Shown piece after piece: positions 1 to 64,000 of a stretch of 64,000 nucleotides of DNA (positions are counted from its first letter, which is position 1; the number at the start of each line of letters is the position of its first letter). This stretch comes from Comamonas sp. GTDB taxonomy: Bacteria > Pseudomonadota > Gammaproteobacteria > Burkholderiales > Burkholderiaceae_C. The position numbers were made by a program, and so were the translations under genes. The stretch is from assembly GCA_015478895.1 (NCBI GenBank), contig JADMKK010000024.1:37803-101802 (forward strand). The letters run 5' to 3'. The notes below the pieces were generated by a model. It saw only the letters and a program-made list of their open reading frames with translations, ran no database searches and had not been told where the DNA came from.

Positions 1-532
1 ACTTGGCCGCTTCATCCAGCGGCAGACCAGGGATCAGCACACGGTCCAGCACGGGCTTGCCGTACTTGGACTCACCAATCTGGAAATACGGGGTTTCGCA
101 CGTCGATTCGATGAAGTTGCCGGCCGAGTACACCTGAAACAGGCGCATGCTCTCGCCCCTGATCTGCCCGCCAAACAGCATGGAAACGTTGAAGTCCACG
201 CCCGCACGTTTGAGCGCCACGCCATCGCGTTCATAGATATGGCGCACCGCAGCGCCCAGCACACGCGCCGCGTCAAACATGCTCTCGGCGTTCCAGATGG
301 TGAGCACCTTGTCCGAGGTATCGTCGCGAATGCTCATGGTCTGCAGCAGCTCACGCACCGATTGCGAGATGGACAAATTCCCCGCTGACAGCAGCGTCAT
401 GAAGCGGTCATCGGTCTTTTCGTAAATCATCATCTTGCGAAAAGAGTTGATTTGATCGAGGCCCGCATTCGTGCGCGAGTCGGATAAAAAAACCAGGCCG
501 GCGTCGAGCTTGATAGCGATGCAATAAGTCAT
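1..532 (-). CDS. Proteasome-type protease (Anbu family), 3' end cut by window edge
   Basis: Not in ORF track. Manual translation from ATG at 532 gives MTYCIAIKLDAGLVFLSDSRTNAGLDQINSFRKM, with an N-terminal Thr nucleophile and the DSRTNAG motif of Anbu/Ntn hydrolases. Confidence 0.9.
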   Translation of the reverse strand, partial: MTYCIAIKLDAGLVFLSDSRTNAGLDQINSFRKMMIYEKTDDRFMTLLSAGNLSISQSVRELLQTMSIRDDTSDKVLTIWNAESMFDAARVLGAAVRHIYERDGVALKRAGVDFNVSMLFGGQIRGESMRLFQVYSAGNFIESTCETPYFQIGESKYGKPVLDRVLIPGLPLDEAAK

Positions 533-606
533 GGGTGTCCATCGTTCAGTAAGCGGCCTTAGCAAGCCAAGGGGTGCCTGCATAGGGCGGAGGCTGGAAG
601 TGCATA

Positions 607-3300
607 TTACTTGCGTTGCGCCAGCTTCTTGAGCTGGTAGAGCGCTTCCAGTGCCTCGCGCGGGCTCAGGGCGTCAGGGTTGATCTTGTCCAGCGCATCT
701 TCCACCGGGGTGGCCTGCGGTGCCGACTCCGTCAAGGGCGGTGCGGCAAACAAATCCACCTGGTCAATACCGGCAGAGTCGCGCGCTTCCAAGGCTTGCA
801 GTGAATGGCGGGCGTGGTTCAGTACGGCAGCAGGCATGCCCGCCAGTTTGGCCACTTGCACCCCATAGCTGCGTGAGGCGGGGCCGGGTTGTATCTCGTG
901 CAAAAACACGATATCGCTGCCAGACTCCGCTGCGCCCACGTGCACGTTGACGGCAGCTTTGGCCTTGGCGGGCAGCTCGGTCAGCTCGAAGTAGTGCGTG
1001 GCAAACAGCGTGAAGGCCTTGGTCTTGTCGTGCAGCTGCGTGGCAATGCCGCTGGCCAGCGCCAGACCATCAAACGTACTGGTGCCACGGCCAATTTCGT
1101 CCATCAGCACTAGACTGTGCGGCGTGGCAGCGTGCAAAATTTGCGCGGCTTCTGTCATCTCCATCATGAAGGTGGACTGGGCATTGGCCAGATCATCGGC
1201 CGCGCCAATGCGGGTGTGAATGGCGTCAATCGGCCCCACGCGGCAGCTGGCTGCGGGCACATAGCTGCCGATGCTGGCCAGCAGCACGATCAGCGCCACC
1301 TGGCGCATGTAGGTCGATTTACCGCCCATATTGGGGCCGGTAATGATCTGCATGCGCGTGTTCACATTCATGCGCGTGTGGTTGGCGATAAAGCTGCCGC
1401 TGGAGGTTTCCGCCATGCGCGCTTCCACCACCGGGTGGCGTCCGCCTTCAATCTCAATGCACGGGTGGCTGACAAACTCCGGCTTGTTCCAGTTCAGCGT
1501 GAGCGAGCGCTCGGCCAGCGTACACAGCACGTCCAGCGCCGCAATCGCTTGCGCTACGCGGGTCAGGCCCGGTACATGCGGCTGCAACTGATCCAGGATT
1601 TGTTCGTACAGCAGCTTTTCGCGCTGCAGGCCGCGCTCTTGCGCGCTTAAGGCCTTGTCTTCAAACGCTTTAAGTTCGGGCGTGATGTAGCGCTCGGCGT
1701 TTTTGAGCGTCTGGCGGCGCTGGTAGCGCGCAGGCACCATCTCCTTGTAGCTGTTGGTGATTTCAATATAGAAACCATGCACCCGGTTGAACTGCACGCG
1801 CAGGTTCGGAATGTTGGTGAGCAGCTTTTCTTTGGCTTCCAGCTCCAGCAGGAACTCGTCGCAGTTGTTTTGAATGCTGCGCAACTCGTCCAGCTCGGCA
1901 TCAAAGCCGGTGGCAATCACACCGCCATCACGCACCAGCGCGGCAGGTTCTTCCATGATGGCCACCGCCAGCAAATCCGCACAATCTGCCGGCGGCACCA
2001 AGTCCTGAAAAATCTGGTTCAAATAGGCCACTGGGGCAGGCGGGGTCTGGGCAAGCAGCTGCGCTTTTTGTAGCGTCTTGCCCAGCGCCACCAGCTCGCG
2101 CGGGCGTACTTGGCGCAAAGCGGTGCGGGCCGTGATGCGTTCTACATCGCTCACGCCTTTGAGTTCGGCGCGCAGCGCTTGCCAGGGCATGCTGCCGCCC
2201 AGCGCATCGTTGCCGCGCAGCACCTCGGTGGCGCCCAGGCGCGCCATGGCTTGGGCACGGTCACGTTGGGGCTCCAGCAACCAGCTTTTCAGCAAGCGGC
2301 TGCCCATGCCAGTCATGCAGGTATCCAAGAGCGAAAACAGCGTGGGGCTGTCTTCTCCGCGCAAGGTTTTCACCAGCTCCAGATTGCGGCGCGTGGTGGG
2401 CGGCAGGTTGATGAGCTGGTCATCGCGCTGCACCTGCAGGCTGTGAATGTGGGTGAGGTTGCGGCCCTGCGTGTGCTCGGCGTAGCTGAGCAGAGCGGCG
2501 CTGGCCGCGTGGGCCAGTGGCAGTGCTTCGGCTTCCCAAGCCTTCAGGCTGGCCGCGCCCAAGAGTTCGAGCAGCTTGCGCTCACCCAAGCCGGTGTCAA
2601 ACTGCCAGTCGGGGCGCGGCGACAGCGGGCAGACCATGGTGCCGCTGTGCTTGAGCGCAAACAAGCCTTGTTCAAAGCGCTCGGTGACTCCGGCGCTGTA
2701 AATCACTTCACTGGGGCCAATGCGCGCCAACCATTCACCCAGTTCGTCCTGACCGCATTCCGCCAGATGAATGCGCCCTTGCGTCACGCTCATCCACGCC
2801 AGCCCGCAGCGCTGGCGGCCGGCTGTATGCAGGGCCACCAGCATGGCCTCGGCCTTGTCACTCAGTAACTCGGTGTCGGTCAGGGTGCCCGGCGTCACCA
2901 CGCGCACCACTTTGCGCTCGACAGGGCCTTTGCTCGCGCCCACTTCACCGACTTGTTCGCAAATCGCTACCGATTCGCCCATCTTGATGAGCCGTGCCAG
3001 ATAGCCTTCCAGCGCATGAAAGGGCACACCGGCCATCGCTACCGGAAAACCGGCCGACTGCCCGCGCGTGGTCAGCGTGATGTCCAGCAGGCGCGCGGCT
3101 TTTTCGGCATCGTCCCAGAAGACTTCGTAGAAGTCGCCCATGCGGTAGAGGACCAGGGTCTCAGGGTGGTCTTTTTTGAGACGAATATATTGCGCCATCA
3201 TGGGAGTGTGGTTCTCCAAGGGCGCATCAAAAGGCGAGGCGGGGGTGGTCTGCACGCGGTCGTTGTTTTGCTTGTGCGTGGAAACTTCGGTGATGGACAA
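607..3300 (-). CDS. mutS: DNA mismatch repair protein MutS
   Basis: TPMMAQY and GDFYE mismatch-binding motifs, Walker [19 protein letters not shown]; start uncertain. Confidence 0.98.
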
Positions 3301-3455
3301 AACGCAAATTCCTTGTGGTGAGCGGGCACGGTAAGCGGTGGCCCGTCAAGATCAAGGCGAAATTATCCGGGATGCGCTGGGCGGCCGTACAGCGCAAACC
3401 AAACAGCCGCAAGGCTTGGGGCACTTGCGGCTGTTTGCTGAACGCAATTGAGCGA

Positions 3456-3776
3456 TTACTTGGCAGGGATCGCCAGCCAGGCTTCGTCATACGCATCCTG
3501 GTGCGGGCGCTCTAACCAGATCAAACGCATGCGCGCCTGGATTTCGGGCGTGGCCCAGGCTGGAGGGGGGCGGCGCGTGGGCGTGGCAGCGTGGCCTTCT
3601 ACGTCAAACGGCACGTCCTGCTTGACGTTGTCCAGCACATAAGCGATCAGCTCCTTGCTGGCATCGGCGGTGATGAGCTGGTTGGTGGCGTTGTAAGCAG
3701 CGGCTTTACCTGTCTCGGGGTCGAGCAGCAAAGTGTAGGGCAACTGGGCTTTGGCGGTTTTGGTGAGTGCGGGCAT
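3456..3776 (-). CDS. Hypothetical protein (~106 aa)
   Basis: ATG at 3776 within track ORF 3456..4049; protein-like composition; fills the suhB-mutS gap; no recognised motif. Confidence 0.6.
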   Translation of the reverse strand: MPALTKTAKAQLPYTLLLDPETGKAAAYNATNQLITADASKELIAYVLDNVKQDVPFDVEGHAATPTRRPPPAWATPEIQARMRLIWLERPHQDAYDEAWLAIPAK

Positions 3777-3825
3777 GGGGGTGGCTTCTGTGAGAGTGGG
3801 TGCTAGGGACAACAGCAACGGCATG

Positions 3826-3859
3826 AAAAAACCGCCGGGCCTGACCGGCTGCGGCGGTT
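3826..3859 (-). terminator. Intrinsic terminator after suhB
   Basis: AACCGCCG...CGGCGGTT stem followed by a T-run on the minus strand. Confidence 0.65.
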
Positions 3860-3907
3860 CCATCGTAAAGCGCTGGGGCGCGCTGCTTGGGGCAGCGCGG
3901 CAAAAGC

Positions 3908-4789
3908 TTAGTCGTTGGCTTCTTCTTCCTTTTTGTCGGCGGCCACGCCAGCAGCTACGCCCAGCTTGTCTTGCACACCGGCAAACTTGCTGTACTTGGT
4001 GAGCACCGGCACCAGTTGGCCATAGGCGCGGGGGTTGCCGGCCAGGCATTCGGCCTGTTCCAGGAAGTCGGCTTCGCCGGTGAAGTTGCCCACCAGACCA
4101 CCGGCTTCGGTGATCAGCAAGCTGCCTGCGGCCACGTCCCAGATGTTCAGGCCCGATTCAAAGAAACCATCGGTAAAGCCAGCGGCCACGTAGGCCAGGT
4201 CCAGCGCTGCAGCGCCGGGGCGGCGTACACCGGCCACACGCTGGGTCACGTCGGCAAACATGCGCATATAGCTGCGCAGGTTGTCGCCGGGACGGTAGGG
4301 GAAGCCGGTGGAGATCAGGCAGTCCTTGAGCTGGGTGCGCTTGGAGACGCGGATGCGGCGTTCGTTCAAGAACGCGCCACGGCCACGGGTGGCGGTGAAC
4401 AAGTCGTTGCGGCTGGGGTCGTACACCACGGCGTGTTCGATCTTGCCCTTGAAGGACAAGGCAATGCTCACTGCGTAGACAGGAAAGCCGTGGATAAAGT
4501 TGGTGGTGCCGTCCAGCGGATCAATGATCCAGACGAAGTCCGAGTTGGGGTTGCCGAACTCGTTGCCGGTTTCCTCGCCCAAGATACCGTGGTCAGGGTA
4601 TGCACCCAGCAGGGTGTCGATGATGATGCGCTCAGCCGCTTGGTCGACTTCGGTGACGAAGTCATTGACTTGCTTTTGCGCTACACGAACCGATTCAACG
4701 TCCAGCGCGGCGCGGTTGATGATGGCGCCGGCGGCGCGTGCAGCCTTGATGGCCACGTTGAGCATGGGGTGCAGGGAGGAAGACGACAT
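3908..4789 (-). CDS. suhB: Inositol monophosphatase family / Nus factor SuhB
   Basis: [12 protein letters not shown] and WDVAAG motifs; divergent from trmJ as usual. Confidence 0.95.
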
Positions 4790-4989
4790 AGATTGTGATG
4801 TTGGCGCCCAGTGGACCACCCCCAAATTTCAAATCTTGACTCTCACAACCTGGGATGGTGCACCGCTGAACGCGGATGATGAACGGGTGCGCACACGCCC
4901 GGCGATACGGACAGCGACAATAGGGCGCAAATTCTAACCGTCTTGCCCGATTTTTGCTGCCTGCATGTTCAATGCGGGCCCATGCCCCA

Positions 4990-5790
4990 ATGAAAACCCG
5001 TTTTATCCTGATTGAGACCAGCCATGCTGGCAACGTGGGTGCTGCTGCCCGCGCCATGAAAACCATGGGCTTTGACGACTTGGTACTGGTGCGTCCGCGC
5101 TGGGCCAATGTGCTGCGCAAGGAAGAAACCATCCAGCGCGCCAGCGGTGCTTTGGATGTGCTGAACAACGCACGCATCGTGGAAACCGTCGATGAAGCCG
5201 TCGAGGGCCTGTCCCACCTGTGCGCCACCGCCATGACGCCGCGTGACTTTGGCCCGCCCACACGTGCACCCCGTCAGCATTTTGAAATGCTCATCAAAGG
5301 AGAGCTAAAGGCCCAGGTGCCACAAGGGTTAGAGGCTGATTTGGCTGAAAATTCAGTGCTGCCTGAGAGCATCCATGGTGAAACTGGCGTGGGGCTGCTG
5401 TTTGGCTGTGAGCGCTTTGGTATGGCCAATGAGGATGTGTACCGCTGCAATGTGGCGCTGAGCATTCCATCGAACCCGCAGTTTGGTTCGCTGAACCTGG
5501 GGGGGGCCATTCAGCTGCTGGCCTATGAGTGGCGCCAGGCGCTGGGCGGCTTTCCGGCAGTGGCACACCCCCCGCCGGCGCAGCGCGCAGACATGCAGCA
5601 AGTGGCGGGCATGCTCGGGCACTGGGAGCAGGCTCTGGCGCACCTTGGTTTCCTGGACCCTGCAGCCCCTAAAAAACTGATGCCGCGCCTCAACCAGATG
5701 TTTAACCGCGCGCAACTGACGCAAGAGGAAATCCACATCCTGCGCGGTGTCGCCAAAGCCATGCTCCAAAGCCAGTCGCCAAAGCACTAA
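4990..5790 (+). CDS. trmJ: tRNA/rRNA SPOUT methyltransferase TrmJ
   Basis: [22 protein letters not shown] and SLNLG SPOUT motifs; carries an internal ~24-aa insertion. Confidence 0.92.
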
Positions 5791-5827
5791 ACTGTGCAGC
5801 CCTTTTGTAACAAGTGACGGCCCATTG

Positions 5828-6703
5828 ATGCTTTCCCGACTGCGTTCTGACATCCAGTGCATTCTTGACCGCGATCCTGCGGCGCGCAGCACGTGGGAGG
5901 TCATCACTTGTTACCCCGGCCTGCACGCGATCTGGTGGCACATTCCCGCCCACTGGTGCTGGACGCACAATCTCAAGTGGCTGGGCCGTTTTACCTCGCA
6001 CATTGGGCGTTGGCTTACAGGCATTGAAATTCACCCTGGCGCCAAGATTGGCGAGCGTGTCTTTATCGACCACGGCATGGGCGTGGTGATTGGCGAGACG
6101 GCGGTAGTGGGCGATGGCTGCACCATCTACCACGGCGTGACGCTGGGCGGCACCTCGCTGTACAAGGGCACCAAGCGCCATCCCACGCTGGGCAAGAACG
6201 TGGTGGTGTCGGCCGGAGCCAAGGTGCTGGGCGGCTTTGACGTGGGAGACGACGCCAAGATTGGCTCCAACGCTGTAGTGATCAAACCCGTGCCTGCCGG
6301 TGCGACTGCGGTGGGCATTCCGGCCCGCATCATTCCTTCCAAGCAGGGGGAAAGTGCCGATGTGACCGAGATGGGAGCGCAAGCGGTGGCCAGCCCGGCG
6401 GTGGTTCCAAGTCTGGATGCGGCCAACACGGCTGCCACTGAAGCTGCAGCTACGGCCCAACCCGATCCTTGTGCCGGACAGAACAATGCTTTCAGCGCTT
6501 ACGGCGTGACCGAAGATGACCCCATCAGCCAGGCCATGAAGGGTCTGGCCGAAGGCACGGCTTCGCACGAGCAGCAATTGAAAATGCTGTGGGCAGCGGT
6601 AGAGAAACTGTCCGCGCAGCTCCAGAACGATTGCTTGCCTTGTGAAAGCGAGCGTGGCGGGCATTTTGAAAAAGCCAAGATTGACCAGATTTTGGGCAAG
6701 TGA
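5828..6703 (+). CDS. cysE: Serine O-acetyltransferase
   Basis: RDPAARS, hexapeptide repeats ([18 protein letters not shown]). Confidence 0.95.
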
Positions 6704-6726
6704 GCACGCTTGCACTGCGCAATCAC

Positions 6727-6750
6727 AAAGAGGCCTGTTCAGGCCTCTTT
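6727..6750 (+). terminator. Hairpin/terminator after cysE (AGGCCT-N4-AGGCCT type)
   Basis: AAAGAGGCCT-GTTC-AGGCCTCTTT followed by a T-rich tract. Confidence 0.65.
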
Positions 6751-6869
6751 CTTTTTTCTCCGGGCCAACCCTGAAAACGTCGCCAAGGTGGCCTGGCTGT
6801 CTGGCGCAGTCTTGTACGCTTGCGGGTGATTATTTATCAACAACCCTCTAGAGACAGGAAAAATTTGCC

Positions 6870-7529
6870 ATGGATGTGTCCCAAGCCTTGCGTGCGCGCC
6901 GTTCTGTGCGTGCCTTTACCGACCAAGTGCCTTCTGCCGATCTGGTGCAGCAGTTGATGCAAGATGCAGCCCTGGCCGCTTCAGGCGGCAACATGCAGCC
7001 TTGGCGCGTAGCGGCCATCACTGGTGACGCGCTGCAAGCCATGCTGGGCGATGTGGCACAGACGCCGGGCGAAGAAAACCCCGCCCACCTGTCCTACCCC
7101 ACCAATCTGTGGGAGCCGTACCGCACACGCCGCTTTGCCAATGGCGAAGATCTGTACAAGAGCATTGGCGTGCCACGCGAAGACAAAGCAGGGCGCTTGA
7201 AGCAACTGGCCAAGAATGCGCAATTCTTTGGCGCACCCGTGGGCATCATCATGTTCACGGAAGAGCGCATGGGCCCGGTGCAGTGGATGGACTTGGGCAT
7301 TTACCTGCAGTCCTTCATGCTGCGCGCCGCTGAAGAAGGCCTGGCCACTTGCGCCCAAGGCTTCTGGCGCCGTTATGACACCGTGGTCAAACAACACATC
7401 GAAGTGCCGGAAGGCTATCTGGTGACCTTTGGCATTGCGCTGGGCTACGAAGACAAGACGGCCCCCATTAACACCATGCGTGCCACGCGTGCAGAGTTTG
7501 AAGAGTGGGGGCAGCTCAAGGGCTTCTAA
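6870..7529 (+). CDS. Nitroreductase family protein
   Basis: RRSVRAF, ASGGNMQPW and FFGAPVG motifs. Confidence 0.92.
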   Translation: MDVSQALRARRSVRAFTDQVPSADLVQQLMQDAALAASGGNMQPWRVAAITGDALQAMLGDVAQTPGEENPAHLSYPTNLWEPYRTRRFANGEDLYKSIGVPREDKAGRLKQLAKNAQFFGAPVGIIMFTEERMGPVQWMDLGIYLQSFMLRAAEEGLATCAQGFWRRYDTVVKQHIEVPEGYLVTFGIALGYEDKTAPINTMRATRAEFEEWGQLKGF

Positions 7530-7545
7530 ACAGCAGCCAGCTACC

Positions 7546-7575
7546 AAAAAGCGCTTCCTTGGAAGCGCTTTTTTT
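7546..7575. terminator. Bidirectional terminator between nitroreductase and map
   Basis: AAAAAGCGCTTCC-TT-GGAAGCGCTTTTTTT between convergent genes. Confidence 0.85.
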
Positions 7576-7591
7576 GTGGCCGATCAGATGC

Positions 7592-8398
7592 TTACGGCTT
7601 GGCGTATTGGCCGGTGCCTTCTGGCCACGGCGTCAGCACTTCATAACCATCGGCGGTCACGGCCACCATGTGCTCCCACTGCGCGGACAGCGATTTATCT
7701 TTGGTAATCACCGTCCAGCCATCGTCAAGCTCTTTGGTGTCGTGCTTGCCCATGTTGAGCATGGGTTCGATGGTGAAGATCATGCCTTCTTGCAGCGTCA
7801 TGCCCTGGCCGGGGTAGCCGTAGTGCAGCACTTGCGGCTCATCATGGTAAGTCTGGCCAATGCCGTGACCGCAGTAATCGCGCACGATGGAGAAACCATC
7901 GCGCTGGGCCACGGTCTGGATGGCATGGCCGATGTCGCCCAGCGTCGCGCCGGGCTTGACGGCGCGGATGCCCGCCACCATGGCTTCATAAGTAGTGTCG
8001 ATCAGCTTTTGTGCCTTGGGCTGTACCGTGCCCACGGTGTACATGCGCGAGGTGTCGCCAAACCAGCCGTCTTTGATTAAGGCCACGTCCACGTTGACGA
8101 TGTCACCGTCCTTGAGGATTTCCTTGGGGGTAGGAATGCCGTGGCACACGACGTGGTTCACCGAGGTACACACCGTCTTGGGAAAGCCGTGGTAGCCGAT
8201 GTTGGCGGGGATGCACTTCAATTCATCGACGATGAAGTCGTGGCACAGCTGGTCCAGGTGCTCGGTACTCACGCCGGGTTGCACGTGGGGCGTGAGCATG
8301 TCCAGCACGCGGGCAGCCAGTTGTCCGGCTGCGCGGGACTTGGCAATGTCGAGTGGGTCGTGAATGGGGGGCAGGCGGCGAAGAGGACGTTTGGCCAT
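7592..8398 (-). CDS. map: Type I methionine aminopeptidase
   Basis: VVCHGIP, DGDIVNVD, GDTSR, CGHGIG, IEPM and AQWEH metal-ligand motifs. Confidence 0.96.
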   Translation of the reverse strand: MAKRPLRRLPPIHDPLDIAKSRAAGQLAARVLDMLTPHVQPGVSTEHLDQLCHDFIVDELKCIPANIGYHGFPKTVCTSVNHVVCHGIPTPKEILKDGDIVNVDVALIKDGWFGDTSRMYTVGTVQPKAQKLIDTTYEAMVAGIRAVKPGATLGDIGHAIQTVAQRDGFSIVRDYCGHGIGQTYHDEPQVLHYGYPGQGMTLQEGMIFTIEPMLNMGKHDTKELDDGWTVITKDKSLSAQWEHMVAVTADGYEVLTPWPEGTGQYAKP

Positions 8399-8531
8399 GA
8401 AGTACTTGGCGTCAGCGCAAGGCTGGCGGTGGTGGAAATTTGAACGCTCACACTGTAGCGTGTTGATGAAGAGCTTGCGTTTACCTGCCGGACAACGAGC
8501 ACGTGCGGCTGCGCGTAGTTATTTAAAAATA

Positions 8532-8611
8532 AGAGCTGCATGCCCTTATAAATGCTTGATTTCAGCTATTAAAGTAGCTGAAAGCGAGGTTTGGTGACGG
8601 CATGTAGCTAT
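8532..8611. repeat. 80-bp palindromic element, copy 1
   Basis: AGAGCTGCATGCCC...ACGGCATGTAGCTAT ends; inner TTCAGCTA/TAGCTGAA. Confidence 0.8.
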
Positions 8612-8617
8612 CAAAAT

Positions 8618-8649
8618 AAAAGCCCGCCAGCTTTGCAGCCAACGGGCTT
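8618..8649 (-). terminator. Probable terminator after gltA
   Basis: AAGCCCG...CGGGCTT stem with T-run on the minus strand. Confidence 0.55.
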
Positions 8650-8686
8650 GGTCGCCACCGAGCTGCCGTAACGGCAGCCGAAGTGA

Positions 8687-9997
8687 TTAACGCTGGGCCA
8701 TAGGCTTGACGTCGCGGGCCACCGAGCCGGTGAACAGCTGGCGAGGACGGCCGATCTTGTACTCAGGGTCACCCATTTGCTCGTTCAGCTGGGCAATCCA
8801 GCCTACAGTGCGTGCCAGTGCGAAGATGCCGGTGAACAGGTTCACTGGAATGCCGATGGCGCGCTGCACGATGCCGGAGTAAAAGTCCACATTGGGGTAG
8901 AGCTTGCGCGAGACGAAGTAGTCGTCTTCCAGTGCAATCTTTTCTACTTGCTTGGCCAGCGCGAACAATGGATCGTTTTCCAGACCCAGTTCTTGCAGGA
9001 TTTCGTTGCAAGTTTCTTGCATCAAGGTCGCGCGTGGATCGTAGTTCTTGTAGACGCGGTGGCCAAAACCCATCAGCTTGACGCCGCTGTTTTTGTCCTT
9101 GGCTTTTTCCATGAACTCGCCCACCTTGGCAATGCCGCCATTGCGCTGGATTTCGTCGAGCATGTTCAAGCACGCTTCGTTGGCGCCGCCATGGGCAGGG
9201 CCCCACAGGCAGGCAACGCCGGCGGAAATCGCTGCGAAGGGGTTGGTGCCCGACGAGCCGCACAGGCGCACGGTGGAAGTCGACGCATTCTGTTCGTGGT
9301 CCGCATGCAGGATAAAGATGCGATCCAGGGCCTTTTCGACCACAGGGTTGACCTTGTATTCTTCACAAGGGTTGCCGAACATCATGCGCATGAAGTTGCC
9401 TGCATAAGACAGGTCATTCTTCGGGTACATGTAAGGCTGGCCGACGCCGTACTTGTAAGCCATGGACACCAGCGTAGGCATCTTGGCGATCAAGCGGATC
9501 GCGGCGATTTCGCGGTGCTCGGGGTTGGTGATGTCAGTGCTGTCGTGGTAGAAGGCCGACATGCCGCCGACCAAGCCTGTCAACACCGCCATCGGGTGCG
9601 CATCACGGCGAAAGCCACGCAGGAAGAACTGCATCTGCTCGTTGACCATGGTGTGCTGGGTCACGCGGTTTTCGAAGTCAGCCTTTTGGCTCTCGTTGGG
9701 CAGATCGCCGTACAACAGCAGGTAGCAGGTTTCCAGGAAATTGCAGTTCTTGGCCAGTTGTTCGATGGGGTAGCCACGGTACAACAACTCGCCTTTGTCG
9801 CCATCAATATAGGTGATGGCCGACTGGCAAGCCGCCGTAGAGAGGAAGCCCGGGTCATAGGTAAACATGCCCGATTGGCCGTACAGCTTGCGGATGTCAA
9901 TCACATCCGGGCCGACGCTGCCTTGATAGACCGGCAGATCAACGCTGGGCGCGCCGTTGCTAAATGACAGGGTTGCTTTGTTATCAGCGAGTTTCAT
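8687..9997 (-). CDS. gltA: Citrate synthase (type II)
   Basis: [35 protein letters not shown]. Confidence 0.98.
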
Positions 9998-10058
9998 TTC
10001 CAACTTCCTTCTCGGAGTGGCCAGCATCTAAGGCCGGCCTTTTTTGCAAGCTGTGTCG

Positions 10059-10334
10059 TCAAACGGGCTTGCGCACCATTTGCAACACTTCTCTAACTTC
10101 TGGGGTGTCTAAGGACTCTTCGGGCTCCTTGCGTCGCAAGAAGAGATCCATCAGATCGTTGTCTGCCAAATCGTTCAGGGCAGCCAGACCAATTGCGTGT
10201 CTCCGCGTCAATTGGCTGCCATGGTTGGCAAAAAATTGCTCGAGGTACAGGTCGTTTTCGACCAAGCCACGGCGGCTGCGCCACCGTAGCAAGTCGCGTT
10301 CCTTCTCGTCGAGGAGTGCGTCTCGATCGCTCAT
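10059..10334 (-). CDS. sdhE: Succinate dehydrogenase FAD assembly factor SdhE
   Basis: LRWRSRRGLVENDL (RRG-x-x-E-x-D motif); position within the sdh operon. Confidence 0.92.
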   Translation of the reverse strand: MSDRDALLDEKERDLLRWRSRRGLVENDLYLEQFFANHGSQLTRRHAIGLAALNDLADNDLMDLFLRRKEPEESLDTPEVREVLQMVRKPV

Positions 10335-10337
10335 GGA

Positions 10338-11042
10338 TTAGACGGCGCGACGCACCATCAGCTCCTTGATCTTGCCAATGGCCTTGGTAGGGTTCAAGTG
10401 CTTAGGGCAGACGTCCACGCAGTTCATGATGGTGTGGCAACGGAACAAGCGGTAAGGGTCTTGCAGGTTATCCAGACGCTCGCCTGTGGCTGTGTCGCGG
10501 CTGTCCGCAATGAAGCGGTAAGCCTGCAGCAGGCCAGCCGGGCCCACGAACTTGTCAGGGTTCCACCAGAACGAAGGGCAGCTGGTCGAGCAGCTGGCGC
10601 ACAAGATGCATTCGTACAGGCCGTTGAGCTCTTCGCGCTCTTCGGGCGACTGCAGGCGCTCCTTGTTCGTTGTAGCGTAAATGTCGCTTTGCAGGTACGG
10701 CTTGATGGAGTGGTACTGCTTGAAGAACTGCGTCATGTCCACGATCATGTCGCGGATCACTGGCAGGCCGGGCAGCGGCTTCAACACGATGTCACCCTTG
10801 AGGGTGTTCATGTTGGTCAAGCACGCCAGACCGTTCTTGCCATTGATGTTCATGGCGTCCGAACCACACACACCTTCGCGGCAGGAGCGGCGGAACGAGA
10901 TCGTGGGATCTTGTTCCTTGAGCTTGACCAGGGCGTCCAGCAGCATGCGCTCATGGCCGTCGAGTTCGATCTCCACGGTCTGCATGTAGGGCTTGGCGTC
11001 TTTATCGGGATCGTAGCGGTAGAGTTTGAATGTACGCTTCAT
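10338..11042 (-). CDS. sdhB: Succinate dehydrogenase Fe-S subunit
   Basis: SCREGVCGSD, CILCASCSTSCP, CHTIMNCVDVCP. Confidence 0.98.
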   Translation of the reverse strand: MKRTFKLYRYDPDKDAKPYMQTVEIELDGHERMLLDALVKLKEQDPTISFRRSCREGVCGSDAMNINGKNGLACLTNMNTLKGDIVLKPLPGLPVIRDMIVDMTQFFKQYHSIKPYLQSDIYATTNKERLQSPEEREELNGLYECILCASCSTSCPSFWWNPDKFVGPAGLLQAYRFIADSRDTATGERLDNLQDPYRLFRCHTIMNCVDVCPKHLNPTKAIGKIKELMVRRAV

Positions 11043-11069
11043 TTTTGAATTCTCTCGTGGGCTGCTGGA

Positions 11070-12875
11070 TTAGAACGTGCGGACCTTGGGTGGCACGCTG
11101 TCCACGGTCAGGGGCTTGAGGTTCACAGGCTTGTACGACAGGGAGTTGGTGGCGCTGTCCCACAGCGTGTGCTTGAGCCATTCCTTGTCGTTACGGCCCA
11201 GCGGGAACTCTGCATCGTCGGCAGGGCGCTCGTAGTCGTACACGGTGTGTGCACCACGGCATTCCTTGCGGGCTGCGGCGGAGGTCATGGTGGCCTGCGC
11301 CACTTCGATCAGGTTGTCCACTTCCAGCGCTTCCATGCGCGCGGTGTTCCAGACCTTGGACTTGTCCTTGAGGGTCACATCGCCCACGCGTTCGCGCAGT
11401 GCGTTGACCTTCTGAACGCCTTCGTCCATGCTCTTTTGCGTGCGGAACACACCGGCGTGTGTTTGCATGGTGGAGCGGATGTCGCCTGCCAGGTCTTGGG
11501 CATAGGTGCCAGCCTTGGAGTCGTCCAGCTGGTTCAAGCGTGCCAATGTGCGGTCGGCACCATCGGCAGGCACTGTCAGGTTGTCGCCAAAGTTGCGTGC
11601 GTATTCCACGATGTGCTTGCCAGCGGCCTTGCCGAAGACCAGCAAGTCCAGCAGCGAGTTGGTGCCCAAGCGGTTGGCGCCGTGCACCGATACGCAAGAG
11701 CATTCGCCGACCGCGTACAAACCATTGACCACACGGTTTTGCACGCCGTCATGCGTGACCACTTGGCCGTGGATATTAGTGGGAATACCGCCCATCTGGT
11801 AGTGGATGGTAGGCACCACAGGAATGGGTTCCTTGGTGATGTCCACGTTGGCAAAGTTGTGCCCAATTTCTTCCACCGAAGGCAGGCGCTTACGGATGGT
11901 GTCGGCGCCCAGGTGGTCCAACTTCATCAGGATGTAGTCCTTGTTAGGACCGCAGCCACGGCCTTCCTTGATTTCCTGGTCCATCGATCGCGACACGAAG
12001 TCACGGGGAGCCAAGTCTTTCAAGGTAGGTGCGTAGCGTTCCATAAAGCGCTCGCCTTCGCTGTTCAGCAAAATCGCGCCTTCACCACGGCAGCCTTCGG
12101 TCAGCAAAACCCCGGCACCGGCTACGCCAGTGGGGTGGAACTGCCAGAACTCCATGTCTTGCAAAGGAATGCCAGCGCGCGCTGCCATACCCAAACCGTC
12201 GCCGGTGTTGATAAAGGCGTTGGTGGAGGCTTGGAAGATGCGGCCAGCACCACCGGTTGCCAACAACACAGCCTTGGCGTGCAGTTCGTACAGATCGCCG
12301 GTTTCCAGTTCCAGCGCAGTCACGCCGACCACATCACCTTGGGTGTTGCGGATCAGGTCCAGTGCCATCCACTCCACGAAGAAGTTGGTTTTGGAGGCCA
12401 CGTTCTGCTGGTACAGCGTGTGCAGCATGGCGTGACCGGTACGGTCAGCCGCCGCGCAAGCGCGTTGCACCGGCTTTTCACCGTAGTTGGCGGTGTGACC
12501 ACCGAACGGACGCTGGTAGATCGTGCCGTCAGGGTTGCGGTCAAACGGCATGCCGAAGTGTTCCAACTCGATCACGACGTTGGGTGCTTCGCGGCACATG
12601 AATTCAATGGCGTCTTGGTCGCCCAGCCAGTCCGAACCCTTGATGGTGTCGTAGAAGTGGTAGTGCCAGTTGTCGTCCGACATGTTGCCCAATGACGCAG
12701 ACACGCCGCCTTGGGCTGCTACGGTGTGCGAGCGTGTAGGGAATACCTTGGACAGGGAGGCAACGCTCAAACCTGCGCGGGACAGTTCCAGAGCGGCACG
12801 CAGACCGGAGCCGCCCGCGCCGACGATGACAACGTCAAACTTGCGCTTGGTGATATTTGCTTTGGAGTAGCTCAT
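11070..12875 (-). CDS. sdhA: Succinate dehydrogenase flavoprotein
   Basis: GAGGSG, RSHTVAAQGG (covalent FAD His), HGANRLGTNSLLD. Confidence 0.98.
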   Translation of the reverse strand: MSYSKANITKRKFDVVIVGAGGSGLRAALELSRAGLSVASLSKVFPTRSHTVAAQGGVSASLGNMSDDNWHYHFYDTIKGSDWLGDQDAIEFMCREAPNVVIELEHFGMPFDRNPDGTIYQRPFGGHTANYGEKPVQRACAAADRTGHAMLHTLYQQNVASKTNFFVEWMALDLIRNTQGDVVGVTALELETGDLYELHAKAVLLATGGAGRIFQASTNAFINTGDGLGMAARAGIPLQDMEFWQFHPTGVAGAGVLLTEGCRGEGAILLNSEGERFMERYAPTLKDLAPRDFVSRSMDQEIKEGRGCGPNKDYILMKLDHLGADTIRKRLPSVEEIGHNFANVDITKEPIPVVPTIHYQMGGIPTNIHGQVVTHDGVQNRVVNGLYAVGECSCVSVHGANRLGTNSLLDLLVFGKAAGKHIVEYARNFGDNLTVPADGADRTLARLNQLDDSKAGTYAQDLAGDIRSTMQTHAGVFRTQKSMDEGVQKVNALRERVGDVTLKDKSKVWNTARMEALEVDNLIEVAQATMTSAAARKECRGAHTVYDYERPADDAEFPLGRNDKEWLKHTLWDSATNSLSYKPVNLKPLTVDSVPPKVRTF

Positions 12876-12912
12876 TCTTAACTTTCAATCGTGGAAGCAG
12901 TCTTTGCGCTGA

Positions 12913-13278
12913 TCACAGACGCCACAGAACTTGGAAAGCCCAGCCGGCGCAGCCGAACAACCAGATCAAGGACAAAACGTGCAAAGTCAGGCGAAGGGCT
13001 ACCGATTTTGCATAGTCCATCCAGACGTTGCGTGCACCCACCCAGACGTGCCAGACCATGGCAATGATCACGACAAAGGTCAGGAACTTCATCCACTGGG
13101 CAGCAAAGATGCCAGCCCATAACTCATAGCCAATCTCGCCTTGCGCAAAGATCAGTTGAGCCAATACAACAACGGTGAAAACCACCATCAAAACAGCAGT
13201 TACACGCTGTACCAACCAGTCGCGAAGACCGTAGTGGCCGCCGACTACGGTGCGTTTGGAGCCGTAATTCACTGACAT
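12913..13278 (-). CDS. sdhD: Succinate dehydrogenase membrane anchor
   Basis: DWLVQRVTA, WHVWVG...DY; hydrophobic; operon position. Confidence 0.95.
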   Translation of the reverse strand: MSVNYGSKRTVVGGHYGLRDWLVQRVTAVLMVVFTVVVLAQLIFAQGEIGYELWAGIFAAQWMKFLTFVVIIAMVWHVWVGARNVWMDYAKSVALRLTLHVLSLIWLFGCAGWAFQVLWRL

Positions 13279-13296
13279 GATTTATTCCTCTTACTC

Positions 13297-13731
13297 TTAG
13301 TACAAGCCAAACAGCTTGGCACCCAACACCACAGTCAAGCCAACGCTCAAAACCAGTACGGTAATGGCAGACGACTTAGCAAAAGACTTGCTGACCAAGT
13401 TGTGGTTCATGTCCATGCCAAGGTGGCGTAAACCCGCCAACAGATGGTGCAAATAAGCCCAGATAATGCTCAAAGCCACCAAGGTAATGAACCAGCCAGG
13501 AATGAAACCACAGCCCTCGTTAAATACCGCTTTGAACTTCGCAAATGAAAATTCAGATGACAACGAAGTGTCTAACATCCAAATTACAAACGGCAGTAAA
13601 ACAAACATCAGCATGCCGCTGACGCGATGAAGAATCGACACATAGCCTCCTATTGGCAAGCTGTGGGGCAATCCTTCTAGTACGTTGATGTTGCGGAACT
13701 CGGGCCGCTTTTTCTTTTCAAGCTCTGTCAT
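13297..13731 (-). CDS. sdhC: Succinate dehydrogenase cytochrome b556 subunit
   Basis: SILHRVSG, HHLLAGLRHL. Confidence 0.95.
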   Translation of the reverse strand: MTELEKKKRPEFRNINVLEGLPHSLPIGGYVSILHRVSGMLMFVLLPFVIWMLDTSLSSEFSFAKFKAVFNEGCGFIPGWFITLVALSIIWAYLHHLLAGLRHLGMDMNHNLVSKSFAKSSAITVLVLSVGLTVVLGAKLFGLY

Positions 13732-13865
13732 GGCGGGGGTGCTTTCGTGGATGTAACTGCGTGGTAATCGCGCTGACTCAGACGATCCAAAATTCTATTG
13801 CAATGGCGCTAGATCAGATCAGAACTACGCGATTGTTTCGGTAATGCGCTCGAGAGTGTAGGCAA

Positions 13866-14660
13866 TTAGCTCAAGGCGTTCTTGTAATGGTGCGTATCTG
13901 TTCTGTAGATACCGCGTCGTAACTCCATAGGCATATCGTTGTAGGTATAGGCAATTCGCTCGACGCTCAGCAATGGTGTCACTGAAGGGACTGCGAGCAA
14001 AGCTGCCTGCGCTTCGTCTGGGAGCACGGCGCGAATTTTTTCGTCTGCACGCACCATGCGTACGCCGAAATCCCCTTCAAACATTGCGTAGGTTGGCCCC
14101 TTGTAATTCGCCATTTGTTCGGCAGTCAAACCTTTGAACGCCGGGCCAGGTAGCCAGATGTCTTCCAAAATGGTAGGGATTCCTGCGAAACCCAAAACCC
14201 GGCGCACATGCACTACGGTATCTCCACTGCGTAGTGAAAGTAAGCGTGCAATTTCCGCGCTCGCCCGAATGCGCTTGCATTCCAAAATACTGCGTTGGGC
14301 TCGACCTTCACCTGCTAAGTCGCCCACGTCCGGGTGAAGCTTGAGAAAACGGTACTGTACTTGCTGCGCAGAGTGGGTGGCTACAAAGGTGCCCTTGCCT
14401 TGGCGGCGCATCACCAGGTTTTCGGCAGCTAACTCATCAATCGCTTTGCGCACAGTGCCTTGGCTGACCTTAAATCTTGCAGCCAATTCCATTTCGCTGG
14501 GAATCAACTCACCAGGGCGCCATTCCCCTATTTGCAAGCTTTGCAGGATCAGCCCTTTGATTTGTTGATAGAGGGGGCTGAAAGCAGGAGTCGATGAGAC
14601 ACCCAGAGTGCTTGCGGAGTGGGGGGGCGTGTCAGTGGGTGAAGATTGGGATGAGGACAT
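13866..14660 (-). CDS. GntR/HutC-family regulator of the TCA cluster (SdhR-like)
   Basis: PLYQQIK, PSEMELA, VSQGTVRKA and QGKGTFV HTH motifs plus UTRA domain; lies between sdhC and mdh. Confidence 0.9.
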   Translation of the reverse strand: MSSSQSSPTDTPPHSASTLGVSSTPAFSPLYQQIKGLILQSLQIGEWRPGELIPSEMELAARFKVSQGTVRKAIDELAAENLVMRRQGKGTFVATHSAQQVQYRFLKLHPDVGDLAGEGRAQRSILECKRIRASAEIARLLSLRSGDTVVHVRRVLGFAGIPTILEDIWLPGPAFKGLTAEQMANYKGPTYAMFEGDFGVRMVRADEKIRAVLPDEAQAALLAVPSVTPLLSVERIAYTYNDMPMELRRGIYRTDTHHYKNALS

Positions 14661-14733
14661 GTGTTGTATGCAAGTGCGTGAAACTTTTGAATGTGGGGTG
14701 GGAGTCCGGCATTCTTGTTTTTCACAAGTGCAA

Positions 14734-14759
14734 GATCATATCTTATATAAGACATAAGA
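14734..14759. promoter_or_regulatory. Probable operator of the adjacent GntR regulator
   Basis: GATCATATCTTATATAAGACATAAGA with a perfect TCTTAT|ATAAGA core and an extra ATAAGAC repeat; matches from memory the betaproteobacterial SdhR motif. Confidence 0.7.
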
Positions 14760-14887
14760 CAAATTGACTGAGGGTCGAAATCAGGGGTACACTTCAGAGC
14801 TGTTTGCGGAGTACGGGCTGCTGGTTACAGATGCTGGAGCGACCTTTCGCCGACAACTGTTTTTTTCCAAATATTGGAGTTTTCACC

Positions 14888-15874
14888 ATGAGCAAGAAGC
14901 CCGTCCGTGTTGCCGTTACCGGCGCTGCAGGTCAAATCGGTTACGCCCTGTTGTTCCGTATCGCATCCGGCGAAATGCTGGGCAAAGACCAGCCTGTTAT
15001 TTTGCAGCTACTTGAAATTCCTGACGAGAAAGCGCAAAACGCCCTGAAGGGTGTGATTATGGAGCTGGAAGATTGCGCCTTCCCTCTGCTGGCCGGTATT
15101 GAAGCTCACAGTGACCCTCTGCAGGCTTTCAAGGATACAGACTACGCTTTGCTGGTAGGTGCGCGTCCTCGCGGCCCGGGTATGGAGCGCGCCGACTTGC
15201 TGGCCGCCAATGCGCAAATTTTCACAGCACAGGGCAAGGCACTGAATGCCGTAGCTTCACGCAATGTCAAGGTATTGGTAGTGGGTAATCCCGCCAACAC
15301 TAATGCTTATATCGCCATGAAGTCGGCACCTGATTTGCCAGCGAAAAACTTCACAGCCATGCTCCGTTTGGATCACAACCGCGCTGCATCGCAACTGGCT
15401 GCCAAGGCTGGCTTCAAGGTGGGTGATATCAAGGGCCTGACGGTGTGGGGTAACCATTCGCCAACGATGTATGCAGATTACCGTTTCGCTACGGTAGATG
15501 GCAAATCAGTGAAAGAAACTATCAACGACCAGGAGTGGAATGCGAATGTGTTCCTGCCTACCGTTGGTAAGCGTGGCGCGGCGATCATTGCAGCCCGCGG
15601 CTTATCCTCTGCTGCTTCTGCGGCCAACGCTGCTATCGACCATGTGCGCGACTGGGCTTTGGGCTCCAATGGTGAATGGGTGACGATGGGTGTGCCATCC
15701 AATGGCGAATATGGCATTCCTGCTGGTATCGTTTTTGGATTCCCTGTTACCACAGAGAACGGCGAATACAAGATCGTTGAAGGCCTGGAAATTGACGCTT
15801 TCTCTCAAGAATGCATCGACAAGACTTTGGCTGAGTTGCAAGGCGAACAAGACGGCGTAAAGCACCTGCTGTAA
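14888..15874 (+). CDS. mdh: Malate dehydrogenase
   Basis: [30 protein letters not shown]. Confidence 0.98.
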
Positions 15875-15884
15875 AACGTTAGTG

Positions 15885-15921
15885 GTAATTCCTTGCTGCA
15901 TTTATTGCAGCAGGGAATTAC
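15885..15921. terminator. Stem-loop after mdh
   Basis: GTAATTCC-T-TGCTGCA / TGCAGCA-G-GGAATTAC long stem; no clear U-tract, so may be a stabilising hairpin. Confidence 0.45.
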
Positions 15922-16079
15922 TCCCACTGTTGGCAAAAGAGATATTTTTTGCTTAACGCACTGCATTGCTAGGTGGCGGAGTTAGGCAAAAGGTATTTTT
16001 GGATGGGCAATATGTACGGCATAGGTCTCCATCTTTAAGCTCTACTGAAACTCGGCTGTAACTCTTGACTTAATAACCC

Positions 16080-17078
16080 ATGCGCACTGCTACTCACCCT
16101 CGTGACATTTTGCTGGGCGCGCAGGCAGCCGTTGCTGCATTGCCTGTTTGCGATCATTACAGTGGGGTGGAAGACCGCATGCGCAAAAGCTTGCAATTGC
16201 AAGCTGAAATGCTGCAGGAGTTTGGAACTTGTATTTTTGACGTGACGCTGGATTGCGAAGATGGCGCAGCCGTAGGGCAAGAAGCTGCTCATGCGCGGCT
16301 GGTTGCGCAGCTTGCGAAAAATGCGCCTGCCGGAAGTCGAGTGGCAGCACGCGTTCACGCAGTAGACCACCAAGCATTTGAGCAAGATGTTGCAACAATA
16401 GTGGGTGAGGCTGCGCCACATATTTGTCACATCATGGTTCCAAAGGTGGAAAGCATTGATGACGTTCTACGTGCTGAAGTTGCGGTGGATAAAGCCTCAG
16501 GCCAGCACATTCCGCTGCACGTATTGATTGAATCGCCGCATGCCGTGCAGCATGCCTTCGAGATTGCTGCGCATCCTCGCGTACAGAGTATTTCTTTTGG
16601 TTTGATGGACTTTGTCTCGGCGCACGGTGGTGCCATTCCCGCTTCTGCGATGGGAGTGCAAGGACAGTTTTTGCACCCATTGGTGGTCCGGGCCAAATTG
16701 GAAATCGCTGCAGCCTGTCATGCCTATGGAAAGCAACCCTCTCATTGCGTAGTTACCGAGTTCAAGGACGAGCAAGCGCTTGGAGGCGCAGCGCGGCGCG
16801 CTTATGGGGAGTTGGGTTACACCAGAATGTGGAGTATTCACCCGGCACAGATCCGTCCAATTTTGGCCGCCTTTGCGCCCGACGCTTCTGAAATGCAGGC
16901 TGCTACAGATATCGTTTTAGCAGCGCAGGCAGCAAGGTGGGCCCCAATTAGCCACCAAGGGATATTGCATGATCGTGCCAGTTACCGTTATTACTGGCAG
17001 TTGCTGGAACGGGGTCATCGAACTGGTGTAGCTCTACCGCCACAAGCACGACAATGGTTCGTTGAAGAGGCCGCTTGA
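16080..17078 (+). CDS. HpcH/HpaI aldolase / citrate lyase beta (CitE-like) family protein
   Basis: LDCEDG, IMVPKV, VLIES, GLMDF, WSIHPAQI. Confidence 0.88.
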   Translation: MRTATHPRDILLGAQAAVAALPVCDHYSGVEDRMRKSLQLQAEMLQEFGTCIFDVTLDCEDGAAVGQEAAHARLVAQLAKNAPAGSRVAARVHAVDHQAFEQDVATIVGEAAPHICHIMVPKVESIDDVLRAEVAVDKASGQHIPLHVLIESPHAVQHAFEIAAHPRVQSISFGLMDFVSAHGGAIPASAMGVQGQFLHPLVVRAKLEIAAACHAYGKQPSHCVVTEFKDEQALGGAARRAYGELGYTRMWSIHPAQIRPILAAFAPDASEMQAATDIVLAAQAARWAPISHQGILHDRASYRYYWQLLERGHRTGVALPPQARQWFVEEAA

Positions 17079-17128
17079 TGCGTAGCTTCTGTTTTAACGA
17101 TTAACTTTACTGACTCGCAGGAGTTCGC

Positions 17129-17740
17129 ATGAAAAATCTGATTGCCTCCGTTTTATTGCTCGCCCCCGCTTTTGTTTTTGCTGCGGCCCCAGCTTCGGCA
17201 CAAAAAGCTGCAACCTCTAAGCCCAAGGCGGCTACCACTACGGCCGTGAATAAGAAAACGCCAGCAGTTAAAAAGACTTCACCTGTTAAAAAAACGACGG
17301 CAGTACGCCCTGTAGCACGAAGCTCAGCGATAAAAGCTGGCGCTGCTGCTACGGTAGCTGGTTCTGCTGCATTGGCGACCCGCACATTGAATGCCGACGA
17401 ATTAGCATTGGCTGATCGTGTACATACAGGCCGTATTGGTTGCGAACTTGGCCAGCATGTGACGGTCAATAAAGATGAAAAAAATCCGGGCCATTTTATT
17501 GTCAGTGGCAATGGATTTAATTTCCATATGTCGCCCATTGGAACCAGTACGGGCGTCGTGCGCCTAGAAGATTCACAAGCAGGGGCCGTGTGGTTGCAAA
17601 TTGCCAATAAGTCCATGCTGATGAATCAAAAGCAAGGCAAGCGTCTGGCTGATGAGTGTATGAGTCCCGAACAGCTTCAGGTGGCAGAAGCTATCAAGAA
17701 GACCCCGCCCCCGAGCTTGCTGGATGCGCCTGGAAAGTAA
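17129..17740 (+). CDS. Exported hypothetical protein, possibly MliC-like C-terminal fold
   Basis: Signal peptide, Lys/Ala/Thr linker, domain with two Cys (GCELG...ADEC). Confidence 0.8.
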   Translation: MKNLIASVLLLAPAFVFAAAPASAQKAATSKPKAATTTAVNKKTPAVKKTSPVKKTTAVRPVARSSAIKAGAAATVAGSAALATRTLNADELALADRVHTGRIGCELGQHVTVNKDEKNPGHFIVSGNGFNFHMSPIGTSTGVVRLEDSQAGAVWLQIANKSMLMNQKQGKRLADECMSPEQLQVAEAIKKTPPPSLLDAPGK

Positions 17741-17798
17741 TTCCAACGCATAAAGCAATAAATCTGCCCACTCTTAGAAAACCAATGGAGAGAGAACC

Positions 17799-20390
17799 AT
17801 GTTGAAAGCTTACCGTGACCATGTGGCCGAACGTGCCGCATTGGGCATCCCGCCCCTGGCACTTGATGCCAAGCAAACTGCTGAGCTGATCGAGCTGATC
17901 AAGAATCCGCCAAATGGTGAAGATGCTTTCCTGCTGGAGTTGCTGACCCACCGTGTGCCACCTGGGGTGGATGATGCGGCCAAGGTCAAGGCCTCGTTCC
18001 TGGCCGCTGTGGCGCACGGTGATCTGAGCGTGGCGCTCATCTCCAAGGCCAAGGCCACCGAGTTGCTGGGCACCATGATCGGTGGCTACAACGTGCATCC
18101 GCTGATCGAGTTGCTCGACGATGCCGAAGTGGCTGGCGTGGCTGCAGAAGCGCTGAAGAAGACATTGCTGATGTTTGACTTCTTCAACGATGTGGCGGAC
18201 AAGGCCAAGGCCGGCAACGCCAAGGCCAAGGAAGTGATGCAAAGCTGGGCCGATGCCGAGTGGTTCACTGCACGCCCCGAAGTGGAAAAGAAAATCACCG
18301 TCACCGTGTTCAAGGTGCCCGGTGAAACCAATACTGACGATCTGTCGCCCGCACCCGATGCCTGGAGCCGCCCCGACATTCCGCTGCACTATCTGGCCAT
18401 GCTCAAGAACACGCGTCCTGACGCTGCGTTCAAGCCCGAAGAAGACGGCAAGCGCGGCCCCATGCAGTTCATCGACGACCTGAAGAAAAAGGGTCACCTC
18501 GTCGCCTATGTGGGCGATGTGGTCGGTACCGGTTCTTCGCGCAAGTCGGCCACCAACTCCATCGTCTGGGCCACCGGTCAAGACATTCCATTTGTACCCA
18601 ACAAGCGCTTTGGTGGTGTGACGCTGGGTGGGAAGATCGCTCCTATCTTCTTTAACACCCAAGAAGATTCGGGCTCGCTGCCTATCGAAGTGGACGTGTC
18701 CAAGCTGGAAATGGGCGATGTCATCGACGTGTTGCCCTATGACGGCAAGATCACCAAGAATGGCGAAACCGTTGCTGAGTTCCAACTCAAGAGCGATGTG
18801 CTGTTTGACGAAGTGCGCGCTGGTGGCCGTATCAACCTGATCATTGGCCGCTCGTTGACTGCCAAGGCGCGCGAATTTTTGGGTCTGCCTGTCTCTACCG
18901 CGTTCCGTCTGCCTACCGCGCCTATCGAGACCAAGGCTGGTTTCACGCTGGCGCAAAAGATGGTGGGCCGCGCTGTGGGCTTGCCAGAAGGCCAAGGCGT
19001 GCGCCCCGGAACGTACTGCGAGCCCCGCATGACCACAGTGGGTTCGCAAGACACCACGGGCCCCATGACCCGTGACGAGCTCAAAGACCTGGCTTGCCTG
19101 GGCTTCTCGGCCGATTTGGTGATGCAGTCGTTCTGCCACACCGCCGCTTACCCTAAGACCGTGGACGTCAGAACTCACCGCGAACTGCCTGCGTTCATGT
19201 CGAACCGCGGCGGTGTGGCCCTGCGTCCTGGTGATGGCGTGATCCATACGTGGCTCAACCGCCTGCTGTTGCCCGACACCGTCGGTACCGGTGGTGACTC
19301 GCACACACGTTTCCCTATCGGTATTTCCTTCCCTGCGGGCTCCGGTCTGGTGGCGTTTGGCGCCGCCACCGGCGTAATGCCGCTGGACATGCCTGAATCC
19401 ATCTTGGTGCGTTTCAAGGGCGAAATGCAGCCCGGCGTCACACTGCGTGATTTGGTACATGCCATTCCGCTGTATGCCATCAAGGCAGGTCTGCTGACCG
19501 TTGCCAAGGCTGGCAAGGTCAACGCTTTCTCGGGTCGTATCCTGGAAATCGAAGGTCTGCCAGACCTGAAGGTCGAGCAAGCGTTTGAATTGTCTGATGC
19601 GTCTGCTGAGCGTTCTGCAGCTGGTTGCACGATCAAGCTGAACCCTGCACCGATCAAGGAATACCTGACATCGAACATCGTGTTGATGAAGAACATGATC
19701 GCTGACGGGTATGCCGACGCCAAGACCTTGCAGCGCCGTATCGAAAAGGTGGAAGCCTGGTTGGCGCAGCCTGATTTGCTGGAAGCCGACAAGGATGCCG
19801 AGTACGCCGAAGTGATCGAAATCGACATGTCGGACATCAAGGAGCCCATCGTCTGCTGCCCTAACGATCCGGACGACGCCAAGTTCCTGTCCGACGTGGC
19901 CGGCACCAAGATCGATGAAGCCTTCATCGGTTCGTGCATGACCAATATCGGCCACTTCCGCGCTGCAGCCAAGCTGCTGGGCGGCCAGCGCGATATTCCC
20001 GTCAAGCTGTGGGTGGCCCCTCCAAGCCGCATGGACCAGGACGAGCTGATCAAGGAAGGGCATTACGCCGCTTTCGGGACGGCCGGTGCACGTACTGAAA
20101 TGCCGGGCTGCTCGCTGTGCATGGGTAACCAGGCACAGGTGCGCGAAGGCGCAACGGTCATCTCGACTTCGACCCGCAATTTCCCCAACCGTCTGGGCAA
20201 GAACACCAATGTGTTCCTGGGCTCGGCCGAGTTGGCGGCGATTGCCTCGCGCCTGGGCTACCTGCCTACCCGCGAAGAGTATTTGAAGGAAATGGGCGTG
20301 ATTGATGCCGACAAGGCATCCGTCTATCGCTACATGAACTTCGACCAGATCGAAGAGTATGCTGAAGTAGCAAAGGGCGTTAGCGCCTGA
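17799..20390 (+). CDS. acnB: Aconitate hydratase B
   Basis: HEAT-like N-terminus, [42 protein letters not shown]. Confidence 0.98.
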
Positions 20391-20409
20391 ACGGCTAAGG
20401 CAAACTAAT

Positions 20410-20443
20410 AAACAAAACCCGCCGGAAGGCGGGTTTTGTTTTT
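20410..20443 (+). terminator. Intrinsic terminator after acnB
   Basis: AAACAAAACCCGCC-GGAA-GGCGGGTTTTGTTT. Confidence 0.9.
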
Positions 20444-20585
20444 GGCTTTTTTGCGGCAGATGACATCCGAAAAAAATTCATGAATGTATCTTTGCATTCA
20501 GATGCCTTCTTAGCTCATTGCTCTATTTTCTGAAAATAAAAAGGGCCTTGCGTGAGGCCCTCTTCACTTCTATGAAAAAGAAGTC

Positions 20586-21332
20586 TTATTTTTGAATGTA
20601 GAGAATGCGGCTCTTATCGCTGCCTTCACTTTCTTCTGTCACTAAATAGGTGATTGCACCAATTTTGTAAGCGCTTACCTTCATATTCCAGCCATCAATA
20701 GTCACGCCGCTGGGATTGAAAGCTTGCTGGAATTGGGAAGCACTCAGTGTGTTGCCGTCGACAGAGATGCTGCCGTCTTGCTTTACTTGCAAGTCTTCCA
20801 TACCGTCTAGACCGCCCTGCTGGCAGTTATGACCACGGAAGGTCTTGCCCAACGAATCGGCTAACGTTGCGGTGGCTGCAGTATTTTGCAATGCGATATT
20901 GGTGCTGCTACTGCTAGTGTTTGTGCACAAAAGCAGCACTGCACCGTTGCCAAAATACCTTGCGCCGCCATTTAGGCCGCTCCAAGTAGCGCCACCATCG
21001 GCAGTGAATGTGGCTTTGACCGGAGAGCCGTTGATAACCGTAGAGGCCGTTGAACCTGCAGCGCCCAGCGCGCCGTCTACATGCACATCAATGATCGAAG
21101 TCTGGTTGTTCTGGCCGAACAACTTGTACTGCACCACAGTCGCTGTAGGTGTTGTGGGCTCCGTAGGATTTGTTGGCTCAGTAGGAGTTATTGGTGTTGT
21201 TGGCTCCGCAGGAGTGATTGGGGCCGTTGGCTCGGCAGGGTTTGTAGTTGTATTGTCATCGCCACCGCCACATGCGGTCAAAGCAGCCACGGCTATAGCA
21301 ATCAAAGATAAGTTCAAAATGCGAGATTTCAT
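20586..21332 (-). CDS. Orphan lipoprotein with Pro/Thr/Glu repeat stalk
   Basis: Lipobox LTA-C(21) followed by GGG, repeat linker and beta-rich C-terminal domain; RBS GGAGG upstream; AT-rich flanks. Confidence 0.85.
   Translation of the reverse strand: MKSRILNLSLIAIAVAALTACGGGDDNTTTNPAEPTAPITPAEPTTPITPTEPTNPTEPTTPTATVVQYKLFGQNNQTSIIDVHVDGALGAAGSTASTVINGSPVKATFTADGGATWSGLNGGARYFGNGAVLLLCTNTSSSSTNIALQNTAATATLADSLGKTFRGHNCQQGGLDGMEDLQVKQDGSISVDGNTLSASQFQQAFNPSGVTIDGWNMKVSAYKIGAITYLVTEESEGSDKSRILYIQK
21144..21239 (-). repeat. Coding tandem repeat P[AT]EPT[ATN]P(IT)
   Basis: PAEPTAPIT PAEPTTPIT PTEPTN PTEPTT PT in the lipoprotein. Confidence 0.85.
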
Positions 21333-21547
21333 AATGCCTCCAGTTAAACAACGGCGTTTATATATGTGAAACCGAGACTGTAAAATTTGGTTTTTTGTGA
21401 AATATTTGTAAGTAAGTGCGTGCTTTTTTGTTCGGTGTTGATAATATGGAGTTCATAAAAGTCAATATGTTTGAAATTTTTTTCAAATACACCAAAAATT
21501 GTCGGGTAATACGGGGGGGAATTGTTTTAACGGTTTTGCGTGAATCG

Positions 21548-22420
21548 TCAGTTTTGCTCAGCAAGTAGTTGCTGCAGAGTTTTTACCTGCAAGCGTAAAC
21601 GCTCGTTCTCGGCTTCTAGAGCAGTTATTTTGACTTGCATCTCCGAAATAGAAGCTACTGGTGCAGTTTCTATAGTTTCATCGCTATCTATATGCAGTTT
21701 TTCTGTTTTAGGTTTTTTCTTCGAATCACGCACGCGTTTGGCGGCTTGTTTGAGGCCTTCGCCACCTTCGGCAGCCACGGCTTGTTGTTCTTCCATAGAA
21801 AGGGTCGCAACAACCGCGGCCGCATTGAGCGACAACTCGCCGGCTTTTACAGCTGCCACCACTTCGGGCGCAGCTTTTTGCTGGATGGTCTCAATCATCT
21901 TGACTTGGCCGGCTGAAAGCCGGGCAGCGCGCGCCAAGGCTTCGCGGGTGTCCAGCGCTGCGTCGGGCACTTTGGGGCTGTTGGCCAACGCGGCGGCCAC
22001 AGCGGGGTCGGTATCGCCTTCCCAAGGGGCTTCGGTGCTGGCGGAGTCGGCTTTGGCTGCATTCACGGCAGCGGCGGCTGCAGCGCGCCGTTCAGCGATG
22101 ATTTCGCGCTTGCGCAGGGCCAGCACGCCGCGCTGGAAGTCGGAGACCGAGCGGCGGCCCAGGTGCTGGTCAATCATCCACAGGTGGATGTCTTCCATGT
22201 TCTGAAAACGCTCATTCTGAATGGTGTTAAACGGCAGGCCATGCTTTTGGCAGATGCCGTAGCGGTTGTGGCCATCGACCAAAATATTGCCCCACAGCAC
22301 CAGCGCGTCGCGGCAGCCTTCGTCCAGGATGCTGCGCTCCAGCGATTCGTATTCGTCGGTGGTGAGCGGGTCGATATAGGCCTTCAATTCAGGCAGAACC
22401 ACAATTTCTTCGTTGCTCAT
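21548..22420 (-). CDS. ParB/Spo0J-like N-terminal domain protein
   Basis: IDPLTTDEY...LERSILDEG, LVDGHNRY (ParB DG-x-x-R motif), HTH-like middle region, C-terminal coiled coil; start set at ATG 22420 because the track start overlaps a terminator. Confidence 0.8.
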   Translation of the reverse strand: MSNEEIVVLPELKAYIDPLTTDEYESLERSILDEGCRDALVLWGNILVDGHNRYGICQKHGLPFNTIQNERFQNMEDIHLWMIDQHLGRRSVSDFQRGVLALRKREIIAERRAAAAAAVNAAKADSASTEAPWEGDTDPAVAAALANSPKVPDAALDTREALARAARLSAGQVKMIETIQQKAAPEVVAAVKAGELSLNAAAVVATLSMEEQQAVAAEGGEGLKQAAKRVRDSKKKPKTEKLHIDSDETIETAPVASISEMQVKITALEAENERLRLQVKTLQQLLAEQN

Positions 22421-22442
22421 GACAGTCCAATCTTGCAAAGTC

Positions 22443-22464
22443 AAAAGGCACCCGAGGGTGCCTT
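22443..22464 (-). terminator. Terminator downstream of trhP
   Basis: AAGGCACC-CGAG-GGTGCCTT with T-run on the minus strand. Confidence 0.65.
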
Positions 22465-22497
22465 CCGTATCAGGCCTGAAGAGGCCTGTTAAAAAAT

Positions 22498-22577
22498 ATA
22501 GCTACATGCCGTTATCAATGCTTGATTTCAATATGAAAACTCTCTGAAAACAAGCAAGTACAACGGCCTGGTGCTAT
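22498..22577. repeat. 80-bp palindromic element, copy 2
   Basis: ATAGCTACATGCCGTT...AACGGCCTGGTGCTAT ends; inner TGCTTGATTTCA/TGAAAACAAGCA. Confidence 0.8.
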
Positions 22578-22585
22578 GAATAGCT

Positions 22586-24046
22586 TTAAGCAGCTTCGGT
22601 GGGAACCAGCAGGCGCGAGATCAACGCGCCATCTACGGGGCCTTCGACCGGAATGCGCACGCGCACGGGGTTGCCGGCGGCCACTTGCACAGGTTCGCCT
22701 GTCAGGTTGAACATCTGCTCCAGCTTGACGGTGCGGTTGCCCGTGGGGTGGATGATTTCGAGGGTGTCGCCCACCGAGAAGCGGTTCATGGTTTCGATTT
22801 CAGCCATACCGTTTTCGTAGCCACGCACCTGGCCCACAAAGTGGCTGCGTTGCAGCACCGAGTGACCGGTTTCGTAATTCTGGTAGTCGTTGGCGGGGCG
22901 GCGCTCCAGCAGGCCGCCGGTGTAGCCGCGGTTGGCCAGGCCTTCCAGCTCGGTGATCAGCGCGGGGTTGAACGGGCGGCCAGCCACGGCGTCGTCAATC
23001 GCGCGGCGGTAGGTTTGCGCGGTACGGGCCACGTAGTACAGGCTTTTGGTACGGCCTTCAATCTTGAGCGAATCGACACCAATTTTGGCCAAGCGCTCGA
23101 CGTGCTCAACGGCGCGCAAGTCCTTGGAGTTCATGATGTAGGTGCCGTGCTCATCTTCCATGATGGGCATCATTTCGCCGGGACGACCTTTTTCTTCCAG
23201 CAGGTAGATGGCGTCGGCCTTGGGGTGGCGCTTTTGGTCACCACAGGTGCTGGTGAACTGGTTGTCCAGATCGTTTTTGGCGTCTTCAAAGTTGAAGCCG
23301 TTTTCCATGGTCTGGCCCAATGCTTCGCCGGTGTTGGGGTCGACGTTGGCATCGTGCGTCTTGTAGTCCCAGCGGCAGGCATTGGTGCAAGTGCCTTGGT
23401 TGGGGTCGCGGCGGTTGAAGTAGCCCGACAGCAAACAACGGCCCGAGTAGGCAATGCACAGCGCGCCATGCACAAACACTTCAATTTCCATGTCGGGGCA
23501 TTCCTGGCGGATCTTTTCGATCTCATCCAAGGACAGCTCGCGCGACAAGATGATGCGCGAGACGCCCATCTTCTGCCAGAACTTGACGGTGGCGTAATTG
23601 GTGGTGTTGGCCTGTACCGAGAGGTGAATTTCTTGCTCGGGCCACTTTTCCTTGACCATCATGATCAAGCCAGGGTCGGCCATGATCAGCGCGTGGGGCT
23701 TGAGCTCAATGATGGGCTCGATGTCGCGCAGGTAAGTGCGGATCTTGTCGTTGTGCGCAATCAGGTTGCTGGTGACAAAAAACTTCTTACCACGCTGGTA
23801 GGCTTCCTGGATGCCTTGCGCAATTTGTTCCACACGGAATTCATTGTTGCGCGCTCGCAGGGAGTAGCGGGGCTGGCCGGCATAGACAGCATCGGCGCCA
23901 AAGTCATAGGCGGCGCGCATCTTCTCGAGCGAGCCGGCGGGAAGCAGCAGTTCAGGGGCTTTCATAGGGGGCTTATTTTCCTCGATTGCTGCATGCGCGT
24001 CATGCAGTGTCAACATGGCCTGCTCGTCGTATGGGTCGTGGCGCAC
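22586..24046 (-). CDS. trhP: U32 family tRNA 5-hydroxyuridine modification protein TrhP (YegQ)
   Basis: APELLLPAG, GADAVYAG, HGALCIAYSGRCLLS, CTNACRW, SLKIEGR; start uncertain. Confidence 0.93.
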   Translation of the reverse strand: MRHDPYDEQAMLTLHDAHAAIEENKPPMKAPELLLPAGSLEKMRAAYDFGADAVYAGQPRYSLRARNNEFRVEQIAQGIQEAYQRGKKFFVTSNLIAHNDKIRTYLRDIEPIIELKPHALIMADPGLIMMVKEKWPEQEIHLSVQANTTNYATVKFWQKMGVSRIILSRELSLDEIEKIRQECPDMEIEVFVHGALCIAYSGRCLLSGYFNRRDPNQGTCTNACRWDYKTHDANVDPNTGEALGQTMENGFNFEDAKNDLDNQFTSTCGDQKRHPKADAIYLLEEKGRPGEMMPIMEDEHGTYIMNSKDLRAVEHVERLAKIGVDSLKIEGRTKSLYYVARTAQTYRRAIDDAVAGRPFNPALITELEGLANRGYTGGLLERRPANDYQNYETGHSVLQRSHFVGQVRGYENGMAEIETMNRFSVGDTLEIIHPTGNRTVKLEQMFNLTGEPVQVAAGNPVRVRIPVEGPVDGALISRLLVPTEAA

Positions 24047-24048
24047 GC

Positions 24049-24462
24049 TTACGATTTGGGCAGCACCAGGCTTTTGCGAACGCCGTCAATCTCATAGCTA
24101 ATTTCGCGCTTGGATATTTCCACCAGATTTCCACCATTGGGCAGGCGGCTGCCAATCGCAAAGTTTTTGGCGTTGTCGCCAGATATCTGAATCAGGGCCC
24201 GCGATTGCGATGGAATATTTGAAAACACAATACCTTGCAGCCGCATGGAATCATTCTGCGAAGGGCCAGTTTGCGGCTGGAGCGTAGTGGCTGGTTTTTG
24301 AAAAAGATGGGCGATATCTGCCTGCGTATAGGTAGCTGAATCGATATTGCCAATATGATTTAAAGCTTCTATGGGTGGTGTGCGTAATGACAGTAAAAAT
24401 CCAGCCGCGACAAAAGCAGTCAAACTCCACAGCGAAAAACAGGTGATTTGCGGGAACTTCAT
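24049..24462 (-). CDS. gspC: T2SS protein C-like (single TM plus HR domain)
   Basis: N-terminal TM, MRLQGIV...ALIQ...FAIG pattern of the GspC HR domain; divergent from gspG. Confidence 0.7.
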   Translation of the reverse strand: MKFPQITCFSLWSLTAFVAAGFLLSLRTPPIEALNHIGNIDSATYTQADIAHLFQKPATTLQPQTGPSQNDSMRLQGIVFSNIPSQSRALIQISGDNAKNFAIGSRLPNGGNLVEISKREISYEIDGVRKSLVLPKS

Positions 24463-24568
24463 GGCGTATTCAATGGAAAATATAGGCCTGAATATACGCA
24501 AGCGGGAACGCTGGCTCATCAAGTATTTAGGCGGTCGCGTGAATTTAATCGAACAGCGAGAGGTTCTG

Positions 24569-24991
24569 ATGTCGAAATATAAAAGTCAGCGAGGATTCAC
24601 TTTGCTGGAATTGATGGTGGTCGTGGTCATTATTGGAGTGCTGGGCGCACTGATAATTCCCAATTTTATGGATCGCCCCAATGAAGCTCGCGTGACTGCT
24701 GCGAAAACAGACATCTCCAGCGTGATGCAGGCGCTCAAACTGTACAAGCTGGACAACCACCGCTATCCCACCGCAGAGCAAGGTCTGGGTGCTTTGATTG
24801 CACGCCCCGCCAGTGGGCCTGCGCCCGCCAACTGGAAGGCTTATATGGACAAGCTGCCCAATGACCCGTGGGGCCATCCTTACCAGTATCTGAACCCTGG
24901 CGTGAAGGGAGAGGTTGACGTACTGAGCTTTGGCGCGGATGGTCAAAGCGGCGGTGAAGGCTTTGATGCGGATATCGGAAGCTGGCAGTAA
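24569..24991 (+). CDS. gspG: T2SS major pseudopilin
   Basis: G|FTLLE prepilin site, ALKLYKLDN, DPWGHPYQY. Confidence 0.96.
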   Translation: MSKYKSQRGFTLLELMVVVVIIGVLGALIIPNFMDRPNEARVTAAKTDISSVMQALKLYKLDNHRYPTAEQGLGALIARPASGPAPANWKAYMDKLPNDPWGHPYQYLNPGVKGEVDVLSFGADGQSGGEGFDADIGSWQ

Positions 24992-25004
24992 GCCTCGATA
25001 GCGG

Positions 25005-25421
25005 ATGCTGCGCCAAAACGGATTCACGCTGCTGGAATTGCTGGTTGTTCTCAGCATCGCTGCGCTGCTGGTAGTGGGTGCCAGTTTGGCGTTGCCTTCT
25101 GGCGCGCACCGTCATTTGGAGCAGGAAGCGCAAAAAATGATTGCGCTGCTGGAAACTGCCCGCGCCCAGTCAAGGGCCAGCGGTCAGGCGGTGAAGGTGT
25201 TGGTCAATGAACAAGGCATGCGCTTTAGCGGTGCCCAGACGGATAAAAAACTGAGCACTGGCTGGTTGTATGAAGGCACTTCAGCGGCAAGCACCCATTT
25301 GGTTTTAGGGCCTGAACCTGTCATTGCACCGCAAAGCGTGCACCTGTTTAGCACGAACGGGGCCAGCAGTTGGATAGTGACTGATGGTGTGCGGCCTTTC
25401 GTAGCAAGGAACACCCCGTGA
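25005..25421 (+). CDS. gspH: T2SS minor pseudopilin H
   Basis: G|FTLLE prepilin site; gene order. Confidence 0.85.
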   Translation: MLRQNGFTLLELLVVLSIAALLVVGASLALPSGAHRHLEQEAQKMIALLETARAQSRASGQAVKVLVNEQGMRFSGAQTDKKLSTGWLYEGTSAASTHLVLGPEPVIAPQSVHLFSTNGASSWIVTDGVRPFVARNTP

Positions 25422-25774
25422 CCACGCAGCGCGGTCTGACGATGGTTGAAGTGCTGATCGCCTTGGCCATTACAGCCATTGCTTTGCTGGCGGCAGGGCA
25501 AGCTATGCGCTCCATGATCCATGCCGCTGCACGGCAAGAGCAAGTGACTTTGGCCCAGCTCTGCGCGGAGAACGCTTTGGTGAGTGCTCGCTTGTCGGCG
25601 CAGTTTCCGTCAGTGGGTGAAAGCTATCAACCTTGCGAGCAGCTAGGGCGCGCATTCACCGTAAAACTTTGGGTGTCGGGTACAGCCAACCCTAGCTTTC
25701 GCCGTGTCCAGGCGCAGGTGTTGCAAGGTGATGAATCGGTGTTGTCCATTGCCACGGTCATGGGGCGCTACTAA
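25418..25774 (+). CDS. gspI: T2SS minor pseudopilin I
   Basis: G|LTMVEV, AQLCAEN, FRRV. Confidence 0.88.
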   Translation: MTTQRGLTMVEVLIALAITAIALLAAGQAMRSMIHAAARQEQVTLAQLCAENALVSARLSAQFPSVGESYQPCEQLGRAFTVKLWVSGTANPSFRRVQAQVLQGDESVLSIATVMGRY

Positions 25775-26427
25775 TGGGCCAGCAGCGCGGATTTACCTTG
25801 GTGGAAGTGCTGGTCGCCTTGTCCATCATGGCGCTGATGGGCAGCATGTCTTGGGTGGGTATGGACGCGCTGCTCAAATCCAAACAACGCACAGAAAGCA
25901 AATCGATTGAGAACGCCCAACTGCAAATTGCCTTGGGCCAGTGGGCCAGCGACCTCGAGCAAGCATGGAGGCCGGATAGCACCGATCCCATGGGCTGGGA
26001 TGGCAAAGTATTTCGCTTAACGCGGCGTGCGCAGCAATTGGAGCAAGGGGTGGTGGTGGTGGCGTGGGCGGTGCGCAGCGAAGGTGCCAGTACAGACCTT
26101 ATGCGCTGGCAATCAAGACCTGTGATTACGGTGGGCGATTGGCAAACTGCATGGGAGGAGGCCGCGAATTGGGCGCGCGGAAGTATCAACACACCGGCAG
26201 CTAGGCTGATTCCCGCAGACAGCGTGGACGTTTATGTCTGGCACGGCGGCACGTGGGTGAATGCACAAAGCTCGCAAGTGGGCAGCACCACAAAAAGAAG
26301 CGGGCTTGGGCGGCTTGCGGCCAGTTTGCCCCAGCAGCCTGTTGGCGTTCGCCTGGTGGTGCATACCCGAAATGGTGATTTGTCCAAGGATTGGAGCGCC
26401 CCGACGTGGAGCGAGCCCAAATCATGA
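25774..26427 (+). CDS. gspJ: T2SS minor pseudopilin J
   Basis: G|FTLVEVLVAL, QWASDL, RWQS. Confidence 0.88.
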   Translation: MGQQRGFTLVEVLVALSIMALMGSMSWVGMDALLKSKQRTESKSIENAQLQIALGQWASDLEQAWRPDSTDPMGWDGKVFRLTRRAQQLEQGVVVVAWAVRSEGASTDLMRWQSRPVITVGDWQTAWEEAANWARGSINTPAARLIPADSVDVYVWHGGTWVNAQSSQVGSTTKRSGLGRLAASLPQQPVGVRLVVHTRNGDLSKDWSAPTWSEPKS

Positions 26428-27386
26428 GCCAGCGTACTGCGCAGCATGGGGCCGCCATCTTGACTGCCATGATCACCGTTACGCTGGTGGCTACCGTGGC
26501 TGCGACGGCCATTGCGCGGCAGTCAAGTGCAGTGGACGTGGAGGCGGCTGAGCGCAGCCGGATACAAGCACAATGGTTGCTACGGGGCGCGATGGATTGG
26601 TCCCGGCTGCTGCTGCGACAAGATGCGCAAAGCTCAGGAGCAGTAGATCACCTGGCAGAACCTTGGGCAGTGCCCTTGCAAGAGACCAAGCTGTCCGCGT
26701 TTTTAGCAGCCCAAGGCGGTGTGAAGGATGTCGATGCCAGCTCCGATATGTCGGAAGCTTATTTGTCAGGCGCCATGCAGGACATGCAGGCTAAATTGAA
26801 TCTCTTGCCGTTTTTTACTAATAAGGGTGAAGGTGAGCAGTCACTTATTCATCATCCTGTCCAGCGTTTGTTTCAACGTTTGGGATTGCCACAGAGTGAA
26901 TATGAGGTGCTCAAACAAGCCTTGGGGCAAGCGCTCAAAACGGAAGCGGGCAGCACCCGGCCATTACCCCCCCAAACCTTGCAAGACTTGGTTTGGCTGG
27001 GCATTGCTCCCCAGACCGTGCAAGCCCTTGAGCCCTATGCGTTCGTGCATCCGACAGTGTCTACCGTCAATATCAATACTGCGACTGCTCAGGTGATATG
27101 GGCTTTGGTGCCCACGCTGGAATGGGCGCAAGCACAAACCTTGGTATCTGCTCGCACCCAAAAGCATTTTAAAAACTTGCAGCAAGCACAAGATATCGTG
27201 CCCAGCGCTGTATTCCCAAGTGGGGTGTTTTCCGTGAATAGCCAGTTTTTCTCAGCCCGTGGGCAAGTGCGCATGGAGGGCATCGCTTTGGCCATGCAGG
27301 CTGACTTGCAGCGAGTGAACGCCAAAGTCAGTACAGAGCGGGTGCAAAGTGTAGGTATTGCTTTGCCTGTTGGCATTCAACCGTAA
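26424..27386 (+). CDS. gspK: T2SS minor pseudopilin K
   Basis: G|AAILTAM, DHLAEPWA, VNINTA. Confidence 0.92.
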   Translation: MSQRTAQHGAAILTAMITVTLVATVAATAIARQSSAVDVEAAERSRIQAQWLLRGAMDWSRLLLRQDAQSSGAVDHLAEPWAVPLQETKLSAFLAAQGGVKDVDASSDMSEAYLSGAMQDMQAKLNLLPFFTNKGEGEQSLIHHPVQRLFQRLGLPQSEYEVLKQALGQALKTEAGSTRPLPPQTLQDLVWLGIAPQTVQALEPYAFVHPTVSTVNINTATAQVIWALVPTLEWAQAQTLVSARTQKHFKNLQQAQDIVPSAVFPSGVFSVNSQFFSARGQVRMEGIALAMQADLQRVNAKVSTERVQSVGIALPVGIQP

Positions 27387-27471
27387 TGGTGCCGCCTTTC
27401 ACTTTCAATATGGCCACGCAGGGCATGCGTATGCTGCCTATCAAAGAGGTGATTCGTGCAAGAGAGGGTAT

Positions 27472-28659
27472 ATGAATAAGCTGATCGCGCTGCTTCCCAG
27501 CGTCAGGCCGCAGAGCGAAGACAGCTTGCATTGCTGGCAGGTTGCCGGTGATGGGCACACGCAGGTAGTGATGCAAACGGTCCGCGAGCTGGCGCAAGCC
27601 AAATTGGTCCAGACCATTGCCGTGGTGCCAGCTGCTTGCCTTTCCTGGCACCAAGTGGTGCTGCCGGCTACGGTCAAACTTCATGGCGATGCTCGCTTGC
27701 TGCCTTTGCTGCAGAGCTTGTTGGAAGATGCGCTCTTGGACGAACCTGACCAGGTGCATATTGCCTTGATGCCGGGCGCCCTGCCTGGGCAGCCTTGCGT
27801 CGTGTCGGTATGTGATAAGGCGTGGCTGGCGGCCTGGCTGGAAACTTTCGAACGCGCAGGCATTAAGGTGGATCGTTTGGTGCCCGAGATCGCACCTGAT
27901 GCTTTGGGTGAACAAGGCATTTGCAGCGGTCTTAGTCACAGCGGTTGGATGACCACTTTGCAGCAGGGTGTGCCGGTGACATTACCCTTGCACACTGACA
28001 CGGCGATTTGGCCGCCTGCCACGGTGTACCACGCATTACCCGCCACTTATAGCGATGCTGAAAAGGTACTGGGCCGAGACCGGCTGCAGCTTGCAGACGA
28101 GCAAAGCTGGGTGCAGCGCATGCTGCAGACGCAGTGGGAGCTCATGCAGCACGGTTTTGCCTCGAACGCGCTGGAACGTATGCGCCGCAAGTGGCTGGCT
28201 GGCGTGCGAGATGTATTAAGTGCGCCGCAATGGCGTGCCAGCCGCATAGCCGTGGTGACGCTGGCGGTGGTCTGCGCAGCAGGGCTGAATGTGAAAGTGT
28301 GGCAGCAGCAGCGAGCCTTGGCCGCTAAGCAGCAAGCGATACTTGCCACCGTGCAAGAAACTTTTCCGCAGCTGCGGGTGGTTATTGATGCGCCATTGCA
28401 AATGCAGCGTGAATTACAGACGCTGCGTCAAATCAGCGGCGTAGTGACGGCAACAGACTTGGAGCCCATGGCCGCAGCAGCAGGTGCCGCGCTGAAAGCG
28501 TCCGGGCTAGCGGTCAATTCTGTGGAGTACAACGGGACGGAATTGCTGCTCCGGGGACTTGCTCAAAGCCATGTGACCACTGTGAATGAACACCTCCGGG
28601 GCTCGCGCTATATCGCAGAAATGGCTGGCGATGCGCTTCGATTGAAAGTGCTGCCATGA
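27472..28659 (+). CDS. gspL: T2SS inner membrane platform protein L
   Basis: LLEDALLDEPDQVHIAL actin-like domain, single TM, periplasmic tail. Confidence 0.9.
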   Translation: MNKLIALLPSVRPQSEDSLHCWQVAGDGHTQVVMQTVRELAQAKLVQTIAVVPAACLSWHQVVLPATVKLHGDARLLPLLQSLLEDALLDEPDQVHIALMPGALPGQPCVVSVCDKAWLAAWLETFERAGIKVDRLVPEIAPDALGEQGICSGLSHSGWMTTLQQGVPVTLPLHTDTAIWPPATVYHALPATYSDAEKVLGRDRLQLADEQSWVQRMLQTQWELMQHGFASNALERMRRKWLAGVRDVLSAPQWRASRIAVVTLAVVCAAGLNVKVWQQQRALAAKQQAILATVQETFPQLRVVIDAPLQMQRELQTLRQISGVVTATDLEPMAAAAGAALKASGLAVNSVEYNGTELLLRGLAQSHVTTVNEHLRGSRYIAEMAGDALRLKVLP

Positions 28660-29102
28660 GCGTTATTTCCAAAACAAAAATTGCCAAAGAAGTTTGGGTA
28701 CTCGCCGGAGTCGCGGTGCTCGGTGCGGCCTGTATTTGGCCGCTGCAGCGCCTGCAAACATTGCCTGCAAAACATACAGCGCTGGATCAGCAACTGATGC
28801 AAGTGCAAGCCATGGCCGCCCAGGCGCAGCAGTTGCGAGCGCTGCAGTCTGCCCCATTGGGTAATGGTGTGGAGTTGTTGCAGATGGCCGTTTCCAGCAC
28901 GCTGGGCACGGCTGCGACCGTTACTTTTGCAGGGGACGCGGCAACGCTGGTGCTCAATCAGGTGGAGCCTGCCAATTTGGCGCGCGGCCTGGAGGTCATG
29001 CGGCAAAACACTGCAGCGCGTTTTACTTCGGCCAAGCTCGATATTCGGGCAGAGCAAATCAGTGGTCGCTTAGAGCTGCAATTGCCAGCTGGCCAGCCAT
29101 GA
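28656..29102 (+). CDS. gspM: T2SS protein M
   Basis: N-terminal TM, coiled coil, position after gspL. Confidence 0.82.
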   Translation: MSVISKTKIAKEVWVLAGVAVLGAACIWPLQRLQTLPAKHTALDQQLMQVQAMAAQAQQLRALQSAPLGNGVELLQMAVSSTLGTAATVTFAGDAATLVLNQVEPANLARGLEVMRQNTAARFTSAKLDIRAEQISGRLELQLPAGQP

Positions 29103-29908
29103 AGGCAAAGATGTCCCGCAAAGTACCCGCAGTACCCGCAGTACCCGCACGATTGGCTTCCAACCGAGGTTATGCGCTGTGGGGTGGTATGAGCGGTGCT
29201 TTGCTGGCTTGCCTGGTGTTTGCGCCAGCGGCGTGGCTGGCTACTGCGGTCGAACGTGCATCTGCTGGACAGGTGCGTTTGGTCAATCCTGCGGGAACCA
29301 TCTGGAATGGCTCTGCAGCCTGGGTGCTGACATCGGGAGTGGGTGGCTCCACCTCTCTCAGTCTGCCTTCACGGGTCGCTTGGCGTATCAGGCCCAATGG
29401 GTCAGGTTTGCATGTGGCACTGGACGCTGCCTGCTGCACCCAGGCTCCGGTCAAGCTACAGATATCTCCGCAATCGCTGCGCATTGCAGCCGCAGCAGCA
29501 CACATGCCGATGTCGCTCTTGCAGGGGCTCGGAACACCTTGGAATACGCTGGAATTGCGCGGTGATTTGCAATTGCGATGGGAAAACTTCGCAATGTCCT
29601 GGGCGTCTTCTGCCATCACGATAGAGGGGCTGATGGAGATGCAGGCACGCAGCGTTGCCAGCCGATTGTCCCCCCTGCCAGATGTTGGCTCTTACCAATT
29701 GCATTTGCGTGGTGGTGCACAGCCCCGTGTGGATCTGAGCACGCTGCGTGGAGCGCTGGTGCTCCAAGGGCATGGACATTGGAATAACGCGAAATTTCGC
29801 TTTGAGGGCGAGGCTCATGCCCAGCCAGAGCAAGCCACCGAGCTGGCTAATCTGCTGACGCTGCTGGGAACTCGGCGCGGCAACACAACAATGATTCGAT
29901 GGGGTTGA
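29099..29908 (+). CDS. gspN: T2SS protein N
   Basis: FAPAAWL, GTIWNG, GTPWNTL, GSYQL, LLTLLG. Confidence 0.88.
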   Translation: MKAKMSRKVPAVPAVPARLASNRGYALWGGMSGALLACLVFAPAAWLATAVERASAGQVRLVNPAGTIWNGSAAWVLTSGVGGSTSLSLPSRVAWRIRPNGSGLHVALDAACCTQAPVKLQISPQSLRIAAAAAHMPMSLLQGLGTPWNTLELRGDLQLRWENFAMSWASSAITIEGLMEMQARSVASRLSPLPDVGSYQLHLRGGAQPRVDLSTLRGALVLQGHGHWNNAKFRFEGEAHAQPEQATELANLLTLLGTRRGNTTMIRWG

Positions 29909-32112
29909 TGATGAAAAAGTTATTTGCCAGTGCGCGTGCTGTGGCCTTCTCTACCTGCGTCATGGGGGCGGCTTTGGCTTCCTATGCGCAGGTGCTGGTA
30001 GAGCTGAATTTTACGGATGCACGTATCGATGCCGTGGCTTCTTCGGTAGGCGCCATGATTGGCAAGAACGTGGTGGTAGACCCCAAAGTCAAAGGCAATA
30101 TGACCTTGGTGAGTGATAGCCCCGTTACCCCAGCCAATGCCTTGGCGCAATTGCAAAGTGCATTGCGCATGCATGGGTTTGCCATGGTGGATGCTGGCGC
30201 CATCTACAAAGTGGTGCCAGAGGCGGAAGCCAAAAGTCATGCCTCTAAGGTGAATGTGCCCGCGATAGGTGCAGAGATGCAAACGCGTGTTTTTAAGCTA
30301 CAGCATGAAAATGCCAGCCAGGTACTCAACGTTATCAAGCCCCTGGTTACGCCGAACAATGTAGTCAACGTGAACGCAGGCAATAACGCGCTGGTGGTGA
30401 CGGACTATGCAGACAATATTGCACGCATTGGCAAGGTGATTGCATCGTTGGATCAGGAGACTGCTTCGGACCTGGAAATCATTGCGCTGGAGCACGCGAT
30501 CGCTTCCGAAATGGTGCCCCTATTGCAGCAGTTGGTCAACGGCAGCAGCTCTGGCGGCCCAGCACGTGCGGCCGCTGACCAAGTGCTGGAGTCATCGTTA
30601 ATGGCAGACAGCCGCAGCAACACCTTGATCGTGCGTGCGGCCAACCCTGCCAAGCTGGCGCAGATTCGGTCGCTCGTTAAACGCCTGGATCAGCCGTCCA
30701 TTCAGAACGCGACTTCCTCGGGCAACATCCATGTGGTCTATCTCAAGCATGCCGATGCTGTCGCTTTGGCAGAGACCTTGCGCGCAGCGATTCGCACGCT
30801 GGAGGATGCAGCGCCAGGCGCCAAACTGGCCAACAACTCTGGCAGCGTAGCAGCACAAGCTGCCTCTTCAAGAGCGGGCGCCGCTTCCGGCATGTCCGGC
30901 CTTACCAATACAGATGCAGGCAGTGGGAGCGGCGGCGGTTTGGGCGGTGGCGGCTCTTTGACATTGGGGCAGACCCAAATGCCCAGTGTGGGCGGGCTGG
31001 TGCAGGCCGACCCCAACACCAACTCCTTGATCATTACCGCGCCCGCGCCGCTTTATCGCCAACTGCGTGCCGTGATCGACAAGCTCGACAGCCGCCGGGC
31101 GCAGGTGCTGGTCGAAAGCATGATTGTGGAAGTCTCCGACAACAAGCTGTCAGAGTTTGGCGTGCAATGGCAAGCGGCCATGGGGGGCGACGGCAAGACA
31201 GGTACTGCGATTGGCACCAACTCCGGGCTGGTGGGTGGCAATATTTTGGGCATTGCAGCGGGCATTGCCTCGGGTGACAAGGCACTCATGGCCAACGCGC
31301 TCAATAGCTTAGGGGGTGGACTTAATCTGGCGATTGCACCCAAGGCGCTGGGCCAGTACTACTTGGGCGCGCTGGCCAACTTTCTGCACCAGGATGGCAG
31401 CTCCAACGTGCTGAGCAAGCCCAATCTGCTCACGCTGGATAACCAGGAAGCGCGCATCATCATCGGCAACAATGTGCCTTTTGTGACGGGCTCTTACGCC
31501 ACCAGTGGTGGCAACAGTACGGTGAACCCTTTTACGACCGTGGAGCGCAAAGACGTGGGCTTGATGCTGCGTATTCGTCCCACCATCAATGAAAACGGCA
31601 CCGTCAAGCTCACCGTCAGCCAGGAAGCCTCCAGCATTGATGCATCAACGCTCAACAATACCAATGGTCCTTCCACCAGCAAGCGCTCGATTGAGTCCAC
31701 CGTGCTGGTGGACGATGGCTCCATTGTCATGATCGGTGGCCTGATGCAAGACCGCTACAGCAACAGCATGGACAAAGTGCCCTTGCTGGGCGATGTGCCT
31801 GTGCTGGGCAACTTGTTCAAATCCGAAAACCGCATGCGTGAAAAGAGCAATCTGATGGTGTTCCTGCGCCCTGTTGTGCTGCGCGATGCCCGGGCCAGTG
31901 AAGACTTGGCCATGGATCGCTACAGCTACATGCGTTTGCTGCAAAACCAGGTGCAGCCTGCGCCATCGGTGGTCTTGGGGAATGTTTCCGCGTCTCCGGT
32001 CATGCCCGCCCTCACCAGCTTGTCACAGCCCATGACCTTGTCTGCCCCGGTGGTTGCCCAGCCCATCGCGCCAGCGGTTTGGGATGTTGAGCCCATGCAC
32101 AGCCCGCAGTAA
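29908..32112 (+). CDS. gspD: T2SS secretin
   Basis: LNFTDARI N0 domain, repeated N domains, QVLVESMIVEV, PLLGDVPVLGNLF; ATG overlaps the gspN stop. Confidence 0.96.
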   Translation: MMKKLFASARAVAFSTCVMGAALASYAQVLVELNFTDARIDAVASSVGAMIGKNVVVDPKVKGNMTLVSDSPVTPANALAQLQSALRMHGFAMVDAGAIYKVVPEAEAKSHASKVNVPAIGAEMQTRVFKLQHENASQVLNVIKPLVTPNNVVNVNAGNNALVVTDYADNIARIGKVIASLDQETASDLEIIALEHAIASEMVPLLQQLVNGSSSGGPARAAADQVLESSLMADSRSNTLIVRAANPAKLAQIRSLVKRLDQPSIQNATSSGNIHVVYLKHADAVALAETLRAAIRTLEDAAPGAKLANNSGSVAAQAASSRAGAASGMSGLTNTDAGSGSGGGLGGGGSLTLGQTQMPSVGGLVQADPNTNSLIITAPAPLYRQLRAVIDKLDSRRAQVLVESMIVEVSDNKLSEFGVQWQAAMGGDGKTGTAIGTNSGLVGGNILGIAAGIASGDKALMANALNSLGGGLNLAIAPKALGQYYLGALANFLHQDGSSNVLSKPNLLTLDNQEARIIIGNNVPFVTGSYATSGGNSTVNPFTTVERKDVGLMLRIRPTINENGTVKLTVSQEASSIDASTLNNTNGPSTSKRSIESTVLVDDGSIVMIGGLMQDRYSNSMDKVPLLGDVPVLGNLFKSENRMREKSNLMVFLRPVVLRDARASEDLAMDRYSYMRLLQNQVQPAPSVVLGNVSASPVMPALTSLSQPMTLSAPVVAQPIAPAVWDVEPMHSPQ

Positions 32113-32120
32113 GGCCACCC

Positions 32121-33476
32121 ATGAGCCAATTGCTTTCTTATGCTTTTGCCAGCCGCCACCATTTGCTGCTGCAAGAAGGGGCGGTTGCCCAGCTGTGGGT
32201 GTGTGAACTCACCCCAGCCAGCGCGATCACGGAAGTGATCCGCAAGTTTGGGCAAATTGCCGTCAGTAGCCTGCCCAGTGAAACCCTGGAGCAGCGTATC
32301 AGTGAGGTTTACAGCGATACCGGTGACGCTGCGCGGTTGGTCAACAGCGTGCAAGACGAGGTTGATATCGGCATGCTGATGCAAGAAGTCGAGCGCACGC
32401 AGGATTTGCTGGCCTCCGAAGACGATGCCCCCGTGATTCGTATCCTCAATGCGCTGCTGCTGGAGGCTGCCAAGGAGGGCGCCAGCGATATTCACATTGA
32501 AGCTTACGAAACCCACTCGGCCGTGCGCATGCGGGTGGATGGGCAGATGCGTGAGATCGCACGTCCCAAGCGCGAGTTGCACAAGGCCTTGATTTCGCGT
32601 TTGAAGATCATGGCAGGGTTGGACATTGCAGAGTCGCGCCTGCCGCAAGATGGGCGCATCAGCACGCGGCTGGGTAACCGGATGATTGATATCCGCGTTT
32701 CCACCTTGCCCAACGCCTATGGCGAGCGGGCCGTGCTGCGTCTGCTCGACAAGTCCAACAACAAGCTCACGCTGGAAAGCGCCGGAATGTCTGGCGATTT
32801 ACTGGCCCGCTTTGATGGTCTGGTACGTCAGCCGCACGGCATTATTTTGGTGACGGGCCCCACAGGTTCGGGCAAAACCACCACGCTGTATTCGGCACTC
32901 AAGCGGCTGGATGCTTCCAGCATGAATATCCTGACGGTGGAAGATCCTATTGAGTATGAGCTGTCAGGCATTGGCCAGACGCAGATCAACGCCAAGATTG
33001 GGTTTAGCTTTGCCGAGGCTTTGCGTTCCATCTTGCGCCAGGATCCGGACGTGGTGATGGTCGGTGAAATTCGCGATGCAGAAACGGCGCAGATTGCCAT
33101 CCAGGCCTCGCTGACAGGTCACTTGGTCATTGCAACCTTGCACACCAATGACGCGCCCAGCGCCGTCACGCGCTTGGTGGAAATGGGCGTGGAGCCTTAC
33201 CTTTTGGCCAGCTCCTTGCTGGGCGTGCTGGCGCAGCGGCTGGTGCGCAAGTGTGACCCGCGTGCGCCCGGTCAGCTGCGGGGGCGCATTGGTATTTATG
33301 AGTTGTTGGTCATCAACCAGCAGATTAAAGATCTGGTCAATCAACATGCCCATGAAAGCGAAATCCGCCGCGCAGCGATTGCCAATGGCATGCAAACCAT
33401 GCGCAGTTATGGCGAAGTTTTGGTGGAGCAGGGAATTACAACCCAGGCCGAAGTCATCATGGCCACGGCAGACTAA
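32121..33476 (+). CDS. gspE: T2SS ATPase lacking the tetracysteine subdomain
   Basis: ASDIHIE, Walker A GPTGSGKTT, EDPIEY, RQDPDVVMVGEIRD, His box TGHLVIATLH. Confidence 0.96.
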   Translation: MSQLLSYAFASRHHLLLQEGAVAQLWVCELTPASAITEVIRKFGQIAVSSLPSETLEQRISEVYSDTGDAARLVNSVQDEVDIGMLMQEVERTQDLLASEDDAPVIRILNALLLEAAKEGASDIHIEAYETHSAVRMRVDGQMREIARPKRELHKALISRLKIMAGLDIAESRLPQDGRISTRLGNRMIDIRVSTLPNAYGERAVLRLLDKSNNKLTLESAGMSGDLLARFDGLVRQPHGIILVTGPTGSGKTTTLYSALKRLDASSMNILTVEDPIEYELSGIGQTQINAKIGFSFAEALRSILRQDPDVVMVGEIRDAETAQIAIQASLTGHLVIATLHTNDAPSAVTRLVEMGVEPYLLASSLLGVLAQRLVRKCDPRAPGQLRGRIGIYELLVINQQIKDLVNQHAHESEIRRAAIANGMQTMRSYGEVLVEQGITTQAEVIMATAD

Positions 33477-33478
33477 CG

Positions 33479-34702
33479 ATGGCCGGCTTTAGCTACGAAG
33501 CGCTGGATGCGCAGGGCCAGACCCAAAAAGGCACGCTGGACGCCGACTCCGCCAAAGCCGCCCGGTCTTTCTTGCGCCACCAAGGGCTGGTGCCTTTGGT
33601 GGTGCAAGAAAGCAAGCACACTGCCAAACGCCAGCAGGCATCTTGGCAATGGGTGCGGCCACGGCCAGCGCTCGCGAAAGCTGAGCTGGCGGTGTGGACA
33701 CGCCAGCTCGCCTCTTTGATGCAGGCCGGTTTGACCATTGAACGCGCCTTGCAAAGCCTCGGTGATGAAACCCAGCAACCGGCCTTGGTGGCGCTGATGG
33801 CCGATGTGCTGGCGCAAGTCAAAAGCGGTAACTCGTTCTCTCAGGCATTGGCACAGCACCCCGCCGAGTTTGATTCGGTGTATTGCGCCGTGGTGAGTGC
33901 CGGTGAGCGCAGCGGCAGTTTGGCGGTGGTGCTCACCAGTCTGGCCGATGATCTGGAAGCGGCGCAACTGCTCAAAAGCAAGATTCTGGGCGCTGCTTTG
34001 TACCCCTTGATTGTCAGCGCCATTGCGGTGCTGATCGTGGTGTTCCTGATGGTCTATGTGCTGCCCCAAGTGGCGGACACGTTTTCCAGCTCCAAGCGCA
34101 GCCTGCCGGTGTTAACCACGGTGATGTTGTGGATCAGTGCGCAACTGAGTCAATGGTGGTGGCTACTGCTGGCCTTGATTGTGTTGGGGGCGGGCAGTGC
34201 CAAACTGGCTTTGCGCCAGCCTGCGTTGCGCCTACGTTGGCATGCGTGGCTCACGCAAGCCCCGGTGCTGGGCAAACTGCTGCGCAACTACAACGCTGCG
34301 CGCTTTTCCAGCACTTTGGGGATGTTGGGCAGCGCGGGGGTGCCCATTTTGCAGGCGCTCAAGGCAGCCACGCAGACCGTGGGCAATCAGGCTATGAAGC
34401 AAGACCTAGAAGACGTCACTCGCATGGTGCGCGAAGGCGCACCACTGGGGCTTGCACTGGCACAAAAACCGCGCTTTCCGAAGCTGGTCAGCACCTTTGC
34501 ACGCTTGGGCGGGGAGACGGGCAACCTCGGCCCCATGCTGCTGCGTGTGGGCAAGCAGCTGTCTGATCAGGTGCAGCGCACCGCCTTGCAACTGGCTTCC
34601 GTGCTGGAGCCGCTGCTGATTCTGAGCATGGGTGTGGTCGTACTCATGATCGTGCTGGCGGTGCTGATGCCCATCATCGAGCTCAATAGCTTTGTGAAGT
34701 GA
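33479..34702 (+). CDS. gspF: T2SS inner membrane protein F
   Basis: TRQLASL, GERSG, ALYP, GETG and EPLLIL repeats of the GspF/PilC family. Confidence 0.96.
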   Translation: MAGFSYEALDAQGQTQKGTLDADSAKAARSFLRHQGLVPLVVQESKHTAKRQQASWQWVRPRPALAKAELAVWTRQLASLMQAGLTIERALQSLGDETQQPALVALMADVLAQVKSGNSFSQALAQHPAEFDSVYCAVVSAGERSGSLAVVLTSLADDLEAAQLLKSKILGAALYPLIVSAIAVLIVVFLMVYVLPQVADTFSSSKRSLPVLTTVMLWISAQLSQWWWLLLALIVLGAGSAKLALRQPALRLRWHAWLTQAPVLGKLLRNYNAARFSSTLGMLGSAGVPILQALKAATQTVGNQAMKQDLEDVTRMVREGAPLGLALAQKPRFPKLVSTFARLGGETGNLGPMLLRVGKQLSDQVQRTALQLASVLEPLLILSMGVVVLMIVLAVLMPIIELNSFVK

Positions 34703-35810
34703 GGGTGTGGGCTTGCAGCAGGCCCTTGGCACTGTGCGGTTCGCAGCGCAGGTACTGGGGGGCGATCTGCATGCTTGCACCCAGTTGGCGCGCGGCTTCC
34801 CACGGCCAGCGCGGGTTGTAGAGCATGGCCCGGGCGACGCCAATGGCATCAGCCTGCTCTGCATCCAGAATGGCTTGCGCTTGCTGGGGCTCGGTAATCA
34901 GGCCCACGGCAATCACCGGCATGCTGCCGTTCAAGGCCTTGCGCAATGCAGCGGCCAACGGCACTTGGTAGCCGGGGCCAACCGGGATCTGCTGCGCAGG
35001 GTGTAAAGCTGCGCTGGAGACATGCAAAAACGCACAAGCGCGTGCGGCCAGGGCGTGGGCCAGCACGGTGCTTTGTTCCACATCCCAGCCGCCTTCCACC
35101 CAGTCAGTGGCAGAAATGCGCACGCCGATGGGGAAATCTGCCGGTAAGGCGGCGCGCATGGCATCCAGCACTTCCAAGGTCAGGCGCATGCGGTTTTCCA
35201 GACTGCCACCATAGGCGTCGCTGCGGAGATTGGACAGCGGTGACAAAAACTGGTGCAGCAAATAGCCGTGTGCAGCATGCAGTTCAATCGCATCAAAACC
35301 CAGTTGGTGGGCCCGCACGGCGGCATCCACAAAGGCCTGGCGAATCTCTGCGATGTCTTGCAGCGTGGCGCTGTGCGGTGTTGGGTCGGTGGGCAAATAG
35401 CCCTGCGCACTGGCGCTGATCGTGGACCATGCCTGCGAGTGATTGGCGGCCATGGCACCCCCGCCTTCCCAAGGGCGCAGGCTGCTGGCTTTGCGGCCTG
35501 CATGCGCCAGCTGGATGCCCAGTGGCATGGGGCTGTACTGGCGAATGTGCGCCAGCACGGGCTGCAAGGCCTGGGCCTGGGCATCACTCCACAGCCCCAA
35601 GTCATAAGCGCTGATACGCCCGCGTGCTTCGACGGCGGTGGCTTCAAAAATCAAAAGTCCGGCGCCTGATTGCGCCAGGTTGCCGTAGTGCATGGTGTGC
35701 CAGCTGGTGGCGCAACCATCTTGTGCAGAGTACATGCACATGGGCGGAATGACGATGCGATTGCTCAGGGCGAGGCGGCCCAGATGAACGGGTGAAAACA
35801 ATGTGGACAT
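34683..35810 (-). CDS. NADH:flavin oxidoreductase (old yellow enzyme family)
   Basis: PPMCMYS, QLAHAGRK, ELHAAHGYLLHQFLSP, NLRSDAYGGSLENR. Confidence 0.95.
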   Translation of the reverse strand: MSTLFSPVHLGRLALSNRIVIPPMCMYSAQDGCATSWHTMHYGNLAQSGAGLLIFEATAVEARGRISAYDLGLWSDAQAQALQPVLAHIRQYSPMPLGIQLAHAGRKASSLRPWEGGGAMAANHSQAWSTISASAQGYLPTDPTPHSATLQDIAEIRQAFVDAAVRAHQLGFDAIELHAAHGYLLHQFLSPLSNLRSDAYGGSLENRMRLTLEVLDAMRAALPADFPIGVRISATDWVEGGWDVEQSTVLAHALAARACAFLHVSSAALHPAQQIPVGPGYQVPLAAALRKALNGSMPVIAVGLITEPQQAQAILDAEQADAIGVARAMLYNPRWPWEAARQLGASMQIAPQYLRCEPHSAKGLLQAHTLTSQSY

Positions 35811-35944
35811 GCGGGCGAATGAGGTAGTGAAAGACAGGCGCTGCAGCGCCCAACGCCTGCAGTTTATGCAAGCACACCCGCATTGGCACGCACGTTGGTG
35901 ATAGGGCTGTCAGGCAGTAGTGAATTCTGTAGCTATCTAAAAAT

Positions 35945-36024
35945 ATAGCTGCTGGCCCTTAAAGAAAAAGGGTTGCAGATAGATAACTATCTGAAAACGT
36001 TTATAGATAACGGCAAGCTGCTAT
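35945..36024. repeat. 80-bp palindromic element, copy 3
   Basis: ATAGCTGCTGGCCC...ACGGCAAGCTGCTAT ends; inner CAGATAG/CTATCTG. Confidence 0.8.
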
Positions 36025-36030
36025 AAAAAT

Positions 36031-36114
36031 TTAGTCTTGCGGGCGGAAACCGGTCAGGAAGTCGGGCGGCACCTTGCCATTGGTGTCGCGCGGCAAGGTA
36101 TCGGTGGTGTGCAG
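36031..36114 (-). pseudogene. tolA: Displaced 3' fragment of tolA (27 codons plus stop)
   Basis: LHTTDTLPRDTNGKVPPDFLTGFRPQD versus intact TolA end LHKTDTLPRDTNGKVPSEFLIGFRPQD. Confidence 0.9.
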
Positions 36115-36257
36115 TGTTGAGCCCGCTCGACGAAGCAGCAGGTACTGATGCCGTGGGTTTTTAGATTTGATATTTTTGCAACTTTTCAGGACTAAATGGC
36201 GCTTCGTGAAAAGTGTGCACTGTTGAAAATTCAAATCATAAATTCAAGGAGACATCA

Positions 36258-37259
36258 ATGGCTGACAACACATTCGTTAAGACATCGCTTTCAAGACGCA
36301 GTTGGGTCTTGGGTGGTCTGGCATTCGGAACTTCTTTGGGTTGGGGCCTCCCCCTCGCAACTGCCCAAGCACGTGCCTTGAAGCTCATCATTCCTTACAC
36401 CCCGGGTGGTTCCACTGATATTGCGGGCCGCATTTTTGCGCAAGCGGTTGGGCAGGAGATGGGCGTAACCATCGTGCCTGAAAACAAGGGCGGCGCTGCC
36501 GGTCTGATCGGCATGCAAGAAGTCGTGCGCTCTAAAGCGGATGGGACCGTGTTTGGTGTCAGCGGAATCGGCACCACGGCGCTGGTCGCGGTGACTCAGA
36601 AAAATCCACCCTATGATTTCCAGCGTGACTTGGAGGCGGTCGGCCACTTGGGTGCTTTTGGCAGCTTGGTGCTCACCCGTGCTAGCAGTCCATTTCAGAC
36701 CTTGCAGGAGATGGTGGCACACGCCAAGAAAAATCCTGAGTCGCTGTCCTTTGGTACGCCGCCCAATGGATCTCCCAGTTATTTGACGCTGAAGTATTTG
36801 CAGGATGCTGCAGGCATCCGAATCCTTGATGTGCCCTACAAGGGGCACACCGAGATTCTGAATGGTGTGCTGTCCGGAGAAATTGATCTCGGCATCGTGT
36901 CAGTACCCCAAGCGCAGGAACTGGTCAAGAACAAGAAACTCAAAGCGTTGGCCGTGACCAGTGCCAAGCGCTCCAATAGCGTGCCAGAAGTCCCTACGGT
37001 GGCTGAGTCGGGCTACCCCGGGTTTGAAGCCACATTGTGGAATCTCATCGTGTGTCGCAAGGGCACTGACCGCGAATTACTGCAACGCATGAATGCGGCC
37101 ATCAACAAGGCCATGGCACATCCAGACGTGCAAAAGCAGCTGCATCTGCAAAGCATTGAATTTGAGCCCTTTACGCTCCAACAAACCCAGGCTTTTGTCG
37201 CGGCAGAAACGCAGAAGTGGGAACGTATCGCCAAGCTGGTGAACCTCAAACCTGTTTGA
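36258..37259 (+). CDS. Tripartite tricarboxylate transporter substrate-binding protein (Bug/TctC)
   Basis: IIPYTPGGSTD, ENKGGAAG, VPYKG, VPTVAESG; twin-Arg-like SRRSW leader. Confidence 0.93.
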   Translation: MADNTFVKTSLSRRSWVLGGLAFGTSLGWGLPLATAQARALKLIIPYTPGGSTDIAGRIFAQAVGQEMGVTIVPENKGGAAGLIGMQEVVRSKADGTVFGVSGIGTTALVAVTQKNPPYDFQRDLEAVGHLGAFGSLVLTRASSPFQTLQEMVAHAKKNPESLSFGTPPNGSPSYLTLKYLQDAAGIRILDVPYKGHTEILNGVLSGEIDLGIVSVPQAQELVKNKKLKALAVTSAKRSNSVPEVPTVAESGYPGFEATLWNLIVCRKGTDRELLQRMNAAINKAMAHPDVQKQLHLQSIEFEPFTLQQTQAFVAAETQKWERIAKLVNLKPV

Positions 37260-37272
37260 GTGAATATGCACT

Positions 37273-37668
37273 ATGACTAAAAAAATTGAAGCCTCACCAC
37301 TGGGCACCTACCGTGCTTATTTGCAAAAGGAGCAACTGGCCTATCAGTACAGCCCTGAAGCAGGCCGTGCGGTGTTTTTTCCGCGCCTGGTGTGCCCCTT
37401 TTCTGGCAGTACTCACTTGGAGTGGCGCGTGAGCAAGGGCTTGGGAGAGGTGCACGCAAGCACCGTGGTCTACCCCAAGGATGCGCAGCCCTACAACGTG
37501 GCACTGATTGAGCTCGATGAGGGTTTTCGCATGATGAGCCGTGTCGAGGATATGGACCCGCACAACGTGAAGATTGGCCAGCGCGTGCGTGTGCGGTTTG
37601 TTGTAGAGGCTGGTGCGCCTGCACCTTTGCCTGTCTTTGTGCCCCAAGAGGAAGAAAACAATGACTAA
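37273..37668 (+). CDS. DUF35 / OB-fold protein (ChsH2-C-like) with degenerate Zn ribbon
   Basis: FPRLVCP, LEW, GEV-x-x-STVV, YNVALIELDEGFRMMSRV; precedes the thiolase-like gene. Confidence 0.9.
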   Translation: MTKKIEASPLGTYRAYLQKEQLAYQYSPEAGRAVFFPRLVCPFSGSTHLEWRVSKGLGEVHASTVVYPKDAQPYNVALIELDEGFRMMSRVEDMDPHNVKIGQRVRVRFVVEAGAPAPLPVFVPQEEENND

Positions 37669-38812
37669 TCGACGTGGCAGTGTCGCCATTGTGGGAGTCG
37701 CGGAGTCAGACCTGGGTGAAGTTGCGCAGGGCATGACGCCAGTGGATCTGATGGCGCAAGGAATGGTGCGTGCGCTGGATGATTGTGGCCTGCAACTCAA
37801 GGATGTCGACGGCTTGTTTGGTGCCGCGACACAAAGTCGCATGGTCACTCTGGCCTTGCGTGAGTATTTGGGTATTCAGCCACGTTATGGCGATTCCACT
37901 TATTTGGGTGGTTCGTCGTTCATGACCCATGTTGCCCATGCGCAGGCTGCCATTCAGGCGGGCTTGTGTGAAGTGGCTGTCATCACCTATGGCAGTACCC
38001 AGCGAAGTGATGGTCGCTCTGCGACGGGTGGCAGGGAGACCAATCCTTATGAAACGCCCTATAAGCCGTTCATGCCCTCTACGGCTTATGCATTGGCCGC
38101 ATCCCAGCACATGCACAAATACGGCACAACCCGTGAGCAGCTCGCAGAAATTGCAGTGGCTGCCCGGCAGTGGGCGTTGCTCAATCCGGCAGCTTGGGAG
38201 AAAAAACCGCTGACAGTGGAGGATGTCCTCAATTCTCGAATGATCAGTTACCCACTCACTGTACGTGACTGCTGTCTGGTCACTGACGGGGGTGGTGCGA
38301 TTGTGCTGACCTCTGCTGAGCGTGCAAAAGATCTGAAAAAACCTGCGGCCTATGTATTGGGTTGTGGTGAGTCGTACAGCCATCAGTCGATCTCCAATAT
38401 GGCGAATTTGACGGTCACGGCGGCCAAGCAGTCGGGGGAAAAGGCTTATGCCATGGCAGGCCTGGGGCCCAGAGATGTCAATGTGCGCGAGCTGTATGAC
38501 GCATTCACACTGACCACGCTGCTGTTTCTGGAAGACCTGGGTTTTTGCCAGAAAGGTGAGGGAGGGATTTTTGTCGCAGATGGCAAGTTGCGTCCTGGCG
38601 GTGCAATGCCGACCAACACCAATGGCGGGGGACTTTCCTATTGCCATCCTGGCATGTACGGCCTCTTTTTGCTGATCGAAGCCACGCGGCAGGTTCGCGG
38701 TGAATGCAATGCACGCCAGGTGGCTGGCTGCGATGTCGCTTTGGCACATGGCAACGGCGGGGTTTTGTCCAGCCAGAGCACTGTCATTTTGGGTAGCGCA
38801 GCTACGTTGTAA
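37661..38812 (+). CDS. Thiolase-fold protein lacking catalytic cysteines (Ltp2/SCP2-like)
   Basis: DCCLVTDGGGA, ELYDAFT, NTNGGGLSYCHPG, EATRQVRG. Confidence 0.9.
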   Translation: MTNRRGSVAIVGVAESDLGEVAQGMTPVDLMAQGMVRALDDCGLQLKDVDGLFGAATQSRMVTLALREYLGIQPRYGDSTYLGGSSFMTHVAHAQAAIQAGLCEVAVITYGSTQRSDGRSATGGRETNPYETPYKPFMPSTAYALAASQHMHKYGTTREQLAEIAVAARQWALLNPAAWEKKPLTVEDVLNSRMISYPLTVRDCCLVTDGGGAIVLTSAERAKDLKKPAAYVLGCGESYSHQSISNMANLTVTAAKQSGEKAYAMAGLGPRDVNVRELYDAFTLTTLLFLEDLGFCQKGEGGIFVADGKLRPGGAMPTNTNGGGLSYCHPGMYGLFLLIEATRQVRGECNARQVAGCDVALAHGNGGVLSSQSTVILGSAATL

Positions 38813-38861
38813 AAATTAAGGCCGCACTGCTGCGGCTTTTCAATTGCTTGTAAAGAAGAAC

Positions 38862-39998
38862 ATGGACGAAACCGAAGTCATGCTGGCGGATGCCGCGGAG
38901 GTCATGCTCAAGGATCGCCACGACAAAGAGCGTCTGCGTCAGGTATATCAAGGACGCAACGCCTATAGCCGTGCGTTGTGGCGTGAAATGGCAGAACAGG
39001 GGTGGCTGGCCATCAGCTTGTCCGAAGAGCTGGGTGGATCGGGGCTTTTGTCTCGCCATGCGGCAGTGATTGCCAAGGCCCTGGGTCAGCACGTGGTGCC
39101 AGAACCTTTTGTGAGCAGCGCAGCGATGGTGGCCTGTTTGGCTAATCATCTGCAGGTACAAAACGCTGCAGCTTGGCAACCCATCATTGAGAGCTTGCTC
39201 AGTGGCGACACCTGGGTCGCGCCCGCATGGCAAGAGTTTGCAAATACGGCTGGCGTAGCACCGACGCTGCAAGCGCAGCCAGGTGCGGCTGGCACGGTGC
39301 GTTTGCAGGGTGTCAAGCAAGCCGTCATTGCTGCGGACATGGCAGATCACTTGCTGGTAACGGCTTTCGACGGCACACAGGTTCAACTGTGGAGCGTCCC
39401 CTCCAGTGCGCCAGGTGTGGCGCTAGAAACTACTCTGGGCAGCGATGGCAGCAGTGTGGCGCGAGTGTCTTTCTCCCAAGTCGAAGTGGCACCTGCGCAA
39501 TGCTTAGGGCGCGGCGACGCGGTATTGCAAGCCTTGCTGCAAGCCCACGAGCTAGCGCTGGTGCTGACCAGCGCTCAACTTCAAGGAGTTGCTGAGCAGG
39601 CCTTGTACTTGACCGTGGAATACATGCGCACACGCCAGCAGTTTGGTAAGGCCATTGGAAGTTTTCAGAGCTTGCAACACTTGGCTGTGGATGCACGGGT
39701 TCAGCAGGCCCTTGGGCAAGCAGCCCTGAATGCAGCATTGCGCGATTTGGACGGACAGACCAGTACAACCACTGTGCGTAGCACCGTCGCGCGGGCCAAG
39801 GCGCGAACTGCGCACGCAGCACAAATGGCGGGGCGTTTTGGCGTGCAAGCCCATGGTGCTATTGGCTTTGCTGCCGAAGCAGACATTGGCTTGTATCTGA
39901 AATCTGCTTTGCGCCTGTCGGCCTACTTGGGCAATAGCAGCCACCAACGTCAACACGTCGCACAAGAACTTTTCGCGCAAGCACAGGTGTCCGCATGA
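38862..39998 (+). CDS. Acyl-CoA dehydrogenase family protein (probable non-catalytic-type subunit)
   Basis: RQQFGKAIGSFQSLQH, QAHGAIGF; short, degenerate C-terminus. Confidence 0.9.
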   Translation: MDETEVMLADAAEVMLKDRHDKERLRQVYQGRNAYSRALWREMAEQGWLAISLSEELGGSGLLSRHAAVIAKALGQHVVPEPFVSSAAMVACLANHLQVQNAAAWQPIIESLLSGDTWVAPAWQEFANTAGVAPTLQAQPGAAGTVRLQGVKQAVIAADMADHLLVTAFDGTQVQLWSVPSSAPGVALETTLGSDGSSVARVSFSQVEVAPAQCLGRGDAVLQALLQAHELALVLTSAQLQGVAEQALYLTVEYMRTRQQFGKAIGSFQSLQHLAVDARVQQALGQAALNAALRDLDGQTSTTTVRSTVARAKARTAHAAQMAGRFGVQAHGAIGFAAEADIGLYLKSALRLSAYLGNSSHQRQHVAQELFAQAQVSA

Positions 39999-41155
39999 GT
40001 CAGCAGTTTGATTTCAACCGTCTTAACAACGAAGAGTTTCGCCGTCGCTGGTCGAGCTGGATTGCGCAAAATTATCCCTCTGAGCTGCGCAATCCACTCA
40101 AGCGACTGACTGGGGATGAGGCACGCCAATGGTTGCGTGCGCAGTTGCGGGATGGTTGGCGTGCGCCTAGCCTGCCCCGGGATTTCGGTGGAATGGGCCT
40201 GAGCCTAGACAAACAACTGATCTACCAAGAAGAGCTGGAAACCTATGGCGTGGCGCGCCCGATTGACCACGGCCTGCGTTTATTGGCGCCGGTGTTGCTC
40301 AAGTATGGAACGGCCGAACAGAAGGCCACTTATCTGCCCCGCATTCTGAATTGTGAGGACATGTGGTGCCAAGGCTATTCCGAGCCTAACGCGGGTTCTG
40401 ATCTGGCCAACCTGAAAACCAGTGCAGTGGTCGATGGTGACGACTTTGTAGTCAATGGTCAGAAGATCTGGACCACCTTGGCAACCGATGCCAGCAAAAT
40501 TTTTATGCTGGTTCGCACCAGTACGGAAGGCAAGAAGCAGCAAGGCATGACCTTTTTGCTGGCAGACCTGGATACACCCGGCATCAAGATTCGCCCCATC
40601 CGCACCCTGGCTGGCGATGAGCATTTTTGTGAGATTTTCTTTGATGACGTGCGTGTGCCTCGTGCCAATGTTGTCGGGCAGGTGGGTGATGGCTGGACGG
40701 TGGGTAAGGCATTGCTGGGGTTTGAGCGTTTTAGCCATGGTTCACCAGAACTGATTCGCTATGCCTTGGGCGTGCTGCATCAAGCAGGTGATGTGATGGG
40801 GTTGTCTCACCAGCAAAGTTTCCAGCAATTGCTGGGCGGGTTCGAGTGCGATGTGGCCGATGCCGGTGCGCTGTATGAGCAGGTATGTGAAGTCGCTTTG
40901 TCAGGAGGCAATGCCGATGATGATTTCTCAATGCTCAAACTCTTTAACAGCGAGACTTTGCAGCGCATTGCCGAGGCGTGTACCGAGGTCGTCAATCAGT
41001 ACGGCGGACTGATGGGTGAAGAGGCTATCCCTGGCCTGGGCACCGACCTTGAGTGGCTCTACATGATCACGCGCCCCGTCACCATTTTTGGCGGAACAGC
41101 ACAGGTGCAGCGTAATTTGCTGGCGGCCCGCACGCTAGGGTTGCCCAAATCCTAA
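39995..41155 (+). CDS. Acyl-CoA dehydrogenase family protein
   Basis: WCQGYSEPNAGSDLA, NGQKIWTT, LGFER, TIFGGT; overlaps the upstream ACAD by ATGA. Confidence 0.93.
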   Translation: MSQQFDFNRLNNEEFRRRWSSWIAQNYPSELRNPLKRLTGDEARQWLRAQLRDGWRAPSLPRDFGGMGLSLDKQLIYQEELETYGVARPIDHGLRLLAPVLLKYGTAEQKATYLPRILNCEDMWCQGYSEPNAGSDLANLKTSAVVDGDDFVVNGQKIWTTLATDASKIFMLVRTSTEGKKQQGMTFLLADLDTPGIKIRPIRTLAGDEHFCEIFFDDVRVPRANVVGQVGDGWTVGKALLGFERFSHGSPELIRYALGVLHQAGDVMGLSHQQSFQQLLGGFECDVADAGALYEQVCEVALSGGNADDDFSMLKLFNSETLQRIAEACTEVVNQYGGLMGEEAIPGLGTDLEWLYMITRPVTIFGGTAQVQRNLLAARTLGLPKS

Positions 41156-41245
41156 GTGAACAGAGGCTGTAGCCACTGCGCTGCAGTCCATTCTTTTTTG
41201 TCTTCAAGCACAGACACTGTGCCCCTATTGGACCGAGCTTGCCCC

Positions 41246-43342
41246 ATGACATACCAGTCTCTTGATCCTTTGTTTTCCCCGGCATCCATTGCCGTGATTG
41301 GCGCCTCTTCTGACCCGCGCAAGATTGGCGGACGTCCCATTGCCTATATGTTGCGCAGTGGTTATGCCGGCAAAATTTTGCCGATTAACCCCAAACAGTC
41401 TGAAATTCAGGGGTTGCCAGCTTTCGCCTCTTTGGCGGCTGTGGGCCATCCTGTGGACCAAGTGATCGTGGCAGTGTCCGGAGCCTTGGTAGAAGGCGCG
41501 GTAGAAGAAGCACTGGCGCAGCAGGCGCGCTCGATTGTGATTTTCAGCTCCGGGTTCGGCGAAGTCGGACATGAAGGCAAGCAAAAGCAGGAGGAGCTGG
41601 CGCGTCGCTGTGCTGATGCAGGTGTGCAATTGGTTGGCCCCAATTGCATCGGCATTTTCAGCACCCGTAATGCCATGTATTCCACCTTCATGAGCGCTTT
41701 AGAGCACGAAATGTTTGAGCCTGGCAATGTGGGTATCGTGAGCCAGAGTGGTGCTATTGGCTCTTACCTCTACGGCCTGGCAGGTGACCGTGGTGTGCGT
41801 TTCAGCCACTTTGTGGCAACGGGCAATGAAGCTGGTGTGGACGTAGCGGCCTGCATCGAGTGGATGGCACACGATCCCAATACCAAGGTGATCTTGGCCT
41901 ATCTGGAAGGTTGTCAAGATGGCTACCGGCTGCGCAATGCCTTAGAGACTGCACGCCAGCAACGCAAGCCCGTGGTGGTCATGAAAGTCGGCGCGTCTGA
42001 GCAAGGTGCTGCAGCTGCCGCCTCTCACACAGGGTCACTGGCAGGCGCTGATGTGGTGTTTGACAGCGTTTTTAAGGAGTGCGGTGCTTGGCGCGCTCAG
42101 ACCATGGAAGAGCTGGTGGATATTGCCTATGCCTGTTCTATCTCCGTGCTGCCCCATGGCAATCGACTGGGCGTTATCACGCCATCGGGTGGGATTGGTG
42201 TCATTGCTGCTGACGAGTGTGAGCGCAGTGGTCTGGTGCTGCCGCATTTGCCAGAGAAGTTGCAGGCAGAGATCAAGTCCATCGTGCCGTTTGCCAGTGG
42301 TGTGAACCCGGTCGACACGACCGGACAGGTTGTTAGCGATCGTCAGCTCTTCAACAAGATCATGAAGATCGTGTTTGAGTTCGACGGCTTTGACAGCATT
42401 CTGAGTTTTAACGCCAACATTGGAAAAACAGAGATTGAGTGGGGCAAGGTGCGGGATGATCTGCTGGCGTTACGTCGCCAGCACCCCGAGAAATTGGTGG
42501 CGCTGAGCATGCGTTCTGCTCCCGAAGTGGTGAAGGAACTGGAAGATCACCAGATCCTTTACTTTTCGGATACGGCCGTGGCGACGCGCACCATCGGTGC
42601 CTTGGCATGGATTGCTCAGGCCCAGCAGTGGCCCGCCATGTCCGTGCCTGCCGCTGCACCTGCCCAGGCTGCGCTGCAATGGTCCGAAGCGGCCATTGAT
42701 GAAGCGCAGGCGCGCCAGATTTTGGAGGTAGCTGGCATTCCTTTTGCCCCGCAGAAAGTGGTCGACAGTGCCCAGGCTGCGGCCCAGGCGGCTGCAGAAA
42801 TGGGCTTTCCCGTGGTGATCAAGGTGCTGTCGCCGGACATTGCTCATAAGAGCGATGTAGGTGGCGTGCTGCTGAATCTGGCTACGGAACAAGAGGTGTT
42901 GGAGGGCTGGAAACGCATGATGGACCAGGTGCACAGCCATTGTCCGGATGCACGTCTGCAAGGCGCGGTCGTGTCGCCGATGATCAAAGGTGGCACGGAA
43001 ACTGTATTGGGCATGGTCAATGACCCCGTCTTTGGCCCCATGGTCATGTTTGGTCTGGGCGGTATCTTTGTAGAAATTTTCAAGGATGTGAAGTTCCACA
43101 CTGCGCCGCTGAACATGGCCCAAGCCCAGACAATGATCAGCTCCATCAAGGGCTTTCCTTTGCTCGACGGCGCGCGTGGCAAACCAAAAGCCGATGTGCA
43201 TTGCCTGGCCCAGGCGCTGGTCAGCCTGTCTAACTTTGTATTTGACAATGCCGCCGACTTGGCCAGCGTAGAAATCAATCCTTTTATCGCCTTGCCGCAG
43301 GGCGGTTACGCCGTGGACGCGCTGATTATTCGTCGCAGCTAA
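41246..43342 (+). CDS. ADP-forming acyl-CoA synthetase (acetate-CoA ligase family, fused subunits)
   Basis: IAVIGAS CoA-binding domain, GPNCIG, ASHTGSLAG (phospho-His), HKSDVGGV ATP-grasp, EINP. Confidence 0.93.
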   Translation: MTYQSLDPLFSPASIAVIGASSDPRKIGGRPIAYMLRSGYAGKILPINPKQSEIQGLPAFASLAAVGHPVDQVIVAVSGALVEGAVEEALAQQARSIVIFSSGFGEVGHEGKQKQEELARRCADAGVQLVGPNCIGIFSTRNAMYSTFMSALEHEMFEPGNVGIVSQSGAIGSYLYGLAGDRGVRFSHFVATGNEAGVDVAACIEWMAHDPNTKVILAYLEGCQDGYRLRNALETARQQRKPVVVMKVGASEQGAAAAASHTGSLAGADVVFDSVFKECGAWRAQTMEELVDIAYACSISVLPHGNRLGVITPSGGIGVIAADECERSGLVLPHLPEKLQAEIKSIVPFASGVNPVDTTGQVVSDRQLFNKIMKIVFEFDGFDSILSFNANIGKTEIEWGKVRDDLLALRRQHPEKLVALSMRSAPEVVKELEDHQILYFSDTAVATRTIGALAWIAQAQQWPAMSVPAAAPAQAALQWSEAAIDEAQARQILEVAGIPFAPQKVVDSAQAAAQAAAEMGFPVVIKVLSPDIAHKSDVGGVLLNLATEQEVLEGWKRMMDQVHSHCPDARLQGAVVSPMIKGGTETVLGMVNDPVFGPMVMFGLGGIFVEIFKDVKFHTAPLNMAQAQTMISSIKGFPLLDGARGKPKADVHCLAQALVSLSNFVFDNAADLASVEINPFIALPQGGYAVDALIIRRS

Positions 43343-43389
43343 CGTGCAGCGGTGCAGAAGGCCTCCTGGCCGATGACACCGCTTCCATC

Positions 43390-43426
43390 AACAAAAAGGG
43401 CACTTTCTGAGAGTGCCCTTTTTGTT
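43390..43426. terminator. Bidirectional terminator inside the island
   Basis: AACAAAAAGGGCACT...AGTGCCCTTTTTGTT between convergent genes. Confidence 0.88.
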
Positions 43427-43465
43427 GCGTGCAAATGTCGAGGAACTAAATGCTTGGCCGCTACT

Positions 43466-44326
43466 TTAAGCGGCAGGGGCAATCGTGGCCCATCCGTTGT
43501 CCAGAACCTTGGCACCACGTTCTTGTGCAAATGCACGAAAGGCGATGCCGTCGCCTTCATGCCACGTCTCAAATTGCAATGTTTCTCCGGGAAAAACGCT
43601 GGCAGAAAAACGTGTATCCAGCGACAGCAGACGCTGCGGGGCGTAATCCAGCCAGCCTTTTAACAACGCACGTGCAGCCATGCCGTAGGTGCACAGACCA
43701 TGCAGTGGTGGTTGTGTGAAACCCGCTTTGTGTGCCACGGCTGGGTCCACATGCAAGGGGTTACGGTCCACATTCAAGCGATACAGCAATGCGGCACATG
43801 CTGAGGTTGGCAGGGTAATGATTTGATCTGCGGGCCGTGTGGGCAAGGCCTTGAGCGTCAGCGTTTCGCCGAAGGAGCCACAGCCACCATCGGCTCTGCA
43901 AAACGAAGAGTGCCGGATGGTAATAAACAGCGTGCCGTCTTCGCCAACGAGCTGGCGCTCAAGATGCAAGATTGCCCCTTTTTCGCTGCCCTTGTCCTGA
44001 ATGCCAATGACGCGTGCCTTGGAGACTAGGTAGCCATTGGCAGGCAGCGGCTGATGGAACTGCATGCGTTGCTCGCCATGCACCACCTTACTGCGAGTTG
44101 CGCCCGTGCGCGGGTCTGTCAGCCAGGCACCGGGATGGCACAGCACGGCACCCATGGTGGGAACCGCGCGCAATTGTTGCTCATAAACAAAAGGCAGCTC
44201 CTGCTCGTTCAGTGGATCAGCACCAAAGCCCAGGCTCAACGCGTACAGCATGACATCTTTGTCAAGGTACACCGTGCGGACCTCTGGGAACTCCCAATTT
44301 TTCAGGTTTTCAATATGCAGTGGCAT
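43466..44326 (-). CDS. MaoC double-hot-dog (R)-specific enoyl-CoA hydratase
   Basis: VVHGEQ, YRLNVDRNPLHVDP hydratase-2 motif, PPLHGLCTYG. Confidence 0.92.
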   Translation of the reverse strand: MPLHIENLKNWEFPEVRTVYLDKDVMLYALSLGFGADPLNEQELPFVYEQQLRAVPTMGAVLCHPGAWLTDPRTGATRSKVVHGEQRMQFHQPLPANGYLVSKARVIGIQDKGSEKGAILHLERQLVGEDGTLFITIRHSSFCRADGGCGSFGETLTLKALPTRPADQIITLPTSACAALLYRLNVDRNPLHVDPAVAHKAGFTQPPLHGLCTYGMAARALLKGWLDYAPQRLLSLDTRFSASVFPGETLQFETWHEGDGIAFRAFAQERGAKVLDNGWATIAPAA

Positions 44327-44383
44327 CGTCGTAAAGCGCAAAAAGGCCTGTACAGGCCTTTGGTGGATGGAAGGGAGAAAGAA

Positions 44384-45307
44384 TTAAATGGCTTCCCAGG
44401 AAATCACATCCTTGGTGCGCTCCAGGGGCGTCAAACTGTTCTTGAATGCATTCGGGAGCGTCTGTGCAATTGAGTCCACCGACCAGCCTTCACTGCGGTG
44501 CAAAGTGCGTGTGGGGCGGGGTTGGTTGTAGAGGTAAATTTCATTGCCGCGTGCGCCAAAAATCTGACCGCTGATGGTTTTTGCTGCGTCAGCGCACAAA
44601 AAGGCCGCCAGCGGTGCAATCTGCTCGGGGCGTGTGCTCTGGCGGCGTTTTTCCAGGTATTTTTCTTGCTCTTGCGGCGACAGACCTGGCACGCTTTCGA
44701 TCATGCGGCTGAATGCATGGGGGGCAATGCAATTGGAGCGCACGCCAAAACGTGCCATGTCCATCGCCATGGAGCGCGACAGTCCCACAATGCCCATTTT
44801 GGCTGCGGCATAGTTCGCCTGACCAATGCCACCGATTAATCCGGAGGTCGACGTCATATGTACCAACGCACCTGCGCCTTGTTCACGGAAATGCACTGCG
44901 GCTGCACGGCTCATATTGAACGCGCCATACAAATGCACTTTGATGACGGAGTCGAAATCACTGGGTGTCATCTTGTGAAAAATCGAATCCCGCAAAATGC
45001 CAGCGCTGTTGACTACGGCATCCACGCGGCCAAATGCTGTGATGGCAGCGGCAATGATGGCTTCTGCGCTGTCCCACTCGGAGACGCTGAGCGTGTTGGC
45101 GATGGCTTTACCGCCAAAAGCGGTGATCTCATTGACCACTTCTTGCGCAGCAGACAGTTTTTCCTGCTCGCCATTGAGCGAAACACCCAGGTCATTGACA
45201 ACCACCTGCGCGCCTTCTTTGGCCAGCTCAATGGCTACGCTGCGGCCAACGCCGCCGCCAGCACCGGTAACGACGACAACTTTGTCTTGGAGAGATGGAG
45301 TGTTCAT
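44384..45307 (-). CDS. SDR oxidoreductase (MFE-2-like 3-hydroxyacyl-CoA dehydrogenase type)
   Basis: TGAGGGVG, VVVNDLG, NSAGILRD, YAAAK catalytic motif. Confidence 0.93.
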   Translation of the reverse strand: MNTPSLQDKVVVVTGAGGGVGRSVAIELAKEGAQVVVNDLGVSLNGEQEKLSAAQEVVNEITAFGGKAIANTLSVSEWDSAEAIIAAAITAFGRVDAVVNSAGILRDSIFHKMTPSDFDSVIKVHLYGAFNMSRAAAVHFREQGAGALVHMTSTSGLIGGIGQANYAAAKMGIVGLSRSMAMDMARFGVRSNCIAPHAFSRMIESVPGLSPQEQEKYLEKRRQSTRPEQIAPLAAFLCADAAKTISGQIFGARGNEIYLYNQPRPTRTLHRSEGWSVDSIAQTLPNAFKNSLTPLERTKDVISWEAI

Positions 45308-45464
45308 ATCTTATGGAGTAAGTGCGAATGAAAGCTTCACGCCAGTGGCGCTGTGTGAGGCCATTCTTGCGTTTCGCTGACCCGGGCATGCAGCGAAAAA
45401 GTCATAATGCTTTACAAAAAATCAATTCTTGAAGCCCATCGCGCAGACCGGAGTACCCCTCACC

Positions 45465-46355
45465 ATGAAGATGCCGCCCCTTAATCCACTGCACGTGTTT
45501 TCCATCGTGGCGCGGCACCAAAGCCTGCTGACTGCGGCGCAGGTTCTGGGGGTGACACAGTCCGCAGTCAGACGCCAGATTTCATCGTTGGAAGATTATT
45601 ACGGCTGCAAACTTTTCAAAAGAAAACGATACGGTTTAGAAGTTTTACCTTTTGCGCAAGACTTGGCGAAAGAAGTGGCGGGGGCATTTGAATTAATTGA
45701 GCAGCAATCAGAAAAATTAAAAAAATCGCTAGAAAAAAATATCAATGAAGTCACTATTAAAACTTACACAAGTTTTGCTGGTAACTGGTTGATTCCTAAT
45801 CTCAGTGAGTTTTTTGCCTTGCATCCTGAAATAAAAATCGTAATTAAAACTGGAGCCAAGCCCATTGATTTTCGAGAAAATGAGGGTGATATTTCTATTC
45901 AAATCATTAATCATGATAAAAATGGCTATCAATCGACACTTTTGTTTGAGGATACTATTGAGCCTGTGTGTTCACCAGAATTTCTCAAGAAATATGCTCC
46001 CAATCCCAAGTACCCATCGTCCATACTAAGACAGCCTGTCATTACGACGGATTATCGAGATTTTGACTGGAACACCTGGGTCGATCAATGTGGCTATCAA
46101 GAAGACTTTAAACCAGACAGAAGTTTGAATCTTGGTAATGCTTTGCTGGCTTGGGATGCAGCTGCCAATGGTATTGGTGTGGCCATGGGGCAAACCATAC
46201 TGTTAAAAGAGAAAATTAAAAATAACAGATTAACTACGCCATTTAATTTGCCTGTGAAAACAGGTATGAAATACTATGTCATTTTGCCTGAGAAAAATGC
46301 GAAGGCTGGGGCATTGATTTTCAAGGAATGGTTATTGAAGAAGTTTTTGTTTTAA
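45465..46355 (+). CDS. LysR-family regulator (GcvA-like), AT-rich
   Basis: HTH LGVTQSAVRRQISSLE, LFKR, WLIPNLSEF; divergent from the SDR gene. Confidence 0.92.
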   Translation: MKMPPLNPLHVFSIVARHQSLLTAAQVLGVTQSAVRRQISSLEDYYGCKLFKRKRYGLEVLPFAQDLAKEVAGAFELIEQQSEKLKKSLEKNINEVTIKTYTSFAGNWLIPNLSEFFALHPEIKIVIKTGAKPIDFRENEGDISIQIINHDKNGYQSTLLFEDTIEPVCSPEFLKKYAPNPKYPSSILRQPVITTDYRDFDWNTWVDQCGYQEDFKPDRSLNLGNALLAWDAAANGIGVAMGQTILLKEKIKNNRLTTPFNLPVKTGMKYYVILPEKNAKAGALIFKEWLLKKFLF

Positions 46356-46430
46356 TGTGGAATAAATTTACTGTATTTAAATGATATGTTGGTTAAAAGC
46401 TTTGGCTGAGGTAGAAAAAATAAAAAATTC

Positions 46431-46510
46431 ATAGCAGCATGCCGTTAAAGAAAAAGGGTTTCAGATACTTATCTATCTGAAACCCTTGATACGTGCCGGC
46501 AAGCCGCTAT
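46431..46510. repeat. 80-bp palindromic element, copy 4
   Basis: ATAGCAGCATGCCG...CCGGCAAGCCGCTAT ends; inner AGGGTTTCAGATA/TATCTGAAACCCT. Confidence 0.8.
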
Positions 46511-46600
46511 AAAAGTTTAGTCTTGTGGGCGGAAACCGATCAGGAACTCGGATGGCACCTTGCCATTGGTGTCGCGTGGCAAGGTATCGGTTTTGTGCAG
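46431..46600. repeat. 170-bp direct repeat, right copy (80-bp element copy 4 plus functional tolA 3' end)
   Basis: Aligns without gaps to 35945..36114. Confidence 0.95.
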
Positions 46601-47656
46601 CGCGCGCACCACGGCGTCGTCCCAGGCTTTGTTGCCGCTCGATTGCACCAGCTGCACGCCGGTGATCGTGCCATCGGGCGCAGCGCGCACGCGCACTTCA
46701 GCCCGCGGGTTGCCGCTGACCATGTCGGGGTAGACGATGTTGGGCTTGACCTTGGCCGCCACTTTGGCGCCGTAGCCGGCAGAGTGGCCCGCTGTGCCGC
46801 CGCCTGTGCCCTTGCCACCGTTGGGGCCGCTGCTTTTTTCAGCAGAACCGGTTCCGCCAGAACCAGCCTGAGCAGCCATGTTCTTCAGGTTTTCCTGGCG
46901 CATGCGCTCCAGTTCCTTGGCGGCCTTGGCATCTTTGGCGGCTTGTTCTTTCTTGCGTTTGTCGTCCGCAGCTTTCTTTTCTGCAGCCAGCTTGGCGGCT
47001 TTTTCTTTCTCCAGCTTCTCTTTTTCGCGTTTTTCCTTCTCGGCTTTTTCGCGCTTTTCTTTTTCTAAGCGGTCTTTCTTCTGCTGCTCCGCTTTGTCGC
47101 GCTTTTGTTGCTCCAGCTTGTCTTTGCGTTCCTGCTCGGCCTTGTCCTTGCGCGCTTGTTCAGCCTTTTCTTTTTCGAGCTTGGATTGCTCCGCTTTTTC
47201 CGCTTTTTCTCGCTCGGCCTTTTCTTTGGCTTTTTGCGCGGCAAGCTCGCGCTGCTTTTGCTCGGCTTCCTGCTTTTTGCGTTCTTGCAAAGCAATTTCG
47301 GCATCACGCTCAGCTTGCAGTTCTTGCTGCGAAGGCTGGGGTGGAGCCGGTGGTGGCGGCAAGGGGACGGGTTCCGGTTCTGGTTCGGGCTCCGGTGTCG
47401 GCTCCGGCTCCGGTATGGGCTCTGGTTCTGGGGCGGGCTGGGGCACTGGCACAGCCGCGCGCGGTGCCGCCTGCACAAAGGTGTCGCTCCACAGCTCCGC
47501 TTCGACAGCGGCCTGCTCGACGGCCACGGGTGGACTGACTTTCCACATGAAAGCGCCTACCAGCACGGCGTGAGCCAGCAGTGCCAGCACCCAGTTGCGC
47601 AGACGCTTGGACGGGCGGGGCGGGGCAAAGGGGTCTTGGTCTAGGCGAGAGTGCAT
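46517..47656 (-). CDS. tolA: Tol-Pal protein TolA
   Basis: N-terminal TM with HAVL, PEPEP tract, Lys/Glu/Ala helix, TonB-C-like domain (SSGNKAWDDAV). Confidence 0.93.
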   Translation of the reverse strand: MHSRLDQDPFAPPRPSKRLRNWVLALLAHAVLVGAFMWKVSPPVAVEQAAVEAELWSDTFVQAAPRAAVPVPQPAPEPEPIPEPEPTPEPEPEPEPVPLPPPPAPPQPSQQELQAERDAEIALQERKKQEAEQKQRELAAQKAKEKAEREKAEKAEQSKLEKEKAEQARKDKAEQERKDKLEQQKRDKAEQQKKDRLEKEKREKAEKEKREKEKLEKEKAAKLAAEKKAADDKRKKEQAAKDAKAAKELERMRQENLKNMAAQAGSGGTGSAEKSSGPNGGKGTGGGTAGHSAGYGAKVAAKVKPNIVYPDMVSGNPRAEVRVRAAPDGTITGVQLVQSSGNKAWDDAVVRALHKTDTLPRDTNGKVPSEFLIGFRPQD

Positions 47657-47709
47657 GGGGGCAAGAGAAAGCGAGGCGCAGTCAAAAAAATAGTGGGACA
47701 GAACAACGT

Positions 47710-48132
47710 TTACTTGGCGCCAGATTTCACGCCCAGTGCCACACGCACTTCTGCCGCCTGCAATGCCGCCATGGCTTGCACCACAGATTCATACTGCAGT
47801 GTCTTGTCGGCAAGAATTTGCACGGCAGTGTGCTCAGGGTTGCTGCTTTTCCAAGACTTTGCGACGCCTTGAAGTTCGTCCAGCGAAATTTTCTGCTCGC
47901 TGTTTTGCGTTTTGAAGGTGTGGCTGCCGTCCTTGTCTAGCAGGACGTAGGCAATGTTCTTGGCCGCAGGCTTGGACGATTTACCAGCCGTGGGCACATC
48001 AATATTGCCCGGTGTGAGCATGGGCGCTGTCACCATGAAGATGATCAGCAGCACCAGCATCACATCGATGAAGGGCACCATATTGATTTCGTTGACGGTG
48101 CGGCGGCCGCGGCCGCGTGAGCTGACTGCCAT
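47710..48132 (-). CDS. tolR: TolR/ExbD
   Basis: EINMVPFIDVMLVLLIIFMVTAP. Confidence 0.93.
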   Translation of the reverse strand: MAVSSRGRGRRTVNEINMVPFIDVMLVLLIIFMVTAPMLTPGNIDVPTAGKSSKPAAKNIAYVLLDKDGSHTFKTQNSEQKISLDELQGVAKSWKSSNPEHTAVQILADKTLQYESVVQAMAALQAAEVRVALGVKSGAK

Positions 48133-48147
48133 GTGCTGCTTCCTGCT

Positions 48148-48864
48148 TTAGTAGCCCGAGGGCGTTGCGCTGGCACTGGCGGCCGGGCCACTGACATTGC
48201 GTTGCAAGATGTTGGTGAACTCTTCCATGAAGGTCTCTTGGTTGCTGGCAATGCGGTCAATGCTGTTGGCATAACGGTTGTAGGCAGCCACGGCAGGGAT
48301 CGCTGCAAACAGGCCCATGGCCGTAGCCACCAGCGCTTCCGCAATACCGGGGGCTACCGTAGCCAGCGTGACTTGCTCCATGTTGGCAAAGCCGGTAAAG
48401 GCGTGCATCACCCCCCAGACGGTGCCAAACAGGCCGATGTAGGGCGTGATGGAGCCTACAGTTCCAAGGAATGACAGGCCAGATTCAATCTCATCCATCT
48501 CGCGTTGAAAACTGGCGCGCATGGCGCGGCGCGTGCCGTCCAGCAACGTGCCGCCTTCGGTGATGCGGCGCTCACGCAGCTTTTTGTACTCACGCATGCC
48601 GCTGGCAAAAATGCGTTCCATGGGGCCGCCCTGCTTGGCGTTTTGTGTAGCGCTGGTATAGAGATCGTTCAAGCTGTTGCCCGACCAGAAATCTTGCTCA
48701 AACTGCTCGTTGAGGTGGCGCACGCGCTTGATGGCTTGCGCCTTGCGGAAAATGGTGGCCCAGCTTGCGACAGAGGCAACGATAAGGATCAACATGACCA
48801 GTTGAACCACCCAGCTGGCCTGCAAGATGAGGCTGAGGATGGACATGTCTTGGGCTGCGTTCAT
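48148..48864 (-). CDS. tolQ: TolQ
   Basis: PYIGLFGTVWG, APGIAEALVATAMGLFAAIPA. Confidence 0.95.
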   Translation of the reverse strand: MNAAQDMSILSLILQASWVVQLVMLILIVASVASWATIFRKAQAIKRVRHLNEQFEQDFWSGNSLNDLYTSATQNAKQGGPMERIFASGMREYKKLRERRITEGGTLLDGTRRAMRASFQREMDEIESGLSFLGTVGSITPYIGLFGTVWGVMHAFTGFANMEQVTLATVAPGIAEALVATAMGLFAAIPAVAAYNRYANSIDRIASNQETFMEEFTNILQRNVSGPAASASATPSGY

Positions 48865-49289
48865 GAGAGTTTTTCTACGATGGAGTTCGGAATACGGGCA
48901 GGGCGCATGGTGGTCGAATCGACCCAGCCGATGCGAATGCTGCCTTCACATAACAGTTTGGGTGCTTCATCGGATGACACAGGCTGCAAAAAAGCCTGCT
49001 GTGCAATCGTGATGGAAGCCCGGCCCGCAGATTGCAACACGGCAGTGACCTCAATCATGTCATCCAGACGCGCAGGATGCAGGTAGTTCAGTTCAGCGTG
49101 GGTCACCACGAACATGCCGCCCACTTCATCACGCAGCTTTTGCTGCGCTACGCCCACATTGCGCAGCCACTCGGTGCGTGCACGCTCAAAAAACTTGAGG
49201 TAGTTGGCGTAGAAGACGATGCCACCGGCGTCGGTGTCTTCCCAGTACACGCGAATGGGAAAGGAAAAAACCATCAAAGTTCCCTTCAA
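48861..49289 (-). CDS. ybgC: Tol-Pal-associated acyl-CoA thioesterase
   Basis: VYWEDTDAGGIVFYANYLKFFERAR; start may be 49274. Confidence 0.93.
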   Translation of the reverse strand: MKGTLMVFSFPIRVYWEDTDAGGIVFYANYLKFFERARTEWLRNVGVAQQKLRDEVGGMFVVTHAELNYLHPARLDDMIEVTAVLQSAGRASITIAQQAFLQPVSSDEAPKLLCEGSIRIGWVDSTTMRPARIPNSIVEKLS

Positions 49290-50470
49290 GCAAATAAACG
49301 CTGCATACGGCGCACGGCTTCCTGCAGCTGCTCCAGCGAGTTGGCGGTGGAAAAACGCACATAGCGGGCGGTATCAGCGGTGCCAAAATCACGCCCCGGT
49401 GTGATGGCCAGGTGGGCCTTTTCCATCAGCGCATAGGCGAATTCCCAGCTGTCTTTAACTCCGAGTTTGGCGCACAGCGGCGTGCAGTCAGCCCATGCAT
49501 AAAACGCACCATCGGGCATGACGTCCATGCCAAAGCCCAGCTCCTTGAGCGCTGGCAAAAAGTAGTCACGGCGCGCTTTGAACTCTGCGCGGCGCGCTTC
49601 AAAGATGGCTAGGCTCTCGGGCGTAAAGCAGGCCAGTGCAGCGTGCTGGGCGATGGTGGAGGCGCAAATGAACAGGTTTTGTGCCATGCGTTCAACCACC
49701 GGCACCATGGCCTCAGGCACCACCATCCAGCCCAGGCGCCAGCCCGTCATGTTGAAGTACTTGCTAAAGCTGTTGATGGAGATGATGTCGTCACTGATAG
49801 CTAGGGCACTGTGGCCAAAAGCTTCTTCATACGACAAGCCCAGATAAATTTCATCGACGATGGTGACGCCGCCTCTGGCTTTCACCACTTCGTGGATGCG
49901 GCGCAACTCAGCCGGGTCAATCGACGTGCCTGTGGGGTTGGAGGGCGACGCCAGCAGTACGCCGCGGGTGCTGTCACCCCAGTGGGTTTCCACCTGCTCT
50001 GCGCTCAGTTGATAACGCTCGGCTGCACCGGTCGGGATCAGTGTGGCGATGCCTTCTGCCGCACTGACAAAGTGGCGGTTGCAGGGGTAGCTGGGGTCGG
50101 GCATCAGGATCTCATCGCCCGGATTGATCAAGGCCAAGCAGGCCAGTTGCAGCGCAGCGGATGCGCCTGCGGTGATCACAATGCGTTGCGCCGGCACATC
50201 CACACCAAAGCGTGTGCTGTACCAGGCGCTGATCGCTTCGCGCAGTGGCTCCAGGCCCAGCGCATTGGTGTATTGGGTGTTGCCCGTGGCAATGCTGTGG
50301 CTGGCGGCTGCTTGTACTTGTGCGGGCGCGGTGTAGTCTGGCTCGCCGATGTTCAGGAAGATCATTGGCTCAGGGCCATCAGCGACCTGTTTTGCCAATT
50401 GCTGGGCTGCTTTGGCCACTTCCATCACATAAAAAGGGGTGATCTTTTCGGCGCGCGTAGAAAACTGCAT
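49286..50470 (-). CDS. PLP-dependent aminotransferase, class I/II
   Basis: IGEPD, PSNPTG, VDEIY, SFSKYFNMTGWRLG. Confidence 0.95.
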   Translation of the reverse strand: MQFSTRAEKITPFYVMEVAKAAQQLAKQVADGPEPMIFLNIGEPDYTAPAQVQAAASHSIATGNTQYTNALGLEPLREAISAWYSTRFGVDVPAQRIVITAGASAALQLACLALINPGDEILMPDPSYPCNRHFVSAAEGIATLIPTGAAERYQLSAEQVETHWGDSTRGVLLASPSNPTGTSIDPAELRRIHEVVKARGGVTIVDEIYLGLSYEEAFGHSALAISDDIISINSFSKYFNMTGWRLGWMVVPEAMVPVVERMAQNLFICASTIAQHAALACFTPESLAIFEARRAEFKARRDYFLPALKELGFGMDVMPDGAFYAWADCTPLCAKLGVKDSWEFAYALMEKAHLAITPGRDFGTADTARYVRFSTANSLEQLQEAVRRMQRLFA

Positions 50471-50566
50471 GGGTCAGACAAAGCGCAAAGCGCTTAATAA
50501 AGAGAAACAAAACAGCCATGAAAAAAGGCAGCGGCACCAAGAGTGCGCTGCCTTTGTCAGACTGGC

Positions 50567-51100
50567 TCAGGCCTTTTTGGCCTTGTCCGCACCGACTTCG
50601 TCGGCACGCAGCTCAGGCGCCAGTGCGTTCAAGATGCCGTTGACATATTTGTGTCCGTCGGTGCCGCCGAACTCCTTGGCCAGCTCAATGACTTCATTGA
50701 GCACCACGCGCCATGGCACGTCCATGCAGTGCATCAGCTCGTAAGCGCCGATCCACAGGCAGGCTTGTTCGATGGGCGACAACTCTTCCAGCTTGCGGTC
50801 CAGCTTGGGCGTAATCAGTGCATTGAGGTCTTGTTCGATCTCGATGCAGCCATGCAGCAGCGCGTCGTAATGCGCGGCATCGCACTTGTGAAAACCTGCC
50901 AGATCGCGTGTGAACATGTCGATCGAGGTGGCGCTGTTCTTACCAACCAAGTGCTGGTAGAGCGCTTGCAGGGCAAACTCGCGCGAACGTGTGCGTGCCG
51001 ACTTGGACGACGCCTTGCGTGCGCCCGTGCTGGTCAGACCTGTGCGTTTTTTGGGAGGCGTTGGGGTTTCGCCAGCGGGTGTATTTGGTGCTTCGCTCAT
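50567..51100 (-). CDS. nusB: Transcription antitermination factor NusB
   Basis: [31 protein letters not shown]. Confidence 0.96.
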
Positions 51101-51102
51101 GG

Positions 51103-51567
51103 TTATTTCAGGGTTTTGAGCAGTGTGGCCATCTCAACGGCCACACGCGCGGCGTCCAGTCCCTTTTCGGTCTGGCGCTCGATCGCTTGCTCGAGGTTTT
51201 CTGTGGTGATGATTGCATTGGCAATCGGCAGTCTGTAGTCCAAGCTCAAACGCGTAACACCCGCGCCCGATTCATTGGCCACCAGCTCAAAGTGGTATGT
51301 CTCCCCACGAATGATGCAACCCAGTGCGATCAGTGCATCGTAGCCACCGCGCTCAGCCATGGCTTGTAGGGCCACAGGCACTTCAAGCGCGCCGGGCACC
51401 ATGACATGGTCGATGCCTTCAGGTTGCACGCCCGTAGCCAGCAGCTCTTGGCGGCATGCATCGGCCAAGGCATTGGTGATGCCTTCGTTCCAGCGGGCTT
51501 GCACAATGCCGATACGCAGTCCGTGACCGTTCAGTGTTGCGGCGGAGCCTTTTTCAGCGTTCAGCAT
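51103..51567 (-). CDS. ribH: Lumazine synthase
   Basis: [23 protein letters not shown]. Confidence 0.97.
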
Positions 51568-51572
51568 CTTCT

Positions 51573-52694
51573 TTATTCCTTATTGATATAGCCAGTGATT
51601 TCCAGTCCATAGCCCGCCATGCTGGGCATGCGGCGCGGCTGGCCCAGCAGCTGCATCTTATGAACTCCACATTCGCGCAGAATTTGTGCGCCAATGCCGT
51701 AAGTGCGCAGGTCCATGCGGCCACGCTCTGGTGCTTGGGCCGAGCGGGCCTTGCCTTCAAATTGCGCCATCAGCTGCTGCGCGTTTTCGCTGCAGTTGAG
51801 CAAAACCGTCACACCCTGGCCGCGCGCTGCAATGTATTCAAGGCTGGTGTCCAGGCTCCACGAATGCATGCTGCGGTTGACTTCCAGCGCGTCCAGCACC
51901 GACAGTGGCTCGTGCACGCGCACGGCGACTTCGTCGGACTCAGCCCATGTGCCTTTAACCAGTGCCATGTGAACCGACTGGCTGGGCTTGTCAAGGAACA
52001 GGTGGGCAGTGAACTCACCCCAATGGGTGCTGAGGCTGCGGCTGCCAATTTTTTCCAGCAGCGATTCATCGCGGCTGCGGTATTCGATCAGATCGGCAAT
52101 CGTGCCAATTTTCAGACCATGCTCTGCGGCAAACAGTTGCAGATCAGGCAGACGGGCCATGGTGCCGTCGTCCTTCATGATCTCGCAGATCACCGACGAT
52201 GGGCTGCAGCCGGCCATGGCGGCCAAGTCACAACCGGCTTCGGTATGACCGGCACGAATCAAAACGCCGCCATCGACTGCTTGCAGCGGGAAAACGTGGC
52301 CGGGTTGTACCAAATCTGTTGGCACTGCTGATTTGGCCACCGCCGTCTGGATGGTGCGCGCGCGGTCTGCGGCAGAAATGCCGGTGGTCACGCCTTCTGC
52401 GGCTTCAATGGATACCGTGAATGCCGTGCTGTACACAGTGCCATTGCGCGCAGCCATCGGTGGCAGCTTGAGGAATTCGCAACGCTCGCGGGTCAGCGTC
52501 AGACAGATCAGGCCACGGCCAAACTTGGCCATGAAGTTAATGGCTTCTGGTGTGACGTGGTCAGAAGCCAGTACCAAGTCGCCCTCGTTCTCGCGGTCTT
52601 CTTCATCGACCAAGATGACCATGCGGCCAGCACGCATTTCAGCCACGATGTCTTGCACCGGTGAAATCTGCACGGGGTTGAGAGGGGTGTTCAT
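51573..52694 (-). CDS. ribB: DHBP synthase fused to a degenerate GTP cyclohydrolase II domain (RibBX type)
   Basis: [20 protein letters not shown]-terminal domain reads [10 protein letters not shown] without the zinc-binding cysteines. Confidence 0.93.
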
Positions 52695-52777
52695 GGGTAG
52701 TTTCCTTGGAGTGACCTGTCAGGTGCCGGCAGCACAGTCTTGGTATGGGCGCCGGCCCAGCATGCAAAGTGCATACC

Positions 52778-52788
52778 TCCAAAGAACA
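52778..52788 (-). promoter_or_regulatory. boxA-like element in the ribB-ribH-nusB leader
   Basis: TGTTCTTTGGA versus boxA consensus GYTCTTTAANA, ~84 nt upstream of the ribB ATG. Confidence 0.4.
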
Positions 52789-52904
52789 TATGTGCGCGGT
52801 CACCGCCGCTGGGAGCCCCCGCGCCGGATGGTGCGAGGTGCTCGGGGAAAAAAGCATTTTAGTGCTTTGTTGTGGGTTTGCCCGCAAAAGCTTGCAGCGT
52901 TGCC

Positions 52905-53201
52905 CTAGGACTCAGGGTTTTGCAAGCTGACATCGCTGTCTGGATAGGCCACGCAAGGCAGCACGCAGCCTTCAGCTTTTTCCTCCGCCGTCAAGCTGGG
53001 CCACTCTATCTGGTAATGCACGGAGCCCGAAGTGAGCTTGCCCAGGCAGGTGCGGCAACTGCCGTTGCGGCAGGAGCTGGGCCACTGCAGCCCCCCCATT
53101 TCCATGGAGTCCAGCAACGTATCTGTGGCCCATGCATCACATTGATCGCCTTGGGGCTCAAGCTTGGCAATAAATAACTGGGGGGTGAAAACTTCATTCA
53201 T
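52905..53201 (-). CDS. 2Fe-2S ferredoxin
   Basis: C-x4-C-x2-C (CRNGSCRTC) plus distal LPC. Confidence 0.92.
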   Translation of the reverse strand: MNEVFTPQLFIAKLEPQGDQCDAWATDTLLDSMEMGGLQWPSSCRNGSCRTCLGKLTSGSVHYQIEWPSLTAEEKAEGCVLPCVAYPDSDVSLQNPES

Positions 53202-53239
53202 CTCGCAAAGCAGCACAAAGGCAAAGGGCGCAAAAAAGA

Positions 53240-53720
53240 GATTGTGCTTGTTTTGCGCCGCAAATTGGAGGTGAAGGGGTGCTTAAAAAACAAGCACAAC
53301 AGCTGGTGCCTTTGCAGATCAAGCACTTGTGCGCGGTGTTGCTCCTTTCTCTGACTTTATCCACATAGTTGTGCATGAAAATTGGGGGCAACTGCGGCAT
53401 AAACACGAGATATCCACTGCGTACCTGAGTTGGTGCGCCATCGCGGTGAATAAAGTGCCGTGTTGTCTAAATTTTAGACATTGAATTTTATGTGTAATGA
53501 AATCAATGGTTTGATTGAGTTGTTGTTGGTGTTGCGATGACTTATGCACAGGATTGTTCAGTTTTTCCGGGTACAAGTTGACTGGGTTTATTAAGATTTG
53601 CCTAAAAAATAGGCATTTCTGAACAGTTGTTGCAAAACAAGCACTTATGAAACTTGTTAGGTGCCATGCAGAACTTGTCCACATGGTTGTGCTGCTTAAC
53701 GGGGGATAAGATTTTTCATG
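53240..53720. other. Candidate chromosomal replication origin (oriC)
   Basis: ~750-bp non-coding gap; DnaA boxes TTATCCACA (53357, perfect), TTATGCACA (53542), TTGTCCACA (53675) and degenerate boxes at 53370, 53410, 53445, 53701; IHF consensus; AT-rich core. Confidence 0.7.
53501..53513 (+). promoter_or_regulatory. IHF consensus site
   Basis: AATCAATGGTTTG matches WATCAANNNNTTR exactly, with an AT-rich 5' flank. Confidence 0.6.
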
Positions 53721-53971
53721 CAAGCCATTGACTATTTGGAGGCGGGCTGCACTTATAGCTTCGTTGGCGGTAGCGCGATGCGATGCTGTCTGATAGCGGC
53801 CGCGCTTTAGCGGTTACAAAGTGAGTCTGCAATCGCCTGGGGCTTGCAACAGGAGATAGAGCGTGGTTATGTCACTTGGGGGCTACAGCGCCAAAGGCAT
53901 ATCTCTATGATTCGACGCAATAAGGCACATGCTAAGGTTGCCTCCAGTTTTGACCATCACATCCGACAAGA

Positions 53972-55501
53972 ATGAATTCAACGTCCAAGCCGTTTTCCCT
54001 GCCCGCTGCCGAGCGCCTTGTAAGCATACGACGCGGTATTGAAAAAGAAGGCTTGCGCGTATTGCCATCGGGCTCTTTGGCACTGACACCGCACCCTGCT
54101 GCATTGGGTTCTGCACTCACCCATCCCCACATCACCACCGACTACAGCGAATCGCAGCTGGAATTGATCACCGGCGCGCGCGTGGGTGTGGAGGAATGCC
54201 TGCAAGAGTTGCAGCAGGTGCACCAGTACACGCTGCACAGCATGGCGCAGCTGGGCGAGGAGACCATCTGGGCCTCCAGCATGCCCTGCCACTTGCCGAC
54301 CGATGAAACCATTCCGCTGGGCCGCTATGGTGCCTCGCACGTGGGACGCTCCAAAAGCGTTTATCGCATGGGCCTGGGGCACCGCTATGGCCGGCGTATG
54401 CAGACCATCTCGGGCATCCACTACAACTGGTCGCTGCCAGGCGTCAGCAGCGAAGAGTATTTCGCGCTGATTCGCAACTTTCGCCGCAATGCATTTGTGC
54501 TGCTGTATTTGTTTGGCGCATCGCCTGCGCTGAGTACCTGTTTTGTGGATGGGCGCGAGCACCGTCTGCAGCCTTTGGGCGATGCCAAAAAAGCGCTGCA
54601 CTTACCGTATGCCACTTCGCTGCGCATGGGCCGCCTGGGTTACCAGAGCGATGCCCAAGCGTCGATCAATGTCAGCTACAACGGTCTGGATGGCTATGCC
54701 CACTCGCTGCACCAAGCGCTGACCCAGCCTTACCCGGCTTATGAGCAACTGGGCGTGCGCAACCCCGGTGGTGACTACAACCAGCTGGGCACCAGCTTGC
54801 TGCAGATTGAAAACGAGTTCTACGGCACCATCCGCCCCAAACGCACCGTACACAGCGGCGAGCGTCCGCTGCACGCCCTGCGCGAGCGTGGTGTGGAATA
54901 CGTGGAAGTGCGGCTGATGGACTTGGACCCGTTTGAGCCGCTGGGCATCAATACCAGCACCATGCGCATGCTGGATGTGTTCTTGCTGCACTGCCTGCTC
55001 AGCGACAGCCCCGACGATTCACCGGAGGAAATCACCCAGCTCAAGCACAACCAGCATCTGGTGGCTGAGCGTGGACGCGAGCCGGGCTTGCAGCTGCAGC
55101 GCGGCAGTGAATCGGTCACGCTGACCGATTGGGCCAATGCCATGCTCAGCGAATGTGTGCCACTGGCCGCAGCGCTGGATGCCGCGCATGCCACTACGGC
55201 CTATAGTGAAGCCCTGGCGCTGGCGCAGTCGCGCGTGGCGCAGCCGCACACCACACCCTCGGCGCGCGTGCTGGAACAAATGCGCCGCCTGCATGGCAAC
55301 AGCTTTGCGCAATTTGGCCTGACCCAATCGCTGTGGGCACGCGATCAATTGCTCAGCCTGCCTTGGAGCGTGCAGGATGCCGAGCGCTTTGCGCAAATGG
55401 CGCAAACCTCAGTGCAGGCGCAGCAAGCCATTGAAGCGGCCGACACGGGCAGCTTTGAAGCGTGGCGACAGCGTTATATGGATCCTGCAGCGCTGGGTTA
55501 A
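53972..55501 (+). CDS. gshA: Glutamate-cysteine ligase
   Basis: RRGIEKEGLR, HITTDYSESQLE, ISGIHYN, ATSLRM, ENEFYG, YVEVR. Confidence 0.96.
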   Translation: MNSTSKPFSLPAAERLVSIRRGIEKEGLRVLPSGSLALTPHPAALGSALTHPHITTDYSESQLELITGARVGVEECLQELQQVHQYTLHSMAQLGEETIWASSMPCHLPTDETIPLGRYGASHVGRSKSVYRMGLGHRYGRRMQTISGIHYNWSLPGVSSEEYFALIRNFRRNAFVLLYLFGASPALSTCFVDGREHRLQPLGDAKKALHLPYATSLRMGRLGYQSDAQASINVSYNGLDGYAHSLHQALTQPYPAYEQLGVRNPGGDYNQLGTSLLQIENEFYGTIRPKRTVHSGERPLHALRERGVEYVEVRLMDLDPFEPLGINTSTMRMLDVFLLHCLLSDSPDDSPEEITQLKHNQHLVAERGREPGLQLQRGSESVTLTDWANAMLSECVPLAAALDAAHATTAYSEALALAQSRVAQPHTTPSARVLEQMRRLHGNSFAQFGLTQSLWARDQLLSLPWSVQDAERFAQMAQTSVQAQQAIEAADTGSFEAWRQRYMDPAALG

Positions 55502-55534
55502 ACGACAGAAAGCCAACGCAGTGCTCTTGAAAAA

Positions 55535-55614
55535 GGAGCTGCATGCCATTGTGATTGCTGAATATCAAGTGCTTTTAAGCCTGAAGTCCAGTCAATTCAA
55601 GGGCATGCAGCTCC
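55535..55614. repeat. 80-bp palindromic element, copy 5
   Basis: Perfect 18-bp IR AAAAAGGAGCTGCATGCC / GGCATGCAGCTCCTTTTT spanning 55530..55619; may also act as gshA terminator. Confidence 0.82.
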
Positions 55615-55671
55615 TTTTTTGATTCCAGAAGTCGTCCATCTGTCATTGCACTGTCATGGTATTGACACTTT

Positions 55672-57297
55672 TTGATACTAAATTGGCGAAAACTGCATGT
55701 GGAGATGTTTGCTGCTATGTCGCTGATAGTTACTTCTGTGGCGCACGCGCCTTTCAAGGCGGGGCTGCGTTCTAGCTGGTTGGGCAACTGGCCGGTAGCC
55801 GTCAAGATTGCCTTGGTGTTTGGCGGACTGCTGCTGTGCGGCGTGCTGGTGGCCGGAGGGCTGATTGCCTATCTGCAAAAAGTAGAACATGAGGCCGCAG
55901 CCAGCTTGCAGTTGCACGACGATGTGCTTGCCCAGGCTCAGCAGTGGCAAGCGCTGACGCTGCAAGGTGTGGAAACTGCGCTGGCCAGCGTTTTGTCGTC
56001 GGAAGAAGCAATGATTGCTGCTTTTGGCGGCAAGGCTACCAACTATCTCGCCCAGGCACGCGCTTTAGCGCAGTCCATGGCACTGTTTGGTGCGCTGGGC
56101 AAACAACTGCAGGCCCAAGAAACCGCCTTGACCCAAAGCTATACCGAAAGTTTTCGTGCGCGTGACTTGGGCATGGCATGGGAGGCAGAGCGGTTGGTCA
56201 AAGAATTGCTAGAGCCAGCGGCACAGACGTATTTGCACACCCAGCAGCAGTGGCTGGAGCAGTTGCAGCAAGCGCGCCAAGCGGCGCAGGCGTCGGCTGC
56301 GCAGATGCGCCAGTCTGCGCAGCGCTGGGCGTTGCTCATCTATGCCGCTTTGCTGGGAGTGGGCGTGTGGATTTCGGTGGTGATTACGCGCTCTATCACG
56401 CAGCCTCTGGCGCAGGCAGTAGCACTGGCGCAGGCCATTGCCCAAGGGGATTTGACCGAGCAAGTGTGCGAACGCCGTAAAGACGAAATGGGCAGCTTGC
56501 TGCGGGCCTTTGACCGTATGGGCCAGCAATTGCACGGCGTGGTGGCGCAGGTGCGCAGCGGGGTGGAGCATGTCACGCAAACAGCCAGTCACTTGGCGCA
56601 CGGTAATGCGCAACTGGCCCAGCGTACGCAACACACCGATGCGCAGTTGCAGTTGGCAGTGACGGGGATTGAGCAAATCAGGCAGCAACTGGCAGATTCG
56701 GTGGCCGACGCGGGCCAGGCCCACCAGCTTGCTGCGAGCGCCGCGCAATCGGCCAGCGACGGCGGGGCGGTGGTGCAACAGGTGGCTGCGCGCATGCACA
56801 GCTTGCGTGCGCAGAGTGCGGAAATTGCTGCCATCACAGGCGTGATTGACGGCATTGCGTTTCAAACCAACATCTTGGCGCTCAATGCCGCGGTAGAGGC
56901 TGCGCGTGCTGGCGAGCAGGGTCGGGGCTTTGCCGTCGTCGCCGCCGAAGTGCGCGCACTCGCACTGCGCAGCGCAGAGGCCGCACGCCAGATCAAAACC
57001 TTAATCAGCAGCTCTTTGGAGCAGATGGAGGCAGGCACGGGCTTGGCTCAGGAGGCCGGGCAACGCATGCAGCGCATCGTGCAAGATGTGCAGCATGTGA
57101 GCACGTTGGTGGGCGGTATTACCCACAAGGCGCAAGCGCAAAGCCAAGGCATTGGTCAGTTGCACCAAGCCATGGTGCAACTGGATGGTTTGACACAAGA
57201 CAACGCCGCCTTGGTGCAGGCCAGCCATCAAGCAGCTGCCAGCCTGGACCAGCAGGCCGCACATCTGGGACAGCAAGTGGCAGTGTTTCGTTTGTAA
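55672..57297 (+). CDS. Methyl-accepting chemotaxis protein
   Basis: Two TMs, periplasmic helical sensor, HAMP, QTNILALNAAVEAARAGEQGRGFAVVA; start uncertain. Confidence 0.95.
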   Translation: MILNWRKLHVEMFAAMSLIVTSVAHAPFKAGLRSSWLGNWPVAVKIALVFGGLLLCGVLVAGGLIAYLQKVEHEAAASLQLHDDVLAQAQQWQALTLQGVETALASVLSSEEAMIAAFGGKATNYLAQARALAQSMALFGALGKQLQAQETALTQSYTESFRARDLGMAWEAERLVKELLEPAAQTYLHTQQQWLEQLQQARQAAQASAAQMRQSAQRWALLIYAALLGVGVWISVVITRSITQPLAQAVALAQAIAQGDLTEQVCERRKDEMGSLLRAFDRMGQQLHGVVAQVRSGVEHVTQTASHLAHGNAQLAQRTQHTDAQLQLAVTGIEQIRQQLADSVADAGQAHQLAASAAQSASDGGAVVQQVAARMHSLRAQSAEIAAITGVIDGIAFQTNILALNAAVEAARAGEQGRGFAVVAAEVRALALRSAEAARQIKTLISSSLEQMEAGTGLAQEAGQRMQRIVQDVQHVSTLVGGITHKAQAQSQGIGQLHQAMVQLDGLTQDNAALVQASHQAAASLDQQAAHLGQQVAVFRL

Positions 57298-57380
57298 TCT
57301 CGATATTCAGATTTCATATGGCCGTGGCCCATCTGGGCTACGCTTGTTGTAAAGCCTTTCCATTGTCTGGAGAGGATTTT

Positions 57381-58457
57381 TTATGCCACTTTCATCTTGG
57401 CCAGAGCAGGCTGCATGAAACCTGAGGTTGCCATGGTTTGGCCGTCATCGAACATGACGCTGCGCTCCGGCCAGCGCAGGGCTGCGAGCTTGAGGTGCTG
57501 CTGCGGCCGATTAAAAGTACGCGCTTGGGCGCGTGCGCCGACGGAGTAGTCCACGCAAAACACATTGCCGCGCTGGCCGTGCCATGCCATGGGTGCAACA
57601 CCGCTGAACAGTCCTTCTTGCGTGGTCTGGCTGGGCAAGGTGCTGCGCCAGTAGTGGCCAACGACGACCGGTGTTGTTTCCGTGTAATCGTCCCACCACG
57701 CCATACGTTCGACAAAGCGCCATTTATTGCCGGCAAAAAAAGGCTGCTGCGCTTTGCGCTCAAGGCCGCAGGTCAGGACTTTGAGCGGGTTAAAGGTGGC
57801 TTTATTGAGTTCGTTGTCGCAGTGGGCTTGCAAAAACGGGGGGCGCTGCTGGCCGTCTTCAAGGCTATGGGGCCAGATGTGGTGCTCGGCCTGCATGCGG
57901 TCGGCGATCAGCCGCTCCCGGGCGACGGCCGTGGCCTGGTTCTCCCAGTGGTCATATTCAGTGCGGGCACTTCCCAGAGACATGCCCCGCGCTTTCTGGA
58001 CATCGGGCGCGTGCCAGGCGGCGTGTATGACGCGGATGTCAGAGCGCTCCAGCGCCAGCGGTAGAGCGTTTAAGAATGCTTCGATGCGCGCACGTTGCAA
58101 GGTATTGGTGACGCAGGCGAACTGGCTGTATTTGCCCAGATCGCTCTCTAAACGCTCAGGGAAAAACCAGCCGGAGCCGTCCTTGGGGTCGTGGCGCAGC
58201 AGATTGATTTCATGGTTGCCGGTGATCGCACACGCGTTGCCTGCTTCCACCAATCGCTGCACCAGATCCACCACGCCGGGGCTATCAGGGCCGCGATCTA
58301 CAAAATCGCCCACAAACACCAGCGTGCGGTGCTCGGGGTGTCTGCCCTGTGCGTCATAGCCGAGGTGGCCCAGCAATTGCTGCAACGCTTGCAGCTCACC
58401 GTGGATGTCTCCGACGATGTCAAGTGGGCCAGTTGGCAGGGATTGGATGAGACTCAT
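57381..58457 (-). CDS. Calcineurin-like (PPP family) metallophosphoesterase
   Basis: GDIHG, GDFVDRG and GNHE motifs; later VVGHYW and CVDYS. Confidence 0.9.
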   Translation of the reverse strand: MSLIQSLPTGPLDIVGDIHGELQALQQLLGHLGYDAQGRHPEHRTLVFVGDFVDRGPDSPGVVDLVQRLVEAGNACAITGNHEINLLRHDPKDGSGWFFPERLESDLGKYSQFACVTNTLQRARIEAFLNALPLALERSDIRVIHAAWHAPDVQKARGMSLGSARTEYDHWENQATAVARERLIADRMQAEHHIWPHSLEDGQQRPPFLQAHCDNELNKATFNPLKVLTCGLERKAQQPFFAGNKWRFVERMAWWDDYTETTPVVVGHYWRSTLPSQTTQEGLFSGVAPMAWHGQRGNVFCVDYSVGARAQARTFNRPQQHLKLAALRWPERSVMFDDGQTMATSGFMQPALAKMKVA

Positions 58458-58578
58458 GGCACGTTTTCATTAAGCAAGACGGGCCGCACGACAATGAATC
58501 AGCAGCGGACGAACGGACCATGTTGTTGCAATGCAGCAATATCGTCAACCTGTCGCTGTCACCTAGTTGTGACAGGTA

Positions 58579-59070
58579 TTAACGCTTATGCGTGTAGCGC
58601 ACAAAGCTAAACGCCAGCCCCTTGGCGCTGACAAGATCCTCGCGTGCGCTGGCTTGCCATTCGGGGCCCAACTCGGGCGCAAAGGCATCGCCCTCATAGT
58701 CCTGGTGGATCACCGTCATTTCCACCACGTCCGCCAGCGGCAGGGCCTGGGCGTAGATTTGCGCCCCGCCCATCACCCAGACGGTGTCGCCGTGTTTGGC
58801 ACCGTGTTGCAGGGCTTCTGGCAGGCTGCTGGCGCGCAGCACGCCTTCAGCGCTCCAGTCGGCATTGCGTGTGACCACAATATTCGTGCGGCCGGGCAGG
58901 GGGCGAAAGCGCTCCGGCAGTGAATCCCAGGTTTTGCGGCCCATGACCACGGGGTTGCCGCTGGTCAACTTTTTGAAGTGGGCCAAATCCTCGGGCAGAT
59001 GCCAGGGCATGGTGTTGTTCAAACCAATCACGCCATTGGCGGCGCGGGCATAAATCAGGTGAATGGCCAT
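58579..59070 (-). CDS. folA: Dihydrofolate reductase
   Basis: MPWHLPEDL, VMGRKTW, PLPGRTN, MGGAQIY. Confidence 0.97.
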   Translation of the reverse strand: MAIHLIYARAANGVIGLNNTMPWHLPEDLAHFKKLTSGNPVVMGRKTWDSLPERFRPLPGRTNIVVTRNADWSAEGVLRASSLPEALQHGAKHGDTVWVMGGAQIYAQALPLADVVEMTVIHQDYEGDAFAPELGPEWQASAREDLVSAKGLAFSFVRYTHKR

Positions 59071-59099
59071 GGAGCAAGCAATGAAGCGTTATAAAAAAG

Positions 59100-59179
59100 A
59101 GAGCTGCTTGCCCTAGGTATTCATAGACTTTAAATAGGTTGGTATCTGAAGTGCTTGAATTACCACGGCAAGTAGCTCT
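59100..59179. repeat. 80-bp palindromic element, copy 6
   Basis: AGAGCTGCTTGCCC...ACGGCAAGTAGCTCT ends, between thyA and folA. Confidence 0.8.
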
Positions 59180-59194
59180 TGTTTTTGATAGCAG

Positions 59195-60016
59195 TTAGAC
59201 GGCGACTGGCGCTTTGATGGCCGGATGGTGCTCGTAACCCAGCATTTCAAAATCTTCAAACACATAGTCAAAGATGGAGTCGGGTTTGCGCTTGATGTTC
59301 AGAGTGGGGTAGGCCAACGGCTGGCGCGACAACTGGGTCTGAACCTGTTCAAAGTGGTTGTTGTAAATATGGCAATCGCCACCCGTCCAGATGAAATCGC
59401 CCACCTTCAGATCACATTGCTGCGCCAGCATGTGGGTCAGCAGCGCGTAGCTGGCGATGTTGAAGGGCACGCCCAGGAAGATATCAGCGCTGCGCTGATA
59501 CAGCTGGCAGCTCAACTTGCCATCGGCCACGTAAAACTGGAAAAGCGCATGGCAAGGCATCAACGCCATCTGATCCAGATCGGCCACGTTCCATGCGCTG
59601 ACGATGATGCGGCGGCTGTCCGGGTTGGTCTTGAGCTGCTGGACGACTTCGCTGATCTGGTCAATGTAGGTGCCATCGGCCTTGGGCCAGCTGCGCCACT
59701 GCACGCCATACACGGGGCCAAGACTGCCGTCTTCGCGCGCCCATTCGTCCCAGATCGTGCAGCCGCGCTCTTGCAGCCATTTCACATTGCTGTCGCCCCG
59801 CAGGAACCACAGCAATTCGTTAATGATGGATTTCAGGTGCACCTTCTTGGTGGTGACCAGCGGAAAACCTTCGCTCAGGTCAAAGCGCATCTGGTGACCA
59901 AACACGCTGCGCGTGCCGGTGCCAGTGCGGTCACCTTTGCTCACGCCATGTTCGTACACATGGCGCATGAAGTCTTCGTATTGGGAACGGACAGGGCGGT
60001 CTGTGGAAGTGGTCAT
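59195..60016 (-). CDS. thyA: Thymidylate synthase
   Basis: [36 protein letters not shown]; start set at ATG 60016. Confidence 0.97.
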
Positions 60017-60293
60017 GGGCGGAATCTGCAAAACAAAAACAAAACCGCCCAGCGGGGCAAGCAACACAGCACTTGCAACGACTACGGGCGGCCGATGGGC
60101 GATTGTGCCATGTGCCCCCACCTGCTGCGCTCCCAAGGATTTGCGGCATTGGCGGACAGACAGCGGCGCAATTCCTTTCAAAAATGTGACGCAAAGCTTT
60201 GTTCCAAAGCGCCAATAACGCTGGGTTACCAGCACAGTCACCAGCACAGCCCGCCTGTTTTTGACAGCGCGGGCTTCGTAGAAAGATGTAAAG

Positions 60294-60908
60294 ATGAAAC
60301 GCTTGTTAACCCCCTGGCACACCTTGGCCGTACTGGCTGCGGTAGCCGGCTTGGCCGCCTGTGAACCCTCTACGCCACCGGCTCCCAAGATGGACAGCGC
60401 CGCGCCCGCAGTTTCCGCGCCGCCTGCCGCTGCGGTGACCGACGCCGTGCAGACGATGGGTGCCGATGCCGCCACAGTGGCTGCCAGTGCGGATGTTGCT
60501 GCCGCAACCCCGGTCAGTAGCTTGCAGTCTTCGCCCCTGTCCAGCCTTCGAGAATATGTGGGTCGCTATCCCAGCGACAGCAACGTAAGCTTTTTAGAGC
60601 AGGGTGTTCTGGCAGATCGGCTCAAACAGTTGCTGGGCAAGGACTACCCCACCTTGCTGTCCAATCTGCGTACCGTCAGCCCCTTGACTGCCGATGCTGG
60701 ACGCTGGTTCATTACAGGAAACCGCCCTCATGAGGGTGGCACGGAAGCCGCCGCAGTCGTGGTGGATGCTCCCCAAAATGCCATCCGTGTCTGGATGCTG
60801 CACGAAGGCAAAGTGACCGAATACCAAGACCCCCGCCAAGTGAACGTACCCTGGCCGATAGATGTGCAGACGATGCTGGACAACCAGAAGGCATCCGCAA
60901 AAGGCTAA
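60294..60908 (+). CDS. Lipoprotein, possibly Ivy-like C-terminal domain
   Basis: Lipobox LAA-C, Ala/Pro linker, TVSP...GNRPHEGG. Confidence 0.82.
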
Positions 60909-60963
60909 CGACTAAAAGCTTCAAAGGCTAAAAACCTAAAAAAGCTATTGCCTTAGCTAGATG

Positions 60964-61000
60964 AAAAAACGCCACGTTGTGACCGTGGCGTTTTGTTTTT
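60964..61000. terminator. Bidirectional terminator
   Basis: AAAACGCCACG-loop-CGTGGCGTTTT between convergent genes. Confidence 0.8.
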
Positions 61001-61023
61001 TAAAGAAAGTGCTGGTTACAGTG

Positions 61024-62445
61024 TCACACCTTCAAGACGCAGCCCGGATTCATGATGCCCTGCGGGTCCAGCGCCTGTTTGATGGCGCGCATCATGCCCA
61101 GTGCTACGGGGGATTTGTAATGCTCCAGCTTGTTGGCCTTGAGCGCGCCCACGCCGTGCTCTGCGGAAAAAGAGCCACCAAATAGCGCCACTGCGTCGTA
61201 TACCAGATCGTTGACCAGCGACTCTTTTTCATCCAGAAAGCTTTGGCCATGTTGCCCTTCGGGTACCTGCACGTTGTAGTGCAGGTTGCCATCGCCCAGG
61301 TGGCCAAAGTTCACCAGGCGCACACCGGGAATTTCGCGCTGCAGTACGGCATCGGCGTGTTCGACAAAAGCAGGGATTTTCGAGGCTTGGATAGAGATGT
61401 CGTGCTTGATGTTCAGGCCTTCTTCAGCCTGCGCCAGCGGAATGCTTTCGCGGATGTGCCACAACTCATGGGCCTGTGCCATGCTCTCGGCCACCACGGC
61501 ATCCAGCACGCAGCCGTCTTCAAAAGCCAGTTCCAGCAAATGCTCAAAACGTGTGCGGGCGTGGGCTTCTGACTCGCTGTCGGAGTTCTCCAGCAACACG
61601 CAGTAGGGCGCATCCGCCATGTCGGCGAAAGGCACACGCAGCTGGGGCATGTGTTTGACAACCAATGACAGGGCGAACTTGCCCATTACTTCAAAGCCAG
61701 TCAGGCCTGCAGCCAGGTGCTGGTGCGCCAAGCCGAGCAGGCGCACGGCAGCTTCCATGCTGGGCACCGCGGCGAAGGCGGTCAGCTGTGCCACGGGTTG
61801 CGGGAACAGCTTCATGGTGGCAGCGGTGATGATGCCCAGCGTGCCTTCGCTGCCAATGAGCAGATCGCGCAGGTCGTAGCCTGTGTTGTCTTTGCGCAGG
61901 CCGGTCAAGCCATCCCACACTTGGCCTTGCGGCGTCACCACTTCCAGTCCCAGACACAACTCCCGCGTATTGCCATAGCGCAGCACCTGCGTGCCGCCCG
62001 CATTGGTGCCGAGATTGCCGCCAATGGTGCAACTGCCTTCGGCCGCTAAAGACAGGGGGAATAAGAATCCGGCCTTGTCAGCCGTTTCTTGCAGGGTTTG
62101 CAATATCACCCCGGCTTCCACCGTGATGGTCAGGTTGTCGGTATCGAGCTGGCGAATGGTATTCATGCGCTGCAAATTCAGCACCACTTGCTGGCCGCTG
62201 CTGTCAGGTGTGGAGCCCACCGATAGCCCCGTGTTGCCCCCTTGCGGCACGACGCTGATACCCGCTGCTGCGCAGGCTTGCACCACGGCCGCGACTTCTT
62301 GCGTGGTGGATGGGCGCACCACGGCCAGCGACTTGCCGTGGCTGCGCTTGCGCCAGTCTTGCTCATAGGCGCTCAAGTCGCCCTCGGTCAATACATGGTT
62401 AGCGCCCACGATAGTGCGCAGGGTGTGCAGCAATGTTTCTTGCAT
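61024..62445 (-). CDS. FAD-binding 2-hydroxyacid oxidoreductase (D-2-hydroxyglutarate dehydrogenase-like)
   Basis: PQGGNTG, GNLGTNAGG, GSEGTLGII, HLGDGNLHYN, SAEHGVG. Confidence 0.92.
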   Translation of the reverse strand: MQETLLHTLRTIVGANHVLTEGDLSAYEQDWRKRSHGKSLAVVRPSTTQEVAAVVQACAAAGISVVPQGGNTGLSVGSTPDSSGQQVVLNLQRMNTIRQLDTDNLTITVEAGVILQTLQETADKAGFLFPLSLAAEGSCTIGGNLGTNAGGTQVLRYGNTRELCLGLEVVTPQGQVWDGLTGLRKDNTGYDLRDLLIGSEGTLGIITAATMKLFPQPVAQLTAFAAVPSMEAAVRLLGLAHQHLAAGLTGFEVMGKFALSLVVKHMPQLRVPFADMADAPYCVLLENSDSESEAHARTRFEHLLELAFEDGCVLDAVVAESMAQAHELWHIRESIPLAQAEEGLNIKHDISIQASKIPAFVEHADAVLQREIPGVRLVNFGHLGDGNLHYNVQVPEGQHGQSFLDEKESLVNDLVYDAVALFGGSFSAEHGVGALKANKLEHYKSPVALGMMRAIKQALDPQGIMNPGCVLKV

Positions 62446-62469
62446 GGCGAAGCTTTCAGAAAATGGCTT

Positions 62470-62895
62470 TTAAGCGGTAGTGGGGGCTTGCGCCTGAGAG
62501 TGCGCTTGGGCCTGTGCTGCCTTCACTGCTTTTTGACGCAGGCGTACATGCAGCGCGCAGGCAATAAACAGCAGCAGGCACAGTGCAACTTCCACCATGG
62601 CCAGGTAGTTGCTGGGCGCCTTGTCACTCCAGGCGCGCACCACGCCCTCGGTAAAGTACAGCCACACCACCAGGCTGACCCAGCGGTAGGTATACATGCG
62701 GTGCTTGAGCAGGCCAATCAGCGGCAGGCACAACGGCAGGGCTTTGAGTACCAGCCACGAGCCGCCGGGGCGCAGCGGTGCCAGCCACAGCTCCCACAAA
62801 ACGGAGAGCACGATGAGCCCGAGCAAGCTGCCCACAGCGAGCCAGCGGGTGGCAGCTACGTCGCTGCCGGGGATGTTGTTGGTTGTGGAAGTCAT
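62470..62895 (-). CDS. DUF2069-type membrane protein
   Basis: WELWLAPLRPGGSWL, YRW and YFTEGVVRA, hydrophobic; 3' part of track ORF 62470..63576. Confidence 0.85.
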   Translation of the reverse strand: MTSTTNNIPGSDVAATRWLAVGSLLGLIVLSVLWELWLAPLRPGGSWLVLKALPLCLPLIGLLKHRMYTYRWVSLVVWLYFTEGVVRAWSDKAPSNYLAMVEVALCLLLFIACALHVRLRQKAVKAAQAQAHSQAQAPTTA

Positions 62896-62943
62896 CGGAG
62901 TGGCATCATACGGCCCATGCCCCTGACCTTCCATCGTGCGCGC

Positions 62944-64000
62944 ATGCGCATGCGTCAATTGCTGCAAACGCTCAAGCTCTTTCCTTGGCGCAATACGCTG
63001 CAGACGCTGCAAACCCGCTTTCAGCAAGACCAGCTGGGTTTGACTGCCAGCAGCCTGACGTTCACCACGCTGTTGGCGCTGGTGCCGTTTTTTACGGTGC
63101 TGCTGTCGGTGTTTACGGCCTTCCCCAGTTTTGGCCGTTTGCAAGAAACCCTGCAGCGCTGGCTGGTAGACAGCTTGATTCCCCGGGAAATTGCCGAGCA
63201 GGTTATGGACTACCTGGTGCAGTTTTCCAGCAAGGCCAGCCAGCTCGGAATTGTGGGCCTGGCCTTTTTGCTGCTGACCGTGGTGAGCTTGATTTTGACC
63301 ATGGACAAAACGCTCAACCAGATCTGGCGCGTGCAGCACATGCGCCCGCTGGGCCAGCGTTTGCTGATTTACTGGGGGGTCATTACCTTTGGCCCGCTGC
63401 TGATGGGCCTGAGCATTGCCACCACTTCCTATGTGCTGTCTGCCTCCAGCGGGCTGGTGGCGGGCTTGCCCGAAGGCCTGCAGATAGGCTTTAACTCGCT
63501 GGAGTTTTTGCTGCTGTCTGCCGCCATGGCGGCGCTCTATCACTTTGTGCCCAATACGCCGGTCAAATGGCGGCATGCGTGGGCGGGCGGCCTGTTTGTG
63601 GCGGCTGGCATGGCGCTAGCCAAGAATGTGCTGGGTCTGTATCTGTCGACCGTGCCCACGTATTCGGCCATTTACGGCACTTTTGCCACGCTGCCCATCT
63701 TGCTGATCTGGATCTACACCTGCTGGGTGATCTTTTTGCTGGGGGCTGTCATTGCCGCTTATTGGCCGAGCCTGATGAGCGGTACGAGTCGCAACATCCA
63801 CCACCCAGGCTGGAAGCTGGAGCTGGCACTGGAAGTGATTGCCGCGCTGGAGCCCTACCGCGATCAGGAGCAACGCGGCCTGCCCGCGCTGGTGCTGGCC
63901 AAGCGGCTGCGCGTGGACAGGCTGCAGCTAGAGCCTTCGCTGGCGGCGCTGACGGCCATTCGCTGGGTAGGGGCCATGCCGGACACCGGCACCTCGTACC
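62944..64000 (+). CDS. YihY/BrkB family inner membrane protein, cut by window edge
   Basis: Not in ORF track. Manual translation: DQLGLTASSLTFTTLLALVP...LNQIWRV...LYHFVPN...YSAIYGTFATLPILLIWIY. Confidence 0.88.
   Translation, partial: MRMRQLLQTLKLFPWRNTLQTLQTRFQQDQLGLTASSLTFTTLLALVPFFTVLLSVFTAFPSFGRLQETLQRWLVDSLIPREIAEQVMDYLVQFSSKASQLGIVGLAFLLLTVVSLILTMDKTLNQIWRVQHMRPLGQRLLIYWGVITFGPLLMGLSIATTSYVLSASSGLVAGLPEGLQIGFNSLEFLLLSAAMAALYHFVPNTPVKWRHAWAGGLFVAAGMALAKNVLGLYLSTVPTYSAIYGTFATLPILLIWIYTCWVIFLLGAVIAAYWPSLMSGTSRNIHHPGWKLELALEVIAALEPYRDQEQRGLPALVLAKRLRVDRLQLEPSLAALTAIRWVGAMPDTGTSY

Follow-up and report, generated by a model that had tools for sequence, protein, structure and literature searches.

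The Correia elements (CREE) of Neisseria are palindromic intergenic repeats of ~100–150 bp with no known cognate transposase. They come in several length classes, carry an internal IHF site, and have 26-bp terminal inverted repeats and a TA duplication. On transcription they form hairpins in the mRNA, and they have been reported as terminators and RNase III targets. Canonical intrinsic terminators have stems of 5–14 bp and loops of 3–8 nt and do not form sequence families. DNA uptake sequences (DUS) are 10–12-mers that are over-represented genome-wide, including in coding DNA, and inverted pairs of the Neisseria DUS (...GCCGTCTGAA) act as terminators. RAYTs (Y1 HUH, PF01797) are usually single-copy and typically flanked by their repeats. 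REP units are 20–40-bp G+C-rich palindromes with a GT[AG]G tag (PMC2817692, table), and as of 2010 no other betaproteobacterium had a counterpart of the RAYT of Thauera, itself a betaproteobacterium (PMC2817692). ERIC/IRU, RUP, and BOX-type families are variable in length or modular, and many have target duplications or a known parent IS (PMC3184786, PMC10969869).

Here, we analyzed six palindromic elements in a 64,000-nt stretch of Comamonas sp. DNA (the window). They resemble the REPINs of Pseudomonas and Enterobacteria, which are ~100-bp extragenic inverted doublets folding into a long hairpin (PMC3116915, PMC2817692), in their high copy number (6 per 64 kb), their lack of a target-site duplication, their mostly vertical inheritance and lasting presence at the same sites, their lineage-specific sequence variants, and a hairpin conserved through compensatory changes. 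Likewise, two inverted units make up one hairpin of ~70–110 nt, symmetric about an exactly central axis in 46 of 46 copies. They differ from REPs in that the Comamonas unit is a single 76–100-nt A+T-rich hairpin instead of a short G+C-rich palindrome, that its arms are not self-contained REP hairpins, and that the outer tag is G[T/C]AGCT instead of GT[AG]G, with GTAG or CTAC in only ~40% of arms. With Correia elements they share a betaproteobacterial host, a palindromic intergenic character, a similar size, and the lack of a known cognate transposase, whereas they have one length, no detectable duplication, and ends that appear dissimilar to the Correia consensus. They are also small, non-coding, hairpin-forming, intergenic, often co-transcribed, and lineage-restricted, as are ERIC/IRU, RUP, and BOX (PMC3184786, PMC10969869), but are of fixed length with no detectable duplication. 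We consider it somewhat probable (roughly 0.55) that the six copies are members of a Comamonas-wide, non-autonomous palindromic repeat family, REPIN/MITE-like in nature, that doubles as a 3′-UTR hairpin or terminator.

An earlier note on this DNA had placed near-palindromes at positions 8532, 22498, 35945, 46431, 55535, and 59100, and all six were located there. A degenerate pattern (the ends and CTGAA at fixed spacing) matched only these loci on both strands, with 0.00 matches expected from 100 shuffles. A regular expression with variable gaps (30–140 nt) also returned only six matches in the window, every one with 76 nt from AGC to GCT, and no lone half-sites in its intergenic DNA. The covariance model, run with filters off, revealed no seventh copy in the window; the next match scored 16.7 bits versus at least 63 bits for the six, all of which are intergenic. 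CTGAA does occupy element positions 47–51 in all six, and the four complementary inner-arm pairs quoted previously are all present. Its supposed TTCAG-like mirror is more exactly part of a symmetric TTTCAG...CTGAAA motif, of which CTGAA is the 3′ half. Since the motif is symmetric and only four copies are informative, the presence of CTGAA on the + strand in six of six window copies is no meaningful asymmetry. The ATGCCGT at the element end, the internal CTGAA, and the location downstream of genes give the elements a superficial likeness to DUS. The possibility of a DNA uptake sequence was rejected, as words containing CTGAA show no over-representation in the window apart from the six elements; the commonest 8–12-mers of the window are unremarkable coding words rich in G+C.

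The repeat unit is a module of ~100 bp consisting of an A-tract, RAK, a 76-nt core, MTY, and a T-tract. The core reads AGCWRCWKGCC ... TTTCAG-N12-CTGAAA ... GGCMWGNNGCT, and the family consensus 3′ of it is MTY and then TTTTT. The previously described length of 80 bp holds for the form defined by 76 nt between the anchors, but the palindrome continues through RAK/MTY into the A-tract and T-tract, to ~100 bp. The conserved basal stem of the core is G+C-rich and 11–13 bp long; above it come an internal loop that is mostly unpaired, an upper stem that covaries, and the TTTCAG/CTGAAA apex. This apical motif is on both arms in 20 of 34 pattern-selected copies and is missing from several copies found by the model only. 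The elements are A+T-rich, with a G+C content of 32–48% (57% in the genome). Copy 5 (55525..55624, + strand; core 55537–55612; z = −7.0), which lies 33 nt past the gshA stop and upstream of an MCP gene, has the fully symmetric form A5-GG-core-CC-T6.

By combining a pattern scan with a covariance model, we collected 46 copies from at least eight genome sources, namely the window species, the MAGs JBJEZV01 and JADKLW01, L082, L084, L085 (Comamonas sp. Y33R10-2), L089, L090 (C. aquatica), and L092 (C. testosteroni group). Length was constant among the 46, including copies not selected by the defining pattern, and 45 of them have a distance of 76 nt between the AGC and GCT anchors. Elements are present in other species at the same sites at tolA, trhP, and thyA-folA, and these keep their length and pairing at ~66% identity: 49–52 of 76 positions are identical across species, yet 26–29 of 36 Watson–Crick pairs are kept, and of the pairs altered on both sides, 5/8, 6/7, and 3/5 are still paired in the respective comparisons. 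At the 15 pairs unselected by the pattern, covariation was 0.381, compared with 0.245 ± 0.022 in shuffled controls, none of 500 of which reached it, and 0.11–0.18 in slid controls. Covariation in a DNA palindrome could alternatively arise from templated repair between arms, not selection. The family is apparently undescribed, with no match in Rfam, plasmid or phage sequences, or the literature; its copies are dispersed and intergenic, and they are confined to a single lineage. The invariant length, covariation, same-site pairing, and this distribution support the idea, put forward in the earlier note, of a structure- or protein-recognized REP/MITE-like element.

RNA folding z-scores of the six window copies range from −4.3 to −10.0. 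One could take such stable, covarying predicted hairpins for stand-alone small-RNA genes or for cis-regulatory RNA motifs that work in a single orientation, a reading that we regard as very improbable. The sense strand had no advantage in folding energy (seven copies favor it, nine do not), sense-strand G·U pairs were not in excess over A·C mismatches (40 vs 47, p = 0.52), model scores were nearly equal on both strands, and no conserved promoter is associated with the elements. In addition, Rfam gave no window match at the gathering threshold, and copy 5 had only sub-threshold matches to generic hairpins (miRNA-precursor). The symmetry lies at the DNA level.

Outside the window, gene context was assigned with a crude ORF and GC3 gene caller. 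Among the 35 copies with both neighbors called, 16 are in convergent, 16 in tandem, and at most three in divergent context, one of the last being the duplicated copy 3 described below; six convergent spacers consist entirely of the element with its tracts. The stop-codon distances of 6–75 nt given for the window copies were correct (gltA, 75 nt; trhP, 8; tolA fragment, 6; tolA, 6; gshA, 33; thyA, 15). A U-run (at least five U within ~10 nt past the hairpin, on the upstream gene's strand) occurs in all six, which thus display the hallmark of an intrinsic terminator, a stable hairpin with a G+C-rich base followed by a U-tract, with an atypically long stem. A T-run is missing on one side in ~10 of 39 copies, and a few copies in tandem context lack the sense-side T-run. 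The A-tract, G+C-based hairpin, and T-tract, together with the location after a gene or between convergent genes, are reminiscent of bidirectional terminators, but the interrupted stem of ~35 bp is much longer than a canonical one and its sequence is common across loci. A 3′-UTR hairpin or terminator role would fit this anatomy.

The genome also has ordinary terminators, including ones directly beside copies 1 and 2. Copy 1 (8522..8621, − strand; core 8534–8609; 80-bp form 8532–8611; 81.8 bits) lies between gltA (stop 8687) and map (start 8398), both on the minus strand, and its sense-strand hairpin (z = −4.3) is followed by CUUAUUUUU. It adjoins the T-run of gltA's own, separate canonical intrinsic terminator (8612..8650, − strand), GCCCG...CGGGC and then UUUUAUUUU, which is kept in L085, L086, and L087, two of the three having no element at that site. 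An identical copy 1 is found on metagenome contigs L001 and L002. None of the metatranscriptome contigs spans the gltA-map spacer. Copy 2 (22488..22587, − strand; core 22500–22575; z = −6.3, followed by AUAUUUUUU) is 8 nt past the trhP stop and upstream of the native trhP terminator (22437..22465, − strand; GGCACCC-UC-GGGUGCC, then UUUUGACUUU), which is kept in L089 and L090. In the window and C. aquatica, the trhP element comes first and the native terminator second; in the C. testosteroni group it follows a different terminator, and in Comamonas sp. Y33R10-2 it is absent. Copy 6 (59090..59189, − strand; core 59102–59177; z = −6.5) lies 15 nt past the thyA stop in the thyA-folA spacer, which measures 124 nt in the window and L082, both of which have the element, and 48 nt in Diaphorobacter ruginosibacter, which lacks it. 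Given that gltA and trhP keep their own canonical terminators, which relatives have alone, that the thyA-folA spacer is 124 nt with and 48 nt without the element, and that the trhP element varies in position and is absent in one strain, the copies look like insertions, not terminators that arose in place.

These observations bear on the alternative that the elements are host-encoded terminators or 3′-UTR stabilizers that were never mobile, their resemblance having been produced by a shared selective factor (RNA polymerase/NusA, RNase III, or an RNA-binding protein) in combination with gene conversion and local duplication. This alternative would account for the placement at gene 3′ ends, the U-runs trailing all six window hairpins, the persistence at the same sites across species with stability within species, and the origin of one copy clearly by segmental duplication. 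Nevertheless, we judge it rather unlikely. Convergence does not yield the same 76-nt length and conserved 11–13-nt ends at dozens of loci unrelated to one another, pairing shows no sense-strand bias, the trhP site is occupied at differing positions across lineages, and the elements adjoin complete canonical terminators that relatives use alone, so that the elements are redundant at gltA and trhP. Under the preferred reading of a mobile repeat family, presence and absence at matching sites suggest that copies inserted at gene 3′ ends, often adjoining the T-run of an existing terminator, and would then have been inherited vertically for a long time, with selection keeping the exact length and hairpin. 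Judging from anatomy, a resident copy would be transcribed as the 3′ end of its gene, where it may serve as an intrinsic terminator, often a bidirectional one, or as a hairpin that protects the 3′-UTR.

The non-independence of copies 3 and 4, proposed previously, was borne out: both lie within a 170-nt direct repeat whose left (35945..36114) and right (46431..46600) members, each the element plus 90 nt of the tolA 3′ end, are 85% identical and flank a 10.3-kb catabolic gene cluster (36115–46430). Copy 4 (46421..46520, − strand; core 46433–46508; z = −10.0) is 6 nt past the tolA stop (46517) and convergent with a LysR gene (stop 46355); elements are also present at this site in L089 and C. aquatica L090. 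Copy 3 (35935..36034, − strand; core 35947–36022; z = −5.3) comes after the 90-nt tolA 3′ fragment and duplicates copy 4 including the flank, the left member starting exactly at the left end of the 80-bp element. This single duplication and the synteny breaks beside copies 2–4 suggest that the elements may serve as recombination hotspots.

As for the mode of movement, no target-site duplication of 2–8 bp was found at any offset in 38 copies, with nothing above shuffled controls. The base before the A-tract and that after the T-tract are not consistently T and A, which excludes a TA or TTAA duplication. The conserved inverted ends, MITE-like size, and dispersed intergenic distribution might suggest a classical MITE, that is, an internally deleted IS moved in trans by a DDE transposase that recognizes AGCTGCWTGCC terminal inverted repeats. 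However, the missing duplication makes this a slim prospect, as does the fact that the entire element, not its ends alone, is palindromic, that the window has neither a full-length partner nor lone intergenic half-sites, and that the length is invariant, whereas MITE families usually vary. Empty sites, for which the earlier note had suggested looking, do exist in distant relatives. Four other strains of the window species all retain copies 5 and 6, with contigs running gap-free across copy 5, and no recent movement was seen in this comparison. For the REPIN/MITE-like family favored here, a single-strand-DNA, HUH/RAYT-like route with a putative enzyme would be preferred over a DDE transposase because of the lack of a target-site duplication, the perfect two-fold symmetry, and the equal conservation of pairing on both strands; this is the most tentative step of our proposal. 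The window contains no cognate transposase, as previously noted, and tblastn with E. coli RayT and an IS200 TnpA sequence as queries detected no RAYT-/IS200-like ORF in the window and family-bearing loci (0.73 Mb, a few percent of each genome).

The element ends exhibit lineage-specific "dialects" that are common to copies at the same and at different sites: ..TKGCC/GGCMA.. in the window lineage and ..GCGC/GCGC.. in the C. aquatica and C. testosteroni lineages. Such variants would be expected if the elements co-evolve with a protein, and the elements might accordingly be sites where a host protein binds double-stranded or cruciform DNA, as gyrase, IHF, or Pol I bind BIMEs, or sites for a lineage-specific, structure-specific protein; the footprint of the protein would set the fixed length. 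The rigid spacing of the conserved base to the conserved tip and the same symmetry on both strands agree with this idea, which is compatible with, not exclusive of, the preferred explanation. Taken by itself, it appears improbable, as there is no known candidate protein, the IHF-like match (WATCAANNNNTTR) is confined to a minority subfamily, and the A/T tracts and the restriction to 3′ ends are left unexplained. Conceivably, albeit with rather low probability, the element is a domesticated, length-gauged module and not a selfish repeat: a lineage-specific protein would measure the fixed base-to-tip distance and co-evolve with the repeat, and the host would use a portable bidirectional terminator placed at gene ends. 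The putative protein may be an HUH enzyme of the RAYT kind, or a nuclease or binding protein with structure specificity, and same-site copies that switch dialect with the rest of the genome would follow from its co-evolution.

If the preferred reading is true, Comamonas carries a high-copy repeat that apparently no one has annotated, with a few hundred copies per genome by extrapolation from the window density. Two species of the genus, C. aquatica and C. testosteroni, have been widely sequenced from environmental and clinical isolates. The repeat would shape gene 3′ ends, sometimes constituting the whole spacer of convergent genes, and it interrupts short-read assemblies and occurs at synteny breakpoints. 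The covariance model could be used to annotate the elements and improve terminator and operon prediction in Comamonas. With its rigid length and lineage-specific end variants, the family offers a clean system for studying the maintenance of palindromic repeats and for finding out whether Betaproteobacteria have a REPIN-RAYT-like partnership. A domesticated, length-gauged module, if true, would represent a REPIN-like symbiosis of a novel sequence class in a group, the Betaproteobacteria, that seldom has RAYT systems.

The window carries six copies of a palindromic element, starting at positions 8532, 22498, 35945, 46431, 55535 and 59100 (copies 1–6), which the earlier note had described as REP/MITE-like, fixed in length, covarying and located at gene 3′ ends. 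Direct reading of the window found all six with the sequences reported there, and a degenerate pattern comprising the ends and CTGAA at fixed spacing, run on both strands, matched these six loci and no others, compared with 0.00 chance matches in 100 dinucleotide-preserving shuffles. The fixed length was also upheld: a regular expression that allowed 30–140 nt between the ends returned six loci only, each measuring 76 nt from the AGC anchor to the GCT anchor. When a covariance model built from family copies was run over the full window with the filters off, the six copies scored 63–82 bits, while the next-best match scored 16.7 bits, the weak matches being ordinary short terminators. The element is 33–41% G+C in these copies, and the window is about 57%. 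GC skew is positive throughout the window and CTGAA lies on the plus strand in 6/6 copies, a replication-orientation bias that is not significant because only four copies carry information and the family is symmetric in most of its members. We interpret the elements as a new REPIN/MITE-like palindromic family that is inserted at gene 3′ ends, has its length and hairpin under selection, and forms terminator-like 3′-UTR hairpins.

The 80-bp palindrome is real, but its extent had been underestimated: a 34-copy alignment and a 38-copy flank profile revealed that the symmetry continues beyond 80 bp. The module reads (T)T-x-AAAAA-RAK on the left, AGC-W-R-C-W-K-GCC-N-T-T-G ... TTTCAG-N12-CTGAAA ... 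C-A-A-N-GGC-M-W-G-N-N-GCT in the core, and MTY-TTTTT-A(A) on the right. The basal stem is G+C-rich and nearly invariant, an internal loop (alignment columns 29–32 and 69–72) is unpaired in most copies, and the upper stem is variable yet complementary, with a conserved tip. Both the A-tract and the T-tract are present in about 60% of copies; a minority, including window copies 1–4, is T-rich on both sides of one strand. As RNA in the sense of the upstream gene, each of the six window copies folds into a single long hairpin (z = −4.3 to −10.0 relative to shuffles), with a run of at least five U after it. Resident elements may act as terminators or as 3′-UTR stabilisers; the RNA data available were metatranscriptome contigs, of which none spans a spacer.

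The flanking genes are those previously named, and the stop-to-element distance is 75 nt for gltA, 8 nt for trhP, 6 nt each for the tolA 3′ fragment and tolA, 33 nt for gshA and 15 nt for thyA. Placement at 3′ ends holds across the family: both neighbours could be called for 35 copies, of which 16 occupy convergent, 16 tandem and at most three divergent spacers, one of the last being the duplicated copy 3, and the spacers of six convergent pairs consist entirely of the element with its tracts. The native intrinsic terminators of gltA (8612–8650, minus strand) and trhP (22437–22465, minus strand) lie directly beside copies 1 and 2, respectively. Both terminators are kept in relatives with or without the element, and copies 1 and 2 were therefore added rather than being the original terminators. 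A non-mobile family of host terminators explains the whole set of observations less well than the REPIN/MITE-like reading does. Two observations concern the neighbouring genes. Across Comamonas, trhP has the same neighbour on its downstream side, the conserved ORF X (21548–22444, minus strand, about 290 aa), and neither X nor a conserved ORF at 20586–21332 (minus strand) had a match in Pfam or NCBIfam. The longest thyA ORF (59195–60475, minus strand) encodes 426 aa, including an upstream extension of about 153 codons without a Pfam match; translation most likely begins at the Met giving a 273-aa protein, which can be aligned with thymidylate synthases over its whole length.

A pattern with variable gaps (±5 nt each), scanned against 185,579 species represented by a single genome each, returned 51 loci, six of which were family-like, all with the 76-nt core and all in the Comamonas sp. 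MAG JBJEZV01; the remaining loci were coincidences in coding sequences. A metagenome scan yielded 20 more loci, all 76 nt, in MAG JADKLW01 and two other contigs. The covariance model recovered further copies beyond the reach of the pattern, both in the scanned loci and in six loci of relatives that were fetched via neighbouring proteins (L082, L084, L085, L089, L090 and L092). The symmetry axis was exactly central in 46/46 copies, and the AGC and GCT anchors were 76 nt apart in 45 of them, the 46th having AGG in place of AGC; a degenerate relic after trhP in L089 is 75 nt long and scores below the model threshold. The ends differ among lineages, with ..TKGCC/GGCMA.. in the window species and the two MAGs, ..GCGC/GCGC.. 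in C. aquatica, the C. testosteroni group, L082, L084 and L089, and AGCAAGTAGTCC/GGACTAACTGCT in Comamonas sp. Y33R10-2. Members with the GCGC-type end lie on MAG scaffolds (L082, 10833–10932; L089, 9816–9915), in C. aquatica (L090, 9816–9915 and 11374–11473) and in the C. testosteroni group (L092, 11437–11536, without TTCAG/CTGAA), and the Y33R10-2 member (L085, 11450–11549) has an end of the AGTAGTCC type. Since the collection-wide pattern scans are blind to variant ends, the family is wider than those scans suggest. The plasmid and phage sequences searched held nothing similar to the element. Rfam has no matching family, and the full-text literature searched (subscription-only literature being outside its scope) describes no repeat of this kind for Comamonas or Comamonadaceae; the family appears to be new.

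The exact gltA protein of the window organism is recorded on metagenome contigs only, and near-identical DNA occurs in dairy, bovine and pig gut, and biogas or digester metagenomes. Among named relatives, Comamonas sp. Y33R10-2, C. antarctica and C. aquatica come closest, with proteins 92–93% identical. In an isolate-like run (X3), contigs fork inside copy 1, at 8541 and 8551, into other sequence (e.g., ...GTTCAGATAGTTTTAATG...), which is a signature of further copies elsewhere in that genome and shows that short-read assemblies are fragmented by the repeat.

The covariation claimed in the earlier note was borne out. Across the whole hairpin, 70.3% of cells paired, compared with 66.3 ± 0.8% in shuffles, and the covariation score was 0.207, compared with 0.155 ± 0.010. 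When the test was restricted to the 15 pairs left free by the search pattern, with 500 shuffles and slid controls, pairing was 66.7% versus 56.8 ± 1.7% and the score was 0.381 versus 0.245 ± 0.022; none of the 500 shuffles reached either observed value, and the slid controls scored 0.11–0.18. A subfamily difference in the upper stem (GCTTG:CAAGC versus CAAGG:CCTTG) supplies part of the signal. Same-site elements of different species provide the cleanest evidence: they are identical at 49–52 of 76 positions and keep 26–29 of 36 Watson–Crick pairs; most of the pairs altered on both sides still pair. With sense-strand assignments that rest on crude gene calls, the sense strand folded better in 7 and worse in 9 of the 16 tandem-context copies and had 40 G·U pairs versus 47 A·C mismatches (p = 0.52). 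As pairing is no better on the transcribed strand, the constraint on the hairpin appears to be symmetric and to apply to DNA or to both RNAs. A function in sense-strand RNA only was unsupported, there being no bias in folding energy or G·U pairs, and a small-RNA gene accounts for the observations as a whole less well than a REPIN/MITE-like family.

Comparison of shared sites gave a picture of old insertions, long vertical persistence and occasional independent gains near terminators. Between thyA and folA, the element is present at the same length in the window and L082 (ThyA protein identity 94%), and absent from the 48-nt spacer of Diaphorobacter ruginosibacter; L084 has an ordinary terminator there and a doubtful relic. 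At gltA, the window element adjoins the T-run of the native terminator, Y33R10-2 has a variant-end element 60 nt further along, and C. antarctica and L087 have none. The element lies 6–10 nt past the tolA stop codon in the window, L089 and C. aquatica. At trhP, the window and C. aquatica have it ahead of the native terminator and the C. testosteroni group has it behind a different native one; Y33R10-2 lacks it. These comparisons gave no sign of current activity, and no empty-site polymorphism was seen within the species at copies 5 and 6, both of which the contigs of four other strains cross gap-free.

Copy 3 arose by a 170-nt duplication whose left edge is the exact left end of the 80-bp element and which extends across the element into 90 nt of the tolA 3′ end, as far as ...GTGCAG. 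The two members of this direct repeat (35945–36114 and 46431–46600) are 85% identical, with a divergence of about 21% in the element part versus about 10% in the tolA part. They bracket a 10.3-kb catabolic cluster (36115–46430) encoding a TctC binding protein, a ChsH2-like OB-fold protein, a thiolase-like protein, two acyl-CoA dehydrogenases, an NDP-forming acyl-CoA synthetase, a MaoC hydratase, an SDR and a LysR regulator, an arrangement suggestive of integration or duplication by way of the element region. The order tolA–element–trhP–element–X–OYE, seen in L089 and C. aquatica, is ancestral and is broken in the window (21548–35810, compared with L089 and L090), where the breakpoints all adjoin copies 2, 3 or 4. 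There, trhP is separated from OYE by a type II secretion cluster comprising gspC (24049–24522), pseudopilin genes (24.4–27.4 kb), gspD (29899–32112), gspE (32121–33476) and gspF (33479–34702). The duplication and the order breaks, a single case, fit recombination or one-ended mobilisation at the element; the junction spacers around copies 2–4 had no similarity to those of relatives informative for reconstructing the rearrangements. Two further sets of repeats in the window are probably coding. Degenerate 24–57-nt tandem-like repeats inside tolA (46935–47242; D2 and D5) are probably not a separate element but code for the central domain, rich in Lys, Ala and Glu, that TolA typically has. A 45–52-nt motif occurring three to four times at 24586–25840 (D6 and D7) lies at the starts of consecutive ORFs between gspC and gspD and so probably codes for the prepilin-type N-terminus that successive type II secretion pseudopilins share.

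No target-site duplication (TA, TTAA or longer) was detectable in the 38-copy flank profile. The apparent 6–7-bp AT-rich direct repeats beside copies 1 and 3 fall within low-complexity T-runs and are not general, and an ISDra2-like TTGAT target was rejected since GAT belongs to the palindrome (RAK/MTY), not to the flank. As the earlier note had stated, the window lacks a cognate transposase; no RAYT- or IS200-like ORF was found there or in 0.73 Mb of family loci, which amount to a few percent of each genome. A REPIN/MITE-like family covers the full set of observations better than a DDE-type MITE, and its movement might follow a single-strand-DNA, HUH-type route with a putative enzyme. An array of protein-binding sites is likewise the poorer explanation of the whole. 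A match to an IHF site is confined to a subfamily. A DNA uptake sequence was considered for the resemblance of ATGCCGT...CTGAA to the Neisseria DUS and rejected, no CTGAA word being over-represented outside the elements. An integron attC site was also rejected: the element has the order GTT...AAC, attC has AAC...GTT, and the neighbouring genes are housekeeping genes.

REPINs are closest in behaviour to the Comamonas family. By sequence, REPs are defined as short units that are rich in G+C and tagged by GT[AG]G, a definition that the Comamonas element fails (PMC2817692). With Correia elements it shares the host class, the size, a transposase that is not known and likely RNA-level effects, but it differs from them in its ends, its lack of a TA duplication and its single length. 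This rigid length and the lineage dialects of the ends at shared sites are its unusual features and are worth pursuing.

Follow-up and report, generated by a model that had tools for sequence, protein, structure and literature searches.

How did a catabolic gene cluster come to lie between two copies of the tolA 3' end in a Comamonas chromosome? The window, i.e., the whole stretch analysed (64,000 nt of Comamonas sp. contig JADMKK010000024.1), contains a directly repeated segment whose right copy (R) belongs to an intact tolA and whose left copy (L) is stranded 10.3 kb away, between the divergent genes for an oxidoreductase and a TctC-family protein. The features that define the locus are as follows.

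46517–47656, minus strand: intact tolA, 379 aa, TIGR02794 above cutoff, PF13103
46431–46600, minus strand: right repeat (R), the functional tolA end, i.e., the last 27 codons plus stop (46517–46600) followed by an 86-bp nested palindrome
46428–46513, minus strand: R palindrome, the intrinsic terminator of tolA, with an outer stem around an inner 14-bp hairpin (46454–46487), then a T run
36115–46430, no strand assigned: inserted catabolic module (the island), 10,316 bp, lacking in L008 and all other relatives
35945–36114, minus strand: left repeat (L), a stranded tolA 3' fragment (36031–36114) plus a decayed palindrome copy (35945–36030)
34683–35810, minus strand: Old-Yellow-Enzyme-family FMN oxidoreductase (OYE), PF00724, the gene that natively follows tolA in this lineage

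L and R align without gaps over 170 bp with 25 mismatches (85.3% identity), and identity beyond both ends drops at once to background (16–32%). BLAST within the 64-kb window matched the pair at E=1e-52 and detected no third copy. The longest perfectly identical block between them today is 23 nt. An earlier sequence-only reading had given the same length and mismatch count, which realignment reproduced; its 28 codons and 80-bp element are corrected here to 27 codons plus stop (84 nt) and 86 bp. Translation of both copies agreed with its description of R as finishing the intact gene and of L as a stranded fragment with four residue changes (L encodes LHTTDTLPRDTNGKVPPDFLTGFRPQD and R encodes LHKTDTLPRDTNGKVPSEFLIGFRPQD, each followed by a stop). 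TolA itself is a full-length equivalog match to TIGR02794 (143 bits; cutoff 59), and its gene closes a ybgC–tolQ–tolR–tolA cluster (46517–49289), with ExbD/TolR, MotA/TolQ and YbgC-type thioesterase genes upstream.

Such a layout might be imitated by contigs wrongly joined at a repeated palindrome, as members of the palindrome family are scattered and Logan unitigs are interrupted within them. Against this, the copies differ at 15% of sites, and both junctions are spanned in independent assemblies from many studies: the left one by metagenome contigs L101, L102, L103 and X38, the right one by X36. Two single contigs of ~10.5 kb (X1 and X7) additionally reach from repeat to repeat. An assembly artefact, already doubted in the sequence-only reading, is thus effectively refuted, with next to no probability left to it.

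The island consists of one LysR-regulated acyl-CoA β-oxidation module of nine genes.

36258–37259, plus strand: TctC-family periplasmic carboxylate-binding protein, PF03401, E=5.5e-56 (gene call from L001/L100)
37273–37668, plus strand: OB-fold (ChsH2_C/DUF35-type) partner of the thiolase-like protein, PF01796
37661–38812, plus strand: thiolase-like (SCP-x/lipid-transfer type) protein, PF22691; NF004811 at 607 bits, above cutoff
38862–39998 and 39995–41155, plus strand: two acyl-CoA dehydrogenases, a PimD/PimC-like small and large pair, Pfam ACAD domains
41246–43342, plus strand: ADP-forming acyl-CoA synthetase (acetate-CoA ligase family), PF13549, PF13607, PF13380
43466–44326, minus strand: two-domain MaoC-type (R-specific) enoyl-CoA hydratase, PF01575, PF22622
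44384–45307, minus strand: SDR-family 3-hydroxyacyl-CoA/3-oxoacyl reductase-type dehydrogenase, PF00106, PF13561
45465–46355, plus strand: LysR-family regulator, divergent from the SDR–MaoC pair, PF00126, PF03466

By Pfam and NCBIfam all nine are catabolic, transport or regulatory genes, in keeping with the earlier claim that the interval carries only catabolic and regulatory cargo. The best NCBIfam matches of the dehydrogenase pair lie below cutoff (pimC_large, 236 bits against 624; pimD_small, 142 against 653), and assignment as a Pim-type dicarboxylate β-oxidation cluster was rejected on that ground, the enzymes being related but not equivalent. The nearest homologues of the synthetase are 82–78% identical and come from other Burkholderiales, and the LysR gene has an anomalously low G+C content (40%). 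The entire nine-gene module is syntenic in a Variovorax MAG (L093) and in L098 at 58–87% amino acid identity, with the LysR at the same position 58% identical in both. No tolA piece lies beside the module in either genome. Its occurrence there in an unrelated context argues for a transplanted operon rather than a dedicated mobile element.

The direction of the change is given by the nearest island-free relative, L008, in which the tolA stop is followed by the palindrome, ~130 bp and then OYE. Because L008 reads tolA–palindrome–OYE directly, the cluster was inserted, and the empty tolA-to-oxidoreductase junction that the sequence-only reading had proposed to seek in relatives does exist. The wider Comamonas order is tolA–E–U32–E'–hypothetical–OYE, where E and E' denote the palindromic element, and the island occurs in none of these genomes. 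In the window, the two usual downstream neighbours of tolA in other Comamonas are found beyond a block of OYE and T2SS genes.

22586–24046, minus strand: U32 peptidase, 91% identical to the L003 gene (tblastn)
21548–22444, minus strand: hypothetical protein of ~300 aa, 83% identical to the L003 gene (tblastn)

This order bears on a different history, in which unequal exchange duplicated the region in tandem from tolA codon −27 and the content of the first copy was later replaced by the catabolic cluster. A stranded 3' fragment would follow automatically, and the position of OYE and the T2SS cluster between tolA and U32, shared with L008 and unlike other Comamonas, is most easily reached via duplication and loss. 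At least three events would be needed, however, and the island holds no duplicated OYE/T2SS remnant, being filled exactly by the nine-gene module; we regard this history as highly improbable.

Distances among the repeats also speak to polarity. L and R are mutual closest relatives (25 differences at 170 positions) and equally far from L008 (36 and 37 differences, respectively, over ~170 sites), and the L–R distance is the smaller one in the coding part and the element part alike. In the suggested comparison with island-free relatives, neither copy stood closer to L008. Had the ancestor shared with the L008 lineage already carried the island, a crossover of L with R could have removed it cleanly and recreated the exact L008 arrangement, and exchange between L and R does occur. 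That L and R resemble each other more than L008, together with the lack of both island and fragment in all other relatives, makes such a reversal very unlikely; it would move the insertion in time without making it a different kind of event.

L is decaying. Its residues T3 and T21 occur in 0/89 TolA C-termini, its palindrome folds at only −26.7 kcal/mol (R, about −46), and no terminator is predicted there, whereas the coding differences specific to R are all synonymous. The view that a relative's tolA end was brought in is not supported: the changes in L look like decay rather than a foreign allele that works, with a hairpin weakened from about −46 to −27 kcal/mol, and L and R are closest to each other. 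R is nevertheless as changed as L relative to the outgroup, more than expected for a constrained original, so a diverged incoming copy is possible. A second L allele (L102/X38) is more decayed, with ~17 further changes, the loss of its stop codon among them. Since it has T3 and P17 in common with the L of the window, both alleles trace to one origin followed by decay.

Patches of sequence have also moved between the copies. R of the L002 type is L-like at three sites around the stop (a 35-nt node with doubled depth), and L of X38/L102 is R-like at 5–6 sites. Differences in L102 crowd inside the repeat (22/170, versus 2/278 in the flanks), which simple neutral decay does not fully explain. Gene conversion between L and R blurs what can be read from the distances above.

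The R copy of the palindrome folds at −46.6 kcal/mol (z=−11) and its L008 counterpart at −46.4; a terminator-like site is predicted on the minus strand, and virtually every related locus examined has an orthologous palindrome behind the tolA stop. The inner hairpin of R has 12–14-nt arms about a 6-nt spacer; the two arms are perfectly inverted copies of each other and a T run comes after them, as in a terminator. The duplication ends distally within about 3–5 bp of the palindrome base, which fits a role for the element, as had been surmised from the letters alone.

No integrase or transposase was detected by Pfam or NCBIfam among the nine island ORFs or the flanking ORFs tested. All nine are otherwise assigned, the intergenic gaps are short, and the description of the island as integrase-less stands. 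The 64-kb window also contains no tRNA gene. Several established element classes were considered and rejected. Two hallmarks of an integrase-bearing integrative genomic island are present, namely target-end direct repeats with tolA kept intact and the empty site in L008; the recombinase beside the att site is missing, and no reuse of the site was seen among about 90 other Comamonadaceae tolA loci. An IS or composite-transposon insertion is at odds with the lack of a transposase domain and with a 170-bp duplication. For a Xer-dependent element (IMEX or dif module), no 28-bp XerC/XerD site was matched in the window at up to three mismatches, using an E. coli-type pattern, and the hairpin is terminator-like. 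Integrase-encoding islands at tRNA/ssrA, dusA, guaA and prfC (dusA integrases, PMC4482086) are alike in inserting at a gene end, in keeping the gene intact through a duplicated end and in having direct repeats that bracket the cargo. The present island, by contrast, has no integrase, its site is not used recurrently, it carries one ordinary chromosomal operon, and its repeats by far exceed a typical att core in length and in divergence.

The closest parallel is the genomic island for microcin H47 in E. coli (Azpiroz et al. 2011; Azpiroz & Lavina 2017), which is likewise small, lacks integrase and excisionase, and is flanked by long imperfect direct repeats. That island measures 13 kb with repeats of 148 and 144 bp at 76% identity and hybrid att sites, its excision and integration were shown experimentally to be RecA-independent, and its att sequences occur widely in E. 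coli (PMC3191183; PMC5426353); the present one has 170-bp repeats at 85% and spans 10.3 kb. In H47, hybrid repeat variants arise by exchange within identity blocks, and the mosaic alleles described above may have a comparable origin. The cases differ in that here no excision was seen, no strain of the species was found with the site empty and no other genome was found to use it, and in that each repeat is made up of the end of a gene and its terminator, one of the two being in decay.

This parallel raises the question of whether an unlinked host recombinase, or else a RecA-independent pathway, uses L and R as attL and attR, so that the island can still excise and can integrate at the end of tolA or at its terminator. 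The resemblance to H47 aside, strains hold differing hybrid L/R alleles, and the geometry of the inner hairpin equals that of a recombinase core site. Ordinary gene conversion accounts for the mosaic alleles equally well as hybrid att exchange. Against present use of the site, the island was found in all 14 runs of the species examined (at least nine studies), at flank-like depth, and no empty-site strain occurred among them; no contig joint skipping the island was seen in these runs, in assembled contigs, which drop rare forms. In about 90 other Comamonadaceae tolA loci, the 10 kb downstream contain no stranded tolA fragment. Other cargo at the site, such as RtcB/PrfH/TauE/LysR in L021, lacks a flanking duplication. 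The derived changes shared by both L alleles indicate one integration only; decay in the hairpin and coding part of L would not be expected if the site were still used, and no dif-like Xer site was found. Ongoing mobilisation in trans thus seems quite unlikely, and neither current mobility nor tolA as a recurrent att site is supported. The broader idea, that palindrome and tolA end form a site at which an unlinked host function, either a recombinase or a RecA-independent pathway of repeat recombination, captures and releases operon-sized modules without mobility genes, is quite improbable; if true, the H47 island or dif modules would have a counterpart on the chromosome, and tolA would be a target not recorded before.

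The evidence points instead to one old event rather than an active element with tolA as recurring att site, because ~90 loci lack the fragment, every tested run has the island and L is a decaying relic. A Campbell-type single crossover predicts an insert between direct copies, the proximal one completing the gene. Our preferred history, which we hold to be somewhat better than evenly probable, is that the module went in once, by a Campbell-type or duplicative insertion, after which L decayed and L and R exchanged patches. In the species ancestor, a complete LysR-regulated operon module of chromosomal, Comamonadaceae-type origin, serving carboxylate uptake, CoA activation and one round of R-specific β-oxidation with pim-like enzymes, was inserted once, immediately behind tolA. 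The duplicated 170 bp begin at tolA codon −27 and reach the base of the palindromic terminator. The observed structure would result from one reciprocal crossover of the chromosome with a DNA circle that bore the 170-bp segment, as the sequence-only reading had proposed; duplicative insertion at a break beside the palindrome would give the same product. The promoter-proximal R, which still completes and terminates tolA, has stayed under selection, and the functionless distal L is decaying. The island has no recombinase and is fixed in the species, as its presence in all 14 runs examined indicates, with no sign of present mobility and with short patches still swapped between L and R by gene conversion.

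As in Campbell integrants of the suicide-plasmid or F-prime-like kind, the island lies between direct copies and the proximal copy completes tolA; unlike in those, circle and origin are hypothetical here, and 85% identity is low for RecA unless the copies diverged later. Neither a circular form nor a donor with island and tolA fragment was found, which leaves the intermediate hypothetical. As for the crossover itself, we infer host homologous or RecA-independent recombination acting on a circular intermediate rather than a dedicated integrase. A longest identity of 23 nt would serve RecA poorly unless the copies resembled each other far more closely at the time of the event.

Homology-facilitated illegitimate recombination is another route: linear DNA from a related donor, one that already had the island right behind its tolA terminator, would recombine homologously within tolA and join illegitimately at its far end to recipient tolA codon −27, making R donor-derived and L the displaced end of the recipient. 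R is functional over its full length (synonymous changes, compensated hairpin) yet as diverged from the outgroup as L, and L is contiguous with native downstream sequence. Most of 12 strain differences fall in the last ~120 nt of tolA, versus two in the upstream ~1360 nt, showing that recombination tracts end there. The donor arrangement is unobserved, so that a separate earlier insertion would be needed, the tolA of the window upstream of the repeat has no block of donor-type divergence, and a distal boundary at the palindrome base is not predicted. We consider this route unlikely.

Under the single-insertion history, the locus is a clean, datable case in which an entire regulated catabolic operon passed between Comamonadaceae chromosomes with no mobility gene, the essential-envelope gene tolA was kept intact through its duplicated end and the spare copy then decayed. 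It enlarges by one the small group of integrase-less islands bounded by long imperfect repeats. As a gene gain without a dedicated integrase it is tidy but fairly ordinary, and the mechanism is not a new one; in practice it would serve mainly as a test bed for excision and for the substrate range of the pim-like cluster.

Behind tolA, the palindromic terminator stands out as a local rearrangement hotspot. Like REP-like dispersed palindromic terminators, it is a nested palindrome (86 bp) at gene 3' ends that breaks de Bruijn assemblies; unlike them, it is low-copy, has no Rfam match and shows no linked transposase. The 64-kb window contains two copies only, and further copies in relatives lie after U32 and also elsewhere.

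The island lies between two copies of a 170-bp sequence. The left (L) and right (R) copies align without gaps and with exactly 25 mismatches (E = 1e-52, BLAST of the window against itself), the same search found no third copy in the window, and identity falls to background within 50 bp of either end.

35945–36114, minus strand: left repeat (L), stranded end of tolA and the element behind it
36115–46430: island, 10,316 bp, nine genes
46431–46600, minus strand: right repeat (R), end of intact tolA and the element behind it

On the minus strand, each copy comprises the last 27 tolA codons and the stop (84 nt), followed by an 86-bp element. R closes an intact 379-aa TolA that scores above the TIGR02794 cutoff and stands behind ybgC-tolQ-tolR. 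L is a stranded tolA fragment in which four residues are changed (K3T, S17P, E18D and I21T) and contains L-specific words such as CACACCACCGATACC. Both island junctions are spanned by independent metagenome contigs, and repeat-to-repeat contigs of ~10.5 kb exist, which rules out an assembly artefact as the origin of the duplication. The duplicated tolA end flanking the cluster, first claimed in a sequence-only reading, is thus confirmed.

The species is a Comamonas recovered from biogas, bovine, pig-gut and dairy metagenomes. The tolA loci of its relatives were gathered with the C-terminal 86 aa of TolA and with the downstream Old-Yellow-Enzyme-family FMN oxidoreductase (OYE) as queries, because full-length TolA was swamped by its Lys/Glu/Pro low-complexity region. 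In the closest relative without the island (L008; OYE 88% identical in amino acids), the tolA stop is followed by the palindromic element, ~130 bp, OYE and type II secretion (T2SS) genes. Such a locus represents the empty site, and it bears out the proposed insertion at the tolA end. There is a slim chance that the polarity is reversed and L008 lost the island, which would alter only the date. More distant Comamonas have the order tolA-E-U32 peptidase-E'-hypothetical-OYE, E and E' being copies of the palindromic element; in the window the U32 and hypothetical genes lie at 21.5–24.0 kb, past the OYE-T2SS block, and therefore the region behind tolA was rearranged already before the island arrived. 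Neither a tolA fragment nor a palindrome was found upstream of the displaced U32 gene. At 21548–35810, OYE and the ~11-kb T2SS (gsp) cluster stand between tolA and U32 in both the window and L008, against tolA-U32-hypothetical-OYE-DUF5610-aconitase in relatives; since all orientations are kept, this reordering is a translocation rather than an inversion. A gene of ~300 aa after U32, which by eye seemed ParB-like, had no Pfam match.

The island carries the following nine genes.

TctC-family binding protein
OB-fold (DUF35/ChsH2_C) protein and its thiolase-like partner
Two adjacent acyl-CoA dehydrogenases, best matches PimD and PimC, both sub-threshold
ADP-forming acyl-CoA synthetase
Opposite strand: two-domain MaoC hydratase and SDR dehydrogenase
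Divergent: LysR regulator

Together they form a self-contained module for the predicted uptake, CoA activation and one β-oxidation round of a carboxylate. No integrase, transposase or transfer gene was detected in the island or among the flanking ORFs tested, upholding the claim that the island is integrase-less; the window holds no tRNA gene, and a megablast of the island against a plasmid collection gave no match. A Variovorax MAG (L093) has the same nine genes in identical order and orientation, and a second contig (L098) has part of the set, at 58–87% amino-acid and ~71% DNA identity. The L093 cluster has unrelated neighbours, namely RNase PH, HemN and TetR at one end and a second LysR with a hydrolase at the opposite end, and no tolA piece lies beside it. 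By these comparisons the island is a transplanted chromosomal operon, with borders that fall almost exactly at regulon boundaries. The LysR gene and its 3' flank (45330–46430) have ~40% G+C, versus 54–58% in the other eight island genes and 61–63% in tolA and OYE, yet this LysR is the positional orthologue of that in the Variovorax (65% G+C) and L098 clusters, at 58% amino-acid identity. This contrast suggests that the regulator, right next to the R copy, was later exchanged for one of low-GC origin.

The element of 86 bp forms a nested palindrome, whose R copy has a folding energy of −46.6 kcal/mol (z = −11). Its inner 14-bp hairpin has a T run after it on the tolA strand and was scored as a terminator-like site. 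A palindrome lies 3' of the tolA stop in essentially all Comamonadaceae tolA loci checked; Comamonas relatives have a second copy after the next gene, and further copies elsewhere break Logan unitigs. The element is therefore the intrinsic terminator of tolA and belongs to a low-copy, REP-like family, for which no Rfam match was found. Members have outer arms TATAGCnGC or GAGCTGCTAGCGC and an inner TTTCAGATAG-loop-CTATCTGAAA, and are dispersed at low copy number; copies were located as follows.

L003, a compared contig: 11124–11208 and 12678–12777
L014, likewise: 265–286
L015, L016, L018 and L019, likewise
Window: 22562–22581, a 20-nt remnant, all that is left of the copy found after U32 in relatives

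No dif-like site was found in the window (E. coli-type pattern, up to 3 mismatches). In E. coli, tolB-pal lies downstream of tolA. At 46517–49289 and in the tolA loci of L003–L092, ybgC-tolQ-tolR-tolA is not followed by tolB-pal; tolA is last and has its own strong terminator.

With 25/170 differences, L and R are most closely related to one another, and they are equidistant from L008 (36 and 37 of ~170), and both have an inner-stem change, compensated, relative to all outgroups. Their split would thus postdate the divergence of L008, unless the copies were homogenised by gene conversion. All coding differences in R are synonymous, and its hairpin is as strong as that of L008 (−46.4 kcal/mol). 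L carries four replacements. Of these, T3 and T21 occur in 0/89 TolA C-termini, and no member of the close clade has P17. The L hairpin reaches −26.7 kcal/mol with no terminator called, and with divergent promoters on its two sides L is at a place where a terminator serves no purpose. A second L allele (contig L102, metagenome run X38) has T3 and P17 in common with the L copy of the window and ~17 additional changes, among them P8S, V15E, P16Q and a lost stop codon. Such shared derived states followed by independent decay indicate one insertion and then relic decay of L; repeated integration does not fit. They are also unlike a borrowed functional end, so the idea that the incoming circle carried a relative's tolA end is not supported. 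Polarised site by site against outgroups, the 25 L/R differences are compatible with either a foreign incoming copy or in situ divergence. An unlikely variant combines one-sided homologous with illegitimate recombination, the donor already having the island behind tolA; R, then donor-derived, would be as diverged as L while fully functional, as is seen.

At population level, the island was present, at flank-like depth, in 14/14 runs from at least nine studies, some of them picked solely for holding the flank. No island-skipping contig of the species was found in these runs, and divergence between strains (~0.9%) equals that of the flanks; the island is fixed and old. An island-skipping joint in run X19 was rejected as excision, being another species' divergent tolA end with a shorter side of just 28 nt, and contig L002 was rejected as an empty-site allele because contig depths identify it as the R copy of island-bearing strains.

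The repeats are recombinationally active. The R allele of L002 and of runs X1, X7, X10, X13 and X5 is L-like at three sites around the stop codon, giving a 35-nt stretch common to L and R that appears as a doubled-depth unitig. Over the final ~120 nt of tolA this allele shows five synonymous changes of its own, versus two differences in ~1360 nt upstream; a recombination tract therefore ends at the tolA 3' end in these strains. The changes (L002 1440–1560, window 46502–46620) occur in strains otherwise 99.85% identical across tolR-tolA. The L102/X38 L allele is in turn R-like at 5–6 sites, and 22/24 of its differences (L102 1660–1830, window 35945–36114) lie inside the 170-bp repeat, with 2 in 278 bp of flank; the limits of the divergent tract are the repeat boundaries. 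Plain neutral decay does not fully account for this concentration. Localised recombination, conversion from an unseen copy and hairpin-associated mutagenesis are possible sources.

The locus runs from the intact gene through repeat, cargo and second repeat to native downstream DNA, which is the layout that a single reciprocal crossover between the chromosome and a circle carrying the 170 bp would produce, as would a duplicative insertion at a break. It seems very improbable that a tandem duplication arose first and that the cluster overwrote it afterwards. The distal limit of the duplication falls within about 3–5 bp of the palindrome base, suggesting that one breakpoint was set by the hairpin. 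It is quite doubtful that some recombination function of the host uses the terminator palindrome as a site of capture. On balance, we favour a single ancient event in which host recombination, with no dedicated integrase, would have placed the cluster behind tolA by crossover or duplicative insertion, after which L would have decayed with occasional L/R conversion.

Among described systems, the E. coli H47 genomic island comes nearest (13 kb; repeats of 148 and 144 bp at 76% identity; no recombinase). Its excision does not depend on RecA, and hybrid att sites are formed (PMC3191183, PMC5426353). The likeness is one of anatomy, read here from contigs, in which the Comamonas island gave no sign of mobility; a trans-acting system of the H47 type is improbable. 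Two defining features of integrase-type islands, the integrase and recurrent use of the site, are missing. Among ~90 tolA loci searched up to 10 kb downstream, none had a stranded tolA coding fragment. Different cargo found here in another lineage, ~4 kb between tolA and U32 (L021 10258–14421; also L027 and L028), encodes RtcB, an RF-1-domain (PrfH-like) protein, a TauE exporter and a LysR regulator, with neither flanking duplication nor recombinase. Within the sampled diversity, tolA is therefore not a recurrent att site, and full-text literature searches returned no report of it as an island attachment site. Of the sequence-only reading, the insertion, the absence of an integrase and a Campbell-like topology are borne out; a tolA end taken from a relative and the att-site biology that it implied are not.

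Elsewhere in the window, the longest ORF of the thymidylate synthase gene (59195–60475) encodes 426 aa. Because the Pfam domain is limited to residues 165–426, the first 164 residues probably reflect an ORF call that begins too early, at a GTG start, rather than a real N-terminal extension.

Follow-up and report, generated by a model that had tools for sequence, protein, structure and literature searches.

Gene content of the island

The window is the whole 64,000-nucleotide stretch of Comamonas sp. contig JADMKK010000024.1 that was analyzed. Pfam and NCBIfam scans place nine genes between its positions 36258 and 46355, from a TctC gene through to a LysR gene, with the content that a first-pass annotation had claimed (TctC, DUF35, thiolase-like, two ACADs, ligase, MaoC, SDR, and LysR). 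All ten claims of that annotation about sequence content hold on scans, translation, and alignments. Ring-degradation genes, which it had reported missing, were not seen at the island (steroid ring genes included), and the flanks are housekeeping genes.

The first gene (36258..37259, forward strand) encodes a TctC/Bug-family periplasmic solute-binding protein of 333 aa from its ATG (Pfam TctC, 190 bits). Its open reading frame begins at 36213, and a 333-aa gene call on an identical contig concurs. The leader is twin-arginine-like (SRRSWVLGG), and neither tctA nor tctB adjoins the gene in the island. Next comes a free-standing DUF35 protein of 131 aa (37273..37668, forward; Pfam OB_ChsH2_C only), followed by the gene at the center of this study, here THL, which encodes a 383-aa protein of the SCP2-thiolase fold (37661..38812, forward; Pfam Thiolase_C_1, 218 bits). 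The stop codon of the DUF35 gene (TAA, 37666-37668) lies inside the THL gene, an overlap that was noticed in the first pass and that amounts to 8 nt, and a Shine-Dalgarno-like GAGGAAGAA lies upstream of the THL ATG at 37661.

Two ACAD subunit genes with a 4-nt overlap follow on the same strand. The small, divergent subunit (38862..39998, forward; 378 aa; PimD/IpdE2/ChsE5-like) exceeds the Pfam cutoffs for the ACAD N and C domains but not for the middle domain (24 bits); its top NCBIfam models, pimD_small and IpdE2, both fall below cutoff, and its top PDB matches are Tcur3481 (6WY8_A) and ChsE5 (4X28_D). The large subunit (39995..41155, forward; 386 aa) is PimC/ChsE4-like by Pfam, NCBIfam, and PDB matches, with ChsE4 (4X28_A, E 7e-48) and Tcur3483 (6WY8_B) as top structures. 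Subunit for subunit, the best matches of the pair are the steroid-type alpha2beta2 ACADs ChsE4/ChsE5 and Tcur3483/3481, a resemblance that fits a bulky or branched acyl substrate, in line with the branched-carboxylate pathway proposed at the outset. A fused NDP-forming (ADP-forming) acyl-CoA synthetase (41246..43342, forward; Pfam CoA_binding_2, Succ_CoA_lig, and ATP-grasp_5) probably starts at the ATG at 41246, in a frame that opens at 41156. It carries the phospho-His motif SHTGSLAG on our reading of the sequence, and its top NCBIfam models, none of which reaches its cutoff, describe ADP-forming CoA ligases for 4-hydroxybutyrate, acetate, and 3-hydroxypropionate.

On the opposite strand, a MaoC double hot-dog protein (43466..44341, reverse; probable start ATG 44326) is predicted to be an (R)-specific enoyl-CoA hydratase 2, given its Pfam matches (MFE-2_hydrat-2_N and MaoC_dehydratas), the hydratase-2 motif DRNPLH read from the sequence, and its top PDB match, human MFE-2 hydratase 2 (1S9C, E 8e-46). 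The adjoining MFE-2-type SDR (44384..45307, reverse; 307 aa) is a predicted (3R)-hydroxyacyl-CoA dehydrogenase: NCBIfam PRK07791 scores 274 bits, below cutoff, the top PDB match is the (3R)-hydroxyacyl-CoA dehydrogenase 2ET6 (E 1e-101), the MFE-2 structures 1GZ6 and 1ZBQ also match, and the motifs TGAGGGVG and YAAAK are present. Judged by these matches, the SDR and MaoC proteins constitute a split MFE-2, that is, a (3R)-hydroxyacyl-CoA dehydrogenase plus a hydratase 2. Divergent from this SDR-MaoC operon, a layout shared with Variovorax (L003) and Achromobacter (L089), lies a gene for a GcvA-like LysR-type regulator (45465..46355, forward; Pfam HTH_1 and LysR_substrate; NCBIfam GcvA subfamily, 204 bits, below cutoff), with a probable start at ATG 45465 in a frame that opens at 45429.

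A thiolase fold without its catalytic cysteines

The four THL motifs named in the first-pass annotation are recovered exactly on translation: LGGSS (37904..37918), YDAF (38495..38506), YCHP (38639..38650), and HGNGG (38747..38761), all on the forward strand. In pairwise and profile alignments alike, the nucleophilic Cys of the Pyrococcus (7YVY, EAACASGG) and Methanothermococcus (6ESQ, EAACASGS) thiolases falls on Gly84, the latter of the two Gly in LGG. Within YDAF, which stands in for the thiolase HDCF, Tyr279 is the counterpart of the Ltp2 base Tyr294 and of Sal Tyr302, and Ala281 stands at the position of the Sal catalytic Cys304. In YCHP, His329 coincides with the GHP His of BbsB, 7YVY, and 6ESQ, and HGNGG is a C-terminal loop, rich in glycine and free of Cys, that takes the place of the thiolase CxG, or oxyanion-hole, loop. 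The description of this enzyme as cysteine-less is therefore apt in the sense that Cys is missing at both catalytic positions, where the alignments place none; THL itself has nine Cys. The Ala of xDAF is also found in the true thiolases BbsB and 7YVY (HDAF) and is not unusual alone; as aligned, the diagnostic changes are those of the nucleophilic Cys to Gly84 and of the His to Tyr279.

Residues G83, G84, S86, Y279, D280, A281, F282, H329, P330, G331, G364, G366, and G367 do not vary among the 81 orthologues (at least 69% identity), so the motifs at these catalytic positions are not a matter of chance. Farther out, Gly holds the nucleophile position in nearly all of 99 full-length representatives at 35-60% identity, and Y279 and D280 do not vary among 40 aligned sequences of 36-84% identity, at least 90% of which keep H329. 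Nor is the feature peculiar to the window, for THL belongs to a very large, widespread, and already catalogued family (NCBIfam PRK06158, on which it scores 606.7 bits, the cutoff being 421). Its closest PDB entry is 4U4E (about 52% identity over the full length, E 4e-120), a "putative thiolase" of Sphaerobacter thermophilus from structural genomics in 2014 that was solved without a DUF35 partner. The two have GGSSF in common and differ in YDAF versus YDSF, YCHPGMY versus YTHPGMY, and HGNGG versus HGTGG. Our literature search found no paper assaying any member of the THL subfamily, no paper citing 4U4E, and no reported function for it. Among characterized proteins, THL scores 389 bits by profile with CtSal, 317 bits with TcLtp2, and at most 279 bits with true thiolases, and a fold search ranks 4U4E first, the Sal aldolase second, and the Ltp2 aldolase third. 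By these measures, the nearest characterized kin are the retro-aldolases Sal and Ltp2; the kinship to Ltp2 noted in the first pass is upheld, with the newer Sal the closer.

Could the nucleophile simply have moved? THL would then be an ordinary thiolase working through Cys205 (in a DCC motif), Cys328, the Cys of DUF35, or Ser85/Ser86, which we consider very improbable. Within the orthogroup, Cys205 is invariant and Cys328 nearly so, and the database family name is acetyl-CoA acetyltransferase. That name, however, is an automatic annotation; Cys328, the neighbor of His329, becomes Thr, Ala, Gln, or Asn in relatives at 45-60% identity (Thr in 4U4E); Ser85 and Ser86 vary across the family (Ala, Cys, Thr, Gly); and many orthologues have Ala in place of the only Cys of DUF35. 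The DCC motif is present in true SCP2-type thiolases and in Ltp2 but absent from Sal, and it thus does not track activity.

Comparison with known DUF35 systems

The DUF35 protein retains the OB fold, and its N-terminal zinc ribbon (CxxC...CxxC) is degenerate, now reading YSPEAG...VCPFSGS; a Pfam scan returns no zf-ChsH2 match. Its PDB kin are 6HTJ and the DUF35 domains of CtShy (9MYR_B) and ChsH2 (6OK1_B). At all 80 orthologous loci the DUF35 gene lies directly upstream of THL, and in all 80 DUF35 orthologues the ribbon is degenerate, the sole remaining Cys often being replaced by Ala.

The bile-acid C5 side-chain retro-aldolase CtSal-CtShy(DUF35), from Comamonas testosteroni, also a comamonad (PDB 9MYR; J Biol Chem 2025, PMC12329534), resembles THL in its thiolase fold, Gly at the nucleophile position, YDxx catalytic Tyr, and DUF35 partner. 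CtSal requires Cys304 (YDCY), where THL has Ala281, and has Gln352 in place of His329. Its DUF35 is a domain at the C terminus of the hydratase Shy and has a Cys3His1 zinc finger, whereas that of the island is free-standing and zinc-less, and the Sal pathway has an aldehyde dehydrogenase and no 3-hydroxyacyl-CoA dehydrogenase, the reverse of the THL island. The steroid C3 side-chain retro-aldolase TcLtp2-ChsH2(DUF35) (PDB 6OK1) likewise has no catalytic Cys, a YDxF Tyr (the base in Ltp2), a DUF35 partner, and alpha2beta2 ACAD and MaoC genes nearby. It differs in having YDHF and the acid Tyr344, against YDAF and, at the Tyr344 position, His329; in a DUF35 fused to ChsH2 with a four-Cys zinc ribbon; and in its setting among steroid genes. 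The parallel that the first pass drew with Ltp2-ChsH2 stands as regards the presence of a DUF35 partner and is in tension with its form, a free-standing, zinc-less protein rather than a zinc-binding hydratase domain. Its remark that the active site is wired differently from that of Ltp2 proved right, with the catalytic Tyr, essential in both Sal and Ltp2, kept as Tyr279. By alignment, THL lacks the general acid of either known aldolase (Sal Cys304 to Ala, Ltp2 Tyr344 to His).

True DUF35-associated thiolases include the BbsAB benzoylsuccinyl-CoA thiolase (7PXP), Pyrococcus 7YVY, and the Methanothermococcus thiolase/HMGCS/DUF35 complex (6ESQ). They have the fold and the GHP His in common with THL, and BbsAB and the archaeal complex have, as in the island, a free-standing DUF35 subunit. 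They differ in the nucleophilic Cys (7YVY and 6ESQ) against Gly84 and in a His (BbsB, 7YVY, and 6ESQ) against Tyr279. The zinc ribbon of their DUF35 subunits is presumably intact. Peroxisomal branched-chain beta-oxidation (MFE-2 plus SCPx thiolase) has the same set of enzyme types as the island, and in Sulfolobus acidocaldarius a KT/DUF35 pair is complexed with an SDR and a MaoC protein, again combining a (3R)-dehydrogenase SDR, a hydratase 2, and an SCP2-type thiolase fold. The SCPx thiolase has its catalytic Cys, as presumably does the S. acidocaldarius ketothiolase (KT), whereas THL does not.

Proposed function of the THL-DUF35 pair

In total, we tentatively favor, at somewhat less than even confidence, a reading in which DUF35 and THL form a two-subunit retro-aldol C-C lyase that has no acyl-cysteine intermediate and performs the last step of a self-contained, R-specific beta-oxidation module whose substrate would be an imported carboxylate, probably a bulky or branched one. 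In such a module, TctC would bind the acid in the periplasm, the ADP-forming synthetase would convert it to a CoA ester, the ChsE4/5-like alpha2beta2 ACAD would give the 2-enoyl-CoA, and the MaoC hydratase 2 would give the (3R)-hydroxyacyl-CoA, which THL-DUF35 would cleave between C2 and C3 by general acid-base catalysis into acetyl-CoA or propionyl-CoA and a carbonyl product. We posit that Tyr279 would act as the base on the beta-oxygen and His329 as the acid or as an oxyanion-hole partner for the thioester enolate, which would make Tyr plus His a third catalytic arrangement beside Tyr plus Tyr in Ltp2 and Tyr plus Cys in Sal. The MFE-2-type SDR would serve other, thiolytic rounds of the pathway, much like Hsd4A and FadA5, which accompany Ltp2 when steroid side chains are degraded, and LysR would control the divergent SDR-MaoC operon. 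The gene identities come from the data; the step activities we infer.

Several observations speak for a retro-aldol lyase. Sal and Ltp2 outscore true thiolases by profile and rank above them by fold; THL shares with both a Gly in place of the nucleophile; Tyr279, whose counterpart both aldolases need, and Asp280 do not vary at any identity between 36 and 100%; and His329 falls exactly where Ltp2 has its catalytic acid. The obligate DUF35 partner recalls Ltp2-ChsH2 and Sal-Shy, likewise complexes, and the ACAD pair and MaoC protein are of the enzyme types that feed Ltp2 and Sal. A hydratase without a dehydrogenase is found near THL at 10 of the 80 loci, and the three loci that hold both THL and a canonical thiolase signature argue that the two are not redundant.

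Nonetheless, the retro-aldol reading, while plausible, is strained. Both known general acids are gone, DUF35 is unfused to a hydratase, unlike in both known aldolase systems, and the SDR, apparently a true (3R)-dehydrogenase, would go unused by a retro-aldol route. Of the 80 loci, 35 have a 3-hydroxyacyl-CoA dehydrogenase within -7/+8 kb of THL, and at 22 it follows THL immediately on the same strand. These dehydrogenases are S-type FadB in Alphaproteobacteria and R-type MFE-2 SDR in Betaproteobacteria, of opposite stereospecificity, and the active-site residues of THL are identical in both contexts. An aldehyde product needs an aldehyde dehydrogenase, signatures of which occur at about 2 of 80 loci and not in this island. 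The retro-aldol beta-oxidation of the first pass is supported in part, gaining from the nearest kin and losing from the intact SDR and the scarcity of aldehyde dehydrogenases, and the neighborhood analysis that it recommended bears out DUF35 at every locus even as the dehydrogenases pull the other way. The TctC gene is near THL at about 24-26 of the 80 loci, and a synthetase orthologue at 19.

With a dehydrogenase near THL and signatures of aldehyde dehydrogenase and canonical thiolase almost absent (the latter from 77 loci, the former from about 78), THL sits in the slot of a thiolase. Does it then cleave the 3-oxoacyl-CoA made by the SDR or FadB, without a Cys nucleophile? We regard this as possible but rather unlikely. 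The simplest chemistry for it would be a retro-aldol-type cleavage of the ketone hydrate, that is, a hydrolytic retro-Claisen reaction, in which water in the space left by the change of Cys to Gly84 would be activated by His329 or Tyr279 to yield acetyl-CoA and a free acid two carbons shorter. Direct CoA attack in a ternary complex is a less likely variant. If such cleavage occurs, every gene of the cluster is employed and no aldehyde dehydrogenase is required. Parsimony speaks for it, since ligase, ACAD, hydratase 2, (3R)-dehydrogenase, and THL would make one full cycle, as do the recurring operons DUF35-THL-MaoC-SDR, SDR-MaoC-DUF35-THL2, and DUF35-THL-FadB. The one intermediate that S-type and R-type partners share is 3-oxoacyl-CoA, and the thiolase His, replaced in Ltp2 and Sal, is kept in THL. 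In peroxisomes, MFE-2 works with an SCP2-type thiolase; the S. acidocaldarius complex also favors such a role, and so does the step assigned to Atu1421, a precedent for beta-oxidative deacetylation ending in free acid and acetyl-CoA. Against this, no thiolase-fold enzyme is known that cleaves 3-oxoacyl-CoA without a nucleophilic Cys, the closest assayed kin are aldolases with 3-hydroxyacyl-CoA as substrate, each cycle would lose a thioester to hydrolysis, and linkage is partial, with 35 of 80 loci having neither hydratase nor dehydrogenase near THL.

Two further possibilities set beta-oxidative cleavage by THL aside. One, which we judge improbable, is another acid-base reaction for which the thioester oxyanion hole would suffice, such as isomerization or decarboxylation of a dicarboxylate-derived, malonyl-type (2-carboxy) acyl-CoA. 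Di- and tricarboxylates are ligands of TctC proteins, and a pimeloyl-CoA synthetase is among the ADP-forming synthetases. The models that give the ACADs their best scores are PimC and PimD of pimeloyl-CoA dehydrogenase, but these scores fall well short of the cutoffs (236 for a cutoff of 624 and 142 for one of 653), and the cluster holds no obvious source of a 2-carboxyacyl-CoA. TbSLP, also nucleophile-less, is a weak malonyl-CoA decarboxylase, but its rate is very low and CtSal shows no such activity (PMC12329534).

The other, which strikes us as quite improbable, is that THL-DUF35 is a noncatalytic scaffold joining the hydratase and dehydrogenase, with thiolysis left to a housekeeping thiolase encoded elsewhere. 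The S. acidocaldarius KT/DUF35 pair is a hub to which the SDR and MaoC protein bind, and both THL catalytic Cys and the DUF35 zinc site are lost. Yet many loci offer no hydratase or dehydrogenase to be scaffolded; the active-site positions (Tyr279, Asp280, His329, and the glycine-rich loops) show little or no variation between 36 and 100% identity, which is unexpected for a dead enzyme; and THL orthologues of Alpha- and Betaproteobacteria are 70% identical.

A thiolase fold without its nucleophile

The protein encoded at 37661-38812 (plus strand), here called THL (383 aa), has a thiolase fold with its C-terminal domain (Pfam Thiolase_C_1, 218 bits; PDB and fold matches agree), and translation at the computed coordinates recovered all four motifs, LGGSS, YDAF, YCHP and HGNGG, by which the first-pass annotation had described it. 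That description was right, and alignments to solved structures agree with it. In pairwise and profile alignments, Gly84, the second Gly of LGG, falls on the nucleophilic Cys of the true thiolases 7YVY (EAACASGG) and 6ESQ; that is, the Cys expected at the N terminus of helix N-alpha3 is replaced by Gly, and THL lacks the residue that defines a thiolase. Downstream of Gly84, the I..G helix motif follows at the spacing of classical thiolases. The acid/base Cys of thiolases, found in the HDCF loop or the C-terminal CxG, is likewise absent, with YDAF and HGNGG in its place. The catalytic His of the GHP motif is kept, since His329, within YCHPG, lines up with the GHP His in BbsB (7PXP), 7YVY and 6ESQ.

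Not every one of these differences carries the same weight. YDAF aligns with HDAF in the true thiolases BbsB and 7YVY, with HDCF in 6ESQ, and with YDCY and YDHF in the assayed retro-aldolases Sal (9MYR) and Ltp2 (6OK1), respectively. Because BbsB and 7YVY also do without the HDCF Cys, its loss alone is a weak feature; the Ala at the third position is not diagnostic, whereas the changes of the nucleophilic Cys to Gly84 and of His to Tyr279 are. The label "cysteine-less" also needs narrowing: it is correct for the catalytic positions but not for the whole protein, which contains Cys328 and Cys205. Both are conserved within the orthogroup, and neither behaves as a catalytic residue would across the wider family.

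Could another residue stand in for the missing nucleophile? Ser85/Ser86 and Cys328 were considered as substitutes and rejected, given that their conservation stops at the orthogroup. For all its thiolase fold, then, THL is very unlikely to be an ordinary thiolase with a displaced nucleophile. An AlphaFold2 model of THL is of moderate quality (pLDDT 68, pTM 0.75) and poorest in three loops of the active site (83-85, 193-208 and 310-332), and for this reason we read no geometry from it and used it solely to rank folds.

Relationship to the assayed retro-aldolases

Among assayed enzymes, Sal and Ltp2 come closest to THL both in profile score and in a search by fold, and Gly at the nucleophile site is common to all three. 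Ltp2 uses Tyr294 of YDHF as its catalytic base (PMC12329534). This Tyr is kept in THL as Tyr279, but the His of YDHF is Ala, and the catalytic acid of Ltp2, Tyr344, is not kept, its position being taken by His329. Sal relies on a Tyr302/Cys304 dyad in YDCY, and both C304A and C304S abolish activity (PMC12329534); in THL, Tyr302 is again kept as Tyr279, but Cys304 corresponds to Ala281, and His329 aligns with Sal Gln352. THL most likely works like Ltp2 and Sal while belonging to neither.

These comparisons are the basis for positing that THL cleaves a 3-hydroxy ester by a retro-aldol reaction, the reading we tentatively favor while holding it well short of established. It has homology on its side: the base Tyr essential in Sal and Ltp2 is the invariant Tyr279, and His329, lying where Ltp2 has its acid, could take the acid role. 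The genes around THL and its orthologues, described below, point elsewhere.

A DUF35 partner without its zinc ribbon

A DUF35 gene lies directly upstream of THL in all 80 orthologous genome loci. In the window this gene (37273-37668, plus strand) encodes a free-standing protein of 131 aa, and its stop codon lies 8 nt inside the THL gene, with a GAGGAAGAA stretch ahead. Pfam finds the OB domain only and no zf-ChsH2. The CxxC...CxxC zinc ribbon has decayed in the DUF35 protein of the window and in those of all 80 loci (L003-L082); three of the four ribbon Cys are lost, and the one that remains is often Ala. No zinc-free DUF35 seems to have been reported before. We considered the possibility that a DUF35 Cys acts in trans and rejected it, since many orthologues have Ala in place of the one Cys that the decayed ribbon still contains.

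In this respect the pair differs from both assayed retro-aldolases. The DUF35 of Ltp2 is the zinc-ribbon domain of the MaoC hydratase ChsH2, whereas that of the window is free-standing and without zf-ChsH2; the DUF35 domain of Shy, the Sal partner, has a Cys3His1 zinc finger, whereas the window protein is zinc-less. It is instead in true thiolases, BbsAB and the archaeal complexes, that DUF35 is free-standing as it is here. The DUF35 partner of a paralogous THL in Achromobacter, in the same cluster, keeps its zf-ChsH2 domain (CxxC...CxxC), and among distant representatives on short contigs (P0122, P0123, P0127 and P0133) the DUF35 gene can lie downstream and the zinc ribbon can persist.

A large family with a proposed third catalytic layout

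THL scores 606.7 bits on NCBIfam PRK06158 (cutoff, 421) and shares about 52% identity with PDB 4U4E, a Sphaerobacter protein with the same motifs that a structural-genomics project deposited in 2014 as a "putative thiolase". On sequence it therefore belongs with PRK06158 and 4U4E, a family to which no function has been assigned. The motifs GG(S/A)S, YD(A/S)F, xHPGM and HG(N/T)GG are common to THL, 4U4E and the representatives at 50-60% identity. No publication on the THL subfamily, 4U4E or PRK06158 was found in the literature searched.

The family is very large. A word-indexed search with THL gave at least 8,000 matches, and an exhaustive scan over 1.84 billion cluster representatives gave 12,042 at E<=1e-3 and 1,345 at E<=1e-30, the latter being clusters at the 50% identity level that include more distant thiolase-fold relatives. 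With few exceptions, Gly also occupies the nucleophile position in the 99 full-length representatives that match best (35-60% identity), whereas the third residue of the YDxF-type motif can be Ala, Ser, Cys, His, Asn or Pro among them. Among 81 orthologues from Alpha- and Betaproteobacteria (>=69% identity), every motif residue is invariant, including Gly84 in 81/81, and the family as a whole ranges from these classes as far as Chloroflexi. With such invariance in view, we regard a non-catalytic scaffold as improbable. Some other acid-base chemistry, such as decarboxylation, is also unlikely, if slightly less so. As an instance of this very common gene pair the window is ordinary, and the trait belongs to the family and not to the locus.

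Among DUF35-dependent thiolase-fold enzymes that have no nucleophile, just two kinds have been characterized, Ltp2 (Tyr/Tyr) and Sal (Tyr/Cys), and both are steroid specific. The THL subfamily is much larger than either and would represent a third layout, Tyr/His. The interest thus lies in a puzzle at the level of the family, not in the window's own gene pair.

Homology and context pull apart

Neighboring genes were called by GC3-filtered ORF calling, and families were counted by tblastn and motif scans, so that the counts are approximate. Around the DUF35-THL pair in the 80 loci the neighbors vary, and almost all of them are acyl-CoA enzymes: TctC (about 24-26 loci), an NDP-forming synthetase (19), acyl-CoA dehydrogenases (ACADs; about 15), an MFE-2-type SDR (13), family III CoA-transferases (about 11) and MaoC (at least 7). 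A 706-aa FadB-type hydratase/dehydrogenase is present in 22-24 loci of Alphaproteobacteria, usually as the next gene on the same strand. Crotonase-type hydratases match in 36 loci by tblastn, many of these matches being the FadB hydratase domain; a separate crotonase family is found in 17 loci. A dehydrogenase lies within -7/+8 kb of THL in 35 of the 80 loci, and in 22 it follows THL immediately and on its strand (15 FadB, 7 SDR); 10 loci have a hydratase without a dehydrogenase, and 35 have neither. By PROSITE-type signatures, a canonical thiolase is found in 3/80 loci and aldehyde dehydrogenase-like matches in about 2/80.

THL thus has intact 3-hydroxyacyl-CoA dehydrogenases for neighbors, in a place where one would look for a thiolase, and this context raises a second reading, namely, that THL fills the thiolase slot and cleaves a 3-oxo ester independently of cysteine. 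The intact dehydrogenase is co-operonic in many loci, and the partner dehydrogenases are of opposite stereochemistry by lineage while the active site of THL is unchanged. Whereas the Sal pathway uses the aldehyde dehydrogenase Sad, the window cluster has none, and the scarcity of such signatures among the loci agrees. The free-standing DUF35 of true thiolases fits here too, as does the archaeal KT/DUF35 pair, which docks an SDR and a MaoC protein. Set against this are the closer homology to Sal and Ltp2 and the prospect that the dehydrogenase could act in other rounds of a pathway that goes through several of them and ends in aldol cleavage, as in steroid side-chain degradation. On balance, we consider 3-oxo cleavage possible but doubtful.

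Homology, then, leads to a retro-aldolase and context to the thiolase slot. Can the two be reconciled? In chemical terms an economical answer, on which we speculate, is that the same Tyr/His machinery might cleave the hydrate of a 3-oxo ester, a hydrolytic retro-Claisen reaction that would yield an acid and acetyl-CoA, the same outcome as the step assigned to Atu1421. In its fullest form, a proposal about which we have more reservations than confidence, a large proteobacterial family would have replaced the thiolysis of beta-oxidation by 3-oxoacyl-CoA cleavage without a covalent acyl-enzyme (by ketone-hydrate hydrolysis or direct CoA attack), in a complex with a zinc-less DUF35 that docks MFE-2- or FadB-type partners. 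The choice is between a retro-aldolase family reaching well beyond steroids and a beta-oxidation that ends in cysteine-independent cleavage, and either would correct a very common automatic annotation. If the 3-oxo reading were true, thousands of "acetyl-CoA acetyltransferase" genes would be misnamed, and the beta-oxidation cycle would have a new end.

Several loci add detail. The full cluster of the window occurs also in Variovorax, Acidovorax and Achromobacter; Ottowia keeps DUF35-THL-ACAD-ACAD-synthetase-TctC and has no MFE-2 pair within 10 kb. In Achromobacter aegrifaciens (L089, 14704-19956), a second operon, SDR-MaoC-DUF35 (with zinc ribbon)-THL2, adjoins the orthologous counterpart of the window cluster. 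In THL2 the motif reads GGCS, with no Cys at the canonical position and a Cys one residue after; YDAF and YTHTG are present too. The GGCS type was also seen in representatives P0126, P0129 and P0162. In three loci of Burkholderiales and Pseudomonadota (L010, L022 and L037), ACS-DUF35-THL-FadB is accompanied by a divergent operon of canonical thiolase, ECH and ACAD, so that a Cys-bearing thiolase and a Cys-less THL coexist in one cluster.

The cluster and its predicted substrate

Genes of the cluster were called from an ORF listing with Pfam and NCBIfam scans, and the enzyme activities are all ones that we infer from these matches. The plus-strand operon comprises TctC (36258-37259), DUF35, THL, a small divergent ACAD (38862-39998), a large ACAD (39995-41155, with a 4-nt overlap between the ACAD genes) and a fused NDP-forming acyl-CoA synthetase (41246-43342). 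Convergent to it on the minus strand lie a MaoC hydratase (43466-44341) and its paired SDR (44384-45307), from which a GcvA-like LysR gene (45465-46355, plus strand) diverges. No TctA or TctB gene is among the genes at 36258-46355, where TctC is identified by Pfam (the remainder of the window is annotated in part); orphan TctC genes are usual in Betaproteobacteria.

The best solved relatives are 4X28_A and 6WY8_B for the large ACAD and 6WY8_A and 4X28_D for the small one. The two adjacent, dissimilar genes thus match different subunits of the alpha2beta2 steroid ACADs ChsE4/ChsE5 (4X28) and Tcur3483/3481 (6WY8), as a pair of the ChsE4-ChsE5 kind would, and for this reason they likely form a heterotetramer for a bulky acyl group. 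The SDR matches the MFE-2 (3R)-hydroxyacyl-CoA dehydrogenase 2ET6 (E 1e-101), as well as 1GZ6 and 1ZBQ, and has YAAAK (YxxxK); MaoC matches MFE-2 hydratase 2 (1S9C, E 8e-46) and keeps the Asp and His of D-x-N-P-x-H in DRNPLH. A (3R)-dehydrogenase SDR and a double hot-dog hydratase 2 are together what a split MFE-2 comprises. Based on these MFE-2 matches and the steroid-type ACADs, the cluster reads as the peroxisomal set for branched-chain beta-oxidation in a split, bacterial form, with a thiolase-fold component that has no nucleophile. TctC, the ADP-forming synthetase, the ChsE-like ACADs and the best NCBIfam matches of the ACADs, which are to PimC/PimD and sub-threshold, hint at a substrate acid that would be bulky, branched or dicarboxylic.

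Genomic surroundings

The cluster has a core-chromosome setting, with mutS, gltA, sdhA, mdh, a CitE-like gene and acnB in the window. Its GC content is 0.51-0.57, and that of the tricarboxylic acid (TCA) cycle genes is 0.50-0.54, with 0.52-0.54 in the part of their block at 12-18 kb. Because the TCA region is as low in GC as the cluster, low GC is no sign of foreign origin here, and with housekeeping flanks and equally low GC in other core regions, the idea of a foreign island is not supported. The closest relatives are Comamonadaceae (Variovorax and Acidovorax, 87%; Ottowia, 83-84%). The same DNA is present in bovine, pig-gut, dairy, digester, compost, wastewater and groundwater metagenomes; none of the 24 sequencing runs listed with it is labeled as RNA.

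The TCA block (8687-20390) contains gltA, sdhA, mdh, a CitE-like HpcH/HpaI protein and acnB. At 22586-24097, long overlapping ORFs occupy both strands (470 aa, plus; 486 aa, minus), and the plus-strand product has no Pfam match. Scans for tRNAs and Rfam families gave no match. On the upstream side, a type II secretion (gsp) operon (26391-34702; homologues of GspK, L, N, D, E and F) stops about 1.5 kb short of the cluster. An Old Yellow Enzyme family NADH:flavin oxidoreductase gene (34683-35810, minus) immediately precedes TctC on the opposite strand and was also found on an identical metagenomic contig; we rejected it as a cluster member, as it is missing from the loci of Variovorax and Acidovorax, in which the cluster is otherwise complete. 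Downstream of the cluster come TonB/TolA-like and TolQ/ExbB-like genes, an aminotransferase, gshA and an MCP gene. Between LysR and the TonB/TolA-like gene, a hairpin with a perfect 14-bp stem and T runs (46454-46487) looks like a bidirectional terminator.

Follow-up and report, generated by a model that had tools for sequence, protein, structure and literature searches.

We identified an array of three tandem DnaA-box modules that fills most of a 755-bp intergenic gap, with a ferredoxin gene on one side and gshA on the other, in a Comamonas sp. genome. The array is conserved and is not the replication origin; it has an architecture like that of Escherichia coli DARS2 and, in the complete genomes in which it was placed, lies in the terminus-proximal half of the replichore. 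Our preferred reading, to which we assign a probability of about 0.45, is that it is a conserved DARS2-like DnaA-control locus built of three tandem modules. Such a locus would probably tune the initiator protein rather than start replication. The putative ligands (DnaA, IHF, and Fis) are named on the basis of their binding motifs, and a direction of the effect on DnaA is hypothesized below.

Anatomy of the array

The window (i.e., the whole 64,000-nucleotide stretch of DNA that was analyzed; C24:37,803 to 101,802) belongs to a 111-kb contig, C24, of a draft genome (61 contigs; 3.2 Mb) whose close relatives are Comamonas avium and C. aquatica. Positions given without a contig name refer to the window. 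The array lies immediately 5' of a gene for a plant-type [2Fe-2S] ferredoxin (52905 to 53216, minus strand; Pfam Fer2, 4e-14), and gshA (glutamate-cysteine ligase) follows at 53972 to 55501 on the plus strand.

The three modules are ~112 bp each and share one order. On the plus strand, a Fis-consensus-like palindrome is followed after ~21 bp by an IHF-consensus site, after a further 27 to 28 bp by a strong DnaA box, and then by two weak boxes. The core geometry is the same in every module, with 3 bp between boxes a and b, both of which are in the plus orientation, and 5 bp between box b and the inverted box c. Read on the opposite strand, this corresponds to box I(+)-5 bp-box II(-)-3 bp-box III(-), followed by the IHF site and then the Fis site.

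In module 1, the palindrome GCTTAAAAAACAAGC (53281 to 53295) has one mismatch to the Fis consensus and coincides with a block, TGCTTAAAAAATAAGCA, that is conserved in 10 Comamonas species. Its IHF-like site, GATCAAGCACTTG (ATCAA-N4-TTG; 53317 to 53329, plus strand), is invariant in these 10 species and stands at a fixed 27 bp from the box. The three-box core, TTATCCACA-tag-TTGTGCATG-aaaat-TGGGGGCAA (53357 to 53391, plus strand), is the top match in the genome to the position weight matrix (PWM) described below (48.4 bits). Module 2 comprises the palindrome GTCTAAATTTTAGAC (53465 to 53479), an exact match to the Fis consensus GNNYAWWWWWTRNNC; the IHF site AATCAATGGTTTG (53501 to 53513, plus strand), an exact match to WATCAANNNNTTR that is partly conserved in relatives; and the core TTATGCACA-gga-TTGTTCAGT-ttttc-CGGGTACAA (53542 to 53576, plus strand), in which most relatives have a perfect TTATCCACA as box a. 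Module 3 has a second exact Fis-consensus match, GCCTAAAAAATAGGC (53600 to 53614), an IHF-like site with one mismatch, AAACAAGCACTTA (53635 to 53647, plus strand), and the core TTGTCCACA-tgg-TTGTGCTGC-ttaac-GGGGGATAA (53675 to 53709, plus strand), which is the second-best PWM match in the genome (32.3 bits). Box c of module 3 reads CGTGGATAA in relatives. The 64-kb window contains three exact Fis-consensus matches, and two of them are those of modules 2 and 3.

The individual motifs listed in the original prediction were all found where it had placed them, among them the perfect box at 53357 followed by TAGT-TGTGCATGA, the unit TTGTCCACA-TGGT-TGTGC at 53675, the boxes TTATGCACA at 53542 and GGGGGATAA at 53701, the TTG-rich run at 53511 to 53534, and the A+T-rich tract. 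This tract (~53464 to 53544) is 69% A+T vs 42% for the genome. Three descriptions needed revision. The string beside 53357 had been read as an inverted degenerate box, but it makes a better match as a direct weak box (TTGTnCAG) 3 bp downstream of the perfect box, and the true inverted box lies 5 bp further on. The exact IHF consensus at 53501 is one of three IHF-like sites, one per repeat unit. Two further boxes that had been listed, ATATCCACT at 53410 and GGTGAATAA at 53445, are present, but each has two mismatches and neither is conserved.

The box-like ATATCCACT at 53410 was created by a 12- to 13-nucleotide insertion between modules 1 and 2 (53396 to 53420) that occurs only in this genome. 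The insertion increases the spacing of these modules from 173 to 185 bp.

Consensus and genome-wide specificity

A consensus was derived from 73 distinct modules at 40 loci, and the positions that were left free by the search pattern were examined for information. Near-maximal information was found at four such places, TTGTcCAG at positions +12 to +19, GGGAtAA at +28 to +34, TGCCTAAAAAATAGGCA at -77 to -61, and the AA that precedes TCAA at -40 and -39. In the consensus core, box a (TTATCCACA) and box b (TTGTCCAGn) are both in the plus orientation with 3 bp between them, and an inverted box c, which reads TTATCCCnn, lies 5 bp further on. Boxes b and c typically have three mismatches to TTATCCACA, box b having mostly three to five (69 of 73 modules); the perfect box is the outer one, box a, at the box III position.

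The two flanking motifs are also recurrent. The IHF consensus WATCAANNNNTTR was matched exactly at -40 to -28 in 45 of the 73 modules, a consensus match only, and the spacer from this site to the box was 27 bp in almost all matches. The palindrome at -76 to -62 matched GNNYAWWWWWTRNNC exactly in 17 of the 73 modules and with at most one mismatch in 49, compared with 0% at control offsets. The Fis consensus is degenerate, and the conserved TGCC...GGCA arms exceed what Fis requires; another dimeric protein could therefore bind there.

Box counts by themselves are only marginally above chance. With at most one mismatch, TTATCCACA occurs at 467 sites in the whole genome, 15 of them perfect. With one perfect and two one-mismatch boxes inside 320 bp, the array ranks third among the 500-bp box clusters of the 3.2-Mb genome, in which chance alone would produce about one three-box cluster. 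A genome-wide scan for the three-box arrangement (up to seven mismatches in total) returned two sites only, module 1 and a solitary module described below, and scans with other spacer combinations returned zero to three matches each, so that two matches do not amount to an enrichment. With an ungapped PWM derived from other genera, only modules 1 and 3 of the array exceeded 15 bits in the genome. That the cluster is real is shown by conservation, the blocks being unchanged among 10 Comamonas species and the fixed-length spacers between them varying freely.

Chromosomal origin and position of the array

The original prediction had given the chromosomal origin as its first interpretation of this region, with a minimum of cumulative GC skew expected to fall there. 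Within 755 bp of intergenic DNA, the region does combine DnaA boxes with an IHF consensus and, in this species, with an ~80-bp tract of 69% A+T. However, all 5-kb bins of C24 have positive GC skew, and the cumulative skew rises monotonically through the array without any inflection on this contig. The gene dnaA is absent from the window, as had been noted, and was found at C41:146,764 to 148,170. On the same contig, the cumulative-skew minimum (185,034; 37 kb from dnaA) falls inside the best DnaA-box cluster of the genome (C41:184,450 to 185,611; five perfect and four one-mismatch boxes). The surrounding region (C41:184,300 to 185,620; L017 9300 to 10620) is 1.3 kb of noncoding DNA, 59% A+T, with A+T-rich TAGTA-type repeats; it is flanked by a porin gene and by a hypothetical gene followed by rdgC. 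Its boxes occur mostly in the context CTTTCTGTGGATAA, unlike the boxes of the modules, and neither the ungapped module PWM nor the exact signature pattern had a match in it. We conclude that the C41 cluster at the skew minimum is the chromosomal origin. An equivalent cluster lies 38 to 57 kb from dnaA in C. avium and an Acidovorax genome.

Complete genomes of relatives place the array inside one skew arm and far from dnaA. In the complete 5.22-Mb chromosome of genome G093 (OZ260105.1), the sampled skew is negative from 0.1 to 2.3 Mb, mostly positive from ~2.5 to 4.4 Mb (consistently so from 2.86 Mb), and near zero from 4.7 to 4.9 Mb. In this chromosome, dnaA lies at 2.40 Mb and a cluster of three perfect boxes at 2.33 Mb, and the array lies at 4.07 Mb, 1.68 Mb from dnaA, with positive skew on both sides. 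Across 13 complete genomes (about a dozen genera), the array is 0.26 to 0.46 of the chromosome away from dnaA; this corresponds to 0.52 to 0.92 of the replichore, i.e., its terminus-proximal half. The sole match near dnaA (30 kb; genome G414) is a single divergent one. The A+T-rich tract, moreover, was not kept in the array that was examined from Acidovorax, a G+C-rich genus in which the same modules are present. That the array is oriC or a second active origin is accordingly extremely improbable, and the origin interpretation of the original prediction is rejected, a skew switch elsewhere with a better box cluster being among the grounds that the prediction itself had given for its refutation. 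Its fallback, a datA/DARS-like DnaA-binding locus, fared better: anatomy and conservation support it, and the anatomy points to the DARS2 type in particular.

Two other groups of boxes were observed on C41. The second-best box cluster of the genome (C41:177,141 to 177,306, L017 2142 to 2307; two perfect and two one-mismatch boxes in 165 bp) lies within an 800-bp region upstream of a DinG helicase gene, and a perfect palindrome with 8-bp arms, AGTGCTTG-AAAAA-CAAGCACT, is found 150 bp from it. An equivalent box pair occurs 7 kb from the oriC cluster in C. avium. In addition, the facing DnaA boxes TGTGGATAA and CTATCCACA (C41:146,686 to 146,744) are located less than 80 bp upstream of the dnaA start at 146,764, which is the usual layout for dnaA autoregulation.

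Conservation and gene neighborhood

The pair AAGYACTTGTGC...TTATCCACA was found in 10 of 77 Comamonas genomes, once per genome and always with a total length of 45 bp, while the spacer sequence was free. In an alignment of the ten species, short invariant blocks alternate with variable spacers of fixed length, and this pattern is repeated three times. Each repeat comprises TGCYTA-A5-TARGCA, then ATCAA-N4-TTR ~21 bp on, the DnaA box after 27 to 28 bp, TTGTnCAG, and an inverted box-like block. A footprint of this kind, made up of short invariant blocks and free spacers of fixed length, looks more like a set of protein sites than an RNA gene; an Rfam scan of 52600 to 54300 at E <= 1 gave no match.

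When 401 genomes (201 genera) were sampled from the family, the signature ATCAA-N4-TTR-N26-28-TTATCCACA was detected in 49 genomes and 28 genera, usually in two to four tandem copies, and the reversed control pattern had no match. The box-to-box spacing of modules 2 and 3 (~134 bp) is kept from Comamonas to Acidovorax. Many Comamonas genomes whose chromosomes are larger lack the array or have a single module of it; the array is therefore dispensable.

Two other origins for the repeats were considered and rejected. A mobile repeat would not be expected to keep to fixed positions, at one or two loci in each genome. An integrated plasmid or phage origin with iterons does not fit the lack of a rep gene, the housekeeping neighbors, or the stable synteny across genera.

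The usual partner of the modules across other genera is the ferredoxin operon, next to which the array always has the same orientation, and not gshA, to which the array has no linkage there. The ferredoxin gene is the first of an fdx-ribBA-ribH-nusB run. In Hydrogenophaga, where the gene order differs and the ferredoxin gene lies downstream of gshA, the modules are still directly 5' of the ferredoxin gene. This fixed relationship also fits transcriptional control. In that case, the promoter of the ferredoxin-ribBA-ribH-nusB operon (in relatives, a divergent short-chain dehydrogenase/reductase [SDR] gene as well) would be the target of DnaA, IHF, and a dimeric regulator, Fis-like or otherwise, and its expression would be tied to growth rate or to the replication cycle. 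DnaA is known to act as a transcription factor, the solitary module too is 5' of a gene (lrgA-like), and E. coli DARS1 is itself intergenic, just upstream of uvrB.

Several observations oppose this explanation. Three to four full modules (at least 420 bp) are excessive for one small operon, and a scan for promoter and terminator consensus sequences found promoter-like sites at chance level only. In Acidovorax, an open reading frame that resembles a methyltransferase (named by appearance only) separates the array from the ferredoxin gene. Nearly all relatives carry the SDR-family gene (306 to 332 amino acids) between the array and gshA. In the present genome, the gene (~1 kb) has been lost by a clean deletion with no remnant, the junction of which is at 53720 to 53786 by comparison with relatives, and SDR paralogues elsewhere in the genome are only 42 to 48% identical. 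The array outlived this deletion. In one genus, furthermore, four modules stand between the convergent 3' ends of two genes, where there is no promoter to serve. The last two observations indicate that the array is not a mere promoter element, and we consider transcriptional control as its role to be improbable.

The identity of the ferredoxin was also assessed. Its scores for both NCBIfam fdx_plant and YfaE are under the cut-off. The possibility that it is YfaE, which serves ribonucleotide-reductase maintenance and would have offered a parallel to DnaA control of nrdAB-yfaE, was unsupported (NCBIfam, 33 bits vs a cut-off of 75).

Additional module loci

The four modules between convergent genes form a second locus, found in two genomes of one genus (G436 and G121). 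These modules are complete and take up the whole space between an IclR-family regulator gene and an OprM-type efflux gene, the 3' ends of which point toward each other; the efflux gene is followed by AcrB (L154 3651 to 4280, and L156). This second array is 0.08 to 0.15 of the chromosome from dnaA, and the ferredoxin-linked array of the same genomes, with two modules, is 0.37 to 0.42 away.

The Comamonas genome has a solitary module 1.7 kb to the left of the window start and 55 kb from the array (C24:35,985 to 36,091; L159 3985 to 4092). Its core (C24:36,057 to 36,091), TTATCCACA-GAT-TTATCCAGA-GATTT-CGTGGAGAA, has boxes with zero, one, and two mismatches, respectively, and is the best DARS-like core in the genome. 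The module carries its own IHF-like site, AAACAATGACTTA, and its own palindrome; it lies 5' of the lrgA-like gene. BLAST showed that the module is conserved in three other Comamonas genomes; an exact-pattern search of the genus for it returned array modules only. Box c retains the 3' half of the DnaA consensus (TTCTCCACG) in the solitary module and the 5' half (TTATCCC) in the array. What the two versions have in common is the DnaA box, which would favor DnaA over another protein as the ligand.

A dispersed repeat of ~40 to 50 bp (GCGCTAGCCTTTATGTAATAAGGGCAAGTAGCTATG) was noticed at C24:35,915 to 35,975 (L159 ~3916 to 3975). At least seven further copies (83 to 93% identity) occur in this genome, with copies on C30, C41, C4, C37, and C20, and a similar element is found beside an Acidovorax array.

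Comparison with known DnaA-control loci

The DARS core has the arrangement I(+)-5-II(-)-3-III(-), for which the 5-bp gap is stated explicitly (PMC6868365). In the E. coli genome sequence (NC_000913), we located the DARS1 core as TTATCCACT-ATTCC-TGTGGATAA-CCA-TGTGTATTA and the DARS2 core as TTATTCACC-TTTTC-TGTGGATAG-AGT-TGTGAAGAA. To the right of DARS2 box III are two adjacent IHF-like sites, 3 bp apart as published (IBS1-2; L149 2229 to 2257), and a Fis-consensus match lies further right.

The array resembles DARS2, which occupies the rppH-mutH intergenic region, in several respects. All three modules and the 73-module consensus have the same three-box geometry, polarity, and order. Beyond box III, an IHF-consensus site comes first, about halfway along, and a candidate Fis site comes next (PMC4245941, PMC11724364). 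Both are noncoding, nonorigin loci away from oriC. The factors needed at DARS2 (IHF, Fis, and a pool of ADP-DnaA generated by Hda) are encoded in this genome, i.e., a fis homolog directly after dusB (C25:98125 to 97913; 46% identity), ihfA on C52 (59% identity), an ihfB-like gene on C61, and hda at C20:116913 to 117596 (E = 3e-22). In DnaA, the DNA-contact residues R399, D433, and T435 are conserved.

There are also differences. The array has three tandem copies, compared with one in E. coli, and there is no sequence homology beyond the motifs; the neighbors are ferredoxin-ribBA and SDR/gshA genes and not uvrB or mutH. The distances from core to IHF site and from IHF to Fis site are 27 and ~21 bp in the array vs ~58 and ~23 bp in E. 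coli. The strongest box is at the III position, whereas it is the middle box II in both DARS1 and DARS2. In E. coli, Gln208 of DnaA is the facing-dimer interface residue required for ADP release at DARS; the aligned position in this genome is Ser, and V211, Q215, F239, K243, R285, and L290 are conserved. A DARS mechanism in the strict sense is opposed by the Ser at position 208, by the consensus box being the outer and not the middle one, and by the roughly three mismatches of the weak boxes.

DARS1 (bioD-uvrB intergenic region) has an identical core geometry, and a gene lies a short way downstream of it, as is the case for the solitary module at C24:36057. It differs from the array in its box strengths and in needing no IHF or Fis sites, motifs for both of which are present in every module.

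The clusters of DnaA boxes outside the origin that modulate initiation in other systems, i.e., datA and the nonorigin clusters of Bacillus subtilis and Streptomyces, are the other group to which the array may be compared. A datA-like or purely titrating sink would form the same IHF-assisted oligomer but would stimulate DnaA-ATP hydrolysis or sequester DnaA, thereby lowering the initiation potential. DnaA-box clusters with IHF sites are a feature of datA (PMC5742627), and the array would suit such a role in that the weak boxes beside a strong one favor cooperative ATP-DnaA oligomers and the three to four modules per locus provide many sites; the unconserved Gln208 also weakens the case for a mechanism specific to DARS. 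The facing boxes with a 5-bp gap and the Fis-like site beyond the IHF site are, however, the signature of DARS; datA has no facing-box core of this kind and no Fis requirement. Moreover, datA is origin-proximal in E. coli and has a single IHF site located between its boxes, whereas the array is terminus-proximal in the 13 complete genomes. We judge a sink to be unlikely.

The oligomerization region of oriC offers a further parallel. A strong box there, with an IHF site next to it, seeds arrays of weak boxes a few base pairs apart (PMC5716108). The array differs in having neither a conserved unwinding element nor a skew switch.

Model and implications

If the array is a DARS2-like locus, its action might proceed as follows. 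DnaA would nucleate on the strong box, and IHF would bend the DNA between the Fis-like site and the core. Cooperative filling of the weak boxes would then place two DnaA molecules opposite each other, on either side of the 5-bp gap. Nucleotide exchange on ADP-DnaA might be promoted, as at DARS2, or the level of active DnaA might be set in another way; promotion of exchange is the direction of effect that we hypothesize. Initiation at oriC would thus be coupled to growth phase and to the time at which the late-replicating array locus is duplicated.

For annotation, the immediate consequence is that oriC lies tens of kilobases from dnaA in this genome (37 kb) and its relatives and that no origin should be annotated at the array.

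What is known of how noncoding loci (DARS1, DARS2, and datA) control the DnaA nucleotide cycle comes almost entirely from E. coli. DARS cores have been reported in E. coli-related gammaproteobacteria and in Vibrio (PMC4245941, PMC6090056), and the literature on DARS that we searched covered these groups only, with nothing on Comamonadaceae. The array belongs to a betaproteobacterial family, is deeply conserved, and follows the DARS2 layout motif for motif, yet it is repeated, has other box strengths, and is accompanied by a DnaA without Gln208. It is possible, although we advance this only tentatively, that Comamonadaceae carry an undescribed modular DARS made up of self-contained Fis-IHF-three-box units, with two to four units per late-replicating, ferredoxin-linked locus and a second locus in some lineages, and that it works without Gln208. 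If so, the DARS principle (facing DnaA molecules, a 5-bp gap, and assistance by IHF and Fis) would predate and outrange the E. coli-related gammaproteobacteria. The differences between the array and DARS2 would then allow a direct test of which DARS features are essential and of how initiator control has evolved.
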